Positions 1 through 64,000 of a stretch of 64,000 nt of DNA are shown here, piece after piece. Location: the NCBI RefSeq assembly GCF_032444005.1, contig NC_091288.1, positions 220,844,001-220,908,000 of the forward strand, written 5' to 3'. The position numbers were made by a program, and so were the translations under genes. The notes beneath the pieces are model-generated. The model did not search any database. It had not been told where the DNA came from and worked only from the letters and a program-made list of their open reading frames with translations. Numbering within the stretch: position 1 is the stretch's first letter; each line of letters begins with the position of its first letter. This DNA is from Ranitomeya imitator (taxonomy: Eukaryota).

Positions 1-289
1 TACATTTTTTTAAAAACAGGATGAATAAAAAAACTGCAATTCTATCATTAGTATTTCATTTTTTTCACGTTGTTTGTCATGAAGGATAAATAACCTGAGA
101 GGCCGGTTGCTATGAACATGGTGATGACAATATTATGTATATTTTTTAGGTTTTATTATTTTTGCACCTTTTTTTGAGTGGGAGTGTATGAGGATTTGTT
201 TTATGCAGGATGAGATACAGTCTGTTGGTATAATGGTGAAATACATGTCACATTTTCATAGCCTTTATTCTTTCTTTTCAGCAAGTTAG

Positions 290-924
290 TGTCACGACAC
301 GGCGTTCGGGTGACCTTCCCTGACCCTAACACTAGGGTGTGCCCTAGCTGGCCCTATTCCCCGTGATACTTCTGAAGGTGAAGATGCCGGGGCCTCCACC
401 CTTGTGTTATCTCCTGTTTATTCTCTTCTCCCACCCAGGAAGAGCGGCGCTATTGTGCACCGTCGTACACTAACCCAACAAACAAGGCAACACAGACAAT
501 GGTAAACTGAAAACTCCAGGAATACAAAATATTCACTGACATATAACAGAGGAATGCATCCGGGTGTGGAGGTAGGGGAATAAATCAAAACAGAGAAGGG
601 AAGGGAATTGTCACACTTACAAACAGTCACAGGTAACTCCTCCAACTCTCCTCATATGAACACCTCTTCCCCCTGAAGCCATGCAGCAAATGCTAGCTCT
701 GGCAAGGATTTGCGCAAAAGCTCAGATTATAAAGGGGAAGGGAGTGGCTAACCGAGCTCAGCTGTGAGCACAGGGATTTCCAACATGGCCGATTAACTCC
801 TGTTCTGCCAAAAGGAATAAACACCATTTAAAATGAAGGAGAAGTGCTTCTTCTCAGCGCCAGAGTAGAAGCAATCAGACGCTGTGGTTTTCTGGCTCCA
901 CACTGTCGCGGTAACCCCGTGACA
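290..924. mobile_element. Solo LTR (Gypsy-type), 635 bp
   Basis: Inverted termini TGTCACG...CGTGACA; exact 5-bp TSD GTTAG at 285-289 and 925-929; no internal coding sequence. Confidence 0.85.
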
Positions 925-1501
925 GTTAGGTGATGTTGCGTTAACATTTATTAGCTCTACGATTATTGTGGGTTACATTAAAGAGTTGGTTTTCCATCTT
1001 TCAGTGGAGATGATTTTTGGCTTTCTGATGGATCACTCCCTGTGTGACGGAGGGAGAGGGGCGGTCTCTTCACTGCTGTGTTGTCACACGCTGTCTGTAC
1101 AGTTTATCACTGCTGTACCATCACACACACTACCTGTACAGCTTCTTTGGTGTTTTCTGTCTTTCTCTCTTTTTATTAATAGGTTGTGAGCAGTGACGTC
1201 CATGCACTATTCAGATTGAGCTAAAAATGTCTACTGTATTCCTTGCCCTGGCTTTTATACAGGCTCTGATAGTCTCTCCTGATTGGCTGTGCTGTACCAC
1301 ATGATGTGACAGCTACAAGACTCTATGGGGAAGTCCGCACAGCCGCAAATAATGTTATGTGAGCCTCCCTGGGCCTCTGCAATATGTAAAATTGTGGTGG
1401 ACGTTTTAGACAATTCACAAGAAGCAAATCACAAAATGTCGGAATTCCTAAAAAAATCAACAAAAATTCAGTTTGCATTGAATCAATACAGTCAACTCCT
1501 C

Positions 1502-2438
1502 AACACAGTGGTAACTCTCTGAGTACAGATAATGTAGTAGATGTCACCTGCAGTCCTATGTAACACCACAGATAACACAGTGATCACTCTCTGAGTACAG
1601 ATAATGTAGTAGATGTCACCTGCAGTCCTATGTAACACCACAGATAACACAGTGATAACTCTCTGAGTACAGATAATGTAGTAGATGTCACCTGCAGTCC
1701 TATGTAACACCACAGATAACACAGTGATAACTCTCTGAGTACAGATAATGTAGTAGATGTCACCTGCAGTCCTATGTAACACCACAGATAACACAGTGAT
1801 AACTCTCTGAGTACAGATAATGTAGTAGATGTCACCTGCAGTCCTATGTAACACTACAGATAACACAGTGATCACTCTCTGAGTACAGATAATGTAGTAG
1901 ATGTCACCTGCAGTCCTATGTAACACCACAGATAACACAGTGATCTCTCTCCGAGTACAGATAGTGTAGTAGATGTCACCTGCAGTCCTATGTAACACCA
2001 CAGATAACACAGTGATCACTCTTTGAGTACAGATAATGTAGTAGATGTCACCTGCAGTCCTATGTAACACTACAGATAACACAGTGATAACTCTCTGAGT
2101 ACAGATAATGTAGGAGATGTCACCTGCAGTCCTATGTAACACCACAGATTACACAGTGATCACTCTCTGAGTACATATAATGTAGTAGATGTCACCCGCA
2201 GTCCTATGTAACACCACAGATAACACAGTGATAACTCTCTGAGTACAGATAATGTAGTAGATATCACCTGCAGTCCTATGTAACACCACAGATAACACAG
2301 TGATAACTCTCTGAGTACAGATAATGTAGTAGATGTCACCTGCAGTCCTATGTAACACTACAGATAACACAGTGATGACGCTCTGAGTACAGATAATGTA
2401 GTAGACGTCACCTGCAGTCCTATGTAAGACCACAGACA
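1502..2438 (-). repeat. 72-bp satellite array 1 (~13 units), in intron 1 of the minus-strand protease paralog
   Basis: Tandem unit (minus sense) GTTACATAGGACTGCAGGTGACATCTACTACATTATCTGTACTCAGAGAGTTATCACTGTGTTATCTGTGGT; gives the 24-aa periodic ORFs; same unit as 33262-34930 and 55537-57291 but in opposite orientation. Confidence 0.97.
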
Positions 2439-2467
2439 CTATGTACATGGTGATGTTAGCCTCTTAC

Positions 2468-2510
2468 CCAGGTGCAGGGCTATCAGCACATACAGCAGAT
2501 TGCTCTCCAT
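2468..2510 (-). CDS. First (signal-peptide) exon of a serine protease paralog; remainder presumably left of the window
   Basis: Minus strand ATGGAGAGCAATCTGCTGTATGTGCTGATAGCCCTGCACCTGG|GTAAG = MESNLLYVLIALHL+G, 43 nt, phase-1 donor. Same length, phase and donor as 33182-33224 and 55472-55514; 31/43 nt identical to the latter. Confidence 0.7.
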
Positions 2511-2742
2511 GTCTTCTCCTCGCGTTCCCTTCTCGGCTCGTCACTTGGTTGATGTAGAGGTCGTCATTCTTGCGCTAACTCTTTGTTCTAGAGGGAATCT
2601 CGTAGTTTACGGTCCTGTTATGGGCTTTATGACGTCTTTTTTTCCTTATTTGACTCTTCTGGTAAATAAACAACAAAATATAAAAGAAACTCCAATATGT
2701 GAATCACAGGTGAAATGTCCAACCACCACTTGTCCGCAGGTA

Positions 2743-3474
2743 CGGTGGGTACGGAAAGTATTCAGACCCCTTTACATTTTTCACTCTTTGTTTCATTGCA
2801 GCCATTTGGTAAATTCGCAAAAGTTCATTTTTTCCTCATTAATGTTCACTCTGCACCTCATCTTGACTGAAAAAACAGAAATGTAGAAATTTTTGCAAAT
2901 TTATTAAAAAAGAAAAACTGAGATATCACATGGTCATAAGTCTTCAGCCCCTTTGCTCAGACTCTCATATGTAAGTCACAGGCTGCCCATTTCCTTGTGA
3001 TCCTCCTTGAGATGGTTCTGCTCCTTCATTGGAGTCCAGCTGTGTGTAATTTAACTGATTGGACTTGATTTGGAGCGGCGCACACCTGTCTATATAAGAC
3101 CTCACAGCTCACAGTGCATGTCAGACCAAAGGAGAATCATGAGGTCAAAGGAACTGGCCAAGGAGCTCAGAGACAGAATTGTGGCAAGGCACAGATCTGG
3201 ACAAGGTTACAACAGAAGTTCTGCAGCACTCAAGGTTCCTAAGAGCACAGTGGCCTCCATAATCCTTAAATGGAAGAAGTTTGGACCACCAGAAGTCTTC
3301 CTAGACCTGGCCGTCCAGCCAAACTGAGCAATCGTGGGAAAAGAGCCTTGGTGAGAAGGTAAAGAAGAACCCCAAGATCACTGTGGCCGAGCTGCAGAGA
3401 TGCAGTAGGGAGATGGGAGAAAGTTCCACAAAGTCAACTATCACTGCAGCCCTCCACCAGTTGGGCATTTATGG
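2743..3474 (+). mobile_element. Tc1-like transposon, 5' fragment (left TIR plus N-terminal transposase)
   Basis: TA then CGGTGGGTACGGAAAGTATTCAGACCCC TIR; ATG at 3139 gives MRSKELAKELRDRIVARHRSGQGY..LKVPKSTVASIILKWKKFG (Tc1 HTH region), frameshifted and cut off by the 34-bp array. Confidence 0.85.
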
Positions 3475-5810
3475 TCACAATTCAAAGCTGAAGCATAGAG
3501 CTTGATGGTCACAATTCAGAGCTGAGGCATAGAGCTTGATGGTCACAATTCAGAGCTTAGGCATAGAGCTTGATGGTCACAATTCACAGCTGAGGCATAG
3601 AGCTTGATGGGCACAATTCACAGCTGAGGCATAGAGCTTGATGGGTACAATTCACAGCTGAGGCATAGAGCTTGATGGTCACAATTCACAGCTGAGGCAT
3701 AGAGCTTGATGGTCACAATTCAGAGCTGAGGCATATAGCTTGATGGTCACAATTCAGAGCTGAGGCATAGAGCTTGATGGTCACAATTCAGAGCTGAGGC
3801 ATAGAGCTTGATGGTCACAATTCAGAGCTGAGTCATAGAGCTTGATGGGTGCAATTCAGAGCTGAGGCATATAGCTTGATGGTCACAATTCAGAGCTGAA
3901 GCATAGAGCTTGATGGTCACAATTCACAGCTGAGGCATATAGCTTGATGGTCACAATTCACAGCTGAGGCATAGAGCTTGATGGTCACAATTCACAGCTG
4001 AGGCATATAGCTTGATGGTCACAATTCACAGCTGAGGCATAGAGCTTGATGGTCACAACTCAGAGCTGAGGCATAGAGCTTGATGGTCACAATTCACAGC
4101 TGAGGCATAGAGCTTGATGGGCACAATTCACAGCTGAGGCATAGAGCTTGATGGTCACAATTCACAGCTGAGGCATAGAGCTTGATGGTCACAATTCAGA
4201 GCTGAGGCATAGAGCTTGATGGTCACAATTCACAGCTGAGGCATAGAGCTTGATGGTCACAATTCACAGCTGAGGCATAGAGCTTGATGGGCACAATTCA
4301 GAGCTGAGGCATAAAGCTTGATGGTCACAATTCACAGCTGAGGCATATAGCTTGATGGTCACAATTCACAGCTGAGGCATAGAGCTTGATGGTCACAATT
4401 CAGAGCTAAGGCATAGAGCTTGATGGTCACAATTCAGAGCTGAGACATAGAGCTTGATGGGCACAATTCACAGCTGAGGCATAAAGCTTGATGGTAACAA
4501 TTCAGAGCTGAGACATATAGCTTGATGGTCACAATTCAGAGCTGCGGCATAGAGCTTGATGGTAACAATTCAGAGCTGCGGCATAGAGCTTGATGGTCAC
4601 AATTCAGAGCTGAGGCATAGAGCTTGATGGTAACAATTCAGAGCTGAGACATATAGCTTGATGGTCACAATTCAGAGCTGCGGCATAGAGCTTGATGGTC
4701 ACAATTCAGAGGTGAGGCATAGAGCTTGATGGTAACAATTCAGAGCTCAGACATATAGTTTGATGGTCACAATTCAGAGCTGCGGCATAAAGCTTGATGG
4801 TAACAATTCAGAGCTGAGACATATAGCTTGATGGTCACAATTCAGAGCTGAGGCATAGAGCTTGATGGTAACAATTCAGAGCTGAGACATATAGCTTGAT
4901 GGTCACAATTCAGAGCTGCGGCATAGAGCTTGATGGTCACAATTCAGAGCTGAGGCATAGAGCTTGATGGTAACAATTCAGAGCTGAGACATAGAGCTTG
5001 ATGGTAACAATTCAGAGCTGAGACATATAGCTTGATGGTCACAATTCAGAGCTGCGGCATAGAGCTTGATGGTCACAATTCAGAGCTGAGGCATAGAGCT
5101 TGATGGTCACAATTCAGCGCTGCGGCATAGAGCTTGATGGTCACAATTCAGAGCTGAGGCATAGAGCTTGATGGTCACAATTCACAGCTGAGGCATAGAG
5201 CTTGATGGTCACAATTCACAGCTGAGGCATAGAGCTTGATGGTAACAATTCAGAGCTGAGGCATAGAGCTTGATGGTCACAATTCAGAGCTGAGACATAT
5301 AGCTTGATGGTCACAATTCACAGCTGAGGCATAGAGCTTGATGGTCACAATTCAGAGCTTAGGCATAGAGCTTGATGGTCACAATTCAGAGCTGAGGCAT
5401 AGAGCTTGATGGTCACATTTCACAGCTGAGGCATAGAGCTTGATGGTCACAATTCAGAGCTGAGGCATACAGCTGGATGGTAACAATTCAGAGCTGAGGC
5501 AAACATGCTTGATGGTCACAATTCAGAGCTGCGGCATATAGCTTGATGGTCACAATTCAGAGCTGAGACATATAGCTTGATGGCCACAATTCACAGCTGA
5601 AGCATAGAGCTTGATGGTCACAATTCACAGCTGAGGCATAGAGCTTGATGGGCACAATTCACAGCTGAGGCATAGAGCTTGATGGGCCCAATTCAGAGCT
5701 GAGGCATAGAGCTTGATAGTTGCATTTCACAGCTGAGGCATAGAGCTTGATGGTCACTATTCAGAGCTGAGGTATAGAGCTTGATTGTCACAATTCAGAG
5801 TTCAGACAAA
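3471..5810. repeat. 34-bp minisatellite (~69 units), decaying to about 5940
   Basis: Unit ATGGTCACAATTCA(G/C)AGCTGAGGCATAGAGCTTG repeated head-to-tail. Confidence 0.97.
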
Positions 5811-6228
5811 GAGCCTGTTACTTTCCCTTCTGAGCTGAGGTACTTCGCTTTAGGTTTACTCTTCATAGCTGAGGTATGAAGCTTAAGGGTTACACTCCAC
5901 AGCTGTAAATATAATTGATGCACTTCAGAGCTATGGCATGGGGCTTATTGATTATTATCAGCAACAGAAAGCACCTGTAATCAGAGGGCATTACATCTCA
6001 CAGCCGTGGGTCCACAACCATATCATGGGTACTGTGTTGGCTCAGACCCCAGCGCAGCTTGCACCTTCAGCTGCCTGCAGACCCAGGTAAGTGGAACTTG
6101 CCTAAAGCCAACTGTGTAGCTCTTCCCTTGAAACTCATGCTCATCCGGCACCTCTCAGTCCATCACTCATAAAGGTCTAGTAGTCATTCTCATCTTGATC
6201 AGTGTGTTAATGGCACAAACATACAAGG

Positions 6229-7440
6229 TGTGCTGCCAGGGTCCTGTTTGTTGCAGTAATGTCCTTCTTCCACCAGGGGGAGTGATGTTACATCTGAAGG
6301 CAATAAAGGAGATCACTTTACAATGTATCACAAACCACACAACACACTTCATACTCCAGTCCACCAGGGGGAGCTATGCTCCTATTTAGTAGGGCACTCT
6401 TCACAATTAGGTAAAACTGGTGGTCTGGATAGGAAGTTAGTCAGAAGCGAGCTGGGCTTCACTCAGTTAGCTGCTATCTGAGTTCCACTCAGGTAGTGGG
6501 TCCCTGACAGGGGTGGGATCCTGTCAGAAGTCTAGGCAGAAGGCTACGGAGCTGCGTTGGCCCGACATGCGGCAGCATCCTAAGAAAGAGACATTCAAGG
6601 AGAATTGTGTTGCAGAGAGTGAGAACCGAAGTCATAGAAAAAGGAGAGGAAACCAGAAGGAGTTCTGCCCTGTAAAAGGCTGCCTCCTTTCTGAGGCGCA
6701 AGATCCGGTAGCCGGAACACCGAGGGAGTCATCGTCTCCAAGCCTTGCTCCAGAGACCGGCAGGACAGCTAATTCCATATTAGTTGCCCGACCTTTTCCC
6801 AGGAGGCACGGTGGCAACTTGTGGGGGCTGGGGCGTGCTAGAATCCCTGTAAAAAGCCTCAGGCCATCAGTCACATGGGTTGTTTCTATCCATCTGGGGC
6901 ACAGAGAGAAAGATATAACATCTCCAGCAGTTGTGAGGACCGTATGAGAAGCTCAGCAGTAAGGTACTACAACATCCAGGCGCTAAAGGAAGGCTACTGA
7001 TTTCCACCTGGATAAGGGGACTCTGGAATTGCCTTCAGACCGGCCGGACTCTGCCTGCCCTGTGATCCGATGCTCTGGACTGTGGATGCTGAAGCCTTCA
7101 GTAAAAAGGTAAAGAGACTGCAACCTTGTGTCCTCGTTCTTCACTGCGCCTCACACCATCCACTATCTACACTTCTGGGAAGCCCTGGGGACATACTTCA
7201 CCTGTGGGAAGGTATGCCATCTAGCTGCCATAACATCACCCCAGTGGACCCCTTAAAGGAGCGTCGGTCACCCTGACCGAATACCACAGGTGGCGTCACA
7301 AACACTATCCCTTTAAAGACCTTTCCCCATTTACAATGGACGTCCCTTAGGGCCACGGACTGGGTCAGCCACCGTGACATCCCCCTTGAGAACCGAAGGG
7401 CCCGGCTCCGAGTGCCCCACTGCCCTACGGGGGCGGTCCA
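6229..7440 (+). mobile_element. Solo LTR, ~1.2 kb, same family as 8149-9426 and 48519-51496
   Basis: Shares CCACCAGGGGGAGTGATGTTAC, GGCTACTGATTTCCACCTGG, CAGACCGGCCGGACTCTGCC and CATCACCCCAGTGGACCCC blocks with the other copies; ends GGGGGCGGTCCA. Left terminus degraded and no TSD found. Confidence 0.75.
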
Positions 7441-8148
7441 GTGGACTCTGGACCAGTCCTACAGAGACCGACTGGGCCCATACGGCATTTGCAGAACTGG
7501 TCCAGAATTACCAAATTCAGAATGGCGGCACTCCTTGTATGCCACACGTGCCCAAGTCGGCCTCTTATCTACAAGCGACGCTCCTTTTACTGCCTTTTAG
7601 GTGGGTTTAGTTAGAATCTTCATCACTTTCTGATTTGTTCTTCTATCTTGAAATGCAAAAAACAAAATTCTGTAAATTACAATATTTTGGCATGAAGAGA
7701 AAGGTGTGAAAATCTAGTAAAGTTCCTGTCGCTGATTTCACCCATCTCGTGTCTCTGCTCCTCACCTTCCTACTGAACCGCGGCTATGATACCGTCACAA
7801 ATCCAAATTTAGAAGATGTCATGTGTTTATGGATGAAACATAAAGGTGATTTTACTGCAGAATGGTGCCATAAAGCCACAAACCACCAAGTCCGCATTTT
7901 ACAGGATGTTGTGAAGTTCCATATATCCTGAATCACATACGGAAACGTTCTCTGCTGTCACCAACTCTTGGCTTTTGCAGCAGAGTCTTGTTTTTGGGCA
8001 GGGTTTTCATCAGTTGCCTTAGGCTCCTCCGTGGAGATCAGATGGACATCTGTTTAGCAGGATGAGCTGGCGGCCGGTCTCCTCCTGAGGACACAATATG
8101 GCCGCCGGCGGTGATCTTAGGCTTGAAGGTTGTTACGTTATAGGATAA

Positions 8149-9426
8149 TGGAGCGCCCCCAGACACAGGGCCACAGGTCACTCGGTACCGGTCCTTTCTG
8201 CTCGGTTCTGCGGTTGTCACGGTGGCTGGACCTGGTCGTGACCCTGCTAAGGGGCGTCCAATGAAGGTGGTAGTACAGTCTGTCAGGGGTTCGTGACGCC
8301 ACCTGTGGTGTTCGGTCAGGGTGACCAACGCTGCTGTGGGGTCCACTGGGGTGATGGAATGGCAGCTGGATGGTATATCTTCCCACAGGTGAAGTATGTC
8401 CCCAGGACTTCCCAGTAAGGTGGATGGTGATGGTGTGAGGTGCAGGCAATAACGAGGACACAAGGTTGCAGTCTCTTTACCTTTTTACTGAAGGCTTCAA
8501 TATACTCAGTCCAGAGCACGTTCAACCGGGTTATCAGAGACCGGCCGGTCCGATGGGCACATCCAGAGTTTCCCTCGCAGATGGCAATCGTTGCCTACCA
8601 ATAGCGCCTGTGTGTTGTAGTCCTACCCTGCTGAGCATTCGGAATAGTCCTCACAACTGCTGCCCTCGTTCGTTCGTTCTCTACAGCTCTCTCTCTCTCG
8701 TTCTTTGGTTCCAGATGTTGCTAGTTTCTAACGTCCCCCAGGTATATTTTGGCTAGGACGCCACCCGTTTGACGGGAAGGCTTGGAGGTCTTCCGGGACT
8801 CTAGAGACGCCCCTCTCCCAATGTTGCCCCCTATGTCTTCGTAGGTGTAGAAGGTAGACAGCCAACCTATAATCAACTGTCCAGCGGAATTTGAAGTAAG
8901 GCCTGAAGTCAGTTACTCCTACGGTGATCCGGCCACCGACTACGCGCCTCAGTAAGATGTTGCCTTTCTCTCTCGGCACGACTCTTACTGGCTCTCCTTT
9001 GTGCTGATCTCATTTACACTGTTCCACAATATCCTTCCCTTCGTGTCTCTCTCCTGGGATACCGCCGCAAGGTGTGCAGGCGCGGTTCCGTTACGTTCTG
9101 TTCTGTTTGCTAGGCACCTGCCAGGTTTCCACGCCTGACAGGGACCCCCCTGTGCCTTCTCCCTGCAACACTCCCTGCTACGGGATGTTGCCTGAATCCA
9201 ACCCAGTCAGCTTCTGACTAACTTCCTCCCCAGCCCCTAGTTTTACCAGTGTGAGGAGTGGCCCAATAAATAAAGCCTTTTTCTCCCCCTAGTGGCCGGA
9301 TTGTGAAGTGTAATGTGTTCTGGTGATACCTGGTCAGGAGAACTCTTTAGAGCCATCGGACGTACCATCACTCCCCTTAGTGGCAGAGCGACATTACTGC
9401 AACGACCAGGTCTCTGGGGCGCTGCA
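8149..9426 (-). mobile_element. Solo LTR, 1278 bp
   Basis: Termini TGGAGCGCCCCC...GGGGCGCTGCA; exact 4-bp TSD ATAA at 8145-8148 and 9427-9430; reverse-complement similarity to 6229-7440. Confidence 0.85.
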
Positions 9427-11760
9427 ATAATGTCCCTATCATTTCTCTCTGCTCCTTTGCTTTCACTTCAAGATTAAATCTTTTACAAATACGTAGTTGC
9501 ACGATGTCTGCAGGAATATCATTGAGTATTGAGCTCTGCACCTGGTCCAGATATTCACCCGCTCAGCATCTCCATATGTGTAATATAGGTAGATTGATCA
9601 CTTACCGGAGGTCAGACGTTCGCCCTCTGTTCTCCATAACATAAGGTTTATAAGACTAAAGTGTGGACCAGCGGTTTGCTAAGACAGTCCTGTCCATTTT
9701 ATGGTGGCACGAGTCCGAGCAGAAAATCTTATGATGGCCAGCCGCAAGGACCAGGAGCAGAAGCAAGAAGTTCTCGGAGATGATGTGCGGTAACTTTATA
9801 TCTTTACTTATCCTCGTCTTTCCTGGTAGATCAGATATTGTACATGTCTTCTGTTCCTATAGTTTTTTTTTTATTCTAGGAGTATGTTCACGCTGCGGTT
9901 TTTTCAGGCATTTTTTGTAGCGGTTCCATTCTGAATAAAACCCACTTTGCTGTTCACACTTTCAGGCTTTTCAGCAGTTTTGAACTCTTTGGCTCCTCCC
10001 AGCGCTGCTCCTGGTTATTGACAGATCGCTCGTTATGGAAGAGACCTGTCAATCACTTCTAGCGGCACAGGGAGGAGCCGGCCGGGGGCGGCACCGGACT
10101 CGTCTGGTCTCTTCATATCTGAAGAACTTGAGCGGTGAATCGGGGCCCGTGGGCACATACCCTGAGAATTGTTTCACTGCTTGGATACAGTGATCAGGGA
10201 AAGATTTTTGGAGATCTCGGACTAGATACATTTTCCTTTTTGTCTTTCTGCTTTCTTTTACTTCAGTTTAAACTTGATCCAAAGAATAAAAACCCCAACA
10301 GGTAAAGTCCTAAGGTTAGTAGTGGTAAGAGAGTGGGCAATGTGGACCCTTTCTGGGCTATGGGAAACTGTGAGCATAATAGAAGAGATGAGAGATTTGA
10401 TCGTAGCCCAAATAAAAGCCGAGGCAGGGAATGCAGCAGCTATTTTGTGGTGAATCTGGATAGTGAAAGGTCAGCCATAGTGATAGAGTGAAAGCCATAA
10501 AATATCGAAGAAAACTGTAATGATTGCGTGTGACAGCAGAGTAGGATGTAGATTAGTATGTTAGGGTAGTACACTACTTTCATACATGTTTTTCAGGACT
10601 TTGTAATACTTTCATTTCATTTTGACTTTTTTTCATTCAGCAGATCTGGCAAATTTAAATATCAAAATATTTGGCCATCAATAAAAAATGGTGTGAGGTA
10701 TGGGCCTTCATTGTGAGGAACTGCTCTGGAGCCAGAAGACATGGAGTAATTGGGAAAGAAGACTCGAGGAACGGTCAGATCTAGAAATGTACGAGGATAA
10801 ACTGCTCACTGGTCATTATCCGGGGGCCGCACCATCCATAGGGTCCTCCGATCCCATCGGATGGATCTACGGCTGATCGTGGACTTCACTATAATATTAT
10901 AACTTAGAGTAGATCTCTGGAAGGAACAGGTTGGGGTCGGCTCCCAGGGGCCCAGATCTGATTTCTATTGTCCAGTTGAGTGACGCGAAAGTTTCACTAG
11001 AATTGAAGAAGATAATGAATCTCATCCACAAATGAAAAGAAAAAATCCCACTGAAGTTCCGCACAATAAGTGAATCACAAAAAAATAAATTATTGGGTAA
11101 AATATAATGAACTAATTTACAGCAATTTTCAGGAGCATAAATTGTGGCGCACGAAGCATTCACAACTTTTCAATCCCCTAAGGTAACGCAGAGACGCTTC
11201 ACCGGCTGCAGATTGCACAGGACGGATCGGGGTCTCTTTGGGTTTTCCTATAGGAAACATCATGAAGTTTTAGGCAATAAAGATTGTATATATCGTTTCC
11301 GACACGGTGGGCATAGAGTTAATATTTAACGTAAAGTTCTCATTTTTGATAAGAACCAGTTCATGATTTCAGTGACTGGGAGCAGCAGGATAAGGAGGTA
11401 AACTGGCGGCATCCAAGGCTCTCGTGGTGGCACTTTCATTGATGGTACATGGCCACGGAAATGTCTGGAAAACTAAAAAGACAAATCTGGGGCCATCTAA
11501 TTGGTAAGTGGCAAGGTTAGAGATGCTGCGCTGTCTGACATGCCGAATCCATAGTCCTGGCCGATGGACACCAACCTCTCCAGACCACCCAACTCCAAAG
11601 GAGCAGAATGAATGCAAAAGTGGAAATGGCCAATGGATTGTGTAGAGAATTCATCAACATCTGGGTTGAGAACGTTCTTCGTGCACTTTATAAAACTTAA
11701 AGTACTGCCATCACATAGTCCCAGTCAAAACATCACTACCTGGATCCAGGGGCGGACATA

Positions 11761-13220
11761 CAGGAGCTTCTCACTAAATTAAAATATCATCAAAAATGTA
11801 TTTCAGTTCTTCAATACAAAAAGTGAATCTCATCTATTCTATAGAGTCATTACACACAGAGTGATTCTATTTCATGTGTTTATTTCTGTTAATGATCTTG
11901 ATGATTATGGCTTACAGGCAATGAAAACCCAAAAGTCGTTATCTCAGTAAATTAGAATACTTTATAACACCAGCTTGAAAAATGATTGTAAAATCTGAAT
12001 GTTCCCTACTGAAATGTATGATCAGTAAATGCGCTCAATACTTGGTCTTTGTTCCTTGTGCATCAATTCCTGCATCAATGCGGCGTGGCATGGAGGCGAT
12101 CAGCCTGTGACGCTGCTGAGGGGTTATGGAAGCCCAGGTTGCTTTGATAGCAGCCTTCAGCTCGTCTGCATTGTTTGGTCTGGTGCCTCATCTTCCTCTT
12201 GACAATACTCCATAGATTCTCTATGGGGTTAAGGTCAGGCGAGTTTGCTGCCAATCAAGCCCAGTGATACTGTTGTTTTTACACCAGATATTGGTACTTT
12301 TGGCAGTGTGGACAGGGGCCAAGTCCTGCTGGAGAATGACATTTCCATCTCCAAAAAGCTTGTCGGCAGAGGGAAGCATGAAGTGCTCTAAAACGTCCTG
12401 GTAGACGGCTGCGCTGACTTTGGTCTTGATAAAACACAGTGGACCTACACCAGCAGATGACATGGCTCCCAAACCATCACTGATTGTGGAGACTTCACAC
12501 CAGACCTCCAGCAGCTTGGATTGTGGCCTCTCCACTCTTCCTCCAGACTCTGGGACCTTGGACCACTGACAACAGTCCGGTTCTTGTTCTCCTTGGCCCA
12601 GGTAAGAGGCTTCTGGCGTTGTCTATTGGTCATCAGTGGCTGACACAAGGAATGTGACACTTGTAGCCCATGTCCTGGACACGTCTGGGTGTGGAGGCTC
12701 TTGAAGCAATGACTCCAGCAGCGTCCGCTCCTTGTGAATCTCCCCCACATTACTGAATGGCCTTTTCTTAACAATCCTTTCCAGTTGCGGTTATCCCGGT
12801 TGCTTGTGCACCTTTTTCTTCCACACTTTTTCCTTCCACTCCACTTTCCATTAATATTCTTGGATACAGCACTCTATGAACAGCGGCTTCTTTACCGATG
12901 ACCTTTTGTGTCTTCCCCTCCTTGTGGAGTATGTCAGTGACGCCTTCTGGACATCTGTCAGGTCCGCAGTCTTCCCCATGATTGTGGAGCTACTGAAACA
13001 GACTAAGGACCTTTATAAACATTTAGGAGCCTTTACAGGTGATTTTTGCTAATTATTCTAATTTACTGAGATAATGACTTTGGGTTTTCATTGACTGTAA
13101 GCCATAATCATCAAGATTAACAGAAATAAACACGTGAAATAGATCATTCTGTGTGTAATGACTCTATAGAATATAGGAGATTCACTTTTTGATGATATTC
13201 TAATTTTGTGAGAAGCACTT
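11761..13220 (-). mobile_element. Tc1-like transposon, near full length, degenerate transposase
   Basis: TA + CAGGAGCTTCTCACTAAATTAAAATATCATC left end; right end TTTTTGATGATATTCTAATTTTGTGAGAAGCAC with a deletion in the right IR. ORF 12221-12535 has AMSSAGVGPLCFIKTKVSAAVYQDVLEHFMLP..QQDLAPVHTAK (DDE core). Confidence 0.9.
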
Positions 13221-13504
13221 ATGTAGGTGCGAGTGCTATCCGTGAAAAATACAGCTAGAAATGGATGAGGAAATGGTCTATTTTTCCACTTTCTTGACTA
13301 CGTGAAGATTGTGAATGACTTTGACTTTCTCATTGACTACAAAGAAATGTTTTTGTAAATTTCTGGTTGATAACTCGTCTTTCCAGATTAAGACGTGCGG
13401 TGTTTTAGTTATTTGTGCAAATAAGACGAGTCTAGTTGAATGTGGGCGGTACATGCACACCACCCACCTTACTAGTGAGCTTCTCGCTCTACACCATTGA
13501 GGAC

Positions 13505-16500
13505 ATGGGCGCCCAGAGCAAAGTCCTGGGAATGCATCTGGTGCTGCTGATAATGGCCTTCATTGGTGAGTACCATCTTCTCCATCAGTTGTCCTTGGGT
13601 TTCTTGCACTTCCATACCATGTCATTGAGCCAATCTGGACACGTCTAAAAATGATTTGTTGTATTACAGCTCCCCTTTCTGCCTCCAATAACACAACATC
13701 ATCCCCACCGGTGTGCGGCTCCCCGGTCTTCTCCAGCCGGATAGTTGGAGGCACCAATGCTCTCGATGGAGAGTGGCCGTGGCAGATCAGCTTACGTTAT
13801 CATGGTAGCCATATATGTGGTGGGACCCTGATCTCCAGCCAGTGGGTGATGTCTGCAGCTCACTGCTTCTCAAGGTGTGTGATCACTGGGGTTAGAGAAG
13901 GACAATGATATGGCCGGAAACCCATGCACAATTATCTCATGTTTTTCTAGATAATTTACATTGGATGTGAAAATAATTTTCTTGGTTCCAGTAGGCTTTT
14001 CATGGAAGTGCTCCCCATTTTCTAGAAGCCTTCAGAGATGATCGTAAAAGATGATTTCTAAATCTATTGTGTATAACGATATTATTGTGGGACTTAAAGG
14101 AATAAGATGGAAAAGCAGTTATGTAGCAGCATATAGCGCCTTTAATTATATGGTTCTCTTCTTGCGGCTAATGGTATTTAAGTCCGCCTTGGATTATATA
14201 GCATTTTGAAGTGCCATAATAACTTATTAAGGACATTTTTGTGTCAAGGAAGTGATTCTACTGATGCCATAGTCGCCAACGTGACGTCATTCTTTTCTGT
14301 CTGTGGTCACCAATTTGCATTATACAAATAGCGCAGTCTCACTATGGCTACCTTCATCCACCATATCCTCTCCTCTCATTCCCAGGCCTGTCAGTCCATA
14401 TTCCTACACCATACAGCTGGGGAGATACCAGTTATCACTGGCGGACAATCATACAGTCACCTCTGATGTGAGTGACATCGTCATACACCCCCTGTATAAC
14501 TCAAGTGATGGACTCCAAGGGGACATCGCCCTACTGCAGCTCTCCAGTCCGGTCACCTACACCAAGTACATCCAGCCGATCTGCCTGCCCGCCGCCTCCG
14601 TCACCTTCCCCTGTGGCCTGGAGTGCTGGGTCACCGGCTGGGGCACCATAAACTCAGGAGGTAAGAGACGGCTTTATCAATTGTTCTTCAACTTTCATAA
14701 AATATAATTACATTTTCACTAACTTATAGGATTATGTCCAGATAAATGGCAAAACCACTGGAGAAGTGAAGACATGAGAGTAGGGAAGTGGAGAAAAGAA
14801 GGGAACACGGAGCAAAATTCAAGACTTGGACTGCTTGGTTTGGCAGAGTTTTGGTGGAAGGGGTTTACCATTTTTGCTGTTGCCTTGCGGTTGAGGTGCG
14901 CGAAGTGGTTGAAGTTGGGGCATCTTATTATGGGGAGTCTGTCCATTTTCTAGAGCTCATAAAGTGTAGACTCACAGTAAAGAGGTCCTTGTATGCTCTA
15001 AAAAATCCATAGCCTTAGAGTGTATGACCCTGCTGATTGGCAGACAGTAGTAGTAATATTTCCGGGACTCATCGCCCGTGTATTCGGTGAGTGGTGGCAG
15101 CGTGTATGAGCAAGTGTGCGGCCTGGGTCGGTGTATGATTTATGCTCCCATTGCAGCATTGGACAGAGGTTGAATGCTGGACTGAGAGTGGGGAGATAGA
15201 TTAACCCTTGTAGGCACAACCCCAAGTAATGTGCTGAGAAGCGGGTATGTGACAATGGCCAATAAGAAAATCTGCATTTTATTTTCGAAGTTGTGAAGTA
15301 AGACATAAGACACTCAAGACACATTTAGACAAGCCGACCATCAGTGAACTGGGATTTCTATGAACGCTCACGGTCATCAGCCCCTGTAGACATCAAGGAA
15401 CTACGGGATGAACGAGCTACACAATATTTTATGGCAGCATCAAAAATAATTATTGCTCTCGGCAGCACATAACCTAGTGTAAGCAGGAGATGTGCTGCCA
15501 ACAACATGAAGCTGTATGGGGAGAGAACCATCAAAATAATGATCGTTCTGTTCTCATCAGTATTCGCTAACAGGCCAGGTAATGAGCTTCGATCAACTTG
15601 TATATAGGCACTCGTTAATGGCCTAACCCTCTAGAGGCGTCCTTCCATAAAGACTCTGCATGGAGCACAAGTATGGCGGCGTTCTTGGGTCCATACTGAC
15701 CCGCCATGTAGTTCAGGGTGGCCGACGGGGTGCGTAAGCTTCAGGGTCACTTTCTTAATTGTAGGCATTGATTGGTGGTCTCCTTATGTCTCTCTTGAGT
15801 GTTCATTTGTCCCCCTCCTTTTGCAGTTGATTTATTGTACCCTGAAACTCTCCAGAAGGTGATGACTCCAATCATTGACCGAGCTCGATGTGATGATCTC
15901 TACCATGTGGGCTCCTACACCAGCAGCAGTATCTCCATCATCCTGGATGACATGATCTGTTCTGGTTACATAGATGGAGGCAAAGACTCCTGCCAGGTAC
16001 TGACTTGTCCGATGCCACCACCACCCTGTGGCGCCCTCCTGTAGGTGAACAGGCACGTGTACGGTAATAACTAGTGAGACAGTATCACCTAGAACAAATC
16101 TTTCTGAGCTCAAAATTTGCTCCATGGTCCCAATTCAATATTGCATTTAAAGGGAACCCGTCATGTAAAAAAAACACCATTATCCTGCAGAAATAGGGTC
16201 AATCTGCAGGTTAATAGCGTCCTACAGCCATGTGGCCGCCTCACTGAAAGACCGACTACTGGGAGGACATGAGCTTTATTCCTTCTGCCGCTTCTTGTTT
16301 TCAGTCATAGAGGCGCGGCCAGAGCGGCTTTAGTCACCTCCCTTAAAACAGAGCAGCGGCTGTAACCACACCTTGTCACTGACTGACAGCCAGCTCTGAC
16401 TGACAGCCGGCTCTGTACTTACACACTGCTCAGTCGGCTGTCAGTCAGTTGTTTGTTTTTCAGGTTGGTTTTTGTTTTGTGTCAAATTCTTTGAATAAGT

Positions 16501-17917
16501 TGGGCCAATTTAAAGTTTAATTTCTTCTTCATCAGTTTTATCATCTGTTCACCATAGTAGACGTGGTTTTTGGAACACTGATCTTTATTCCAGTCCTCTT
16601 CTGCACCCCTAGAGGTTTTTTTTTTTGGTATGCCAGAATTGTTTTGCACAAATATTAAAGTTCCATGTGTGTTTTTTAACGGATGGTGCAACTTTTTACT
16701 CCAACGATGCAAAAAAAAGCTAACAAACAAAAGTAGAGGACATTTGAACAAAAATTCTTTAACTCATGAGCGCCATTTTGAAGAATTTGTTGTAAAAAGC
16801 ATCAACAAATGCCGTAAGTCAGAAAAGAAAATGATTTAAAGGGATATCCTCAAGTTGTCTCTTGAGCAGCTCAGAGCTGCCTGACATGTGGCCGGGGCGG
16901 CTTTCATCCTTGAGGGACAGTTCTGATAAGCAGCAGAGCTGTTATATTAGTAGAACTGTAAAGCTCTGCACATGTTCTGCTACAACACTTTCATCAGTGG
17001 TTTGTTCTGAGTCTACACTTCCATCACTGGATATACACATAGAGATAACAGGGCATTTAAACAATGCTCCGGCCAGTGAGAGCAGTGACTAGGGGAACTT
17101 CACTGGAAGAAGCATATATGGGAGCAATTTTGCAAGATTTATAACAGCAGATTGTCAGGAGCTGAGAAGGAGGGGTATGTGAGCAGATCTTCTGTATAGA
17201 AATCAATGGGCTGCAGAGAGGTGGCTGGGATATTAGGAGTTAACCCTTCACCTATGCACAGTGGAGGAGCTCCATGGAAAACAGCTGTACACTATGAAAG
17301 ATAAAAGCCCTCACAGCAGGAGAATGTCAGCAGATACTGTAGAAAAAGCAAGTCAGTTCCAACTTGTTTATTTTCATGATGTCTAACTAATTAAAGCAGT
17401 TTGATAACTGGAGAATACCCCTTTAATAAAAACCACACACAACGAATTGAGCTATACATTTGCTGCTGATTGTAGACATATCTGTGTAGTGATGGGGTGA
17501 TCGTCTTTGTTTCCTTGTCCCTGGAGTAACTTGTCTGGATGTGGTTGAGAATATAGGACCGATATTTGTTGATGGACATGGTCACCTTCATGTTACATAT
17601 TTTTTACTCTGCCAGATTAGGATGATTTTGTAGGACGACATTTTCCTTTTTCATAATTTCCGCTGAATCGTATTTCTTCCAGGGAGACTCCGGGGGACCT
17701 CTCATATGTAAAGTCCAAGGCGTCTGGTACCAAGCCGGTGTTGTAAGTTGGGGAGATGGATGTGCTCTATCGCATCGCCCCGGGGTGTACACCCTGGTAC
17801 CCGTCTATACACCATGGATCCAGAGCTACGTGGCGGATGTCACCTTCAGTGACCTTGGAGATATACCGCCACCTTCCATAGACTGTGATGCAATTTTTGG
17901 GACAACCGCATTGCCTG
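13505..17917 (+). CDS. Trypsin-like serine protease, signal peptide plus domain 1 (exons 1-5 of a probable two-domain gene)
   Basis: Exons 13505-13565, 13670-13874, 14386-14660, 15827-15996, 17683-17917, all GT-AG and in frame. [20 protein letters not shown] signal; CGSPVFSSR|IVGG activation site; triad AAHC, DIAL, GDSGGP; KDSCQ (Asp189). Reading through the 17918 donor reaches a stop at 17994. Confidence 0.92.
14720..15340 (-). mobile_element. Possible L1-clade ORF2 3' remnant in intron 3
   Basis: Minus-strand translation LSPAFNLC...GRTLAHT and downstream segments loosely resemble the C-terminal Cys-rich region of L1 ORF2; heavily degraded, boundaries approximate. Confidence 0.4.
16840..17422. 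mobile_element. T2/Kolobok-type MITE
   Basis: TTAA on both sides (16836-16839, 17423-17426); TIRs AGGGATATCCTCAAGTTGTC vs AGGGGTATTCTCCAGTTATC (16/20). Confidence 0.7.
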
Positions 17918-18373
17918 GTAAGAAGGAGACGCTGCCCTGTCGCCATGTTCCCGTGGTGCAGACTCTTGTTATAACAATCATAGTAGAAAAATAATTTTGA
18001 TTATTTTTCTCATTGGGTTGCAAAAACATTTACAAGTGAAACATTTGGGTAATTGGTAATTCAGGCAGCAGAAATATGTGATGATCTCTAGGAAATGTTC
18101 ATATATAATATTACGTTCTCAGAAAGGTGTATCTACAGTGAATGAGCCTTACCGGGTTAGTCCCAATTATTATGTTACTATCGTCTAACCCAAGAATTAG
18201 GGGTCACGTAATAATTGCCGGGAGTCTGACATCTGGAACGCTCTGCGATCCCGAAATCAGGGCTTTGGATCCAAGCTCCCCAGAGCTCCGACATCAATGG
18301 AGGTGCACATGACCTTCTGTCTGCCGTTGCTTGTGGAGGTGCCGGAGAATTAGAGCGCTGTGTTGGGGGGGGG

Positions 18374-19107
18374 TGTCATGATCCCAATGGCAGGGAATCA
18401 CAAAAGGACAAGCACAAACGAGCTTTAGGGTGATGGAACCTGAGCTGACCGCGACCCTAAACCTAAACACACAAATAATAATAGCCGGGGAACGTGCCTA
18501 CGTTGATCCTAGACGTCTCGCACCAGCCGAAGATCTAACTTCCCCTATTAGAAGAAACACAGACCTCTCTTGCCTCCAGAGAAATCCCCCACAGAAATAG
18601 CAGCCCCCCACATATAATGACGGTGAAATGAGAGGAAGGCACATATGCAGTAAGAAAACAGATTCAGCAAAATGAGGCCCGCTAAAACTAGATAGCAGAG
18701 GATACAAAAGTAAACTGCGCGGTCAGCAAAAAACCCTTCAAAAAACCATCCTGAAATTACTTGAACTCATGTTCCAACTCATGGAACATGAGGAGCAATT
18801 ACAGCCCACTAGAGCAACCAGCAGCAAAGAAACACGTATCTGCAAGCTGGACAAGACAAAAATAAAGCAAAACGTGGAACAAGGAAATCAAAAACTTAGC
18901 TTGTCCTGAAGATTACTGAAGCCAGAAGCTGAGGTAACAAAACACTCTGATAACCTTGATAGCCGGCCAGGAAATGACAAGAAAGCCTGGTTAAATAGGA
19001 AACTCCCATATCCTGATAGAACAGGTGGACACCAGAGACAGCAGAACACAAATCACCCAGTACCATCAGTAACCACCAGAGGGAGCCCAAAAACAGAACT
19101 CACAACA
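18374..19107 (-). repeat. 3' LTR of the chromovirus
   Basis: TG...CA termini; abuts the PPT (plus strand GTACCCCCCCGTTGAGG from 19108). Confidence 0.95.
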
Positions 19108-22100
19108 GTACCCCCCCGTTGAGGAGGGGTCACCGAACCCTCACGAAAACCACCAGGGCGACCAGGATGAGCCCTATGAAAAGCGCGGACCAAATCATCA
19201 GCATGAACATCAGAGGCAACCACCCAAGAATTATCCTCCTGACCATAACCCTTCCACTTGACCAAATATTGGAGTTTCCGTCTGGAAACACGAGAATCCA
19301 AGATCTTCTCCACAACATACTCCAATTCTCCCTCCACCAGCACCGGAGCAGGAGGCTCAAGCGAAGGAACAACAGGTACCTCATACCTCCGCAACAACGA
19401 CCGATGGAACACATTATGAATAGCAAACGATGCCGGGAGATCCAAACGAAACGACACAGGGTTAAGAATTTCCAAGATCCTATAAGGACCGATGAACCAA
19501 GGCTTGAACTTAGGAGAAGAGACCTTCATAGGAACAAACCGAGAAGACAACCACACCAAGTCCCCAACACGAAGTCGAGGACCCACGCGGCGACGGCGAT
19601 TAGCAAACTGCTGAGCCTTCTCCTGGGACAACTTCAAATTGTCCACCACATGACTCCAAATCTGATGCAACCTATCCACCACCATGTCCACTCCAGGACA
19701 ATCAGAAGGCTCCACCTGACCAGAGGAAAAACGAGGATGAAACCCCGAATTACAAAAGAAAGGAGAAACCAAGGTAGCAGAACTAGCCCGATTATTAAGG
19801 GCAAACTCGGCCAGCGGCAAAAAGGTAACCCAGTCATCCTGATCAGCAGAAACAAAACACTTCAAATAAGTTTCCAAGGTCTGATTAGTTCGCTCCGTCT
19901 GGCCATTCGTCTGAGGGTGGAATGCAGACGAAAAGGACAAATCAATGCCCATCTTAGCACAGAACGTCCGCCAAAATCTAGACACAAACTGGGATCCCCT
20001 GTCAGAAACGATGTTCTCCGGAATCCCATGCAAACGAACCACGTTCTGGAAAAACAGAGGGACCAACTCAGAGGAGGAAGGTAACTTAGGCAAGGGTACC
20101 AGATGAACCATTTTAGAAAAGCGGTCACACACAACCCAGATGACGGACATTTTCTGAGAGACAGGGAGATCCGAAATAAAGTCCATGGAAATGTGCGTCC
20201 AAGGCCTCTTCGGGATAGGCAAAGGTGACAACAATCCACTGGCCCGAGAACAGCAAGGCTTAGCCCGAGCACAAACCTCACAAGACTGCACAAAAGAACG
20301 CACATCCCTCGACAAGGAAGGCCACCAAAAAGACCTGGCCACCAAGTCTCTAGTACCAAATATTCCAGGATGACCTGCCAACGCAGAAGAATGGACCTCG
20401 AAGATGACTCTACTGGTCCAACTATCCGGAACAAACAGTCTCTCAGGCGGACAACGGTCAGGTTTACCCGCCTGAAACTCCTGCAAAGCACGTCGCAAGT
20501 CTGGGAAGACAGCCGACAAAATCACCCCATCCCTAAGGATACCAGTGGGCTCAGAATTTCCAGGGGAGTCAGGCACAAAACTCCTAGAAAGAGCATCCGC
20601 TTTCACATTCTTTGAACCTGGCAGGTATGAAACCACAAAATTGAAACGAGAGAAAAACAGTGACCAACGAGCCTGTCTAGGATTCAGACGCCTGGCAGAC
20701 TCAAGGTAAATCAGATTTTTGTGATCAGTCAAGACCACCACACGATGTCTAGCACCCTCCAGCCAATGACGCCACTCCTCAAATGCCCACTTCATGGCCA
20801 AAAGTTCCCGATTACCAACATCATAATTCCGCTCAGCGGGCGAAAATTTTCTAGAAAAGAACGCACATGGCTTCATCACCGAGCAATCGGAGCTTCTCTG
20901 TGACAAAACCGCCCCTGCTCCAATCTCGGAAGCATCAACCTCAACCTGGAAAGGAAGCGAAACATCTGGCTGACGCAACACAGGAGCAGAAGAAAACCGG
21001 TGTTTAAGTTCCTGAAAGGCCTCCACAGCCGCAGGAGACCAATCAGCAACATCAGCACCCTTCTTAGTCAAATCCGTCAAAGGCTTAACAACACTAGAAA
21101 AATTAGTTATGAAACGACGATAGAAATTAGCAAAGCCCAAGAACTTCTGTAGACTCTTAAGAGATGTAGGCTGCGTCCAGTCACAAATAGCCTGAACCTT
21201 GATGGAATCCATCTCAATAGTAGAAGGGGAAAAAATATACCCCAAGAAAGAAATCTTCTGGACTCCAAAGAGACACTTTGAGCCCTTTACAAACAAAGAA
21301 TTGGCCCGCAGGACTTGAAACACCTTCCTGACCTGCTGAACATGAGACTCCCAGTCATCAGAAAAAACCAAAATATCATCCAAATACACAATCATAAATT
21401 TATCCAGATATTCACGGAAAATATCGTGCATAAAGGACTGGAAGACTGGAGGAGCATTAGAAAGTCCGAAAGGCATTACCAAATACTCAAAATGGCCCTC
21501 AGGCGTATTAAATGCGGTTTTCCACTCATCACCTTGCTTTATTCGTATAAGATTATACGCACCCCGAAGATCAATCTTAGTGAACCATTTAGCCCCGTTA
21601 ATGCGAGCAAACAAATCAGTCAACAAAGGCAAAGGATACTGATATTTTACGGTAATCTTATTCAAAAGACGATAATCTATACAAGGCCTCAAGGAACCAT
21701 CTTTTTTGGCCACGAAAAAAAAACCTGCTCCCAAAGGGGACGAAGATGGACGGATATGTCCCTTTTCCAAGGACTCCCTAACATAATCCCGCATAGCAGT
21801 ATGCTCTGGCACTGACAGATTGAACAAACGACCTTTAGGAAATTTACTACCAGGAATTAAATCTATAGCACAATCGCAATCCCTGTGAGGTTGAAGCGAA
21901 CTGAGCTTAGGCTCCTCAAAAACATCCCGATAATCAGACAAAAATACAGGAACCTCAGAAGGAGTAGATGAAGCGATAGAAATCGGAGGTGCATCATCAT
22001 GAACCCCCTGACATCCCCAGCTTAACACAGACATTGTTTTCCAGTCAAGGACTGGATTATGAGTTTGTAACCATGGCAGACCAAGTACTAGAACATCATG

Positions 22101-23168
22101 TAAATTATACAATACCAGGAAGCGAATCACCTCCTGATGAACGGGAGTCATACGCATGGTCACTTGTGTCCAGTACTGAGGTTTATTCATAGCTAAAGGT
22201 GTAGAGTCAATTCCCTTCAAAGGAATAGGGACTTCCAGAGGCTCAAGACTAAAACCACATCGCTTGGCAAATGACCAATCCATAAGACTCAGGGCAGCGC
22301 CTGAATCCACATAGGCATCGACGGAAATGGATGATAATGAACAAATCAGAGTCACAGACAGAATGAACTTAGACTGTAACGTACTAATGGCAACAGACTT
22401 ATCAACCTTTTTTGTGCGTTTAGAGCATGCTGATATAACATGAGCTGAATCACCACAATAAAAGCACAACCCATTTTTCCGCCTATAGTTTTGCCGTTCA
22501 CTTCTGGACTGAACTCTATCACATTGCATTGTCTCAAGTGCCTGTTCAGAAGACACCGCCAAATGGTGCACAGGTTTGCGCTCCCGTAAACGCCGATCAA
22601 TCTGAATAGCCATAGTCATAGACTCATTCAGACCTGTAGGCGCAGGGAACCCCACCATAACATCCTTAATGGCCTCAGAAAGGCCATCTCTGAACTTTGC
22701 AGCCAGGGCGCACTCATTCCACTGAGTAAGCACTGACCATTTCCGAAATTTTTGACAATATATTTCTGCTTCATCTTGCCCCTGAGAGAGAGCTAATAAA
22801 GCTTTTTCAGCCTGAATCTCTTGGTTAGGTTCCTCATAGAGCAAACCCAATGCCAGAAAAAACGCATCCACATTAACCAACGCAGGATCCCCTGGTGCCA
22901 ATGCAAATGCCCAATTTTGAGGGTCACCCCGCAGGAAAGATATAATAATCTTAACCTGCTGAGCAGGGTCTCCAGAAGAGCGAGATTTCAAAGAAAGGAA
23001 CAACTTGCAATTGTTCCTAAAATTCAGAAAACTAGATCTATCTACAGCAAAAAACTCTGGGATAGGAATTCTAGGTTCAGACATAGGAGCACGTACAACA
23101 AAATCTTGTATATTTTGAACCTTAGCAGCAAGATTATTCAGGCTGGAAGCTAAACTCTGGACGTCCAT
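19053..23168 (-). CDS. Gag-Pol polyprotein, 1371 aa, uninterrupted
   Basis: Gag; CCHC knuckle CFYCGDSAHVISAC; protease YVDSGA; RT LRPCIDYR and YLDDIL; RNase H DAS/ELLA/TDHKNL; integrase HSSALAGHPG..CEVC, SMDF, SDRG, TERTN, GPY; chromodomain EYVVEKILDSR..QYLVKWKGYGQEDNSW. Stop lies inside the 3' LTR. Confidence 0.97.
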   Translation of the reverse strand: MDVQSLASSLNNLAAKVQNIQDFVVRAPMSEPRIPIPEFFAVDRSSFLNFRNNCKLFLSLKSRSSGDPAQQVKIIISFLRGDPQNWAFALAPGDPALVNVDAFFLALGLLYEEPNQEIQAEKALLALSQGQDEAEIYCQKFRKWSVLTQWNECALAAKFRDGLSEAIKDVMVGFPAPTGLNESMTMAIQIDRRLRERKPVHHLAVSSEQALETMQCDRVQSRSERQNYRRKNGLCFYCGDSAHVISACSKRTKKVDKSVAISTLQSKFILSVTLICSLSSISVDAYVDSGAALSLMDWSFAKRCGFSLEPLEVPIPLKGIDSTPLAMNKPQYWTQVTMRMTPVHQEVIRFLVLYNLHDVLVLGLPWLQTHNPVLDWKTMSVLSWGCQGVHDDAPPISIASSTPSEVPVFLSDYRDVFEEPKLSSLQPHRDCDCAIDLIPGSKFPKGRLFNLSVPEHTAMRDYVRESLEKGHIRPSSSPLGAGFFFVAKKDGSLRPCIDYRLLNKITVKYQYPLPLLTDLFARINGAKWFTKIDLRGAYNLIRIKQGDEWKTAFNTPEGHFEYLVMPFGLSNAPPVFQSFMHDIFREYLDKFMIVYLDDILVFSDDWESHVQQVRKVFQVLRANSLFVKGSKCLFGVQKISFLGYIFSPSTIEMDSIKVQAICDWTQPTSLKSLQKFLGFANFYRRFITNFSSVVKPLTDLTKKGADVADWSPAAVEAFQELKHRFSSAPVLRQPDVSLPFQVEVDASEIGAGAVLSQRSSDCSVMKPCAFFSRKFSPAERNYDVGNRELLAMKWAFEEWRHWLEGARHRVVVLTDHKNLIYLESARRLNPRQARWSLFFSRFNFVVSYLPGSKNVKADALSRSFVPDSPGNSEPTGILRDGVILSAVFPDLRRALQEFQAGKPDRCPPERLFVPDSWTSRVIFEVHSSALAGHPGIFGTRDLVARSFWWPSLSRDVRSFVQSCEVCARAKPCCSRASGLLSPLPIPKRPWTHISMDFISDLPVSQKMSVIWVVCDRFSKMVHLVPLPKLPSSSELVPLFFQNVVRLHGIPENIVSDRGSQFVSRFWRTFCAKMGIDLSFSSAFHPQTNGQTERTNQTLETYLKCFVSADQDDWVTFLPLAEFALNNRASSATLVSPFFCNSGFHPRFSSGQVEPSDCPGVDMVVDRLHQIWSHVVDNLKLSQEKAQQFANRRRRVGPRLRVGDLVWLSSRFVPMKVSSPKFKPWFIGPYRILEILNPVSFRLDLPASFAIHNVFHRSLLRRYEVPVVPSLEPPAPVLVEGELEYVVEKILDSRVSRRKLQYLVKWKGYGQEDNSWVVASDVHADDLVRAFHRAHPGRPGGFREGSVTPPQRGGTVVSSVFGLPLVVTDGTG
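19108..19124 (-). other. Polypurine tract (PPT)
   Basis: Minus strand CCTCAACGGGGGGGTAC immediately precedes the 3' LTR. Confidence 0.8.
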
Positions 23169-23330
23169 GATAAACAGCTAAGGTCAGAGCCATTCAAGTA
23201 TTAAGAGGAGGAAAAAATCAGCCAGGCTGCAATTAGGGCTAGGCAGCAACCTCAGAGGAGTGGGGAAAAAAAAAAAAAAAAAAAAAACTTCCTCAGACTA
23301 CTTTTCCTCCTACTTCAGCCAAAACTTTCG

Positions 23331-23342
23331 GGCCGGCTATAC
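23331..23342 (-). other. Primer-binding site of self-priming type
   Basis: Minus strand GTATAGCCGGCC directly after the 5' LTR; lacks the TGG start of tRNA PBSs; 10-nt perfect complement to LTR positions 23928-23937. Confidence 0.8.
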
Positions 23343-24076
23343 TGTCATGATCCCAATGGCAGGGAATCACAAAAGGACAAGCACAAACGAGCTCTAGGGT
23401 GATGGAACCTGAGCTGACCGCGACCCTAAACCTAAACACACAAATAATAATAGCCGGGGAACGTGCCTACATTGATCCTAGACGTCTCGCACCAGCCGAA
23501 GATCTAACTTCCCCTATTAGAAGAAACACAGACCTCTCTTGCCTCCAGAGAAATCCCCCACAGAAATAGCAGCCCCCCACATATAATGACGGTGAAATGA
23601 GAGGAAGGCACATACGCAGTAAGAAAACAGATTCAGCAAAATGAGGCCCGCTAAAACTAGATAGCAGAGGATACAAAAGTAAACTGCGCGGTCAGCAAAA
23701 AACCCTTCAAAAACCCATCCTGAAATTACTTGAACTCATGTTCCAACTCATGGAACATGAGGAACAATTACAGCCCACTAGAGCAACCAGCAGCAAAGAA
23801 ACACGTATCTGCAAGCTGGACAAGACAAAAATAAAGCAAAACGTGGAACAAGGAAATCAAAAACTTAGCTTGTCCTGAAGATTACTGAAGCCAGAAGCTG
23901 AGGTAACAAAACACTCTGATAACCTTGATAGCCGGCCAGGAAATGACAAGAAAGCCTGGTTAAATAGGAAACTCCCATATCCTGATAGAACAGGTGGACA
24001 CCAGAGACAGCAGAACACAAATCACCCAGTACCATCAGTAACCACCAGAGGGAGCCCAAAAACAGAACTCACAACA
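23343..24076 (-). repeat. 5' LTR of the chromovirus with TATA-like box (minus TATTTAA, 23960-23966)
   Basis: Near-identical to 18374-19107; TATA box ~29 nt upstream of the GGCCGGCTAT motif at 23937-23928. Confidence 0.95.
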
Positions 24077-24555
24077 GGGGGGGGGGCATTCTTAATCTGT
24101 GACTTAGCCTCTCACCAATAGATGGACATGAGTTGTGTAATGCTCGTTTTTCCTTTAATTTTTAAAGGGAACCTGTCACCAGGTTTGGCGATACGAGTTA
24201 CGGCCAAACCTTATGACACGGAATGATGGATTTTCCGGCTGAGCTCATCCACGCCCGTCCCTGCTCAGCTCCATTAGCCTTTAAATTTATTAGGCTGTGA
24301 CTGGTATAAAAATGGTGAAAGTCGCTATGTTTTTTGCACCATTTCAAATAGTTACTTGGCAGTAAATGTAAGAAATCAGTTTGATCAATCAGGGTTTATA
24401 TGTAAGGGGCGGCCATGGTCACTCAATACAAGTCCATTATCTGCAATCAGAAGCTGGCTTAGATGTCTAGAGATGACTCAATGACTTCTATGGGAGAAGA
24501 TGTACTCACCGTACTCCACCCAGGTGTTCATTACGCGTGCATTATGTTATTCTAG

Positions 24556-26435
24556 TGGCCAGTTATACCTCACCACCAGCCCCAACCTACTATTCTGTGT
24601 GCGGCTCCCCGATGGTCAATAACCGGATTGTGGGGGGCACGGATGCTACGGATGGAGAATGGCCGTGGCAGATCAGCCTGCGGTACTTTGGATTTGATAT
24701 CTGCGGGGGGTCCTTGATCTCCAACCAATGGGTCTTGAGTGCTGCCCATTGCTTCCAAAGGTGAGTACCAAGTTGTAATGTATATTATTTCCTGAAAACA
24801 CCAAGTGATGTCACTGAGAGACTCTATTCTTATGTTTCCTATTTCGAAGCTCCAAGAACCCAAACTATTATAGTGTTTATCTGGGAAAATACCGACAGTC
24901 GATCATAGACGACCATGAATATTACGCCTATGTACAGCAAATTATAACTCATCCTACATTTGTGGGGATAAAGGGTCCAGGAGACATCGCCCTGATTAAG
25001 CTGACTAGCCCCGTCACCTACACCAAATATATTCTGCCTGTCTGTTTACCATTGTCCTCGGTCACCTTCCCTACTGGACTGGAATGCTGGGTAACCGGCT
25101 GGGGAGACATCGGACCTGGTGGTAAGTCCTCCTTCATGATGCTTTGTTTTTCAGTTTTGTGATGTCCACGACATGTGACCATTGGAAATTCCACAACAAC
25201 GAGACAGTGTTAGTAGTTGACAGTCTCCCACTGATTGCTCTGATTTATGGAATTTCTCAGTTCCGTTGCTATCTGTGATAGGAGACTTACGGGCACTAAA
25301 TAGGTGGAAAGCTTCATGTCACCCAATGGCAAATGCAAAGAATAATCCGTGCTGGACAACATTTCCATCTCAGAGTCTAGGAATCATGGCCAAAATCTCT
25401 GTACAATATATCCAAAAATTGTTAAGGAGACCCCAGTATCTCTAGTCATGGTTGTCAAAGGAGTTCTCGACTGTGGCCAACACTACTTGTTAGAAAGGTT
25501 TCTTCATCTGAAGCAGTTAACAAATGTATTCTCCTGGTGGGACTGTGATCTAGTGGTAAGCTTGGCAGTAGGTATTACGTTTCCACGCAGTGCCACCACA
25601 GGAGGCTGTGAGCGTCTATTTGTATCAATGGGCTGTCTATGTAATGTAGGACAGGACAGGTCCTCCAGAGCTATAGACACTCTGCCCAAAAAATGAGGAT
25701 CTTCTAATAAAAATGGGTTTTGTAAATTAGATGACCCCCGGTAAGAATAATCATAAGACCTAAGGTTAATCGTTGCATAAATGCCACGTGAGGGATCAAA
25801 AATGTTTGGCTTTCCATATTTTTATGGTCGCTGATCATGCCTAGATTTGATGAGATGTCTTACAATGTCTTATATAACTCCACAGAGTTTCTACTGTATC
25901 CTGAGACTCTTCAAGAGGTGATGACGCCACTGATTGACTCCAAAACATGTGATGCCATGTACCACATAAACTCAGCTGTGAACACAAACACAAATATTAT
26001 CCTGGATGATATGATATGTGCCGGGTACAATTATGGGATGCAGGATTCGTGTCAGGTACATCAATTATTCATATACAGTTCTTCCATTCCATATTGTATT
26101 GTAGTCACTCATCGCATCATGTCCACCACTTAAATAGTCACCGATTCTGCTTTCCTTCCATCCAGGGAGATTCAGGAGGACCGCTGGTGTGTAAAGTACA
26201 AGGTGCATGGTATCAGGCCGGCATTGTCAGCTGGGGTGAAGACTGTGCTCTGCCGAACCGCCCCGGGGTCTACACACTCACCACAGCCTACCAGACCTGG
26301 ATACAAGCCTACATCCCAGAACTTAATTTTACTAACCTGGAATTTGTCGCAAATGGAAGTGACAAGCGTCTGGGTCCAGAACCGATGACTCTGATTCTTC
26401 TTTCATTCATCTTAATGTTTTTTAGTTTTATTTAA
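24556..26435 (+). CDS. Trypsin-like serine protease domain 2 with hydrophobic C-terminal (GPI-type) tail (exons 6-9 of the two-domain model)
   Basis: Exons 24556-24760, 24850-25121, 25886-26055, 26166-26435. CGSPMVNNR|IVGG, AAHC, DIAL, QDSCQ-GDSGGP; ends [27 protein letters not shown]. No own signal exon seen between 17995 and 24555 outside the retrotransposon. Confidence 0.9.
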
Positions 26436-27629
26436 GTAACGGCTCCAATGAATATTAAAAAGCACACTGGAAGTAAACTGAGAAACAGATGACCTCCCAA
26501 CATATCTCATCTTCTGATCTTCCGTCGTAGGTTACAATATGGGAGGACAGTCTGTCGGAATCACTCGGAATCTTAATTATATAGTTAATCGGGAATTGTT
26601 TCTCCAAACTCCCTGTGGGTGTGAACATGTCCACATGTGATGTCCACGTCTCATCCAGAGAAAAGTAAAAGAATAGCAAGCCAGAAGTTTATTTCATGAA
26701 TTATGGGAAATCCATTAATGCATGCAACTTCTCAAGTTATGGAAGCTACAGATGAGCAAACTGATGAGATGAAATGAACGTGACCTGGATTTTACCAAAA
26801 AGTGGTATTTCTGAATTTTTAGTGATTCACTTTGTTCAGTTTTTGAGGACCTTCTGAAGGTTTGAAAAATTACAAAATAGTATACTCACCTTGCCACTCA
26901 CAAGTCCTGCCACCACAGCTCCCAGCCCGGTCCTCCCTTGGCTCTGGTGTCTTCTAGCCTAGAATGACAGGTAATGTTCTTTTCTGTGTCTTTCTTCACT
27001 CTCCGCCGGCTATTCCTGAGCTGAGGAGGCCTCACACAATGCTCATCATGATATCTAGATGTCACAATGTGGATTCTCTAACTGTTTAAAGTAAAAGAAG
27101 ACCAGGCTGGAGTTGGAAAAACCTGGAAAAGAAAAGGAAGTCTCTATCTAATGTCAATGTTCTGTTCACACCAGTGGTGCATCCAATCGTGGGAGACAGA
27201 ACAGAAGTTCTCTTGCTACAATTCTGGCGCTAGGATTTTCCCGCTAAGCTGCAAGTCTCTCACTGATGTAGCCTATCAAACCTGTTGAGACTTCCACGCA
27301 CCAACCGGCCCCTCCCAAAATGAGACCCTAATCCCAGCCGACCAGTTACCGTAGAGACGTCACGGCCCTGCTCAAATATACTGTCCTTCCGCAGGCACAG
27401 GCACGTTCCACCTGCTGCAGTCTCCTCACAAATTTTCTCAGCTTTACCACTGGCGGAAGTCTCTTAGGATTGGGTCAGAGTGGACCAGGCCTCAGCTCCT
27501 GATGGGCGACGTCCGGTCTCCTGCTCTTTACTGGCGTGGGGTACGGATCCTGACACCGACTTGTGCAGGCAGAACTCAGAGTCCTGTGCAGAATCAGGGC
27601 CTTGTAAGATCATGGCTGACACCTTCCTG

Positions 27630-28748
27630 GCGTTACATCGATGATATTTTTGTAATATGGGAGGGGAGCCTGACAGCATTGGAAAATTTTCATAAGAGCC
27701 TGAGTGAAGTGTACCCAGAATTACAATTTACGCTCGCACATTCAACCGTCCAAATACAATTCTTAGACACTTTGGTATATAAAGATGGAGAAAGATTAAA
27801 AACAGACTTATTTATAAAAGAGACAGACAGAAATAGTCTATTATTATACGACAGCAATCACCCAAGGAAGATGATTGATTCACTTCCATGGAGTCAATTA
27901 CTGAGAGTATGAAGGATTGTATCTGATGAAAATGTAGTAAACAGACGGTTGGATGATATGTGCGCTAAATTTGTGACGAGAGGGTACCCAAGAAGAGAAG
28001 TGAATAATTTTAAGATGAAGGCCCTCAGTGTCTCACGGGAAAGTGTTAGAAAGAAAAACTCCACTAAACGTGTTTGTGAACGGGTCCCGTTTGTCTCCAC
28101 ATTCAGTTCAGTTAGTAACCGCATTGGTGGGATTATAAAAAAGCACTGGGCCCTCTTACAACGAGGTTTACCCCAGATCCCTAGTTTTAAATCATTTCCC
28201 ATGTTGTCCTATAGAAGGGGAAAGAATTTAGGTGACAGATAGTTAAATCTGATTTTGGCACATCCAAGGTGTCGTATCAGCAAACTCTTAGCGCACCAAG
28301 GCTTGGGAATTTCCCATGTCTTGGTTGCGCTTGTTGTCACAACATGCTTAAAGGAGACTCCTTCTGTCACCCATTGACGGGGATGAAATTCTATCTGAAA
28401 GAGAGATACACCTGTGCATCGAGCTATGTCATCTATATGATTACATGCCCTTGTGGATTGGTGTACATCGGTGAGACTACCACTGAAGTGAGGACCCGTA
28501 TTAGTAAACATAAAAGCACTATCAGAACTGGGCTTACAGAATTGCCGGTTCCTAAGCATTTTCTGGAGAATAAGCATTCGGTGAACCAATTAAGATTCAG
28601 AGTCATAGACAGTGTTGCAACCTTGAGAAGGGGAGGGGATAGGTTAAAAATACTAAAAACAAAAGAAATGAGATGGATCTATACCCTGAGTTCATTACAA
28701 CCCAGGGGTCTAAACATAGACTTTAATCCACATATATGTACCCCTTAA
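27630..28748 (+). pseudogene. Disrupted Penelope RT C-terminus plus GIY-YIG endonuclease
   Basis: YIDD, FLDT, KETDRNSLL; in-frame TGA at 27910-27912; a further stop/frame change near 28240-28270; then C..C..C, VIYMITCPCGLVYIGETT..RISKH, HF and E..WI..L..LQPRGLN. Confidence 0.85.
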
Positions 28749-30000
28749 TATTATGATATTCCCCTTTCTGAGGATCGTTGTCATCTTTGTTTTTTGTCTT
28801 TGTTTTTATCTTGTATAGACACGACTGTCATTTAAATGTGTTTTAATATGTTTTCTTTTTGTGTTACCAGATGGACAATGAATGAGACAGTCGGTGCACG
28901 AAGGATCGGGATATTTCAACGTTTGAACTGAGTGCTGGACTGGCACAGTAAAATATTGGATATATTAAATAACTTAGTTTGTTTCCCTGCCCCGGTGTAT
29001 TCCGACTGTCCCATTTGAATTGTCGTCTTGTTGTGTATATTGATATTTTATGGTATTTTATGCTTGTTCTATTGCTTCATGATTGTATTATCTCTTTTGG
29101 TATATAATGTCATTACCGCTATTGTCCTAGAATTTCACTATAATGGCATTCGTTGGGATCCGCTGCCATATGGTAGAGATGCCCTTTGAGAGGAGTTACG
29201 TTCCCATCATAGATTATGGTGGGTCGCTGCCTCTATATTGAATGTCTCCATACAAGGGTTAGATCTTGATCATGCTGTATAGCTGTGAGCCATCGGTTGT
29301 GTACGAATAAGAAATGCGAATGCATTAAGTGAATGAGATAGTTACTATGATAGAGCAGAGTGGAGTGCCGGCATCTCCCAGGCAACCAGCGTGAGCTGCG
29401 GTCACATGGGGCCGGTGGTGGGCGTTGCGGATGCGCGACGCGTCGGCGCTGGGTTCTTCCCCGATCAGGTGGAGGGACTCGGCGGTGACGTGAGACGCTG
29501 ATGCACGCGCACTGCGACCTATGTCGGAACCTGCGGGTCGGCTGGAAGGCCAGGATTGGGATGACCGATGATGACGTAAGTACATCCAGTTGGATGACCA
29601 TAGCGCATTGGTAGCCTAAGATATACGCTAGTGTATGAAAAGGCCGGATTGGCCATCTACTCAGTTCGGTGCCATTAACTCTGATTGGCCAGAACAACAC
29701 ATGAAGGTTGCCGTGAAGTTGGATCTATTGGTGAACGATTGCCATGGAGATGAAGATACATCATGGAAGCATGTGGACAGAATAAGATAAATATTGCACT
29801 TTTCTATATTTATGAATTGATTATGTCGGTGTATATGGCGGTGGTTCACCTATAAGAAATCTGTATATGTACACGTATCTGATGTCTATTTATGTTTTTA
29901 TATATATGTTTGATATTTTAAGGTGGGCTGACACTGGATGGTGATTGGCTCCCTGCGTGGAGTACACATTATTTAAGGCAGCCCATGGCACCATCTTGTA

Positions 30001-30038
30001 TGCTTGAAAAAGGCCGGATGTGCGGCCGAAACGTTGCA
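30001..30038 (+). ncRNA. Candidate minimal type I hammerhead ribozyme (U3-A8 variant) in the Penelope 3' repeat
   Basis: TGC-TTGAAAA-A-GGCCG(GATGTG)CGGCC-GAAA-CG-TT-GCA: 3-bp stem I, 5-bp stem II, palindromic ACGT stem III; AATAAA follows at 30055. Confidence 0.6.
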
Positions 30039-31764
30039 ATTTTATCATGGCTGGAATAAAGATTCTCTCTATTGGATGATAACACCCGGCTGGAGCGCTG
30101 TTCTTATCACTTTGAATATATGTTTTTCCAGGAGGGTTCCCTGGATTTGGAACGAGCGCCCCAAAAAGTGAGTGCTGTTGTTCACCTGTTTACTATATAT
30201 GGGCTGACACCTTCCTGTCGTAGACTTTCGGCTGAGGCCCGTTATGCCGGCCTCCGCTCTCATTTTTGCCTGCCTGCGGTTTGGCACGTGGGGCTTTTAT
30301 ATACAGGAAGTCCTTCCTGTGAGTCACCTGATCAGGTTCAGCACCCGAAGTCGCTCCTCCTGCAAATCTTCTAGCACCGTTTGGTTCCTCTTGATTTCGC
30401 TTGGCCCGCAGATGGCAGTCTCTCCTCATTAATGGTGCATCCTGCTCTCTCCTGAGATTTCACTGCTTCTTATCACACAGTCTCAGCATTTATGTAATGA
30501 GTTATATATTGCACGTATGTGTTTAGAATTCTGCACGTTTTTATGCATGTAATAGATGTATGATCTGTGTATGTGTATAAATGGGATGGACAGAGAAGAA
30601 CGGAGAAAGCAACACAGAGAGCAAAGCCTTAGACACTGTGGACCTGACGTCAGTGGACATGACCAACCACCGGCGTGTCCACCTCCTTACATACAATAAT
30701 GTACTCACTTTCTCCACGGTTCACTTTGAAGGAATTTCATGCCTTGGTTACAAAACCACGGGAACCCCTGATATGGTGAGACGGAAGTGTGAAAATGCCA
30801 CATCAGAACCAGTTTTACTGCATGTAGGTTGACGAGAAGGAGTAACACATGACTGCAGAATCAGACGGCACAGGGATGGCTTGGACTGTAATACTTATAC
30901 ATGAAGACCCATAACTCTACATAGGACCTGTATTCTCAGAACGGCAGGATTCATTATTGGTGTAGTCCTTGGAGCAAGTCCGAAATGAATCAAACTCCTT
31001 CTATGAATCAGAATAAAAGTTAAATTATGAGAAAACATTTTATCGTTGCTCCTTGCAGAGAGTAACATGTTACGCATGCCGAGATGAGGAGACTTAAAGC
31101 CGCAATGTTCTCTAGGAAATATGCAAAGAGACAAAAAGAAAATATTTAGAAATTCTCAGCGGTTTGCACTGGTGATTGTCCAAGTGTTGCATTTCCTCTG
31201 GTTCATCCTACCACATACTGCTAGGGATGGACGGAGTTTTTGAAATTAGAATTTGCTGACTTCACAGAATTTAAAAAAAAAATAACGTTGACTAAATTCT
31301 CTGTGAAAATTGCCTGGAATATACACGCGTATCGCTCGGAGGTCTCCTCGGACTGAATTGAACCCATATTGCAAATGCAGCCTTAGTAATGTCCAAGTGA
31401 CCTCAAGCTACTGGGCTGTGGGACAATGGATGGTAATGGGACCAGCACCTGTATGTGGGGGGTGTATGGGTCCAATATTGGTCTACTACAACAGAGAAGT
31501 GTGAAAATATATTTATTTCAGCATGACACTTTGTGATGTAGAAAGTTATGTTTACTTTTCAGGATAATGGATATTTTTATTTTGTCTTTAAAAAAAAATT
31601 GAAAAGATAAATTATAGTTTACCACTTTCAAAATACAGGAAGCGCACTGTTGTCTGTAAGACACAAGCCTTAATTTCAGGATTAATTAGGACCGTCCTCC
31701 TTGTTTGTAGTGGGTGAGGAGTAAAATACTGGTGTTACTGCAGTACATCACAGATCCGTCTGTT

Positions 31765-32790
31765 CAGTCACACTGACTCTCCAGGTCCTGCACCTTCTTC
31801 TTCACAGTCACACTGACTCCACAGCTCCTGCACCTCCACCTCAGTTATATTGACTCTGCAGCTCTTGAACCTCTCTATTCACAGTCACACTAACTCTGAA
31901 GTTCCGTATTCAGTCACACTGACTCCACAGCTCCTGCACCGCTCTATGCACAGTCACACTAACTCTGCAGCTCCTGAAGCTCTGTATTCAGTCACACTGG
32001 CTCTGCAGCGTCTGCACCTCCATATTTACAGTCATACTGACTCTGCAGCTCCTGAAGCTTCGTATTCAGTCACACTGACTCCACAGCTCCTGCACCGCTC
32101 TATTCACAGTCACACTCACTCTGCAGCTTATGAAGCTCCATATTCAGTCACACTGACTCCGCAGCGTCTGCACCTTATTATTCAGTCTTACTGCGTCTGC
32201 AGCTCCTGCACCTCCCGACTCACACTCACAGTCACACTGACTCTGAAACTCCTGCACCTCCCTATTCACAGTCTTTATGCCTCTGCAGCTCCTGCACCTA
32301 TTCACAGTCTTATTGCCTCTGCATATCCTGCACCTTCATATTCACAGTCACACTAAGTGACTCTTCAGATCCAGCACCCTCTATTCACAGTCTTACTGAC
32401 TCCGCAGCTCCTGCACCTCCCTACTCACAGTCACATTGACTCTGAAACTCCTCCACCTCCCTATTCACAGTCACACTGACATTGCAGTTGCTGCACCTCC
32501 ATATTCACAGTCTTACTGCCTCTGCAGCTCCTGCACCTCCCTATTCACAGTCACACTGACATTGCAGTTGCTGCATCTACCTATTCACAGTTATATGGAC
32601 TCTGCATATCCTGCACCTTCATATTCACAGTCACTCAGACTTTACAGTTCCTGCACTTACCTATTTGCAGTACACTGACTGTGCAGCTACTGAATCTCCA
32701 TTTTCACAGTTACACCGACTCTGCAGGTCCAGAATCTCTCTATTCACAGTCATCCTGATGCTGCAGCTCCTGTGCCTTCCTTTTCACAGT
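31765..32790. repeat. Degenerate ~40-bp minisatellite
   Basis: Consensus about CTATTCACAGTCACACTGACTCTGCAGCTCCTGCACCTCC; units visibly diverged. Confidence 0.85.
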
Positions 32791-33152
32791 CCCAGTAGAC
32801 ACATCTCAACAACAATGAGATAGCTATTAATGTTATAAGCACCTATACAGCCATGTAACAACCTCCACATGAACAAAACAGCTGACAGGTTCCCTTTTAA
32901 CTCCCTTAAAAACGCTTCTATCCAAAATGAAATCCAGCCATCACTAAGGACAAGTCACAGGTGGGAAAATCAGGGGAGGGGATCGGTCATGTGTGGAAAT
33001 ATGGACATTGCTTCATGTTCACTCACATTTATTGCATCCAAAGGAGTCAATTTACCTGCAGAAAAAAGGAGTAAAAACTCGTAAAAGGAGGCCGATATAA
33101 AAGAACATTTCTAAGTGGACAAAAGTGCAACAACGTTCCCACCTCATCCTCA

Positions 33153-33158
33153 TATAAA
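33153..33158 (+). promoter_or_regulatory. TATA box candidate for the 33182 gene
   Basis: TATAAA 29 nt before the ATG, within a segment homologous to the region upstream of 55472 (CATATA at 55421). Spacing leaves almost no 5' UTR, hence low confidence. Confidence 0.4.
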
Positions 33159-33181
33159 TGAGGTCACTAAGAACAGAAGAA

Positions 33182-43244
<10,063 letters not shown>

Positions 43245-43355
43245 ATTATAATGTACCGGACCAGTGAGGGGTCTCTGGGCTGTAGACCCTCCATCCTGTG
43301 CTGCAGCCACTGATTTTTACTTTTTGGTTTTGATAATGTTTTCTGAAATGGAAAT

Positions 43356-43361
43356 AATAAA
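43356..43361 (+). terminator. Polyadenylation signal candidate
   Basis: AATAAA ~110 nt after the stop at 43244, followed by a GT/T-rich stretch. Confidence 0.5.
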
Positions 43362-43601
43362 ATGTGCATTTTTCTTTGTCACAAACATATATAATCTAAT
43401 ATGTGGTCCCGTCCAAGCTATTCTCCGATGGTGGGGAGCGTCATAAACTTTTTTATAAGGACAAACAAAAAAGAGAAGATAAGAAAGCTGATAAGTTTGT
43501 AATAAAAAAAAGAAATCCTCTTTCTTTTACTGTATCTTCCATTAATAAAATGTTTAAATATTGGTAAGTTCAACTCAGTAGACACAAGAGAAAGAAAATG
43601 T

Positions 43602-45803
43602 GGCACCAAACCCACTGAGACATAGACAAGAGAGGGGGCACCAAGCGTACTGAGACATGGACAAGAGAGAGGACACCAAACCTACTGAGACATGGACAAG
43701 AGAGAGGTCACCAAGCCTACTGAGACATGGACAAGAGAGAGGTCACCAAGCCTACTGAGACATGGACAAGAGAAAGGTCACCAAGCGTACTGAGACATGG
43801 ACAAGAGAGAGGACACCAAGCGTACTGAGACATGGACAAGAGAGAGGGGGCACCAAGCCTACTGAGACATGGACAAGAGAGAGGTCACCAAGCCTACTGA
43901 GACATAGACAAGAGAGAGGTCACCAAGCCTACTGAGACATGGACAAGAGAGAGGTCACCAGGCCTACTGAGACATGGACAAGAGAAAGGGCACCAAGCGT
44001 ACTGAGACATGGACAAGAGAGAGGACACCAAGCGTACTGAGACATCGACAAGAGAGAGGTCACCAAGCCTACTGAGACATGGACAAGAGAGAGGGGGCAC
44101 CAAGCCTACTGAGACATGGACAAGAGAGAGGTCACCAAACCTACTGAGACATAGACAAGAGAGAGGACACCAAGCGTACTGAGACATGGACAAGAGAGAG
44201 GTCACCAAGCCTACTGAGACATGGACAAGAGAAAGGTCACCAAGCGTACTGAGACATGGACAAGAGAGAGGACACCAAGCATACTGAGACATGGACAAGA
44301 GAGAGGACACCAAGCCTACTGAGACATGGACAAGAGAGAGGGGGCACCAAGCCTACTGAGACATGGACAAGAGAGAGGTCACCAAGCCTACTGAGACATA
44401 GACAAGAGAGAGGTCACCAAGCCTACTGAGATATGGACAAGAGAGAGGTCACCAGGCCTACTGAGACATGGACAAGAGAAAGGGCACCAAGCGTACTGAG
44501 ACATGGACAAGAGAGAGGACACCAAGCGTACTGAGACATCGACAAGAGAGAGGACACCAAGCCTACTGAGACATGGACAAGAGAGAGGGGGCACCAAGCC
44601 TACTGAGACATGGACAAGAGAGAGGTCACCAAACCTACTGAGACATAGACAAGAGAGAGGACACCAAGCGTACTGAGACATGGACAAGAGAGAGGACACC
44701 AAGCCTACTGAGACATGGACAAGAGAGAGGGGGCACCAAGCCTACTGAGACATGGACAAGAGAGAGGACACCAAGCCTACTGAGACATGGACAAGAGAGA
44801 GGGGGCACCAAGCCTACTGAGACATGGACAAGAGAGAGGTCACCAAGCCTACTGAGACATAGACAAGAGAGAGGGCACCAAGCGTACCGAGACATGGACA
44901 AGAGAGAGGGGGCACCAAGCCTACTGAGACATGGACAAGAGAGAGGTCACCAAGCCTACTGAGACATGGACAAGAGAGAGGGGGCACCAAGCCTACTGAG
45001 ACATGGACAAGAGAGAGGTCACCAAGCCTACTGAGACATGGACAAGAGAAAGGGCACCAAGCCTACTGAGACATGGACAAGAGAGAGGACACCACGCCTA
45101 CTGAGACATGGACAAGAGAGGGGGCACCAAGCCTACTGAGACATGGACAAGAGAGGGGGCACCAAGCCTACTGAAACATGGACAAGAGAGAGGGGGCACC
45201 AAGCCTACTGAGACATAGACAAGAGAGAGGGCACCAAGCCTACTGAGACATGGACAAGAGAGAGGGGGCACCAAGCCTACTGAGACATGGACAAGAGAGA
45301 GGTCACCAAGCCTACTGAGACATGGACAAGAGAGGGGACACCAAGCCTACTGAGACATGGACAAGAGAGAGGACACCAAGCCTACTGAGACATGGACAAG
45401 AGAGGGGGCACCAAGCCTACTGAGACATGGACAAGAGAGGGGGCACCAAGCCTACTGAGACATGGACAAGAGAGAGGACACCAAGCCCACTGAGACATGG
45501 ACAAGAGAGGGGGCACCAAGCCTACTGAGACATGGACAAGAGAGGGGGCACCAAGCCCCCTGAGACATAGACAAGAGAAAGGGCACCAAGCCCCCTGAAA
45601 CATCGACAAGAGAGGGGGCACCAAGCCCCCTCAGACATAGACAAGAGAGGGGGAACCAAGCCTACTGAGACATGGACAAGAGAGGGGGCACCAAGCCCCC
45701 TGAGACATAGACAAGAGAAAGGGCACCAAGCCCCCTGAGACATAGACAAGAGAGGGGGCACCAAGCCCCCTGAGACATAGACAAGAGAGGGGGCATCAAG
45801 CCC
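43602..45803. repeat. 34-37-bp minisatellite
   Basis: Unit CACCAAGC(C/G)TACTGAGACATGGACAAGAGAGAGG(T/A/GGG); 35- and 37-bp units on the left, mostly 34-bp units on the right. Confidence 0.97.
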
Positions 45804-47084
45804 ACATAACATATGGAAGAGAAGGGGAACTAAGTCCACAACAGTAGAGTACACAAAGTACACAATGACACAGAAAACAAAGTTGGACAAAGCCCATCAT
45901 GACTAAATAAAAAGAGGGGAACACCGACCACAGATTATCCTGTATAACACATGTAGTCGGTTCCCAGATCACCAACGGGCCTTGATATAGTGGTGCAATC
46001 ACAGCTATTAGAACACATTGGAGTCTGATATAAAATGTTCACAATAAATGGGGACAGTGACCTTCTGCATCCAGGTCCCGGAGGGGAGTAGCACATCACA
46101 TTTGTGACTTTTAGTGCATGTGCCGGGAAAGATTCCAACATGCCTTAACACTAAACATGTCCATAGGCTTATATTACCAGTTTTTGCTCCCAGAGCCATA
46201 ACATTTTTATTTTTCTGGACCTCTAGCTATATGGGACGTGTTTATTTTTCCTGGACGAGATGTAGTTGTACTGAAAAATGGAGAAAAATTCCAAGTGTGA
46301 TAAAATGATGAAAAAAATGTTATTCTTGCATTGTTTTTTGTTAGTTTTTAAGGCATTGATTATGCGATAGAAATGTCCAGGCCATAAGATTATGCTGGTC
46401 AATACCATTACGACGACACCAAATGCAGACTTTTTAAAAATATTTTAGAGGTTAAAAAAAATCAGAACTTTGACCCCCCAATTTTTTCAGATTCTGAGGC
46501 CCATAACTTGTCATTTTTCCATCAGTGGCGCTACGTGAGGGTTAGTTTATTGCACGCTGAGCTTTCAGTGCATCTGGTGCCCATTACATACAAGGGTTTG
46601 ATCGCTTTTTGTTGCTTTTTGTTGTGAGGAGTGCAGTGACCAAGAAAATGTCATTCTTGCATTTTGTCTCTGTTTTGGCATTTAAGGTATATTAAAAATT
46701 ATTTAATGTCTTGATGGATCAAACTTCTACAGGCCAAATGATTCTAGGTTTATTTTATTTTATTTTTTTATTATGTCTCTTTGTAAAATGGCAAAAATTA
46801 GGCTATGTAATGTTTATTTCTTTTTTGTTTTCTTCATAGTTTTTTTTAATTATCTTTCTATTTTTAAAACTTTACTTTCTCCTTTATTTGTTTAGTGTTT
46901 TAGGAGGCTTGAACCTGTGATTGTTTCATCTTTCGTACTATATTCTGCAATCTGCAATGTTGCAGGTTACAGTGAAGTTGCCGTGAGCTTCACAGGAGGA
47001 CCAAGATGGCAGCAACAGTGGTTTTTAGGATCCACCGACTCCCTTGACAACTCATCGAAGACGCCAATGGGAGCCGATACGCAT

Positions 47085-47395
47085 ATCGTCATTTGACGGA
47101 TCCGGCACCATAGGCTTCCATGCTAGCAAAGGATGGACGGCGACGGATCTGTCGATGTCCGTTTTTTGACGGACACAAAAAAGTTACCACGTTCGTTGTC
47201 TCCGGCCGCCAGATAAACAATTTTCGACGGATCCGTAAAAAAATTGATAAAACATGAGGCCATCCGTCGCAATCCGGCGATAATACAAGTGTATGAGAAA
47301 AGAATGGATCTGGCGGCAACTTTTGACAGACCCGTTTTTTTTCAAAATTTGCCGGAATGTGACTGACGGCAAAAAACTCATGTGTGAAAGCGGCC
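47085..47395. mobile_element. Harbinger-type MITE, right part only
   Basis: Ends ATGTGTGAAAGCGGCC followed by TAA; repeated GACGGATCC-type motifs; left TIR not found. Confidence 0.5.
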
Positions 47396-47398
47396 TAA

Positions 47399-47576
47399 GG
47401 CCGGGATCACACATGCGAGAAACACGTCTGTGTCTCGCATGTGAAATCCAAGCTCTGGCGCCGTGCGGCCGCATAGAAACACATGGAGCTGCACGCTCCG
47501 CTCCCAAGTGCTGGCGCCAGAGCTTGGATTTCACATGCGAGACACGGACGTGTTTCTCGCATGTGTGATCCCGACC
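47399..47576. mobile_element. PIF/Harbinger-type MITE, 178 bp
   Basis: TAA TSD (47396-47398, 47577-47579); 64-bp TIRs (47399-47462, 47513-47576) with 2 mismatches. Confidence 0.85.
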
Positions 47577-49173
47577 TAAGAGAGACTTTCATTCCTGTAC
47601 AAATCAGGTAACAGAGATTGCAGAGAGCAGCAGCCATGGCTCTTGGTATCAAAGCTTCTGTTTGGAACAGAGGTAAAGACTTGACCGCTGCAAGTGGCGG
47701 CACATTACTTAACAATAGCCAGTTGCCTTCCCAGTGCCGCACGTCGGTCCTGTCTTGCTAGCCAGTATCTTTTCATGGCAGCTTCCTAGACCCGGCCAAC
47801 ACTTGGCTCCCAGTCCCACCTCACTGTCCCAGGGTGCTCCTTTGCTCCTCCCGACACATAGTGGCTCCTGGACTTCTTTTATCTCAGCTGGACAGCCATT
47901 TTCTACCTGTCTCTGCTCCACAGAATACCAAGGGTCTCTCTCTCTAGCTCTAATTTATCTGAAGCCCCATTTTTTCCTTAGAAAGAAGGAAGCAATTTGT
48001 TACCAGTCCCAGCCCTTGCGCCCGACCTTGCTTCCTTCTGCCTCCGACACAGTCAGTATTGTGTCTCTGAATATTTAAAGAATAGTTCTCAGATTTCATT
48101 TGTTTGTAAAGAATTTTTTTCTCCTCCTATTATGTTCAGCTCCAGTCAGATGTCTAATTATCTACTCAGCTATTCCTGATTTACATACTTCTACTACCAG
48201 TCCTATTTTCAGTCTCAGTTCAGCTCATCTAGGTGTCACCCACACTTATCATTCTACAATCAGGCCTCCGTATTTCCAACTTCTTTCAGCTGTTCTCCAT
48301 TCTATTAACACTTCGGTCCCTGCCATCAAGGTAATGCAACTCTGCAAGCAAGTTACCAGTATGCCAATATAGTTACACTATTTATATGTGAACAGCAGCT
48401 CTGCAAACAAGTTTGAGAATTCTTCACTGTTATCCTGCAGTTTCCTGATAAAAGATCTATTTTGCATAAATCTCTGGTAATAACCATAAACCTGCTACAT
48501 GTTCCGTATTGCTTTATATGCAGCGCCCCAGAGTCCTGGTCGTTGCAGTGATGTTGCTCTCCCACCAGGGGGAGTGATGTTACGTCTGATGGCACCAAAG
48601 GAGTTAAACCCTGCCAGGTATCACAGCCACACACACATTTCACACTCCAGTCCACCAGGGGGAGCTAAGGGTTCTATCTATTAGGCCACTCCTCACATAA
48701 GGGTAAAACTGGTGGGTTGGTTAGGAAGTCAGAAAGAGAAGGCAGAAGGAGGGAGAAGGAGGAGAGAGCAGTTCCTGGCTGGAGACTAGCGAGAAAGGTC
48801 TCCAGGCCGAGCTGGCTGGAGCAAGGCCCAGCCAGATCCAGACTACGGTCAGAGGAGGAGGAGGACAGAAGGCACAAGGAGCTGTGCCTGCACCTGATTG
48901 CGGCAGCATCCTAGGAAAGGACAAGAAGGGAAACGTGTCGTAGTGAGTGAAAAACGAAGTCGTAGCAACAGGAGTAACAAATCAGTGGGAGACCAGCTAG
49001 AAGCAGGCTGCCTCCCCTGAAGCGCAGTGCCGGTGGCCGGAGCACCAAGGGAATAATAGACTCTATGCTTTACTTCAGAGACCGGCAGGGCAGTCATCTC
49101 CAAGTTGGCTGTCCGACCTAAGAGCCTAAGCAGACAAGGTGGCAATGTGGAGGAGGGGTGACACTAGGGTCCC

Positions 49174-50883
49174 TGTTATGATCCGGTGACCTTGGAGCAG
49201 CATGAAAACTTTCACTGGAGAAGGTGGTAACTATACTGACCGCAAATCCTGATCTTAACACCGCAACTAGAAGTAGCCGTGGGGTGTGCCTAACAAGCCC
49301 TAGACACCTCGTCACAGCCGGAGGACTAAATACCCCTAAAGATGGAAATAGGAATACTATCTTGCCTCAGAGCAGAACCCCAAAGGATAGACAGCCCCCC
49401 ACAAATATTGGCTGTGAGTAGGAGAGGAAAAACATATTCATTAATGATCTGGTAGGTTTACACAGTAAAATATCGATATTTGCAGATGATACAAAACTAT
49501 GTAAAGCAGTTAATACAAGAGAAGATAGTATTCTGCTACAGATGGATCTGGATAAGTTGGAAACTTGGGCTGAAAGGTGGCAGATGAGGTTTAACAATGA
49601 TAAATGTAAGGTTATACACATGGGAAGAAGGAATCAATATCACCATTACACACTGAACGGGAAACCACTGGGTAAATCTGACAGGGAGAAGGACTTGGGG
49701 ATCCTAGTTAATGATAAACTTACCTGGAGCAGCCAGTGCCAGGCAGCAGCTGCCAAGGCAAACAGGATCATGGGGTGCATTAAAAGAGGTCTGGATACAC
49801 ATGATGAGAGCATTATACTGCCTCTGTACAAATCCCTAGTTAGACCGCACATGGAGTACTGTGTCCAGTTTTGGGCACCGGTGCTCAGGAAGGATATAAT
49901 GGAACTAGAGAGAGTACAAAGGAGGGCAACAAAATTAATAAAGGGGATGGGAGAACTACAATACCCAGATAGATTAGCGAAATTAGGATTATTTAGTCTA
50001 GAAAAAAGACGACTGAGGGGCGATCTAATAACCATGTATAAGTATATAAGGGGACAATACAAATATCTCGCTGAGGATTTGTTTATACCAAGGAAGATGA
50101 CGGGCACAAGGGGGCATTCTTTACGTCTGGAGGAGAGAAGGTTTTTCCACCAACATAGAAGAGGATTCTTTACTGTTAGGGCAGTGAGAATCTGGAATTG
50201 CTTGCCTGAGGAGGTGGTGATGGCGAACTCAGTCGAGGGGTTTAAGAGAGGCCTGGATGTCTTCCTGGAGCAGAACAATATTGTATCATACAATTATTAG
50301 GTTCTGTAGAAGGACGTAGATCTGGGGATTTATTATGATGGAATATAGGTTGAACTGGATGGACAAATGTCTTTTTTCAGCCTTACTAACTATGTTACTA
50401 TGTTACTATGTAAAAACACACACAGTCAGAAAACAGGATTTAGCACAAGAGGCCGCTCTAACTAAAATAGGAAAGGATAGGACAGAGTTCTGTGTGGTCA
50501 GTATTAAAACCTTTCTAAAAATATCCACAGCAGATTATACAAAAATTCCTCCATCTAACTAAAGACGTGGAACGTATATCTGCAATTCCAGAGACTACAA
50601 AACTCAGAGCAGGAATACAATCAAAAACAAGCACACAGCTTGTGTGGCATAGAAAAAGAAACAGACGCTTATTTTTGCTGAATTGGCAGCTAAGCAGGAG
50701 AAGCCAGACAGAGATCCAATACTTCACAAGAAACATTGACAACTGGCAAGGACTAATGAGTCCTGCAAACCTAAATACTCCAATCAGAACTGCAATCAGC
50801 AGATACACCTGTCCAGGACTGCAGCCCAGAGACAACTGCATTACCACCTACAAAAGCAGAGCCCAAAAGCAGAATTCACAACA
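49174..50883 (-). mobile_element. Nested solo LTR related to the chromovirus LTRs, split by CR1
   Basis: TGTTATGATCC...AATTCACAACA termini; shares CTGACCGC, TAGCCG..GG..GTGCCTA, TCTTGCCTC and CAGCCCCCCA with 18374-19107 (strand assigned by that homology); approximate TSD GTCCC / GATCCC. Confidence 0.8.
49431..50411 (+). mobile_element. CR1 LINE 3' fragment
   Basis: FADDTKL, EKDLG, LYKSLVRPHMEYCVQFW, LERVQRRATK, LEKRRLRGD; (TTACTATG)n tail; AAAAACA duplicated at 49428-49434 and 50412-50418. Confidence 0.95.
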
Positions 50884-51830
50884 GATCCCTATAAAATAGC
50901 CTCAGACCACCACCGTCATATGGGTTTTGTCCTATCCATCTGGGGGACAGGAGAAGAGTAACAAGAGTGAAGGCCCTGTTAGGAGGTAATGCACGTAGGG
51001 ACCTACAACGTTACTGTGCGCAAGGGGAAGGCTACTGATTTCCACCTGGCTCAGGGGACTCTGGAATTGCCATCAGACCGGCCGGACTCTGCCGACCCTG
51101 TAGCCTGGTACTCCGGACTGCGGATGCTGAAGCCTTCAGTAAAGGTAAAGAGACTGCACCCATTGTGTCCTCGTTATTCACCGCATCTCGCATCACCCAC
51201 CATCAACATCTACACTACTGGGAAGCCCTGGGGAAACACTTCACCTGTGGGAAGGTATTCCATCTAGCTGCCATAACATCACCCCAGTGGACCCCAGTGG
51301 ACCCCTAAGCAGCGTCGGTCACCCTGACCGAATACCACAGGCGGCGTCATGAACACTTGACAAACTTATATCACCTTTTAATTGGGCGCCCCTTAGCAGG
51401 GCCACGGACCGGGTCGGGCCACCATGACATCCCCGCAGAAGGGACTGAACAACCCGGTACCGAGTACCCCATTGCCCTGCGCCTGGGGGCGATCCATATA
51501 TCTATAGTTTCTATGGGAATCTAACATCCTGCAAATCCTTCTATCCTGGTCCTCACTGAACCATGTGCCATCCTTCAAGACCCACTCCACTGCACCATCG
51601 TCTGTCTCAGTGTTGCTCATCCATACCTATGGCTTAGAGGATCTACCTTACCAGGGAGCCCGAAAAACAATTGAACTTTCAAGTGGCAGAATTTGCCACA
51701 TATACTGTCCGGCACTAGAAATCTCGACACTGTTTTGTCTGTCCACAAAGATAAACAGAGGCTGACAGCACTCACTGCTCTGGGGCGCCTGTTCAACATC
51801 CAGGGAACCATCCCGGATACTTCCAAACCA

Positions 51831-52062
51831 TCCAATACATAATGAACAGCGCTCCACCCAGGTGTAGAAATCTTCAAAACATGCTTTATTGAGCCATGGT
51901 ACAGCAGCAACGTTTCGACCACAACTTGGTCTTTGTCAAGCCTTTGTCAAGTCTTAACAAAGACCAAATTGTGGTCGAAACGTTGCTGCTGTACCATGGC
52001 TCAATAAAGCATGTTTTGAAGATTTCTACACCTGGGTGGAGCGCTGTTCATTATGTATTGGA
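51831..52062. repeat. Near-perfect inverted repeat of Penelope-type 3' ends (110-bp arms, 12-bp spacer)
   Basis: Arms 51831-51940 and 51953-52062, 2 mismatches seen; each arm has GTCGAAACGTTGC, AATAAA and CACC(T/C)GG.TGGAGCGCTGTTC, as at 30027-30106. Confidence 0.9.
51906..51942 (-). ncRNA. Candidate minimal hammerhead ribozyme (U3-A8 variant), left arm of the palindrome
   Basis: Minus strand GGC-TTGACAA-A-GACCA(AGTTG)TGGTC-GAAA-CG-TT-GCT. The plus-strand copy at 51951-51987 has G5 changed to A. Confidence 0.55.
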
Positions 52063-53317
52063 CCGTTTTGTCTGTCGGCATGGCTGGTGAGTGTCATGAA
52101 CTAATTGCTCTCCTATGTTGCAATACAGTGTTTAAAACGTCATCTTGAACCTTTAGACATCCACTTTACAATCCTTAGCACTTCCTCTTTTCAGTAGCAA
52201 CTTTTCAAGCTATATTAGGTCCCAGCATGGTCACACGGGAAGGCGAATACTGCAGGACGCTGTGAAAACATGAGGTCTCTTGGGGGCCAGAAGCTTCACC
52301 TCTCACCTGACGCGAGGTGCCACATTTTTTATGAAAACAATAGAAAACACCAGGTCAAATCCCTGTTCATAACAACAACTTTGAGGCAATTTTTTAAAAA
52401 CCGTAATGTTTTGCCCCAATAATGTAATTAATGTAGTTTTAAGACTGAGAGTCTAAGCTTTAGAATAAAATCTACAGTAGATTGCAACATTAGCCTTGGC
52501 CCGGGCTGAGATACCACTGCTGGTAATCAGAAGTAAGGAGAGACACGCATGAGACCATTAGTGGCCAGGAAGCATCTTACATGCTCTTGATCACTGATGT
52601 CCAACTCTACATATCAGGTAAGACCTTGGCAGGGAATGGTTTAGAGGGAACCTATCAGCGCGTTTTTACATACGATAATTGGGTTGGAAGTGCAATAGGA
52701 GCATGTCAATTAAATTTGAAGAAATATTCCAAGTGCAATGACACGCCCCAGTGCACTTTTCCTGATTTGCATATGGCATCTCAACTAGATCTGTTACATC
52801 AGATCTCTACAAATTGTATCATTGTAATGGGGGACATGGCCCTAAACAGCCATTCCTGTACTCCTGTATGTGGACGCCTGCAGGCAGGATCCCTTTAAGT
52901 CCCCTATCCAGAATGGTTATCAGTCATAATGAATGGGTGGGGACGGAGACTTTGCTTCATATTCACATTTCTGATTTCGTGTTTTTAGTTATTCATTTAC
53001 TGGGAGGAAATAAGGTGTGAAAAGTTTGAGTTGTGAAATCTTACCTGCAAATTGTACAACTGAGACAAAAAAGAGAAAAAAATTGTTTCCTTCACCAAAA
53101 AGGTTTTTGTACCAATAATCCAAAGATCCATCTTTGGCTAAGGCTAAACTATTGACACCTACCGGAGGGGGATTAGTCATAGGAGGAATTTTGAAGTCTG
53201 GCAAAGACGACCCCGTACTGAGGAGCAGTGAAAATCCAACATCAGATAAGAACAGGACAGTGCTCCTCTCCAAAATACAGCCTGATGTAAGAAGAAGAGG
53301 GGACGCTGCACACTTCC

Positions 53318-54733
53318 CGGGCACAATGGTGGACACAGCTTGGGCACAATAGTGTAAATCACCAGAGCACAATGGTGGGCACAGCCCGGGCACAATAGTC
53401 AACACAGCCCGGGTGGTGGACACTGCCCAGGCACAATGGTGGAAACAGCCAATGCATAAAGGAGGACACGGCCTGGGCACGAAGGTAGATGCTGCTCGGG
53501 CACAATGACGGACTCGACCCAGGCACGACAATGGACACTGTCTGGGCACAATGGTGGACACAGCCCAAGGCACGAAGGTGGACGCTGCCCGGACACAATG
53601 GCAGACTTGACTCAGGCACGAAGGTGGTCACAATGGTGGACATGGCATGGGCACAATGGTGGACACGGCCCGAATACAATGCTGGATATGGCCAGTGCGC
53701 AATGGTGGACTTGGCCCAGGCATGAAGGTGGACAGTGCCTGGGCACAATGGTGGACATGGCATTGGCACAATGGGGGACACTGCCTGGGTATGAAGGTGG
53801 ACATGGCTCCAGCACAATGGTAGAGACAGCCCGGGCACAATGGTGGACATGACCAGAGCACAATGGAGGATATGACTAGGGCACAATGGTGGACACAGCC
53901 TGGGCACAGTGGTGGACATGGCATGGGCACAATGGTGGACACGGCCCGGATACAATGGTGGATATGGCCAGTGCACAATGGTGGACACTGCCCCAGCACA
54001 ATGGGGGGCATTGCTGGGGCATGAAGGTGAACAGAGCCCGAGCACAATGGTGGACATGACCAGAGCACAATAGAGGGCATGACCAGGGCACAATGGTGGA
54101 CAAAGCCTGGGCACAATGATGAACACAGCTCGGGCACAATGTTAGACATGGCCCAGGCACAATGGTGGACACAGCCTGGGCCCAATGGTGGACACAGCTC
54201 GGGCCCAATGGTAGACACAGCCTGGGCCCAATGGTGGACACAGCTCGGGCACAATGTTAGACATGGCCCGGGCACAATGGTGGACATAGCCTGGGCACAA
54301 TGGTGGACACAGCTCGGGCACAATGTTAGACATGGCCCAGGCACAATGGTGGACACAGCCTGGGCCCAATGGTGGACACAGCTCGGGCCCAATGGTAGAC
54401 ACAGCCTGGGCCCAATGGTGGACACAGCTCGGGCACAATGTTAGACATGGCCCGGGCACAATGGTGGACACAGCCTGGGCCCAATGGTGGACACAGCTCG
54501 GGCACAATGTTAGACATGGCCCGGGCACAATGGTGGACACAGCCTGGGCCCAATGGTGGACACAGCTCGGGCACAATGTTAGACATGGCCCAGGCACAAT
54601 GGTGGACACAGCCTGGGCCCAATGGTGGACACAGCTCGGGCAAAATGGTAGACATGACCAGAGCACAATGGTGAACTCTGCCCTGGCACAATGTGGGAAA
54701 CTTCCCGAGCATGGAGGTGGACACAGCCCGGCA
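53318..54733. repeat. 23-bp minisatellite with 69/92-bp higher-order blocks
   Basis: Unit GGGCACAATGGTGGACACAGCC(T/C); right part repeats fixed variant trimers/tetramers (23-aa periodic ORFs). Confidence 0.95.
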
Positions 54734-54734
54734 C

Positions 54735-55080
54735 CACTCTTCGGAGTTGTGTCTCCAAAATCAATTTCTAAATTAGTTATGTTGTCAAGTAAAATAGAAA
54801 TATGTCCAACATTCAACTTATGATCCATTCTATGCTCTGCGTGATAAAATATGGAAAAGACATTTCCATGATCACACGCAAGGAACATTGTAGCTAAATG
54901 TGGGAAACTCAGAGAGTCATAGCGTTTGGTGAAGTCGCCATAAAAAGCCGTCATCTGTAAGAGGCTGCGGGTAACTCTACTGTAACCTCCAATATGTTCT
55001 GCAGGATCAGTCTCCATGACTGTATGGTCACCGTACGGCAGGAAGATTGGTCTCAGTGTTTGGATGGTTGTTTTCATTCA
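54735..55080 (-). pseudogene. Possible degraded non-LTR RT fragment
   Basis: Minus translation AFYGDFTKRYDSLSF resembles the D-x-x-K-A-Y-D motif of LINE RTs; nothing else conclusive. Confidence 0.35.
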
Positions 55081-55471
55081 GTAACAGCAGGGCCGTCCCC
55101 TATCGTCCACCATAATGAGGGTCTCCGTAGTGGTAACCATGGCTACCTGGGTAGTGGCCCACTCAGATGGGTTTTGGCCCTCACTCCTGTGCTGAACCCC
55201 TCGTTACACCTCCACAATAACTCCATGAACCTACGAAGACTGATATCGGCCATTAATGATGAGTATGGAAAGGGGATGGGTGGGGACGGGACTTTGCTTC
55301 ATACATGTGAATGGTCATTAGGAAATTAGCATAAAAAAATCGTAAATTATACAAAGAGGCAATAAAAGAAAAAAAAGTCTCCAGATAGTCAAAAGTTTAA
55401 GAACTTTCCCTCCCACAACACATATATCTGTGGAGCTGCAAGGAACCAAAAGAAGGCGGCAAAGCGGAGAA

Positions 55472-55514
55472 ATGCCAAGGAACCTGCTCCATGTGCTGAC
55501 AGTCCTACATGTGG
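55472..55514 (+). CDS. First (signal-peptide) exon of a further serine protease paralog; remainder presumably right of the window
   Basis: ATGCCAAGGAACCTGCTCCATGTGCTGACAGTCCTACATGTGG|GTAAG = MPRNLLHVLTVLHV+G; 43 nt, phase 1; 32/43 nt identical to 33182-33224; upstream region also homologous. Confidence 0.72.
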
Positions 55515-55536
55515 GTAAGAGGCTGCACTTATAGGG

Positions 55537-57291
55537 GCGTTACATAGGACTGCAGATGACATCCACAACATTATCTGTACTCAGAGTGTTATCACTGTGT
55601 TATCTGTGGCGTTACATAGGACTGCAGGTGACATCTACTACATTATCTGCACTCAGAGAGTTATCACTGTGTTATCTGTGGTGTTACATAGGACTGCAGG
55701 TGACATCCACAACATTATCTGTACTCAGAGTGTTATCACTGTGTTATCTGTGGCGTTACATAGGACTGCAGGTGACATCTACTACATTATCTGTACTCAG
55801 AGAGTTATCACTGTGTTATCTGTGGCATTACATAGGACTGCAGGTGACATCTCCTACATTATCTGTACTCAGAGAGTTATCACTGTGTTATCTGTGGTGT
55901 TACATAGGACTGCAGGTGACATCTACTCCATTATCTGTACTCGGAGAGTTATCACTGTGTTATCTGTGGCATTACATAGGACTGCAGGTGACATCTCCTA
56001 CATTATCTGTACTCAGAGAGATATCACTGTGTTATCTGTGGTGTTACATAGGACTGCAGGTGACATCCACTACATTATCTGCACTCAGAGAGTGATCACT
56101 GTGTTATCTGTGGTGTTACATAGGACTGCATGTGACATCTACTACATTATCTGTACTCAGAGAGTTATCACTGTGTTATCTGTGGTGTTACATAGGACTG
56201 CAGGTGACATCTACTACATTATCTGTACTCAGGGAGTTATCACTGTGTTATCTGTGGTGTTACATAGGACTGCATGTGACATCTACTACATTATCTGTAC
56301 TCAGAGTTATCGCTGTGTTATCTGTGGTGTTACATAGGACTGCAGGTGACACCTACTCCACTACCAGTACTCAGAGAGTTATCACTGTGTTATCTGTGGT
56401 GTTACATAGGACTGCAGGTGACATCTACTACATTATCTGTACTCAGGGAGTTATCACTGTGTTATCTGTGGTGTTACATAGGACTGCATGTGACATCTAC
56501 TACATTATCTGTACTCAGAGTTATCGCTGTGTTATCTGTGGTGTTACATAGGACTGCAGGTGACACCTACTCCACTACCAGTACTCAGAGAGTTATCACT
56601 GTGTTATCTGTGGTGTTACATAGGACTGCAGGTGACATCTACTACATTATCTGTACTCAGGGAGTTATCACTGTGTTATCTGTGGTGTTACATAGGACTG
56701 CAGGTGACATCTACTACATTATCTGTACTCAGAGAGTTATCGCTGTGTTATCTGTGGTGTTACATAGGACTGCAGGTGACATCTACTACATTATCTGTAC
56801 TCAGAGTCATCACTGTGTTATCTGTGGTGTTACATAGGACTGCAGGTGACATCTACTACATTATCTGCACTCAGAGAGTGATCACTGTGTTATCTGTGGT
56901 GTTACATAGGACTGCAGGTGACATCTACTACATTATCTGTACTCAGAGAGTGATCACTGTGTTATCTGTGGTGTTACATAGGACTGCAGGTGACATCTAC
57001 TACATTATCTGTACTCAGAGAGTCATCACTGTGTTATCTGTGGTGTTACATAGGACTGCAGGTGACATCTACTACATTATCTGTACTCAGAGAGTTATCA
57101 CTGTGTTATCTGTGGTGTTACATAGGACTGCAGGTGACATCTACTACATTATCTGTACTCAGAGAGATATCACTGTGTTACCTGTGGTGTTACATAGGAC
57201 TGCAGGTGACATCTACTACATTATCTGTACTCGGAGAGTTATCACTGTGTTATCTGTGGTGTTACATAGGACTGCAGGTGACGTCTACTAC
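55537..57291 (+). repeat. 72-bp satellite array 3 (~24 units)
   Basis: Same unit as arrays 1 and 2; begins ~22 nt after the donor at 55515. Confidence 0.97.
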
Positions 57292-57883
57292 GTTATAAGC
57301 TAGTAATAAATTCTACTATGTATTGTCATCCCATACAGTACAGAGAACACTTCGTATTATGAGGATTGATACATGATGTAAATAAAAGTAACACAAATAT
57401 TTTCTTTTCTGCGTTTCTTATTATAATAGTTGATACCAATGGAAAGTTTCCACCACTGCTGCTCTTTGGATAACTACTTACATTCCTTGTTTTGTCTTTT
57501 ATGGGAAGGTGGTGGGGTAAAAAGACAAAAGAAATTGTAAAAAAATCTATTCTGTTTTTTTTAAATAAATCATTACTACGTGCAAATAATATCTTAATAG
57601 AACGAGAAAAAAAAGTTTCTTCTTCCTGGACTGATCATTATCTATCAAAATTCTTGTTTCATGAGTAAACTTTGTCTTCAGTGAATGCAGTTTCCCAGTA
57701 CTGAGACGCAGAGAACAGTTTTTTCTCATAAAATTTTATGAAGAAATGTAAATGTTCTTCCAGGAGAACTTGAAACTTATATATGAAATTGCAATAGCAT
57801 TACTGCCATGGAAAAAAGCTAAAAAATAATGTTGCTTAGCGAATACATTGGCAATTTCATGTGCCCGACTCCAAAGACAAGGC

Positions 57884-58719
57884 GACCATCTCTGCGGGGA
57901 CCCGAACCTGACAGTAATGACCTTCTCTGCCGGGACCCTAACCTGACAGTAATGACCTTCTCTGCCGGGACCCTAACCTGAGAGTAATGACCTTCTCTGC
58001 CGGGACCCTAACCTGAGAGTAATGACCTTCTCTGCCGGGACCCTAACCTAACAGTAATGACCTTCTCTGCCGGGACCCTAACCTGAGAGTAATGACCTTC
58101 TCTGCCGGGACCCTAACCTGACAGTAATGACCTTCTCAACCGGGACCCTAACCTGACAGTAATGACCATCTCTGCCGGGACCCTAACCTGAGAGTAATGA
58201 CCTTCTCTGCGGGGACCCTAACCTGACAGTAATGACCTTCTCTGCCGGGACCCTAACCTGACAGTAATGACCTTCTCTGCCGGGACCCTAACCTGAGAGT
58301 AATGACCTTCTCTGCCGGGACCCTAACCTGACAGTAATGACCTTCTCTGCCGGGACCCTAACCTGAGAGTAATGACCTTCTCTGCCGGGACCCTAACCTG
58401 AGAGTAATGACCTTCTCTGCCGGGACCCTAACCTGACAGTAATGACCTTCTCTGCCGGGACCCTAACCTGAGAGTAATGACCTTCTCTGCCGGGACCCTA
58501 ACCTGAGAGTAATGACCTTCTCTGCCGGGACCCTAACCTGACAGTAATGACCTTCTCTGCCGGGACCCTAACCTGAGAGTAATGACCTTCTCTGCCGGGA
58601 CCCTAACCTGACAGTAATGACCTTCTCAACCGGGACCCTAACCTGAGAGTAATGACATTCTCTGCGGGGACCCGAACCTGACAGTAATGACCTTCTCAAC
58701 CGGGACCCTAACCTGACAG
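57884..58719. repeat. 35-bp minisatellite, left block
   Basis: Unit GGGACCCTAACCTGA(C/G)AGTAATGACCTTCTCTGCC. Confidence 0.97.
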
Positions 58720-59456
58720 GGCTCTTGCCTCACCCCTTACTTGGTCCTGTGTCCCACTGACCATGCGTCACTGACCTGAGCTTCTAGTATTGGTGCTGTT
58801 CTCTCCACCCTTTTTTTTTCAGCACCATCGGTGGTTTCCTGACCGACCATATGGGCTTATTGCCCTATGTCTTCATCTGGTCTGTATTTTTCTCCTAGTT
58901 ATTTATCTAACCTGGAGGGGTTGTTTCTTTATTTTGACAACCAAACAACACATGAAATATCTTTTTTCCGCTCAGGATAGGGGGCATGTTTATAGTGAGT
59001 CTGTGTATTATCATGGACGTGTTATGGTTAGCATTGTTATGGTACTATTCATGTGTGTACATTATTGTAATCTATTGGACTTGATTATATCCGCAGTATA
59101 CTGTGTGTTATTACTTTGTGTTCAATCATTCTATTGGGTCCATTAGACCTTTAGCCATTTATCTGTCAGGTTTTTGTACTGTATTCAAGCACCAGGGACA
59201 CTTTATATTGATACTAACATAGTCTGGTACATTGTTTATGCCATTGATCTTTTGCATTGCTATGTCTTAGTATGTTATATTCTGTACCATTGTATAGGGG
59301 TGGGGCCTATTGGTCCTATATTTAGGCCTATTTTAAATGGTTTTATTTTATGTTTGTTGTGTTTCTGAGGTGTAATTAAAGTTTATATATTTGATCTTCG
59401 TATTTTCTTAGTGTGCATACCATTTTTTGGTCTTGTCTTTTTTCTCTTGCTCTGTT
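58720..59456. other. 737-bp non-repetitive insert interrupting the 35-bp array
   Basis: AT/T-rich, no recognisable protein; CCTAACCTGACAG on both sides (58707-58719, 59457-59469). Confidence 0.75.
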
Positions 59457-61732
59457 CCTAACCTGACAGTAATGACCTTCTCTGCGGGGACCCGAACCTG
59501 ACAGTAATGACCTTCTCTGCGGGGACCCTAACCTGACAGTAATGACCTTCTCTGCCGGGACCCTAACCTGACAGTAATGATCTTCTCTGCCGGGACCCTA
59601 ACCTGACAGTAATGACCTTCTCTGCCGGGACCCTAACCTGAGAGTAATGACCTTCTCTGCTGAGACCCTAACCTGACAGTAATGACCTTCTCTGCCGGGA
59701 CCCTAACCTGACAGTAATGACCTTTTCTGCCGAGACCCGAACCTGACAGTAATGACCTTCTCTGCGGGGACCCTAACCTGAGAGTAATGATCTTCTCTGC
59801 TGAGACCCTAACCTGACAGTAATGACCTTCTCTTTTGGGACCTTAACCTGACAGTAATGACCATCTCTGCGGGGACCCTAACCTGACAGTAATGACCATC
59901 TCTCCCGGGACCCTAACCTGACAGTAATGACCTTCTCTGCCGGGACCCTAACCTGAGAGTAATGACCATCTCTGCGGGGACCCTAACCTGACAGTAATGA
60001 CCATCTCGGCGGGGACCCTAACCTGACAGTAATGACCATCTCTGCCGGGACCCTAACCTGACAGTAATGACCTTCTCTGCCGGGACCCTAACCTGACAGT
60101 AATGACCATCTCTGCGGGGACCCTAACCTGACAGTAATGACCATCTCTGCCGGGACCCGAACCTGACAGTAATGACCTTCTCTGCGGGGACCCTAACCTG
60201 ACAGTAATGACCATCTCTGCCGGGACCCTAACCTGACAGTAATGACCTTCTCTGCCGGGACCCTAACCTGACAGTAATGACCTTCTCTGCGGGGACCCTA
60301 ACCTGACAGTAATGACCTTCTCTGCCGGGACCCTAACCTGACAGTAATGACCTTCTCTGCGGGGACCCGAACCTGACAGTAATGACCTTCTCTGCCGGGA
60401 CCCTAACCTGACAGTAATGACCTTCTCTGCGGGGACCCGAACCTGACAGTAATGACCTTCTCTGCCGGGACCCTAACCTGACAGTAATGACCTTCTCTGC
60501 GGGGACCCTAACCTGACAGTAATGACCTTCTCTGCCGGGACCCTAACCTGACAGTAATGATCTTCTCTGCTGAGACCCTAACCTGACAGTAATGACCTTC
60601 TCTTTTGGGACCCTAACCTGACAGTATTGACCTTCTCTGCTGGGACCCTAACCTGAGAGTAATGATCTTCTCTGCTGAGACCCTAACCTGACAGTAATGA
60701 CCTTCTCTTTTGGGACCCTAACCTGACAGTATTGACCTTCTCTGCTGGGACCCTAACCTGAGAGTAATGATCTTCTCTGCTGAGACCCTAACCTGACAGT
60801 AATGACCTTCTCTGCCGGGACCCTAACCTGACAGTAATGATCTTCTCTGCGGGTACCCTAACCTGACAGTAATGACCTTCTCTTTTGGGACCCTAACCTG
60901 ACAGTATTGACCTTCTCTGCTGGGACCCTAACCTGAGAGTAATGATCTTCTCTGCTGAGACCCTAACCTGACAGTAATGACCTTCTCTTTTGGGACCCTA
61001 ACCTGACAGTATTGACCTTCTCTGCTGGGACCCTAACCTGAGAGTAATGATCTTCTCTGCTGAGACCCTAACCTGACAGTAATGACCTTCTCTGCCGTGA
61101 CCCTAACCTGAGAATAATGACCTTCTCTGCTTGGACTCTAACCTGACAGTAATGATCTTCTCTGCTGGGACCCTAACCTGAGAGTAATGATCTTCTCTGC
61201 TGAGACCCTAACCTGACAGTAATGACCTTCTCTGCCGTGACCCTAACCTGAGAGTAATGACCTTCTCTGCCGTGACCCTAACCTGACAGTAATGATCTTC
61301 TCTGCTTGGACCCTAACCTGAGAGTAATGACCTTCTCTACCGGGACCCTAACCTGACAGTAATGATCTTCTCTGCTTGGACCCTAACCTGACAGTAATGA
61401 TCTTCTCTGCTTGGACCCTATCCTGACAGTAACAACCTTTTCTGCTGAGACCCTAACCTGACAGTAATGACCTTCTCTGCTGAGACCCTAACCTGAGAAT
61501 AATGACCTTCTCTGCTTGGACTCTAACCTGACAGTAATGATCTTCTCTGCTTGGACCCTAACCTGACAGTAATGATCTTCTCTGCTTGGACCCTATCCTG
61601 ACAGTAACGACCTTTTCTGCTGAGACCCTAACCTGACAGTAATGACCTTCTCTGCTGAGACCCTAACCTGAGAATAATGACCTTCTCTGCTTGGACCCTA
61701 ACCTGACAGTAATGACCTTCTCTGCTTGGACC
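59457..61732. repeat. 35-bp minisatellite, right block
   Basis: Same unit; variant trimers and increasing divergence toward the right end. Confidence 0.97.
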
Positions 61733-62031
61733 ATGTCATATATTCTATGTGTGCACATTATAGTGTTATGGAAGGCTGTTTTGATTTACTTGTTACATAT
61801 GGAGGTGGCTTCTCTTAGCTCACGCCTGTGCACATTTGTCTTTCTGTTTGGAAGTGATGATCAATCTTTTGATATTTGTAGTACAAGTATAAGAGGCACC
61901 GAAGCAGTAGCCATTATAGTATGTATGACATGGACCCGATATTATTTCAGCCTCTGTGACAACCTCTGTGACAACCACATCAGCGTACAAAGGCGCAGAA
62001 TAAACAGCCAGGACTTTGTCAGGCCGATATA

Positions 62032-62158
62032 CAATAAAACCTGGCACTCAACTTTGTATCTGGAAATGTGTTTTATTATCAGCAACAATGCTGATAATAA
62101 AACACATTTCCAAATGAAACACATTTCCAGATACAAAGTTGAGTGTCAGGTTTTATTG
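62032..62158. mobile_element. Small palindromic MITE with TA target (Tc1/mariner/pogo-type)
   Basis: TA|CAATAAAACCTG...CAGGTTTTATTG|TA; arms meet at a 4-nt loop (62085-62088); the right arm has a 17-bp tandem duplication. Confidence 0.7.
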
Positions 62159-63012
62159 TATATGACTAAGGTGTTGGAACCTACCTGAGCACCTCCAACA
62201 TACAGGCAGTGCACAAGTTTATAAATCAATTTGTCAGGCCGATGTCCTGAAATGTCCCGAGTGCTGGTCCCATGGACCTCAGGGTCAGCAAATTGGACCA
62301 GTGCTAAGAATTGGTGGAGGTTCTGAAGGTGTTTAGTCTTGTGCAGCCTCCAGTGTACCATCAGACAGGAAATTCAGCGCGGCCGGTGGCTTTGTCACAC
62401 TCATTTGGACCGGGTTCTGCTCCTGTGGGAAATCTTTACGTTTGTGAAAATGAATCAGGTGAGGATCAGTCGCAACGTTAATTCAGCTGCAGCTGATACC
62501 GATGATTAAATTGGTCATACCATCGGCCATACACCATAATGTGCACATTTGCCCCCGATATACTGTACATGTCCTGATATAAGTGCCCTCGATATCAAGT
62601 ATGTGTGCATCCCCCGCCGGATGTGCTATCATCTCTTATATGGGAGGACACTGTTAACCCTTCTCTGACAATCTTTGGTCCATCATCATCCAGATATCGT
62701 CACTAGAGAGGAGCGAATCTTCTGGAGTTCACATTCCTCAGCTTTGCTGAATTTTGCCACAAACTTTGATTTGCAGCAAATCAAATCGCTGTGAAATGAA
62801 AGTGCTACAAATCTTCCAATGATTCCAAGAAGAAAAGTCTAACCCTCTGACATCTCCTCACATTGCATCCAATGCCATTCTAGCACAGGTTTAGGAATAT
62901 GGAAGGCAAACTGCAGATTGATCCGATGGCGGAAACAATTCCACAAGAGTTTGATTGACATTAAATCAATTTGCTCAACTCCAACATTCTCCCCGAGCTC
63001 AGGAATCAATGC

Positions 63013-64000
63013 TAGTAACATAGTAACATAGTAACATAGTTAGTAAGGCTGAAAAAAGACATTTGTCCATCCAGTTCAGCCTATATTCCATCATAATAAA
63101 TCCCCAGATCTACGTCCTTCTACAGAACCTAATTGTATGATACAATATTGTTCTGCTCCAGGAAGACATCCAGGCCTCTCTTGAACCCCTCGACTGAGTT
63201 CGCCATCACCACCTCCTCAGGCAAGCAATTCCAGATTCTCACTGCCCTAACAGTAAAGAATCCTCTTCTATGTTGGTGGAAAAACCTTCTCTCCTCCAGA
63301 TGCAAAGAATGCCCCCTTGTGCCCGTCACCTTCCTTGGTATAAACAGATCCTCAGCGAGATATTTGTATTGTCCCCTTATATACTTATACATGGTTATTA
63401 GATCGCCCCTCAGTCGTCTTTTTTCCAGACTAAATAATCCTAATTTCACTAATCTATCTGGGTATTGTAGTTCTCCCATCCCCTTTATTAATTTTGTTGC
63501 CCTCCTTTGTACTCTCTCTAGTTCCATTATATCCTTCCTGAGCACCGGTGCCCAAAACTGGACACAGTACTCCATGTGCGGTCTAACTAGGGATTTGTAC
63601 AGAGGCAGTATAATGCTCTCATCATGTGTATCCAGACCTCTTTTAATGCATCCCATGATCCTGTTTGCCTTGGCAGCTGCTGCCTGGCACTGGCTGCTCC
63701 AGGTAAGTTTATTATTAACTAGGATCCCCAAGTCCTTCTCCCTGTCAGATTTACCCAGTGGTTTCCCATTCAGTGTGTAATGGTGATATTGATTCCTTCT
63801 TCCCATGTGTATAACCTTACATTTATCATTGTTAAACCTCATCTGCCACCTTTCAGCCCAAGTTTCCAACTTATCCAGATCCATCTGTAGCAGAATACTA
63901 TCTTCTCTTGTATTAACTGCTTTACATAGTTTTGTATCATCTGCAAATATCGATATTTTACTGTGTAAACCTTCTACCAGATCATTAATGAATATGTTGA
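63013..64000 (-). mobile_element. CR1 LINE 3' part, runs off the window
   Basis: Same RT C-terminal peptide as 49542-50300 (4 amino-acid differences in 251); (CATAGTAA)n tail at 63013-63040 on the plus strand. Confidence 0.95.

What the first reader, a model, noticed from the sequence alone, without database searches (positions are those of the whole stretch)
2438..57291. Three diverged paralogous signal-peptide exons are each followed within ~20-40 nt by the same 72-bp satellite
Seen: 43-nt phase-1 exons MESNLLYVLIALHL (2510-2468, minus), [14 protein letters not shown] (33182) and MPRNLLHVLTVLHV (55472) each end in G|GTAAG and are followed, in the same sense orientation, by a 0.9-1.8 kb array of one 72-bp unit. 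The exons I compared share only 31-32 of 43 nt, yet monomers from different arrays usually differ at only a few of 72 positions. The protease with a different exon 1 (13505) has no array. Inference: either the array was co-duplicated with the gene and kept homogeneous between loci by gene conversion or selection, or it inserted repeatedly at this site. Either way exon + satellite behaves as one module, and it predicts two protease genes the ORF track misses.
Basis: partly seen in the sequence, partly recalled or inferred. Interest (0 to 1): 0.78.

Follow-up and report, generated by a model that had tools for sequence, protein, structure and literature searches.

The report
Protease first exons followed by satellite
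Three related protease genes of a poison frog each carry the same 72-letter repeat array just behind their first exon; the site is most likely inherited, and the repeat is a very abundant family in these frogs, so nothing here shows that exon and repeat work together.

Summary
Three 43-nt phase-1 exons (2510-2468 minus, 33182, 55472) end in G|GTAAG. Each is followed after 21-37 nt, in sense, by an array of one 72-bp unit starting in the same phase. The exons share 30-32 of 43 nt. All arrays have the identical consensus unit.

All three are real first exons of prostasin-like (PRSS27/33-like) protease genes. An RNA contig joins 33224 to exon 2 at 39572. RefSeq models join the other two to protease exons outside the window.

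New findings:
- The Phyllobates terribilis ortholog has the array at the same place with a 72/72 identical consensus, while unique flanks are about 80% identical.
- In Dendropsophus the orthologous intron holds spacer plus unit once, with no array; Rhinoderma holds part of the unit.
- In two related frogs the unit shows roughly 10^5-fold the depth of unique sequence, so it is a genome-wide satellite family.

Reading: a resident intron unit, probably already repeated, was inherited through tandem gene duplication. The arrays stay at the family consensus by turnover and exchange. Chance adjacency is excluded, and a dedicated exon-plus-satellite function is not shown.

This scan found gene-signal-derived satellites on other DNA of this genome, but not this one.

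The parts
2468..2510 (-). First (signal-peptide) exon of the locus-1 protease gene: MESNLLYVLIALHL, phase 1, donor G|GTAAG.
   Evidence: Sequence. The same peptide starts P0247 and RefSeq P0322, joined to [14 protein letters not shown]. Exon 2 lies about 340 nt beyond window position 1 in L001.
2432..2467 (-). 36-nt spacer between the donor and the first full unit. It looks like a decayed partial unit.
   Evidence: Its similarity to the other spacers is not significant on its own.
1502..2436 (-). 72-bp satellite array 1: 13 units, all 72 nt.
   Evidence: TRF; units. The older assembly of the species holds about 15 units here (L001 10084-11125).
33047..33224 (+). 5' UTR (from at least 33047) plus first exon of gene C. 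Coding part is 33182-33224: [14 protein letters not shown], phase 1.
   Evidence: An RNA contig of run X3 covers 33047-33224 without a difference. It then runs on with 30 letters that equal window 39572-39601.
33225..33261 (+). 37-nt spacer of gene C.
   Evidence: It is similar to the Phyllobates ortholog's spacer (1 of 2000 shuffles reach the score).
33262..34930 (+). 72-bp satellite array 2: 24 units, with several 70-nt variants and one 50-nt unit.
   Evidence: The orthologous array in Phyllobates terribilis is at L002 6081-7328.
39572..43244 (+). Exons 2-5 of gene C (39572-39761, 40353-40624, 41173-41342, 42960-43244). Together with exon 1 they give an intact 319-aa trypsin-like protease with AAHC, DIAL and GDSGGP motifs and a hydrophobic C-terminal tail.
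   Evidence: Gene model. RefSeq P0328 residues 225-319 match 42957-43241 at 100%.
55472..55514 (+). First exon of the locus-3 protease gene: MPRNLLHVLTVLHV, phase 1.
   Evidence: Sequence. RefSeq P0328 residues 360 onward read MPRNLLHVLTVLHV + [23 protein letters not shown]. Exons 2-5 are not in the window.
55515..55535 (+). 21-nt spacer of locus 3, shorter than the other two.
55536..57296 (+). 72-bp satellite array 3: about 24.5 units, with a local three-unit duplication (units 10-12 equal units 13-15).

Best explanation
The three 43-nt exons are the real first exons of three paralogous prostasin-like (PRSS27/33-like) serine protease genes in a tandem cluster of a poison frog (Ranitomeya imitator by the matching annotated proteins).

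The 72-bp unit is old resident sequence of intron 1. A single copy of spacer plus unit lies at the same place in the orthologous gene of the tree frog Dendropsophus, and part of it in Rhinoderma. On the stem of the poison frogs this unit became a tandem array.

The gene, with its junction and probably the array, was then triplicated. This happened before Dendrobatidae and Aromobatidae split.

The unit also belongs to a very abundant satellite family, roughly 10^5 units in related species. The intronic arrays are kept at the family consensus by array turnover: unequal exchange within arrays, and conversion or recombination between arrays. The protease genes themselves need impose no selection for this.

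Shown here:
- the exons are spliced to protease exons;
- the array start is the same in paralogs and in the ortholog;
- the consensus is identical in two genera;
- outgroup frogs hold a single-copy homolog;
- the family is abundant.

Inferred:
- the order of amplification and gene duplication;
- exchange with other arrays;
- the absence of a host function.
For: Splicing:
- An RNA contig joins 33224 to 39572.
- Gene C is an intact 319-aa ORF.
- RefSeq or older gene models join all three exons to protease exons.

Inherited site:
- All three arrays start in the same unit phase 21-37 nt after the donor.
- The Phyllobates ortholog is syntenic, sharing the 40-mer upstream, the 23/44-mer in intron 1 and the 35-mer downstream. 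It has the same junction and 17.4 units.
- A RefSeq model of a fourth paralog reads [19 protein letters not shown] after its first exon. This is the translation of spacer plus unit start.

Resident unit in outgroups:
- The Dendropsophus intron aligns colinearly with spacer plus one unit. A 35-nt block matches at 28/35, and 0 of 2000 shuffles reach the score.
- Rhinoderma matches unit positions 24-72; 7 of 2000 shuffles reach the score.
- Neither outgroup has an array.

Age:
- The protein tree puts locus 1 with Anomaloglossus P0343 (support 100/98).
- It puts locus 3 with Anomaloglossus P0166 (support 98/94).

Family-wide homogeneity:
- The consensus is identical in the three R. imitator arrays, their allele in the older assembly, and Phyllobates.
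- Between-genus unit distance is 3.8-4.4 differences per 72; within-array distance is 3.0-4.3.
- Unique orthologous non-coding DNA is 79-81% identical, and the neighbouring orthologous satellites 72-80%.

Abundance:
- Run X6 has depth 7 on the unique flank and up to 1.6 million on the unit, from 2117 contigs.
- Run X9 has 6369 contigs on the unit.

Exchange in the cluster is plausible: exon 5 of the locus-1 gene is 91% identical at protein level to gene A's exon 5, against 71% to gene C's.
Against: - The downstream ends of the three arrays fall at different unit positions. Their downstream flanks show no significant similarity among paralogs.
- The short spacers of the paralogs are not significantly alike on their own. 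Co-duplication of the array itself, as opposed to a single resident unit, therefore rests on the left junction only.
- Neutral turnover alone does not explain a 72/72 identical consensus in two genera whose flanks differ by about 20%. Some constraint or biased conversion on the family is needed, and I could not identify it.
- The copy number comes from summed contig depths in two related species. The tool warns this is not a copy number. The window's own species was not measured.
- Whether the family started at this intron or merely has an old copy here is open.
Confidence: 0.6

Rival explanations
1. The array is a host-selected cis element of these genes. It could be a first-intron enhancer or silencer: each unit has three WGATAR motifs (TTATCT twice, TTATCA once) and a CAGGTG E-box. 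It could instead be a splicing element: each unit has CAG|GTGACA, a 7-of-9 match to the 5' splice-site consensus. On this reading the exon and the array are kept together because the genes need both.
For: - The unit consensus is unchanged between two genera while flanks differ by about 20%.
- The block best conserved in Dendropsophus (28/35) spans ATAGGACTRCAGGTRACAYCTACT, which includes the CAGGTR core.
- Variation among units is concentrated at positions 48-55, outside that block.
- The unit's donor is used in a RefSeq model (GVLHRTA|ATSNPADGG).
- An RNA contig leaves the unit at that same point, 33282.
Against: - The same conservation holds for a family of roughly 10^5 units spread over thousands of contigs in related frogs. 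It cannot be credited to these few genes.
- Array length is free: 13, 24 and 24.5 units in the paralogs, 17.4 in Phyllobates, and about 15 against 13 between two assemblies of one species.
- The outgroup frogs manage with one unit or part of one.
- Motif matches in a repeated unit are not evidence of binding.
- No expression or chromatin data were available.
Confidence: 0.13
2. The arrays arose by repeated, independent integration at the same site. Each paralog inherited only the single resident unit. Multi-unit pieces of the abundant satellite, for example circular extrachromosomal copies, later recombined with that unit by homology. This would give arrays with the same orientation and the same left edge in each gene.
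For: - A single resident unit exists in the outgroups.
- The right-hand ends and downstream flanks of the paralogous arrays are not alike.
- Units of different arrays are as alike as units of one array, and they share runs of rare variants: units 6-8 of array 1 match units 11-13 of array 2.
- The family is abundant enough to supply donors.
- Spread of euchromatic satellite arrays through circular intermediates is described in Drosophila (PMC7403614).
Against: - It needs at least three or four parallel events, and the same again in Phyllobates unless they predate the genus split.
- The resident units of paralogs that differ by about 30% in exon and spacer would be poor recombination partners.
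- Its outcome is hard to tell apart from inheritance followed by conversion.
Confidence: 0.2
3. The array is the internal repeat of a transposable element that inserted behind the exon, once or several times. The exon-like sequence might then be part of the element.
For: - Earlier notes on this genome describe transposon-borne and Penelope-borne satellite arrays (s1-280608, s1-279641).
- In run X9, 45 contigs leave the unit at one position into a similar flank, which suggests a composite repeat somewhere in that genome.
Against: - No shared sequence flanks the three arrays apart from the exon side.
- I saw no terminal repeats or target duplications.
- The exons are spliced, conserved signal-peptide exons found across hyloid frogs without any array.
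- The outgroup unit sits inside orthologous single-copy intron sequence (Dendropsophus against Rhinoderma).
Confidence: 0.04
4. The adjacency is due to chance, because the 72-mer is so common.
For: The family is very abundant in related frogs.
Against: - Take 2x10^5 units in arrays of about 20, in a genome of 6-7 Gb (size from my own knowledge). One array is then expected per 600 kb or so, which is 0.1 per 64-kb window.
- Three arrays are seen. Each starts within 37 nt of a paralogous donor, in sense and in the same unit phase.
- The same junction is present in Phyllobates.
Confidence: 0.01

Closest known systems
Short dispersed (euchromatic) arrays of abundant satellite families near or inside genes. 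Examples: Drosophila 1.688 and Rsp-like arrays (PMC7403614), Tribolium satellites in gene-rich regions (PMC11610590), alpha-satellite copies in primate euchromatin traced through orthologous loci (PMC7719264).
   Same: - Arrays of about 1-2 kb of a high-copy family lie inside genes.
- They are shared at orthologous sites between species.
- Units are kept close to the family consensus.
- Exchange or re-seeding between arrays is invoked.
   Different: - Here the arrays sit at one homologous site of several paralogous genes, directly behind the first splice donor.
- Outgroup species keep a single-copy version of the unit at that very site.
PcP190 satellite of hyloid frogs, derived from 5S rDNA (PMC11675491, PMC4201667).
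   Same: - It is a frog satellite whose unit derives from genic sequence.
- Part of its sequence is conserved over long times across families.
- It is transcribed.
   Different: - PcP190 has units of about 190 bp and lies mostly in heterochromatic blocks.
- No sequence relation to the 72-mer was tested or seen.
- The 72-mer family was seen here only in poison frogs.
Concerted evolution of tandem repeats in introns of duplicated genes. The classic case is the 14-bp repeats in intron 1 of the human zeta-globin gene pair (own knowledge, not checked here).
   Same: Paralogous genes carry the same tandem repeat in the same intron, and the repeats are more alike than expected from the age of the duplication.
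   Different: - There the repeat is private to the gene pair.
- Here it is a member of a genome-wide family, and it is equally alike in another genus.
Satellites grown from gene signals in this same genome. Earlier notes of this scan: ofd1 exon 1/intron 1 junction (s1-279632), H2B 3' end (s1-294775), single-copy progenitor in an OR intron (s1-314182).
   Same: A short piece of functional gene neighbourhood, here the first 40-110 nt of intron 1, is amplified head to tail. A single-copy progenitor can be seen in a relative.
   Different: - Those arrays are single-locus.
- This unit is found in several paralogs and at very high copy number.

Membership tests
Trypsin-like serine protease (S1), prostasin / PRSS27 / PRSS33-like | Catalytic His, Asp and Ser in their motifs (AAHC, DIAL, GDSGGP) and a Trypsin domain. 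| tested here: met
   - Gene C has SAAHC at 39742, DIAL at 40486 and GDSGGP at 42960.
- It is an intact 319-aa ORF.
- RefSeq P0328, which matches the window's gene C exons (residues 225-319 at 100%), carries PF00089 in the precomputed list.
Trypsin-like serine protease (S1), prostasin / PRSS27 / PRSS33-like | The N-terminal signal peptide is encoded by a short first exon spliced in phase 1 to the exon holding the activation site (RIVGG). | tested here: met
   - An RNA contig joins 33224 to 39572.
- Gene models show the join for the other two exons.
- The signal-peptide function itself is inferred from hydrophobicity and position; it was not predicted with a tool.
Satellite DNA family | Head-to-tail tandem units of constant length. 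| tested here: met
   TRF period 72, with 13 to 24.5 copies and 88-95% matches.
Satellite DNA family | High copy number at many places in the genome. | tested here: inconclusive
   - Related species show summed contig depth up to 1.6-2.1 million against 7 for the unique flank, from 2117 and 6369 contigs.
- This is a rough measure.
- It was not made for the window's own species.
Satellite DNA family | Shared by related species. | tested here: met
   The Phyllobates terribilis array has the identical consensus. Coded organisms B and C hold the unit, mostly at 95% identity or more.
Concerted evolution confined to the paralogous arrays of the cluster | Arrays of one genome are more alike than arrays of different species, that is, species-specific variants are fixed. 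| tested here: not met
   There is no fixed difference between the R. imitator arrays and the Phyllobates array. Between-genus distance equals within-array distance.
Transposon-borne internal repeat | Common element sequence, terminal repeats or target duplications flank the arrays. | tested here: not met
   No similarity beyond the exon side among the three loci. Terminal repeats and target duplications were looked for by eye only.
Structured RNA or microRNA cluster | A stable fold beyond shuffles, or a match to a known RNA family. | tested here: not met
   Fold z-scores run from -0.6 to +0.95. The only Rfam match is below the gathering score (22 bits against 40).
Coding tandem repeat | An open frame entered from a start codon or from the upstream exon. 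| tested here: not met
   - Two sense frames of the unit lack stops, but the unit has no ATG.
- Read-through from each of the three exons meets a stop in the spacer (sequence).
- 70-nt units break the frame.

The most novel reading that the evidence does not exclude
The first 40-110 nt of intron 1 of a prostasin-like protease gene is the birthplace of a major poison-frog satellite of roughly 10^5 units. Tree frogs and Darwin's frog would then still hold the single-copy progenitor at the orthologous site. The unit, which carries a usable splice donor and a conserved CAGGTR core, would be under constraint that keeps it unchanged across genera.
Probability: 0.3. Interest if true: 0.6.

Novelty: new member of a known kind. 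Interest (0 to 1): 0.42.

Why it matters
- It corrects the annotation view of this window. Two further protease genes start here, and gene C's first exon lies 6.3 kb upstream of the rest of the gene, behind a satellite.
- It gives a clean example of how an intronic array travels with a duplicating gene while staying tied to a genome-wide satellite family.
- If the progenitor reading holds, it offers a rare case where the single-copy origin of an abundant vertebrate satellite can be pointed to.
- It is also a caution. In this satellite-rich genome, homogeneity of arrays between loci cannot be read as locus-specific selection.

Tried and rejected
- Structured RNA or microRNA: folds are no better than shuffles and there is no Rfam family.
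- Coding repeat: rejected (stops in the spacers).
- Transposon body around the arrays: no shared flank.
- Homology of the right-hand array borders of loci 1 and 2: it looked plausible by eye in alignment A4 but is not significant, so I dropped it.
- Spacer homology among paralogs: not significant alone.
- A first exon for gene B: none found.
- A scan of JGI metagenome contigs for the unit: nothing.
P0192 was not on record. The fourth paralog is therefore known only from a protein model.
- The 216-nt window comparison was out of register and is not used.
- Literature search for a described dendrobatid 72-bp satellite: none found.
- The search of earlier findings by sequence and by words: nothing on this unit.
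Full report
**What is there**

The window holds three arrays of one 72-bp unit and no other copy of it:

| Array | Coordinates | Strand | Units |
|---|---|---|---|
| 1 | 1502-2436 | minus sense | 13 |
| 2 | 33262-34930 | plus | 24 |
| 3 | 55539-57296 | plus | about 24.5 |

Each array is preceded, in the same sense, by a 43-nt open exon that starts with ATG and ends in G|GTAAG:

- 2510-2468 encodes MESNLLYVLIALHL.
- 33182-33224 encodes [14 protein letters not shown].
- 55472-55514 encodes MPRNLLHVLTVLHV.

The exons share 30-32 of 43 nt. The first full unit starts 36, 37 and 21 nt behind the donor, always at GG[TC][GC]TTACATAGG. Units differ by 3.0-4.3 positions within an array and by 3.6-4.2 between arrays. 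The three consensus units are identical. Outside exon and array the three loci are barely alignable upstream and not alignable downstream.

**The genes**

Three trypsin-like genes lie on the plus strand:

- Gene A is at 13505-17994 and has a different first exon.
- Gene B is at 24567-26432 and has no first exon of its own. A Ranitomeya variabilis RefSeq model (P0151) joins it to an A-like domain.
- Gene C has its exons 2-5 at 39572-43244. Together with the exon at 33182 they give an intact 319-aa protease with the catalytic motifs and a hydrophobic tail.

The exon 1 to exon 2 join of gene C is shown by RNA. A contig of run X3 covers 33047-33224 without a difference. It then continues with 30 letters that equal window 39572-39601.

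No protease exon lies in 1-1500 (minus) or 57300-64000 (plus). Annotated proteins of Ranitomeya imitator close that gap:

- P0247 and RefSeq P0322 start MESNLLYVLIALHL + [14 protein letters not shown].
- In the older assembly of the species (L001, 99% identical to the window), exon 2 lies about 340 nt before window position 1.
- RefSeq P0328 starts with gene C. Its residues 225-319 are 100% identical to 42957-43241.
- P0328 then reads through the region upstream of 55472 into MPRNLLHVLTVLHV + [23 protein letters not shown], whose further exons are not in the window.

Both predicted genes therefore exist, at least as gene models. RNA junction reads for those two exons were not obtained.

**Relatives**

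The first-exon peptide (M..NLLYVL.VLHV) is shared by this protease family across hyloid frogs. The protein tree shows:

- Locus 1 groups with proteins of R. variabilis, Phyllobates and Anomaloglossus (support 100/98).
- Locus 3 groups with an Anomaloglossus protein (support 98/94).
- Gene C lies with Phyllobates P0161 in the same larger clade.
- Rhinoderma, Dendropsophus and Engystomops each contribute one protein.

The triplication is therefore older than the split of Dendrobatidae and Aromobatidae, and younger than the split from those outgroups.

**The array in another genus**

L002 is the Phyllobates terribilis gene for P0161. It is syntenic with gene C. It has the same 40-mer satellite upstream, the same 23/44-mer in intron 1 and the same 35-mer downstream. 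Behind its first exon come a 37-nt spacer and 17.4 units whose consensus is 72/72 identical to that of R. imitator.

- Units of the two genera differ by 3.8-4.4 positions, no more than units within one array.
- Unique orthologous non-coding stretches of the same locus are only 79-81% identical.
- The other orthologous satellites are 72-80% identical.

A random unit's lineage should have collected about 10% change since the genera split, whatever the rate of homogenisation. The observed distance from the shared consensus is about 2.5-3%. Neutral decay does not fit, and neutral concerted evolution does not fit either. Some constraint or biased conversion acts on the unit.

**Outgroups**

The orthologous genes of Rhinoderma darwinii (L003) and Dendropsophus ebraccatus (L004) have the same first exon and donor but no array.

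- In Dendropsophus the intron begins with a 40-nt spacer and then one stretch colinear with the whole unit. A 35-nt block matches at 28/35, and TGTTATCTG is present at the end. None of 2000 shuffles reach the score.
- The Dendropsophus spacer resembles the Phyllobates spacer (6 of 2000 shuffles).
- Rhinoderma keeps the part matching unit positions 24-72 (7 of 2000 shuffles).
- The sequence behind the unit is orthologous between the two outgroups.

The unit is therefore resident intron sequence, older than the arrays.

**Abundance**

Laying contigs of four runs on 32900-33340 gave these results:

- For organism B, one contig covers the unique flank and the exon at about 91% identity and depth 7. 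It stops where the array begins.
- On the unit itself, 2117 contigs are laid with summed depth up to 1.6 million.
- In organism C, 6369 contigs are laid with summed depth up to 2.1 million, and most are 95% or more alike.

The tool warns that summed depth is not a copy number. The order of magnitude, 10^5 units, is still clear. It matches what an earlier follow-up found for another satellite of these frogs (s1-307380). The window's own species was not measured.

Chance adjacency remains excluded. About 0.1 array would be expected per 64 kb. Three are seen, each within 37 nt of a paralogous donor, in sense and in phase.

**Reading**

The junction of exon 1, spacer and unit is inherited. The arrays are local blocks of a genome-wide family. 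Their likeness to each other is the likeness of the whole family.

I favour amplification before the triplication, followed by turnover and exchange. I cannot separate this from later homology-guided seeding at the resident unit of each paralog. The right-hand borders differ, and the paralogs' downstream flanks are not alike.

Exchange between paralogs does happen in this cluster. Exon 5 of the locus-1 gene is 91% identical at protein level to gene A's exon 5, against 71% to gene C's. Arrays 1 and 2 also share a run of three units with the same rare variants.

**Function**

Nothing here requires a function.

- The unit folds no better than shuffles and matches no RNA family.
- It is not coding.
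- It has three WGATAR motifs and a CAGGTG box. These are motif matches only.
- Its CAG|GTGACA is used as a donor in a RefSeq model of a fourth paralog: MQKNLLYSLIVLHV + [19 protein letters not shown] + ATSNPADGG.
- An RNA contig leaves the unit at that point, 33282. The arrays can therefore supply cryptic donors.

**Limits**

- No N runs are in the window.
- DNA for several further paralogs and orthologs could not be fetched.

Noticed in passing
window 17680-17847, compared with RefSeq P0322 residues 225-280: The last exon of the first domain of the locus-1 gene is 91% identical at protein level to gene A's exon 5, but only 71% to gene C's. The rest of that domain is closest to gene C. This looks like gene conversion or exon exchange between cluster paralogs.
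   Followed up: partly
window 3471-5814, 31765-32791, 53316-54731: Each of the three first exons also has a satellite 0.4-1 kb upstream, but with three different units (34, 40 and 23 bp). The 40-mer is also upstream of the Phyllobates ortholog (L002 458-1139). The window holds eight large arrays in all, including 35-mers at 43602-45802 and 57884-61732.
   Followed up: partly
window 33282 (unit position 21); run X3: An RNA contig leaves the 72-mer just after CTGCAG(G). It runs on for 255 nt starting ACCTGTGTGCCCCTCTTCTCCGGGGGTCCG, which reads PVCPSSPGV in the frame of the unit's open frame. This may be a protease second exon of a paralog not in my loci. The unit's donor seems to be used in vivo.
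   Followed up: partly
RefSeq P0328 residues 319-364, equal to window 55349-55471: The RefSeq model joins gene C's last exon, just before its stop, to an exon that starts 120 nt upstream of the locus-3 ATG. This makes a two-protease conjoined protein. P0320 likewise fuses two neighbouring genes through a translated 93-nt satellite. Such polyprotease models in this cluster may be read-through artefacts or real conjoined transcripts.
   Followed up: no
window 13505-26435: Gene B has no first exon. Its exon 2 ([19 protein letters not shown]) follows an A-like domain in R. variabilis RefSeq P0151.
   Followed up: partly
L001 10084-11125 compared with window 1502-2436: Array 1 has about 15 units in the older R. 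imitator assembly and 13 in the window, while the flanks are 98-99% identical. This is either array length polymorphism or an assembly difference.
   Followed up: partly
L003 6768-16206; L004 6215-7820, 12427-13013, 13736-14663: Rhinoderma and Dendropsophus share a different 35-bp satellite (TCCTATATACAAGAATATAACTACTATAATACTGC-like) in later introns of the orthologous gene. It spans 9.4 kb in Rhinoderma.
   Followed up: no
window 33106-33231: There is a weak Rfam match to PART1_3 (22 bits, gathering score 40) over the 5' UTR and exon 1 of gene C. I take it for chance.
   Followed up: no

Follow-up and report, generated by a model that had tools for sequence, protein, structure and literature searches.

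The window (the whole stretch of 64,000 nucleotides of Ranitomeya imitator DNA analysed here) carries, between positions 13505 and 26435, nine serine protease exons that fall into two units. Their borders, read directly from the DNA, are AG/GT in every one of the nine.

13505-13565, forward strand: unit 1 exon 1, 61 nt, signal peptide, phase-1 donor ttg|GTGAGT
13670-13874, forward strand: unit 1 exon 2, 205 nt
14386-14660, forward strand: unit 1 exon 3, 275 nt
15827-15996, forward strand: unit 1 exon 4, 170 nt
17683-17917, forward strand: unit 1 exon 5, 235 nt, phase-1 donor ctg|GTAAGA
13670-17917, forward strand: domain-1 cassette (exons 2-5), 885 nt, phase 1 at entry and exit
24556-24760, forward strand: unit 2 exon e2', 205 nt, equal to exon 2, acceptor ttattctag|TGG
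24850-25121, forward strand: unit 2 exon e3', 272 nt
25886-26055, forward strand: unit 2 exon e4', 170 nt
26166-26435, forward strand: unit 2 exon e5', 270 nt with the stop
24556-26435, forward strand: domain-2 cassette with the terminal exon, four exons from the linker end to the stop

Apart from the signal exon and those of the S1 cassettes, this interval yielded no further exon. The product of exon 1 is hydrophobic, a candidate signal peptide, and translation may in fact begin at its second ATG, at 13532. When joined, the nine exons give 1863 nt, that is, 620 codons plus the stop, with the codon G|TG (Val) at the 17917/24556 junction, and an ATTAAA is present at 26454, 19 nt past the stop of the domain-2 unit. 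The preliminary description of this DNA had noted a strong phase-1 donor after 17917 and the next protease exon, of the same length as exon 2, at 24556, and had read the joined product as 620 aa with a linker; the DNA, the exon sum and the junction codon bear this out.

The eight domain exons all match the Pfam Trypsin family (PF00089), and profile positions 1-220 are covered in each unit. AAHC, GDIAL, DSCQ|GDSGGP and R|IVGG are found in units 1 and 2, and His57, Asp102 and Ser195 are kept in both along with Asp189 (Arg/Lys specificity), in agreement with what had been claimed for the two domains. The prediction that both S1 domains are catalytically active is thus supported at the level of sequence. 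Also, the pro-peptide Cys and the activation site read VCGSP...SSR|IVGG in unit 1 and VCGSP...NNR|IVGG in unit 2, and the domain-1 cassette carries in addition the stalk DIPPPSIDC.... The closest solved structure to the frog protease is human prostasin (3dfj, E 7e-84). At its C-terminus, unit 2 shows NGS, DKRLGPEP and a 16-residue hydrophobic end (Kyte-Doolittle 3.06 over 11 residues), which fits the rule for GPI attachment (small omega residues, a polar spacer, a terminal hydrophobic run and no cytoplasmic tail), being a putative GPI-type anchor signal.

The gap of 6.6 kb between the two domains corresponds to a 0.93-kb intron plus a 5.7-kb retrotransposon. This intact element, which fills most of the gap, was not mentioned in the preliminary description.

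18374-24077, reverse strand: intact Ty3/gypsy chromovirus LTR retrotransposon, antisense to the protease gene
18374-19108 and 23343-24077, reverse strand: chromovirus LTRs, 735 bp each
19053-23168, reverse strand: chromovirus gag-pol ORF, 1371 aa

The chromovirus domains are RVT_1, RNase H, integrase, chromo, gag and aspartyl protease. Its insertion is young, the LTR pair having 5 mismatches (99.3% identity), and the insertion site is a poly-G run with a probable 5-bp GGGGG target duplication. Seven sense-strand poly(A) hexamers have been added to the intron by the element. Both R. imitator assemblies contain it, judged by the equal 6.6-kb spacing, and among the compared species a chromovirus in the inter-domain intron is seen in R. 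imitator alone. The spacer between the domains shows no repeat elsewhere within the 64-kb window. One alternative would be a formerly two-domain gene uncoupled in R. imitator by the insertion, with transcripts ending in the element and unit 2 left unexpressed and orphaned but still undecayed, as the youth of the insertion, the hexamers and its presence in both assemblies would suggest. However, all the exons, splice sites and catalytic residues of unit 2 are intact and the public annotation still links the units across the chromovirus, and we regard such an uncoupling as very improbable. LTR elements that lie antisense within introns are often tolerated.

A different possibility is that of two single-domain genes, where unit 1 would end at 17994, unit 2 would have an unrecognised first exon and the two-domain models would be fusions. 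A generic scan for signal exons (61 nt, phase 1, hydrophobic) does provide candidates for such an exon.

24122-24182, forward strand: strongest candidate for a separate unit 2 first exon, 61 nt, MDMSCVMLVFPLIFKGNLSP, donor cag|GTTTGG with a score of 0.3
18142-18202, forward strand: second candidate for such an exon, 61 nt, donor score of -3.9

Both were rejected as the signal exon of unit 2: their donors are weak, the first has no similarity to the Rhinoderma spacer and the second is not conserved in Rhinoderma. The real exon 1, in contrast, is kept in that frog together with its upstream flank (window 13474-13605 against 8722-8846 of the Rhinoderma DNA L001, E 6e-18), where the equivalent exon reads MFPVLLMTFFF followed by G|GTGAGT. 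No conserved segment was found in the inter-domain spacer between Ranitomeya and Rhinoderma, the Rhinoderma and Spea spacers contain no conserved exon, and no paralogous copy of the unit 1 promoter or exon 1 is found upstream of unit 2. The preliminary description had likewise found no signal exon between the units.

Moreover, none of the 10 close relatives of domain 2 that were retrieved from five hyloid frog families (at least 70% identity, scoring nearer to domain 2 than to domain-1 or unit-3 references) has its own signal peptide. Seven of them are preceded by a domain-1 stalk and a clean linker, two belong to models truncated at an internal Met, and in the remaining case, Hyla P0171 d1, a first domain follows a junk N-terminus and is placed by the tree in the domain-1 clade. 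Across the hyloid families, this tree resolves the domain-1 sequences into one clade and the domain-2 sequences into another (support 98/90 and 97/89). Conservation of the donor, the acceptor and their phase extends to Spea, and unit 1 alone would be without a conserved anchor. Although fusion artefacts are frequent in the array and some annotations split the units, two separate genes appear improbable in light of this comparison.

The junction itself is repeated in other frogs. The domain-1 cassette has its best match in R. variabilis P0312 (88-95% per exon), domain 2 shares 88-95% identity with its counterpart in R. variabilis P0174, and the same junction between the domains is found in models of R. 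variabilis (P0174, ...GTMSST|), Anomaloglossus (P0158, ...GTVATP|VASYTSPP) and Rhinoderma (P0008, in which the domains follow in the same order and the chain ends in a hydrophobic tail). In the Rhinoderma DNA, a donor ACAG|GTAAAG is present at the equal position of the stalk, followed by an intron of ~0.8 kb, and the acceptor is ttattgtag|TGACCAGTT compared with ttattctag|TGGCCAGTT in R. imitator. The Spea DNA shows the same design with donor and acceptor conserved, and a stop 8 codons past the donor. Tandem-domain homologs in anurans, whose existence had been proposed for checking, are thus found in R. variabilis, Anomaloglossus, Rhinoderma, Spea and Hyla sarda. The number of protease cassettes in frogs varies between 2 and 5 and the linker length between 41 and 123 aa. 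For example, an extra domain-1-type cassette (type B) is present in R. variabilis and Phyllobates and absent from both R. imitator assemblies; its loss by crossing-over between exon 2 copies was considered and set aside, the mosaic pattern of exon 2' not simply fitting.

Regarding the donor at 17918, it is the single good donor of unit 1 exon 5, with a score of 4.9 in a simple PWM against 4.7-8.3 for the other donors of the gene. Since equally strong sites occur at 0.42 per kb, the ~160 nt from the domain end to the stop would be expected to hold about 0.02 of them in the correct phase, and this donor is unlikely to be there by chance. Reading through it gives the following feature.

17918-17994, forward strand: read-through past the 17918 donor, 25 codons, then the stop at 17992-17994

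The preliminary description had placed a hydrophobic tail after domain 2, which holds, with the correction that reading through unit 1 also gives a fairly hydrophobic tail (Kyte-Doolittle 2.65) in both Ranitomeya species, inside the 2.5-3.3 range of the real tails in the family. This opens the alternative that both forms are made, the 17918 donor being an alternative 5' splice site within a potential terminal exon: read-through would yield a single-domain protease with a hydrophobic, possibly GPI, tail, splicing would yield the two-domain product, and in R. imitator the transposon poly(A) signals may tip the balance towards the short form. In line with this, the read-through is kept in R. variabilis P0312, the NCBI model there taking the read-through end, and the first sense-strand AATAAA past the unit 1 stop lies in the LTR, at 18861. 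Nonetheless, an open stretch of 25 codons after the donor is expected by chance in ~30% of cases, the tail lacks conservation (in the Phyllobates model it has 7 codons, in Spea 8 codons, and in Rhinoderma 28 weakly hydrophobic codons), and neither AATAAA nor ATTAAA occurs between the unit 1 stop and the transposon or anywhere in the non-transposon spacer. The production of both forms is consequently judged unlikely, and the 17918-17994 read-through is most likely intronic, with an alternative short-isoform tail being possible.

Public annotation already includes a two-domain gene model here, and such a design is widespread among amphibians. The R. imitator annotation (GCA_032444005.1) holds a 606-aa product with two Trypsin matches whose end is exactly 26435, because it lies 6747 nt before the P0201 ATG, located at window position 33182. 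Its 606 aa (1821 nt) equal 224+275+170+235+205+272+170+270 nt, with the start at ATG 13651 in place of exon 1, so that by this arithmetic the signal exon 13505-13565 is absent from the model. Length and end point fit the use of the 17917>24556 junction, although the model may rest on protein-homology chaining and not on RNA. The 606-aa protein is not among the matches of searches with P0008 and P0174. In the GenBank annotation of the second R. imitator assembly, the locus appears in three pieces of 213, 148 and 201 aa, and in R. variabilis the unit 1 orthologue P0312 (328 aa) ends by read-through and the model after it starts at an internal Met. Predictor fusions also occur in this array, the "linkers" of P0201 and P0010 containing a hydrophobic tail and a signal peptide.

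With the public annotation and the comparative DNA both in support, as the preliminary description had proposed, units 1 and 2 probably form one gene, whose mRNA would join 17917 to 24556. As counterpoints to this reading, we note the split annotations, the array fusions, the hydrophobic unit 1 read-through and the seven transposon hexamers.

The locus is probably a prostasin-like polyserase made of four-exon cassettes with phase 1 at both ends. Prostasin (PRSS8) carries a C-terminal hydrophobic anchor signal. Like the frog protein, it has a pro-peptide Cys before R|I(V/T)GG and the trypsin-like Asp189, but it is a GPI-anchored enzyme with one catalytic domain, whereas the frog locus has two. 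Polyserase-1 (TMPRSS9), a type II membrane protein, is anchored by its N-terminus, carries an LDL-receptor A module and has a third domain that is inactive. It resembles the frog protein in having several S1 domains, the first two active, in one membrane-bound precursor. However, PF00057 and PF01390 are present in true TMPRSS9 matches and absent from the frog models, and the 13505-26435 interval has only signal and S1 exons; the TMPRSS9 architecture is not found here. The RefSeq name "transmembrane protease serine 9-like" is only a best-hit label; the amphibian models that bear it (R. variabilis P0174, Anomaloglossus P0158, Rhinoderma XP_075687739.1, which is P0008, and Hyla sarda P0164) have the same domain order, junction and tail and are orthologous domain by domain. 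Xenopus ovochymase and Bufo oviductin, secreted proteins of the egg or oviduct, carry CUB domains. Each is an anuran polyprotease whose precursor has at least two S1 domains (PMC1435904). For amphibian GPI-tailed tandem proteases, a literature search gave nothing specific.

Human polyserase-3 (PRSS53), encoded at 16p11.2 adjoining prostasin and polyserase-2, has a signal peptide and two tandem S1 domains per chain, separated by a short spacer (PMC1435904). It keeps both triads (PMC1435904), and the contrast that had been drawn with mammalian polyserases as including dead domains was to that extent overstated. The predicted frog protein likewise has a signal peptide, two S1 domains in one chain with a short spacer, and both catalytic triads. 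On the other hand, polyserase-3 is secreted and has no hydrophobic tail, neither of its domains has R|IVGG and the second has GLSGA, whereas the frog protein has a GPI-type tail and R|IVGG and GDSGG in both domains. The disulfide tether suggested earlier for the cleaved frog domains is not a new idea either, paired Cys around the activation sites having been predicted by the polyserase-3 authors in 2006 to hold the cleaved domains together (PMC1435904).

The proposed precursor would thus run from the signal peptide through a prostasin-like domain 1, a Ser/Thr/Pro stalk or linker and a prostasin-like domain 2 to the GPI-type tail. Each cassette would consist of 205 + 275/272 + 170 + 235 nt (885/882 nt), and because phase 1 is found at entry and exit, a cassette could be gained or lost with the frame preserved, the signal exon standing only at the first and the anchor signal only at the last. 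The inter-cassette intron would originally have had about 930 nt, the young antisense chromovirus inserting later. If the frog protein behaves like prostasin and the polyserases, each domain would be activated by cleavage at its R|IVGG and the VCGSP Cys would stay bonded to Cys122 (ICLP/VCLP) of the following domain; therefore, both active domains would stay tethered to the membrane. More speculatively, and with little confidence, the donor could mark the place where an ancestral anchor signal would begin, so that one exon could lead to an anchored one-domain or a multi-domain enzyme; the chromovirus poly(A) signals, the nearest in R. imitator, may shift this choice, and the cassette number varies among close relatives.

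The locus corrects public models, since the 606-aa model is without the conserved signal exon and several neighbouring "multi-domain" models have visibly been fused across a tail and a signal peptide. Amphibians and coelacanth have a large and diverse set of these proteases, and a literature search found no experimental study of the family. If the junction is real, the locus would encode a membrane-tethered protease with two canonical, activatable trypsin-like domains, an exact combination that mammals do not show, prostasin having one domain and polyserase-3 lacking the anchor and the activation motifs.

The window holds three trypsin-type protease units, all on the + strand (13.5-18.0, 24.5-26.4 and 39.5-43.2 kb). 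The preliminary description proposed that units 1 and 2 form a single gene for a two-domain polyprotease with a GPI-type tail (13505-26435), and both the public annotation and the DNA of other frogs support this reading.

Exons of units 1 and 2 (borders read by hand) and the element lying between them (from its LTRs, gag-pol ORF and domains)
13505-13565, + strand, unit 1 exon 1 (e1)
13670-13874, + strand, unit 1 exon 2 (e2)
14386-14660, + strand, unit 1 exon 3 (e3)
15827-15996, + strand, unit 1 exon 4 (e4)
17683-17917, + strand, unit 1 exon 5 (e5)
18374-24077, - strand, intact chromovirus (Ty3/gypsy)
24556-24760, + strand, unit 2 exon e2'
24850-25121, + strand, unit 2 exon e3'
25886-26055, + strand, unit 2 exon e4'
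26166-26435, + strand, unit 2 exon e5'

AG/GT flank all borders of both units in the hand reading, and joining the exons across 17917>24556 gives, in compatible phases, the claimed 1863 nt (620 codons plus stop). The strong phase-1 donor described for e5 (ctg|GTAAGA after 17917, score 4.9 on a simple matrix) is comparable to the other donors of the gene, being the sole good donor in this exon; the chance expectation for an equally strong donor of the same phase in that stretch of about 160 nt is about 0.02. All eight domain exons match Pfam Trypsin, and both catalytic domains appear intact, as had been stated, with AAHC, GDIAL, DSCQ/GDSGGP, VCGSP and R|IVGG kept in each. Also, e5 as a query shows 99% identity to a 148-aa 'unnamed protein product [Ranitomeya imitator]'. 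Unit 2 has a poly(A) hexamer (ATTAAA) 19 nt 3' of its stop, and no AATAAA or ATTAAA was found in the non-transposon part of the spacer between units 1 and 2.

A matching two-domain model for this locus is already in the public annotation. In GCA_032444005.1, the + strand gene upstream of P0201 (a 676-aa R. imitator model whose last exon matches the window at 100%) has a 606-aa product with two Trypsin matches, which ends 6747 nt before the P0201 ATG according to the annotated neighbors of P0201. Since this ATG corresponds to 33182, the end of the product falls on 26435, which is the final base of the stop codon of unit 2. A model from the in-frame ATG at 13651, just 5' of e2, with otherwise the same exons and junction, has 1821 nt (606 aa plus stop); from this length and end point, the public model is taken to carry the 17917>24556 junction. 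The R. variabilis model P0312 begins at the ATG homologous to 13651. Because this start is an intronic in-frame ATG, P0312 and (by arithmetic) the 606-aa model lack a signal peptide, and the conserved signal exon 13505-13565 is likely the true first exon. The Rhinoderma signal exon (about 8773-8806 of its DNA, L001) is absent from the annotation there.

In the Rhinoderma DNA, domain 1 exon 5 has its donor (ACAG|GTAAAG) where R. imitator has one in the stalk, the inter-domain intron is about 0.8 kb, and the acceptor before domain 2 (ttattgtag|TGACCAGTT) matches that of R. imitator (ttattctag|TGGCCAGTT). Spea bombifrons (L002) has the same donor, followed by a stop 8 codons on, and a Ser/Thr mini-exon of 17 codons precedes domain 2. 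Two candidate private first exons of unit 2 (24122-24182 and 18142-18202), which would run against the reported lack of a signal exon between the units, were rejected: their donors are weak, and the candidates are not conserved in Rhinoderma. Aligning the Ranitomeya and Rhinoderma spacers, nothing matches except the flanking exons; in the positive control, e1 and its upstream flank align with an E of 6e-18, Rhinoderma exon 1 encoding MFPVLLMTFFF before a phase-1 GTGAGT donor. In Spea, domain 2 has SGW|IVGG in place of R|IVGG (L002 about 6900-6960), so this orthologue has lost the domain 2 activation site but retains the triad.

Relatives were gathered by a profile-free search with P0001 and two word searches, retrieving many amphibian models named 'transmembrane protease serine 9-like', among them tandem-domain homologues in anurans (e.g. 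P0174 from R. variabilis, P0158 from Anomaloglossus and P0008 from Rhinoderma). At the junction, the P0174 linker reads ...GTMSST| and then 19 residues, and that of P0158 ...GTVATP|VASYTSPP; P0008 runs domain 1, Ser/Thr linker, domain 2, hydrophobic tail. Across hyloid families, the domain tree splits the domain-1 and the domain-2 sequences into distinct clades with good support; the domain pair is therefore older than those families. Among the ten retrieved domains with at least 70% identity to domain 2 that score nearer to it than to the domain-1 and unit-3 references, none has its own signal peptide: seven are preceded by a domain-1 stalk with a clean linker, another two belong to models truncated at an internal Met, and one, the first domain of Hyla P0171, lies behind a junk N-terminus and is placed by the tree among the domain-1 clade.

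The linker survey found 'clean' Ser/Thr/Pro linkers in many anurans, salamanders, a caecilian and coelacanth, and a second kind with a hydrophobic tail and a signal peptide inside the linker, which marks a model as a predictor fusion. P0201, spanning unit 3 and the next unit, has this second kind and looks like a fusion of two single-domain genes; it splices out just before the unit 3 stop, via a 56-codon exon at 55.3 kb (55349-55516), into the signal peptide of the next unit. Unit 3 (39.5-43.24 kb) ends in a hydrophobic tail and has its own 14-residue signal exon (33182-33223), which lies 6.3 kb 5' of exon 2. About 360 nt 3' of its stop begins a minisatellite (43602-45802; 35-bp repeat, 62 copies, 91% matches), which accounts for the extreme AT skew there.

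The chromovirus, which the preliminary description does not mention, is young and intact and lies antisense within the inter-domain intron, with 735-bp LTRs 99.3% identical (5 mismatches) and an uninterrupted 1371-aa gag-pol ORF that codes for RT, RNase H, an integrase and a chromodomain. Its insertion site is a poly-G run, GGGGG being the probable target duplication, and the second R. imitator assembly carries it at equal spacing; subtracting it leaves about 930 nt between donor and acceptor. Because the element supplies poly(A) hexamers within the intron, the first at 18861, there may be a short one-domain isoform or a partial uncoupling of the units in R. imitator. The unit 1 read-through tail is hydrophobic (2.65) and retained in R. 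variabilis, where the NCBI model of the unit 1 orthologue ends at it. However, in Phyllobates, Rhinoderma and Spea this tail is either short or only slightly hydrophobic, which argues against a conserved function. Judging from annotation and comparison, the two-domain mRNA is quite probably the main product.

Human prostasin is the nearest solved structure to the frog protease. The initial contrast with mammals, whose polyserases were said to include dead domains, is valid for polyserase-1 and -2 only, since polyserase-3 keeps both catalytic triads, as does the frog protein (PMC1435904); its authors had already proposed the same disulfide tether in 2006 (PMC1435904). By analogy with prostasin and the polyserases, each domain would be activated by cleavage at SSR|IVGG and NNR|IVGG, the VCGSP cysteine would keep its bond to the ICLP/VCLP cysteine in the domain that comes next, and the C-terminal end (NGS, spacer, hydrophobic stretch) would be swapped for a GPI anchor. 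In the retrieved relatives, a stalk Cys after the domain accompanies the FPCG Cys in 40/41 domains and occurs in 53/123 without it; this co-occurrence points to an additional disulfide that would hold the stalk against the domain. Unit 1 has both cysteines (14620-14640 and 17875-17890) and unit 2 neither.

The locus is a further case of a known design. Each catalytic domain is encoded by a cassette of four exons (885 or 882 nt), phase 1 on entry and exit, with a signal exon before the first cassette only and an anchor signal at the end of the last one only. An extra domain-1-type cassette, type B, is present in R. variabilis (P0174, first domain) and Phyllobates (P0017), lying in these dendrobatids between the orthologues of units 1 and 2, and is absent from both R. 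imitator assemblies. The R. variabilis type B model begins at an internal Met without a signal, so that this species may make a three-domain protein. The phase-1/phase-1 cassette design would explain the 2-5 domains per frog model, Ascaphus and Leptodactylus included, and may also explain the type B difference between R. variabilis or Phyllobates and R. imitator.
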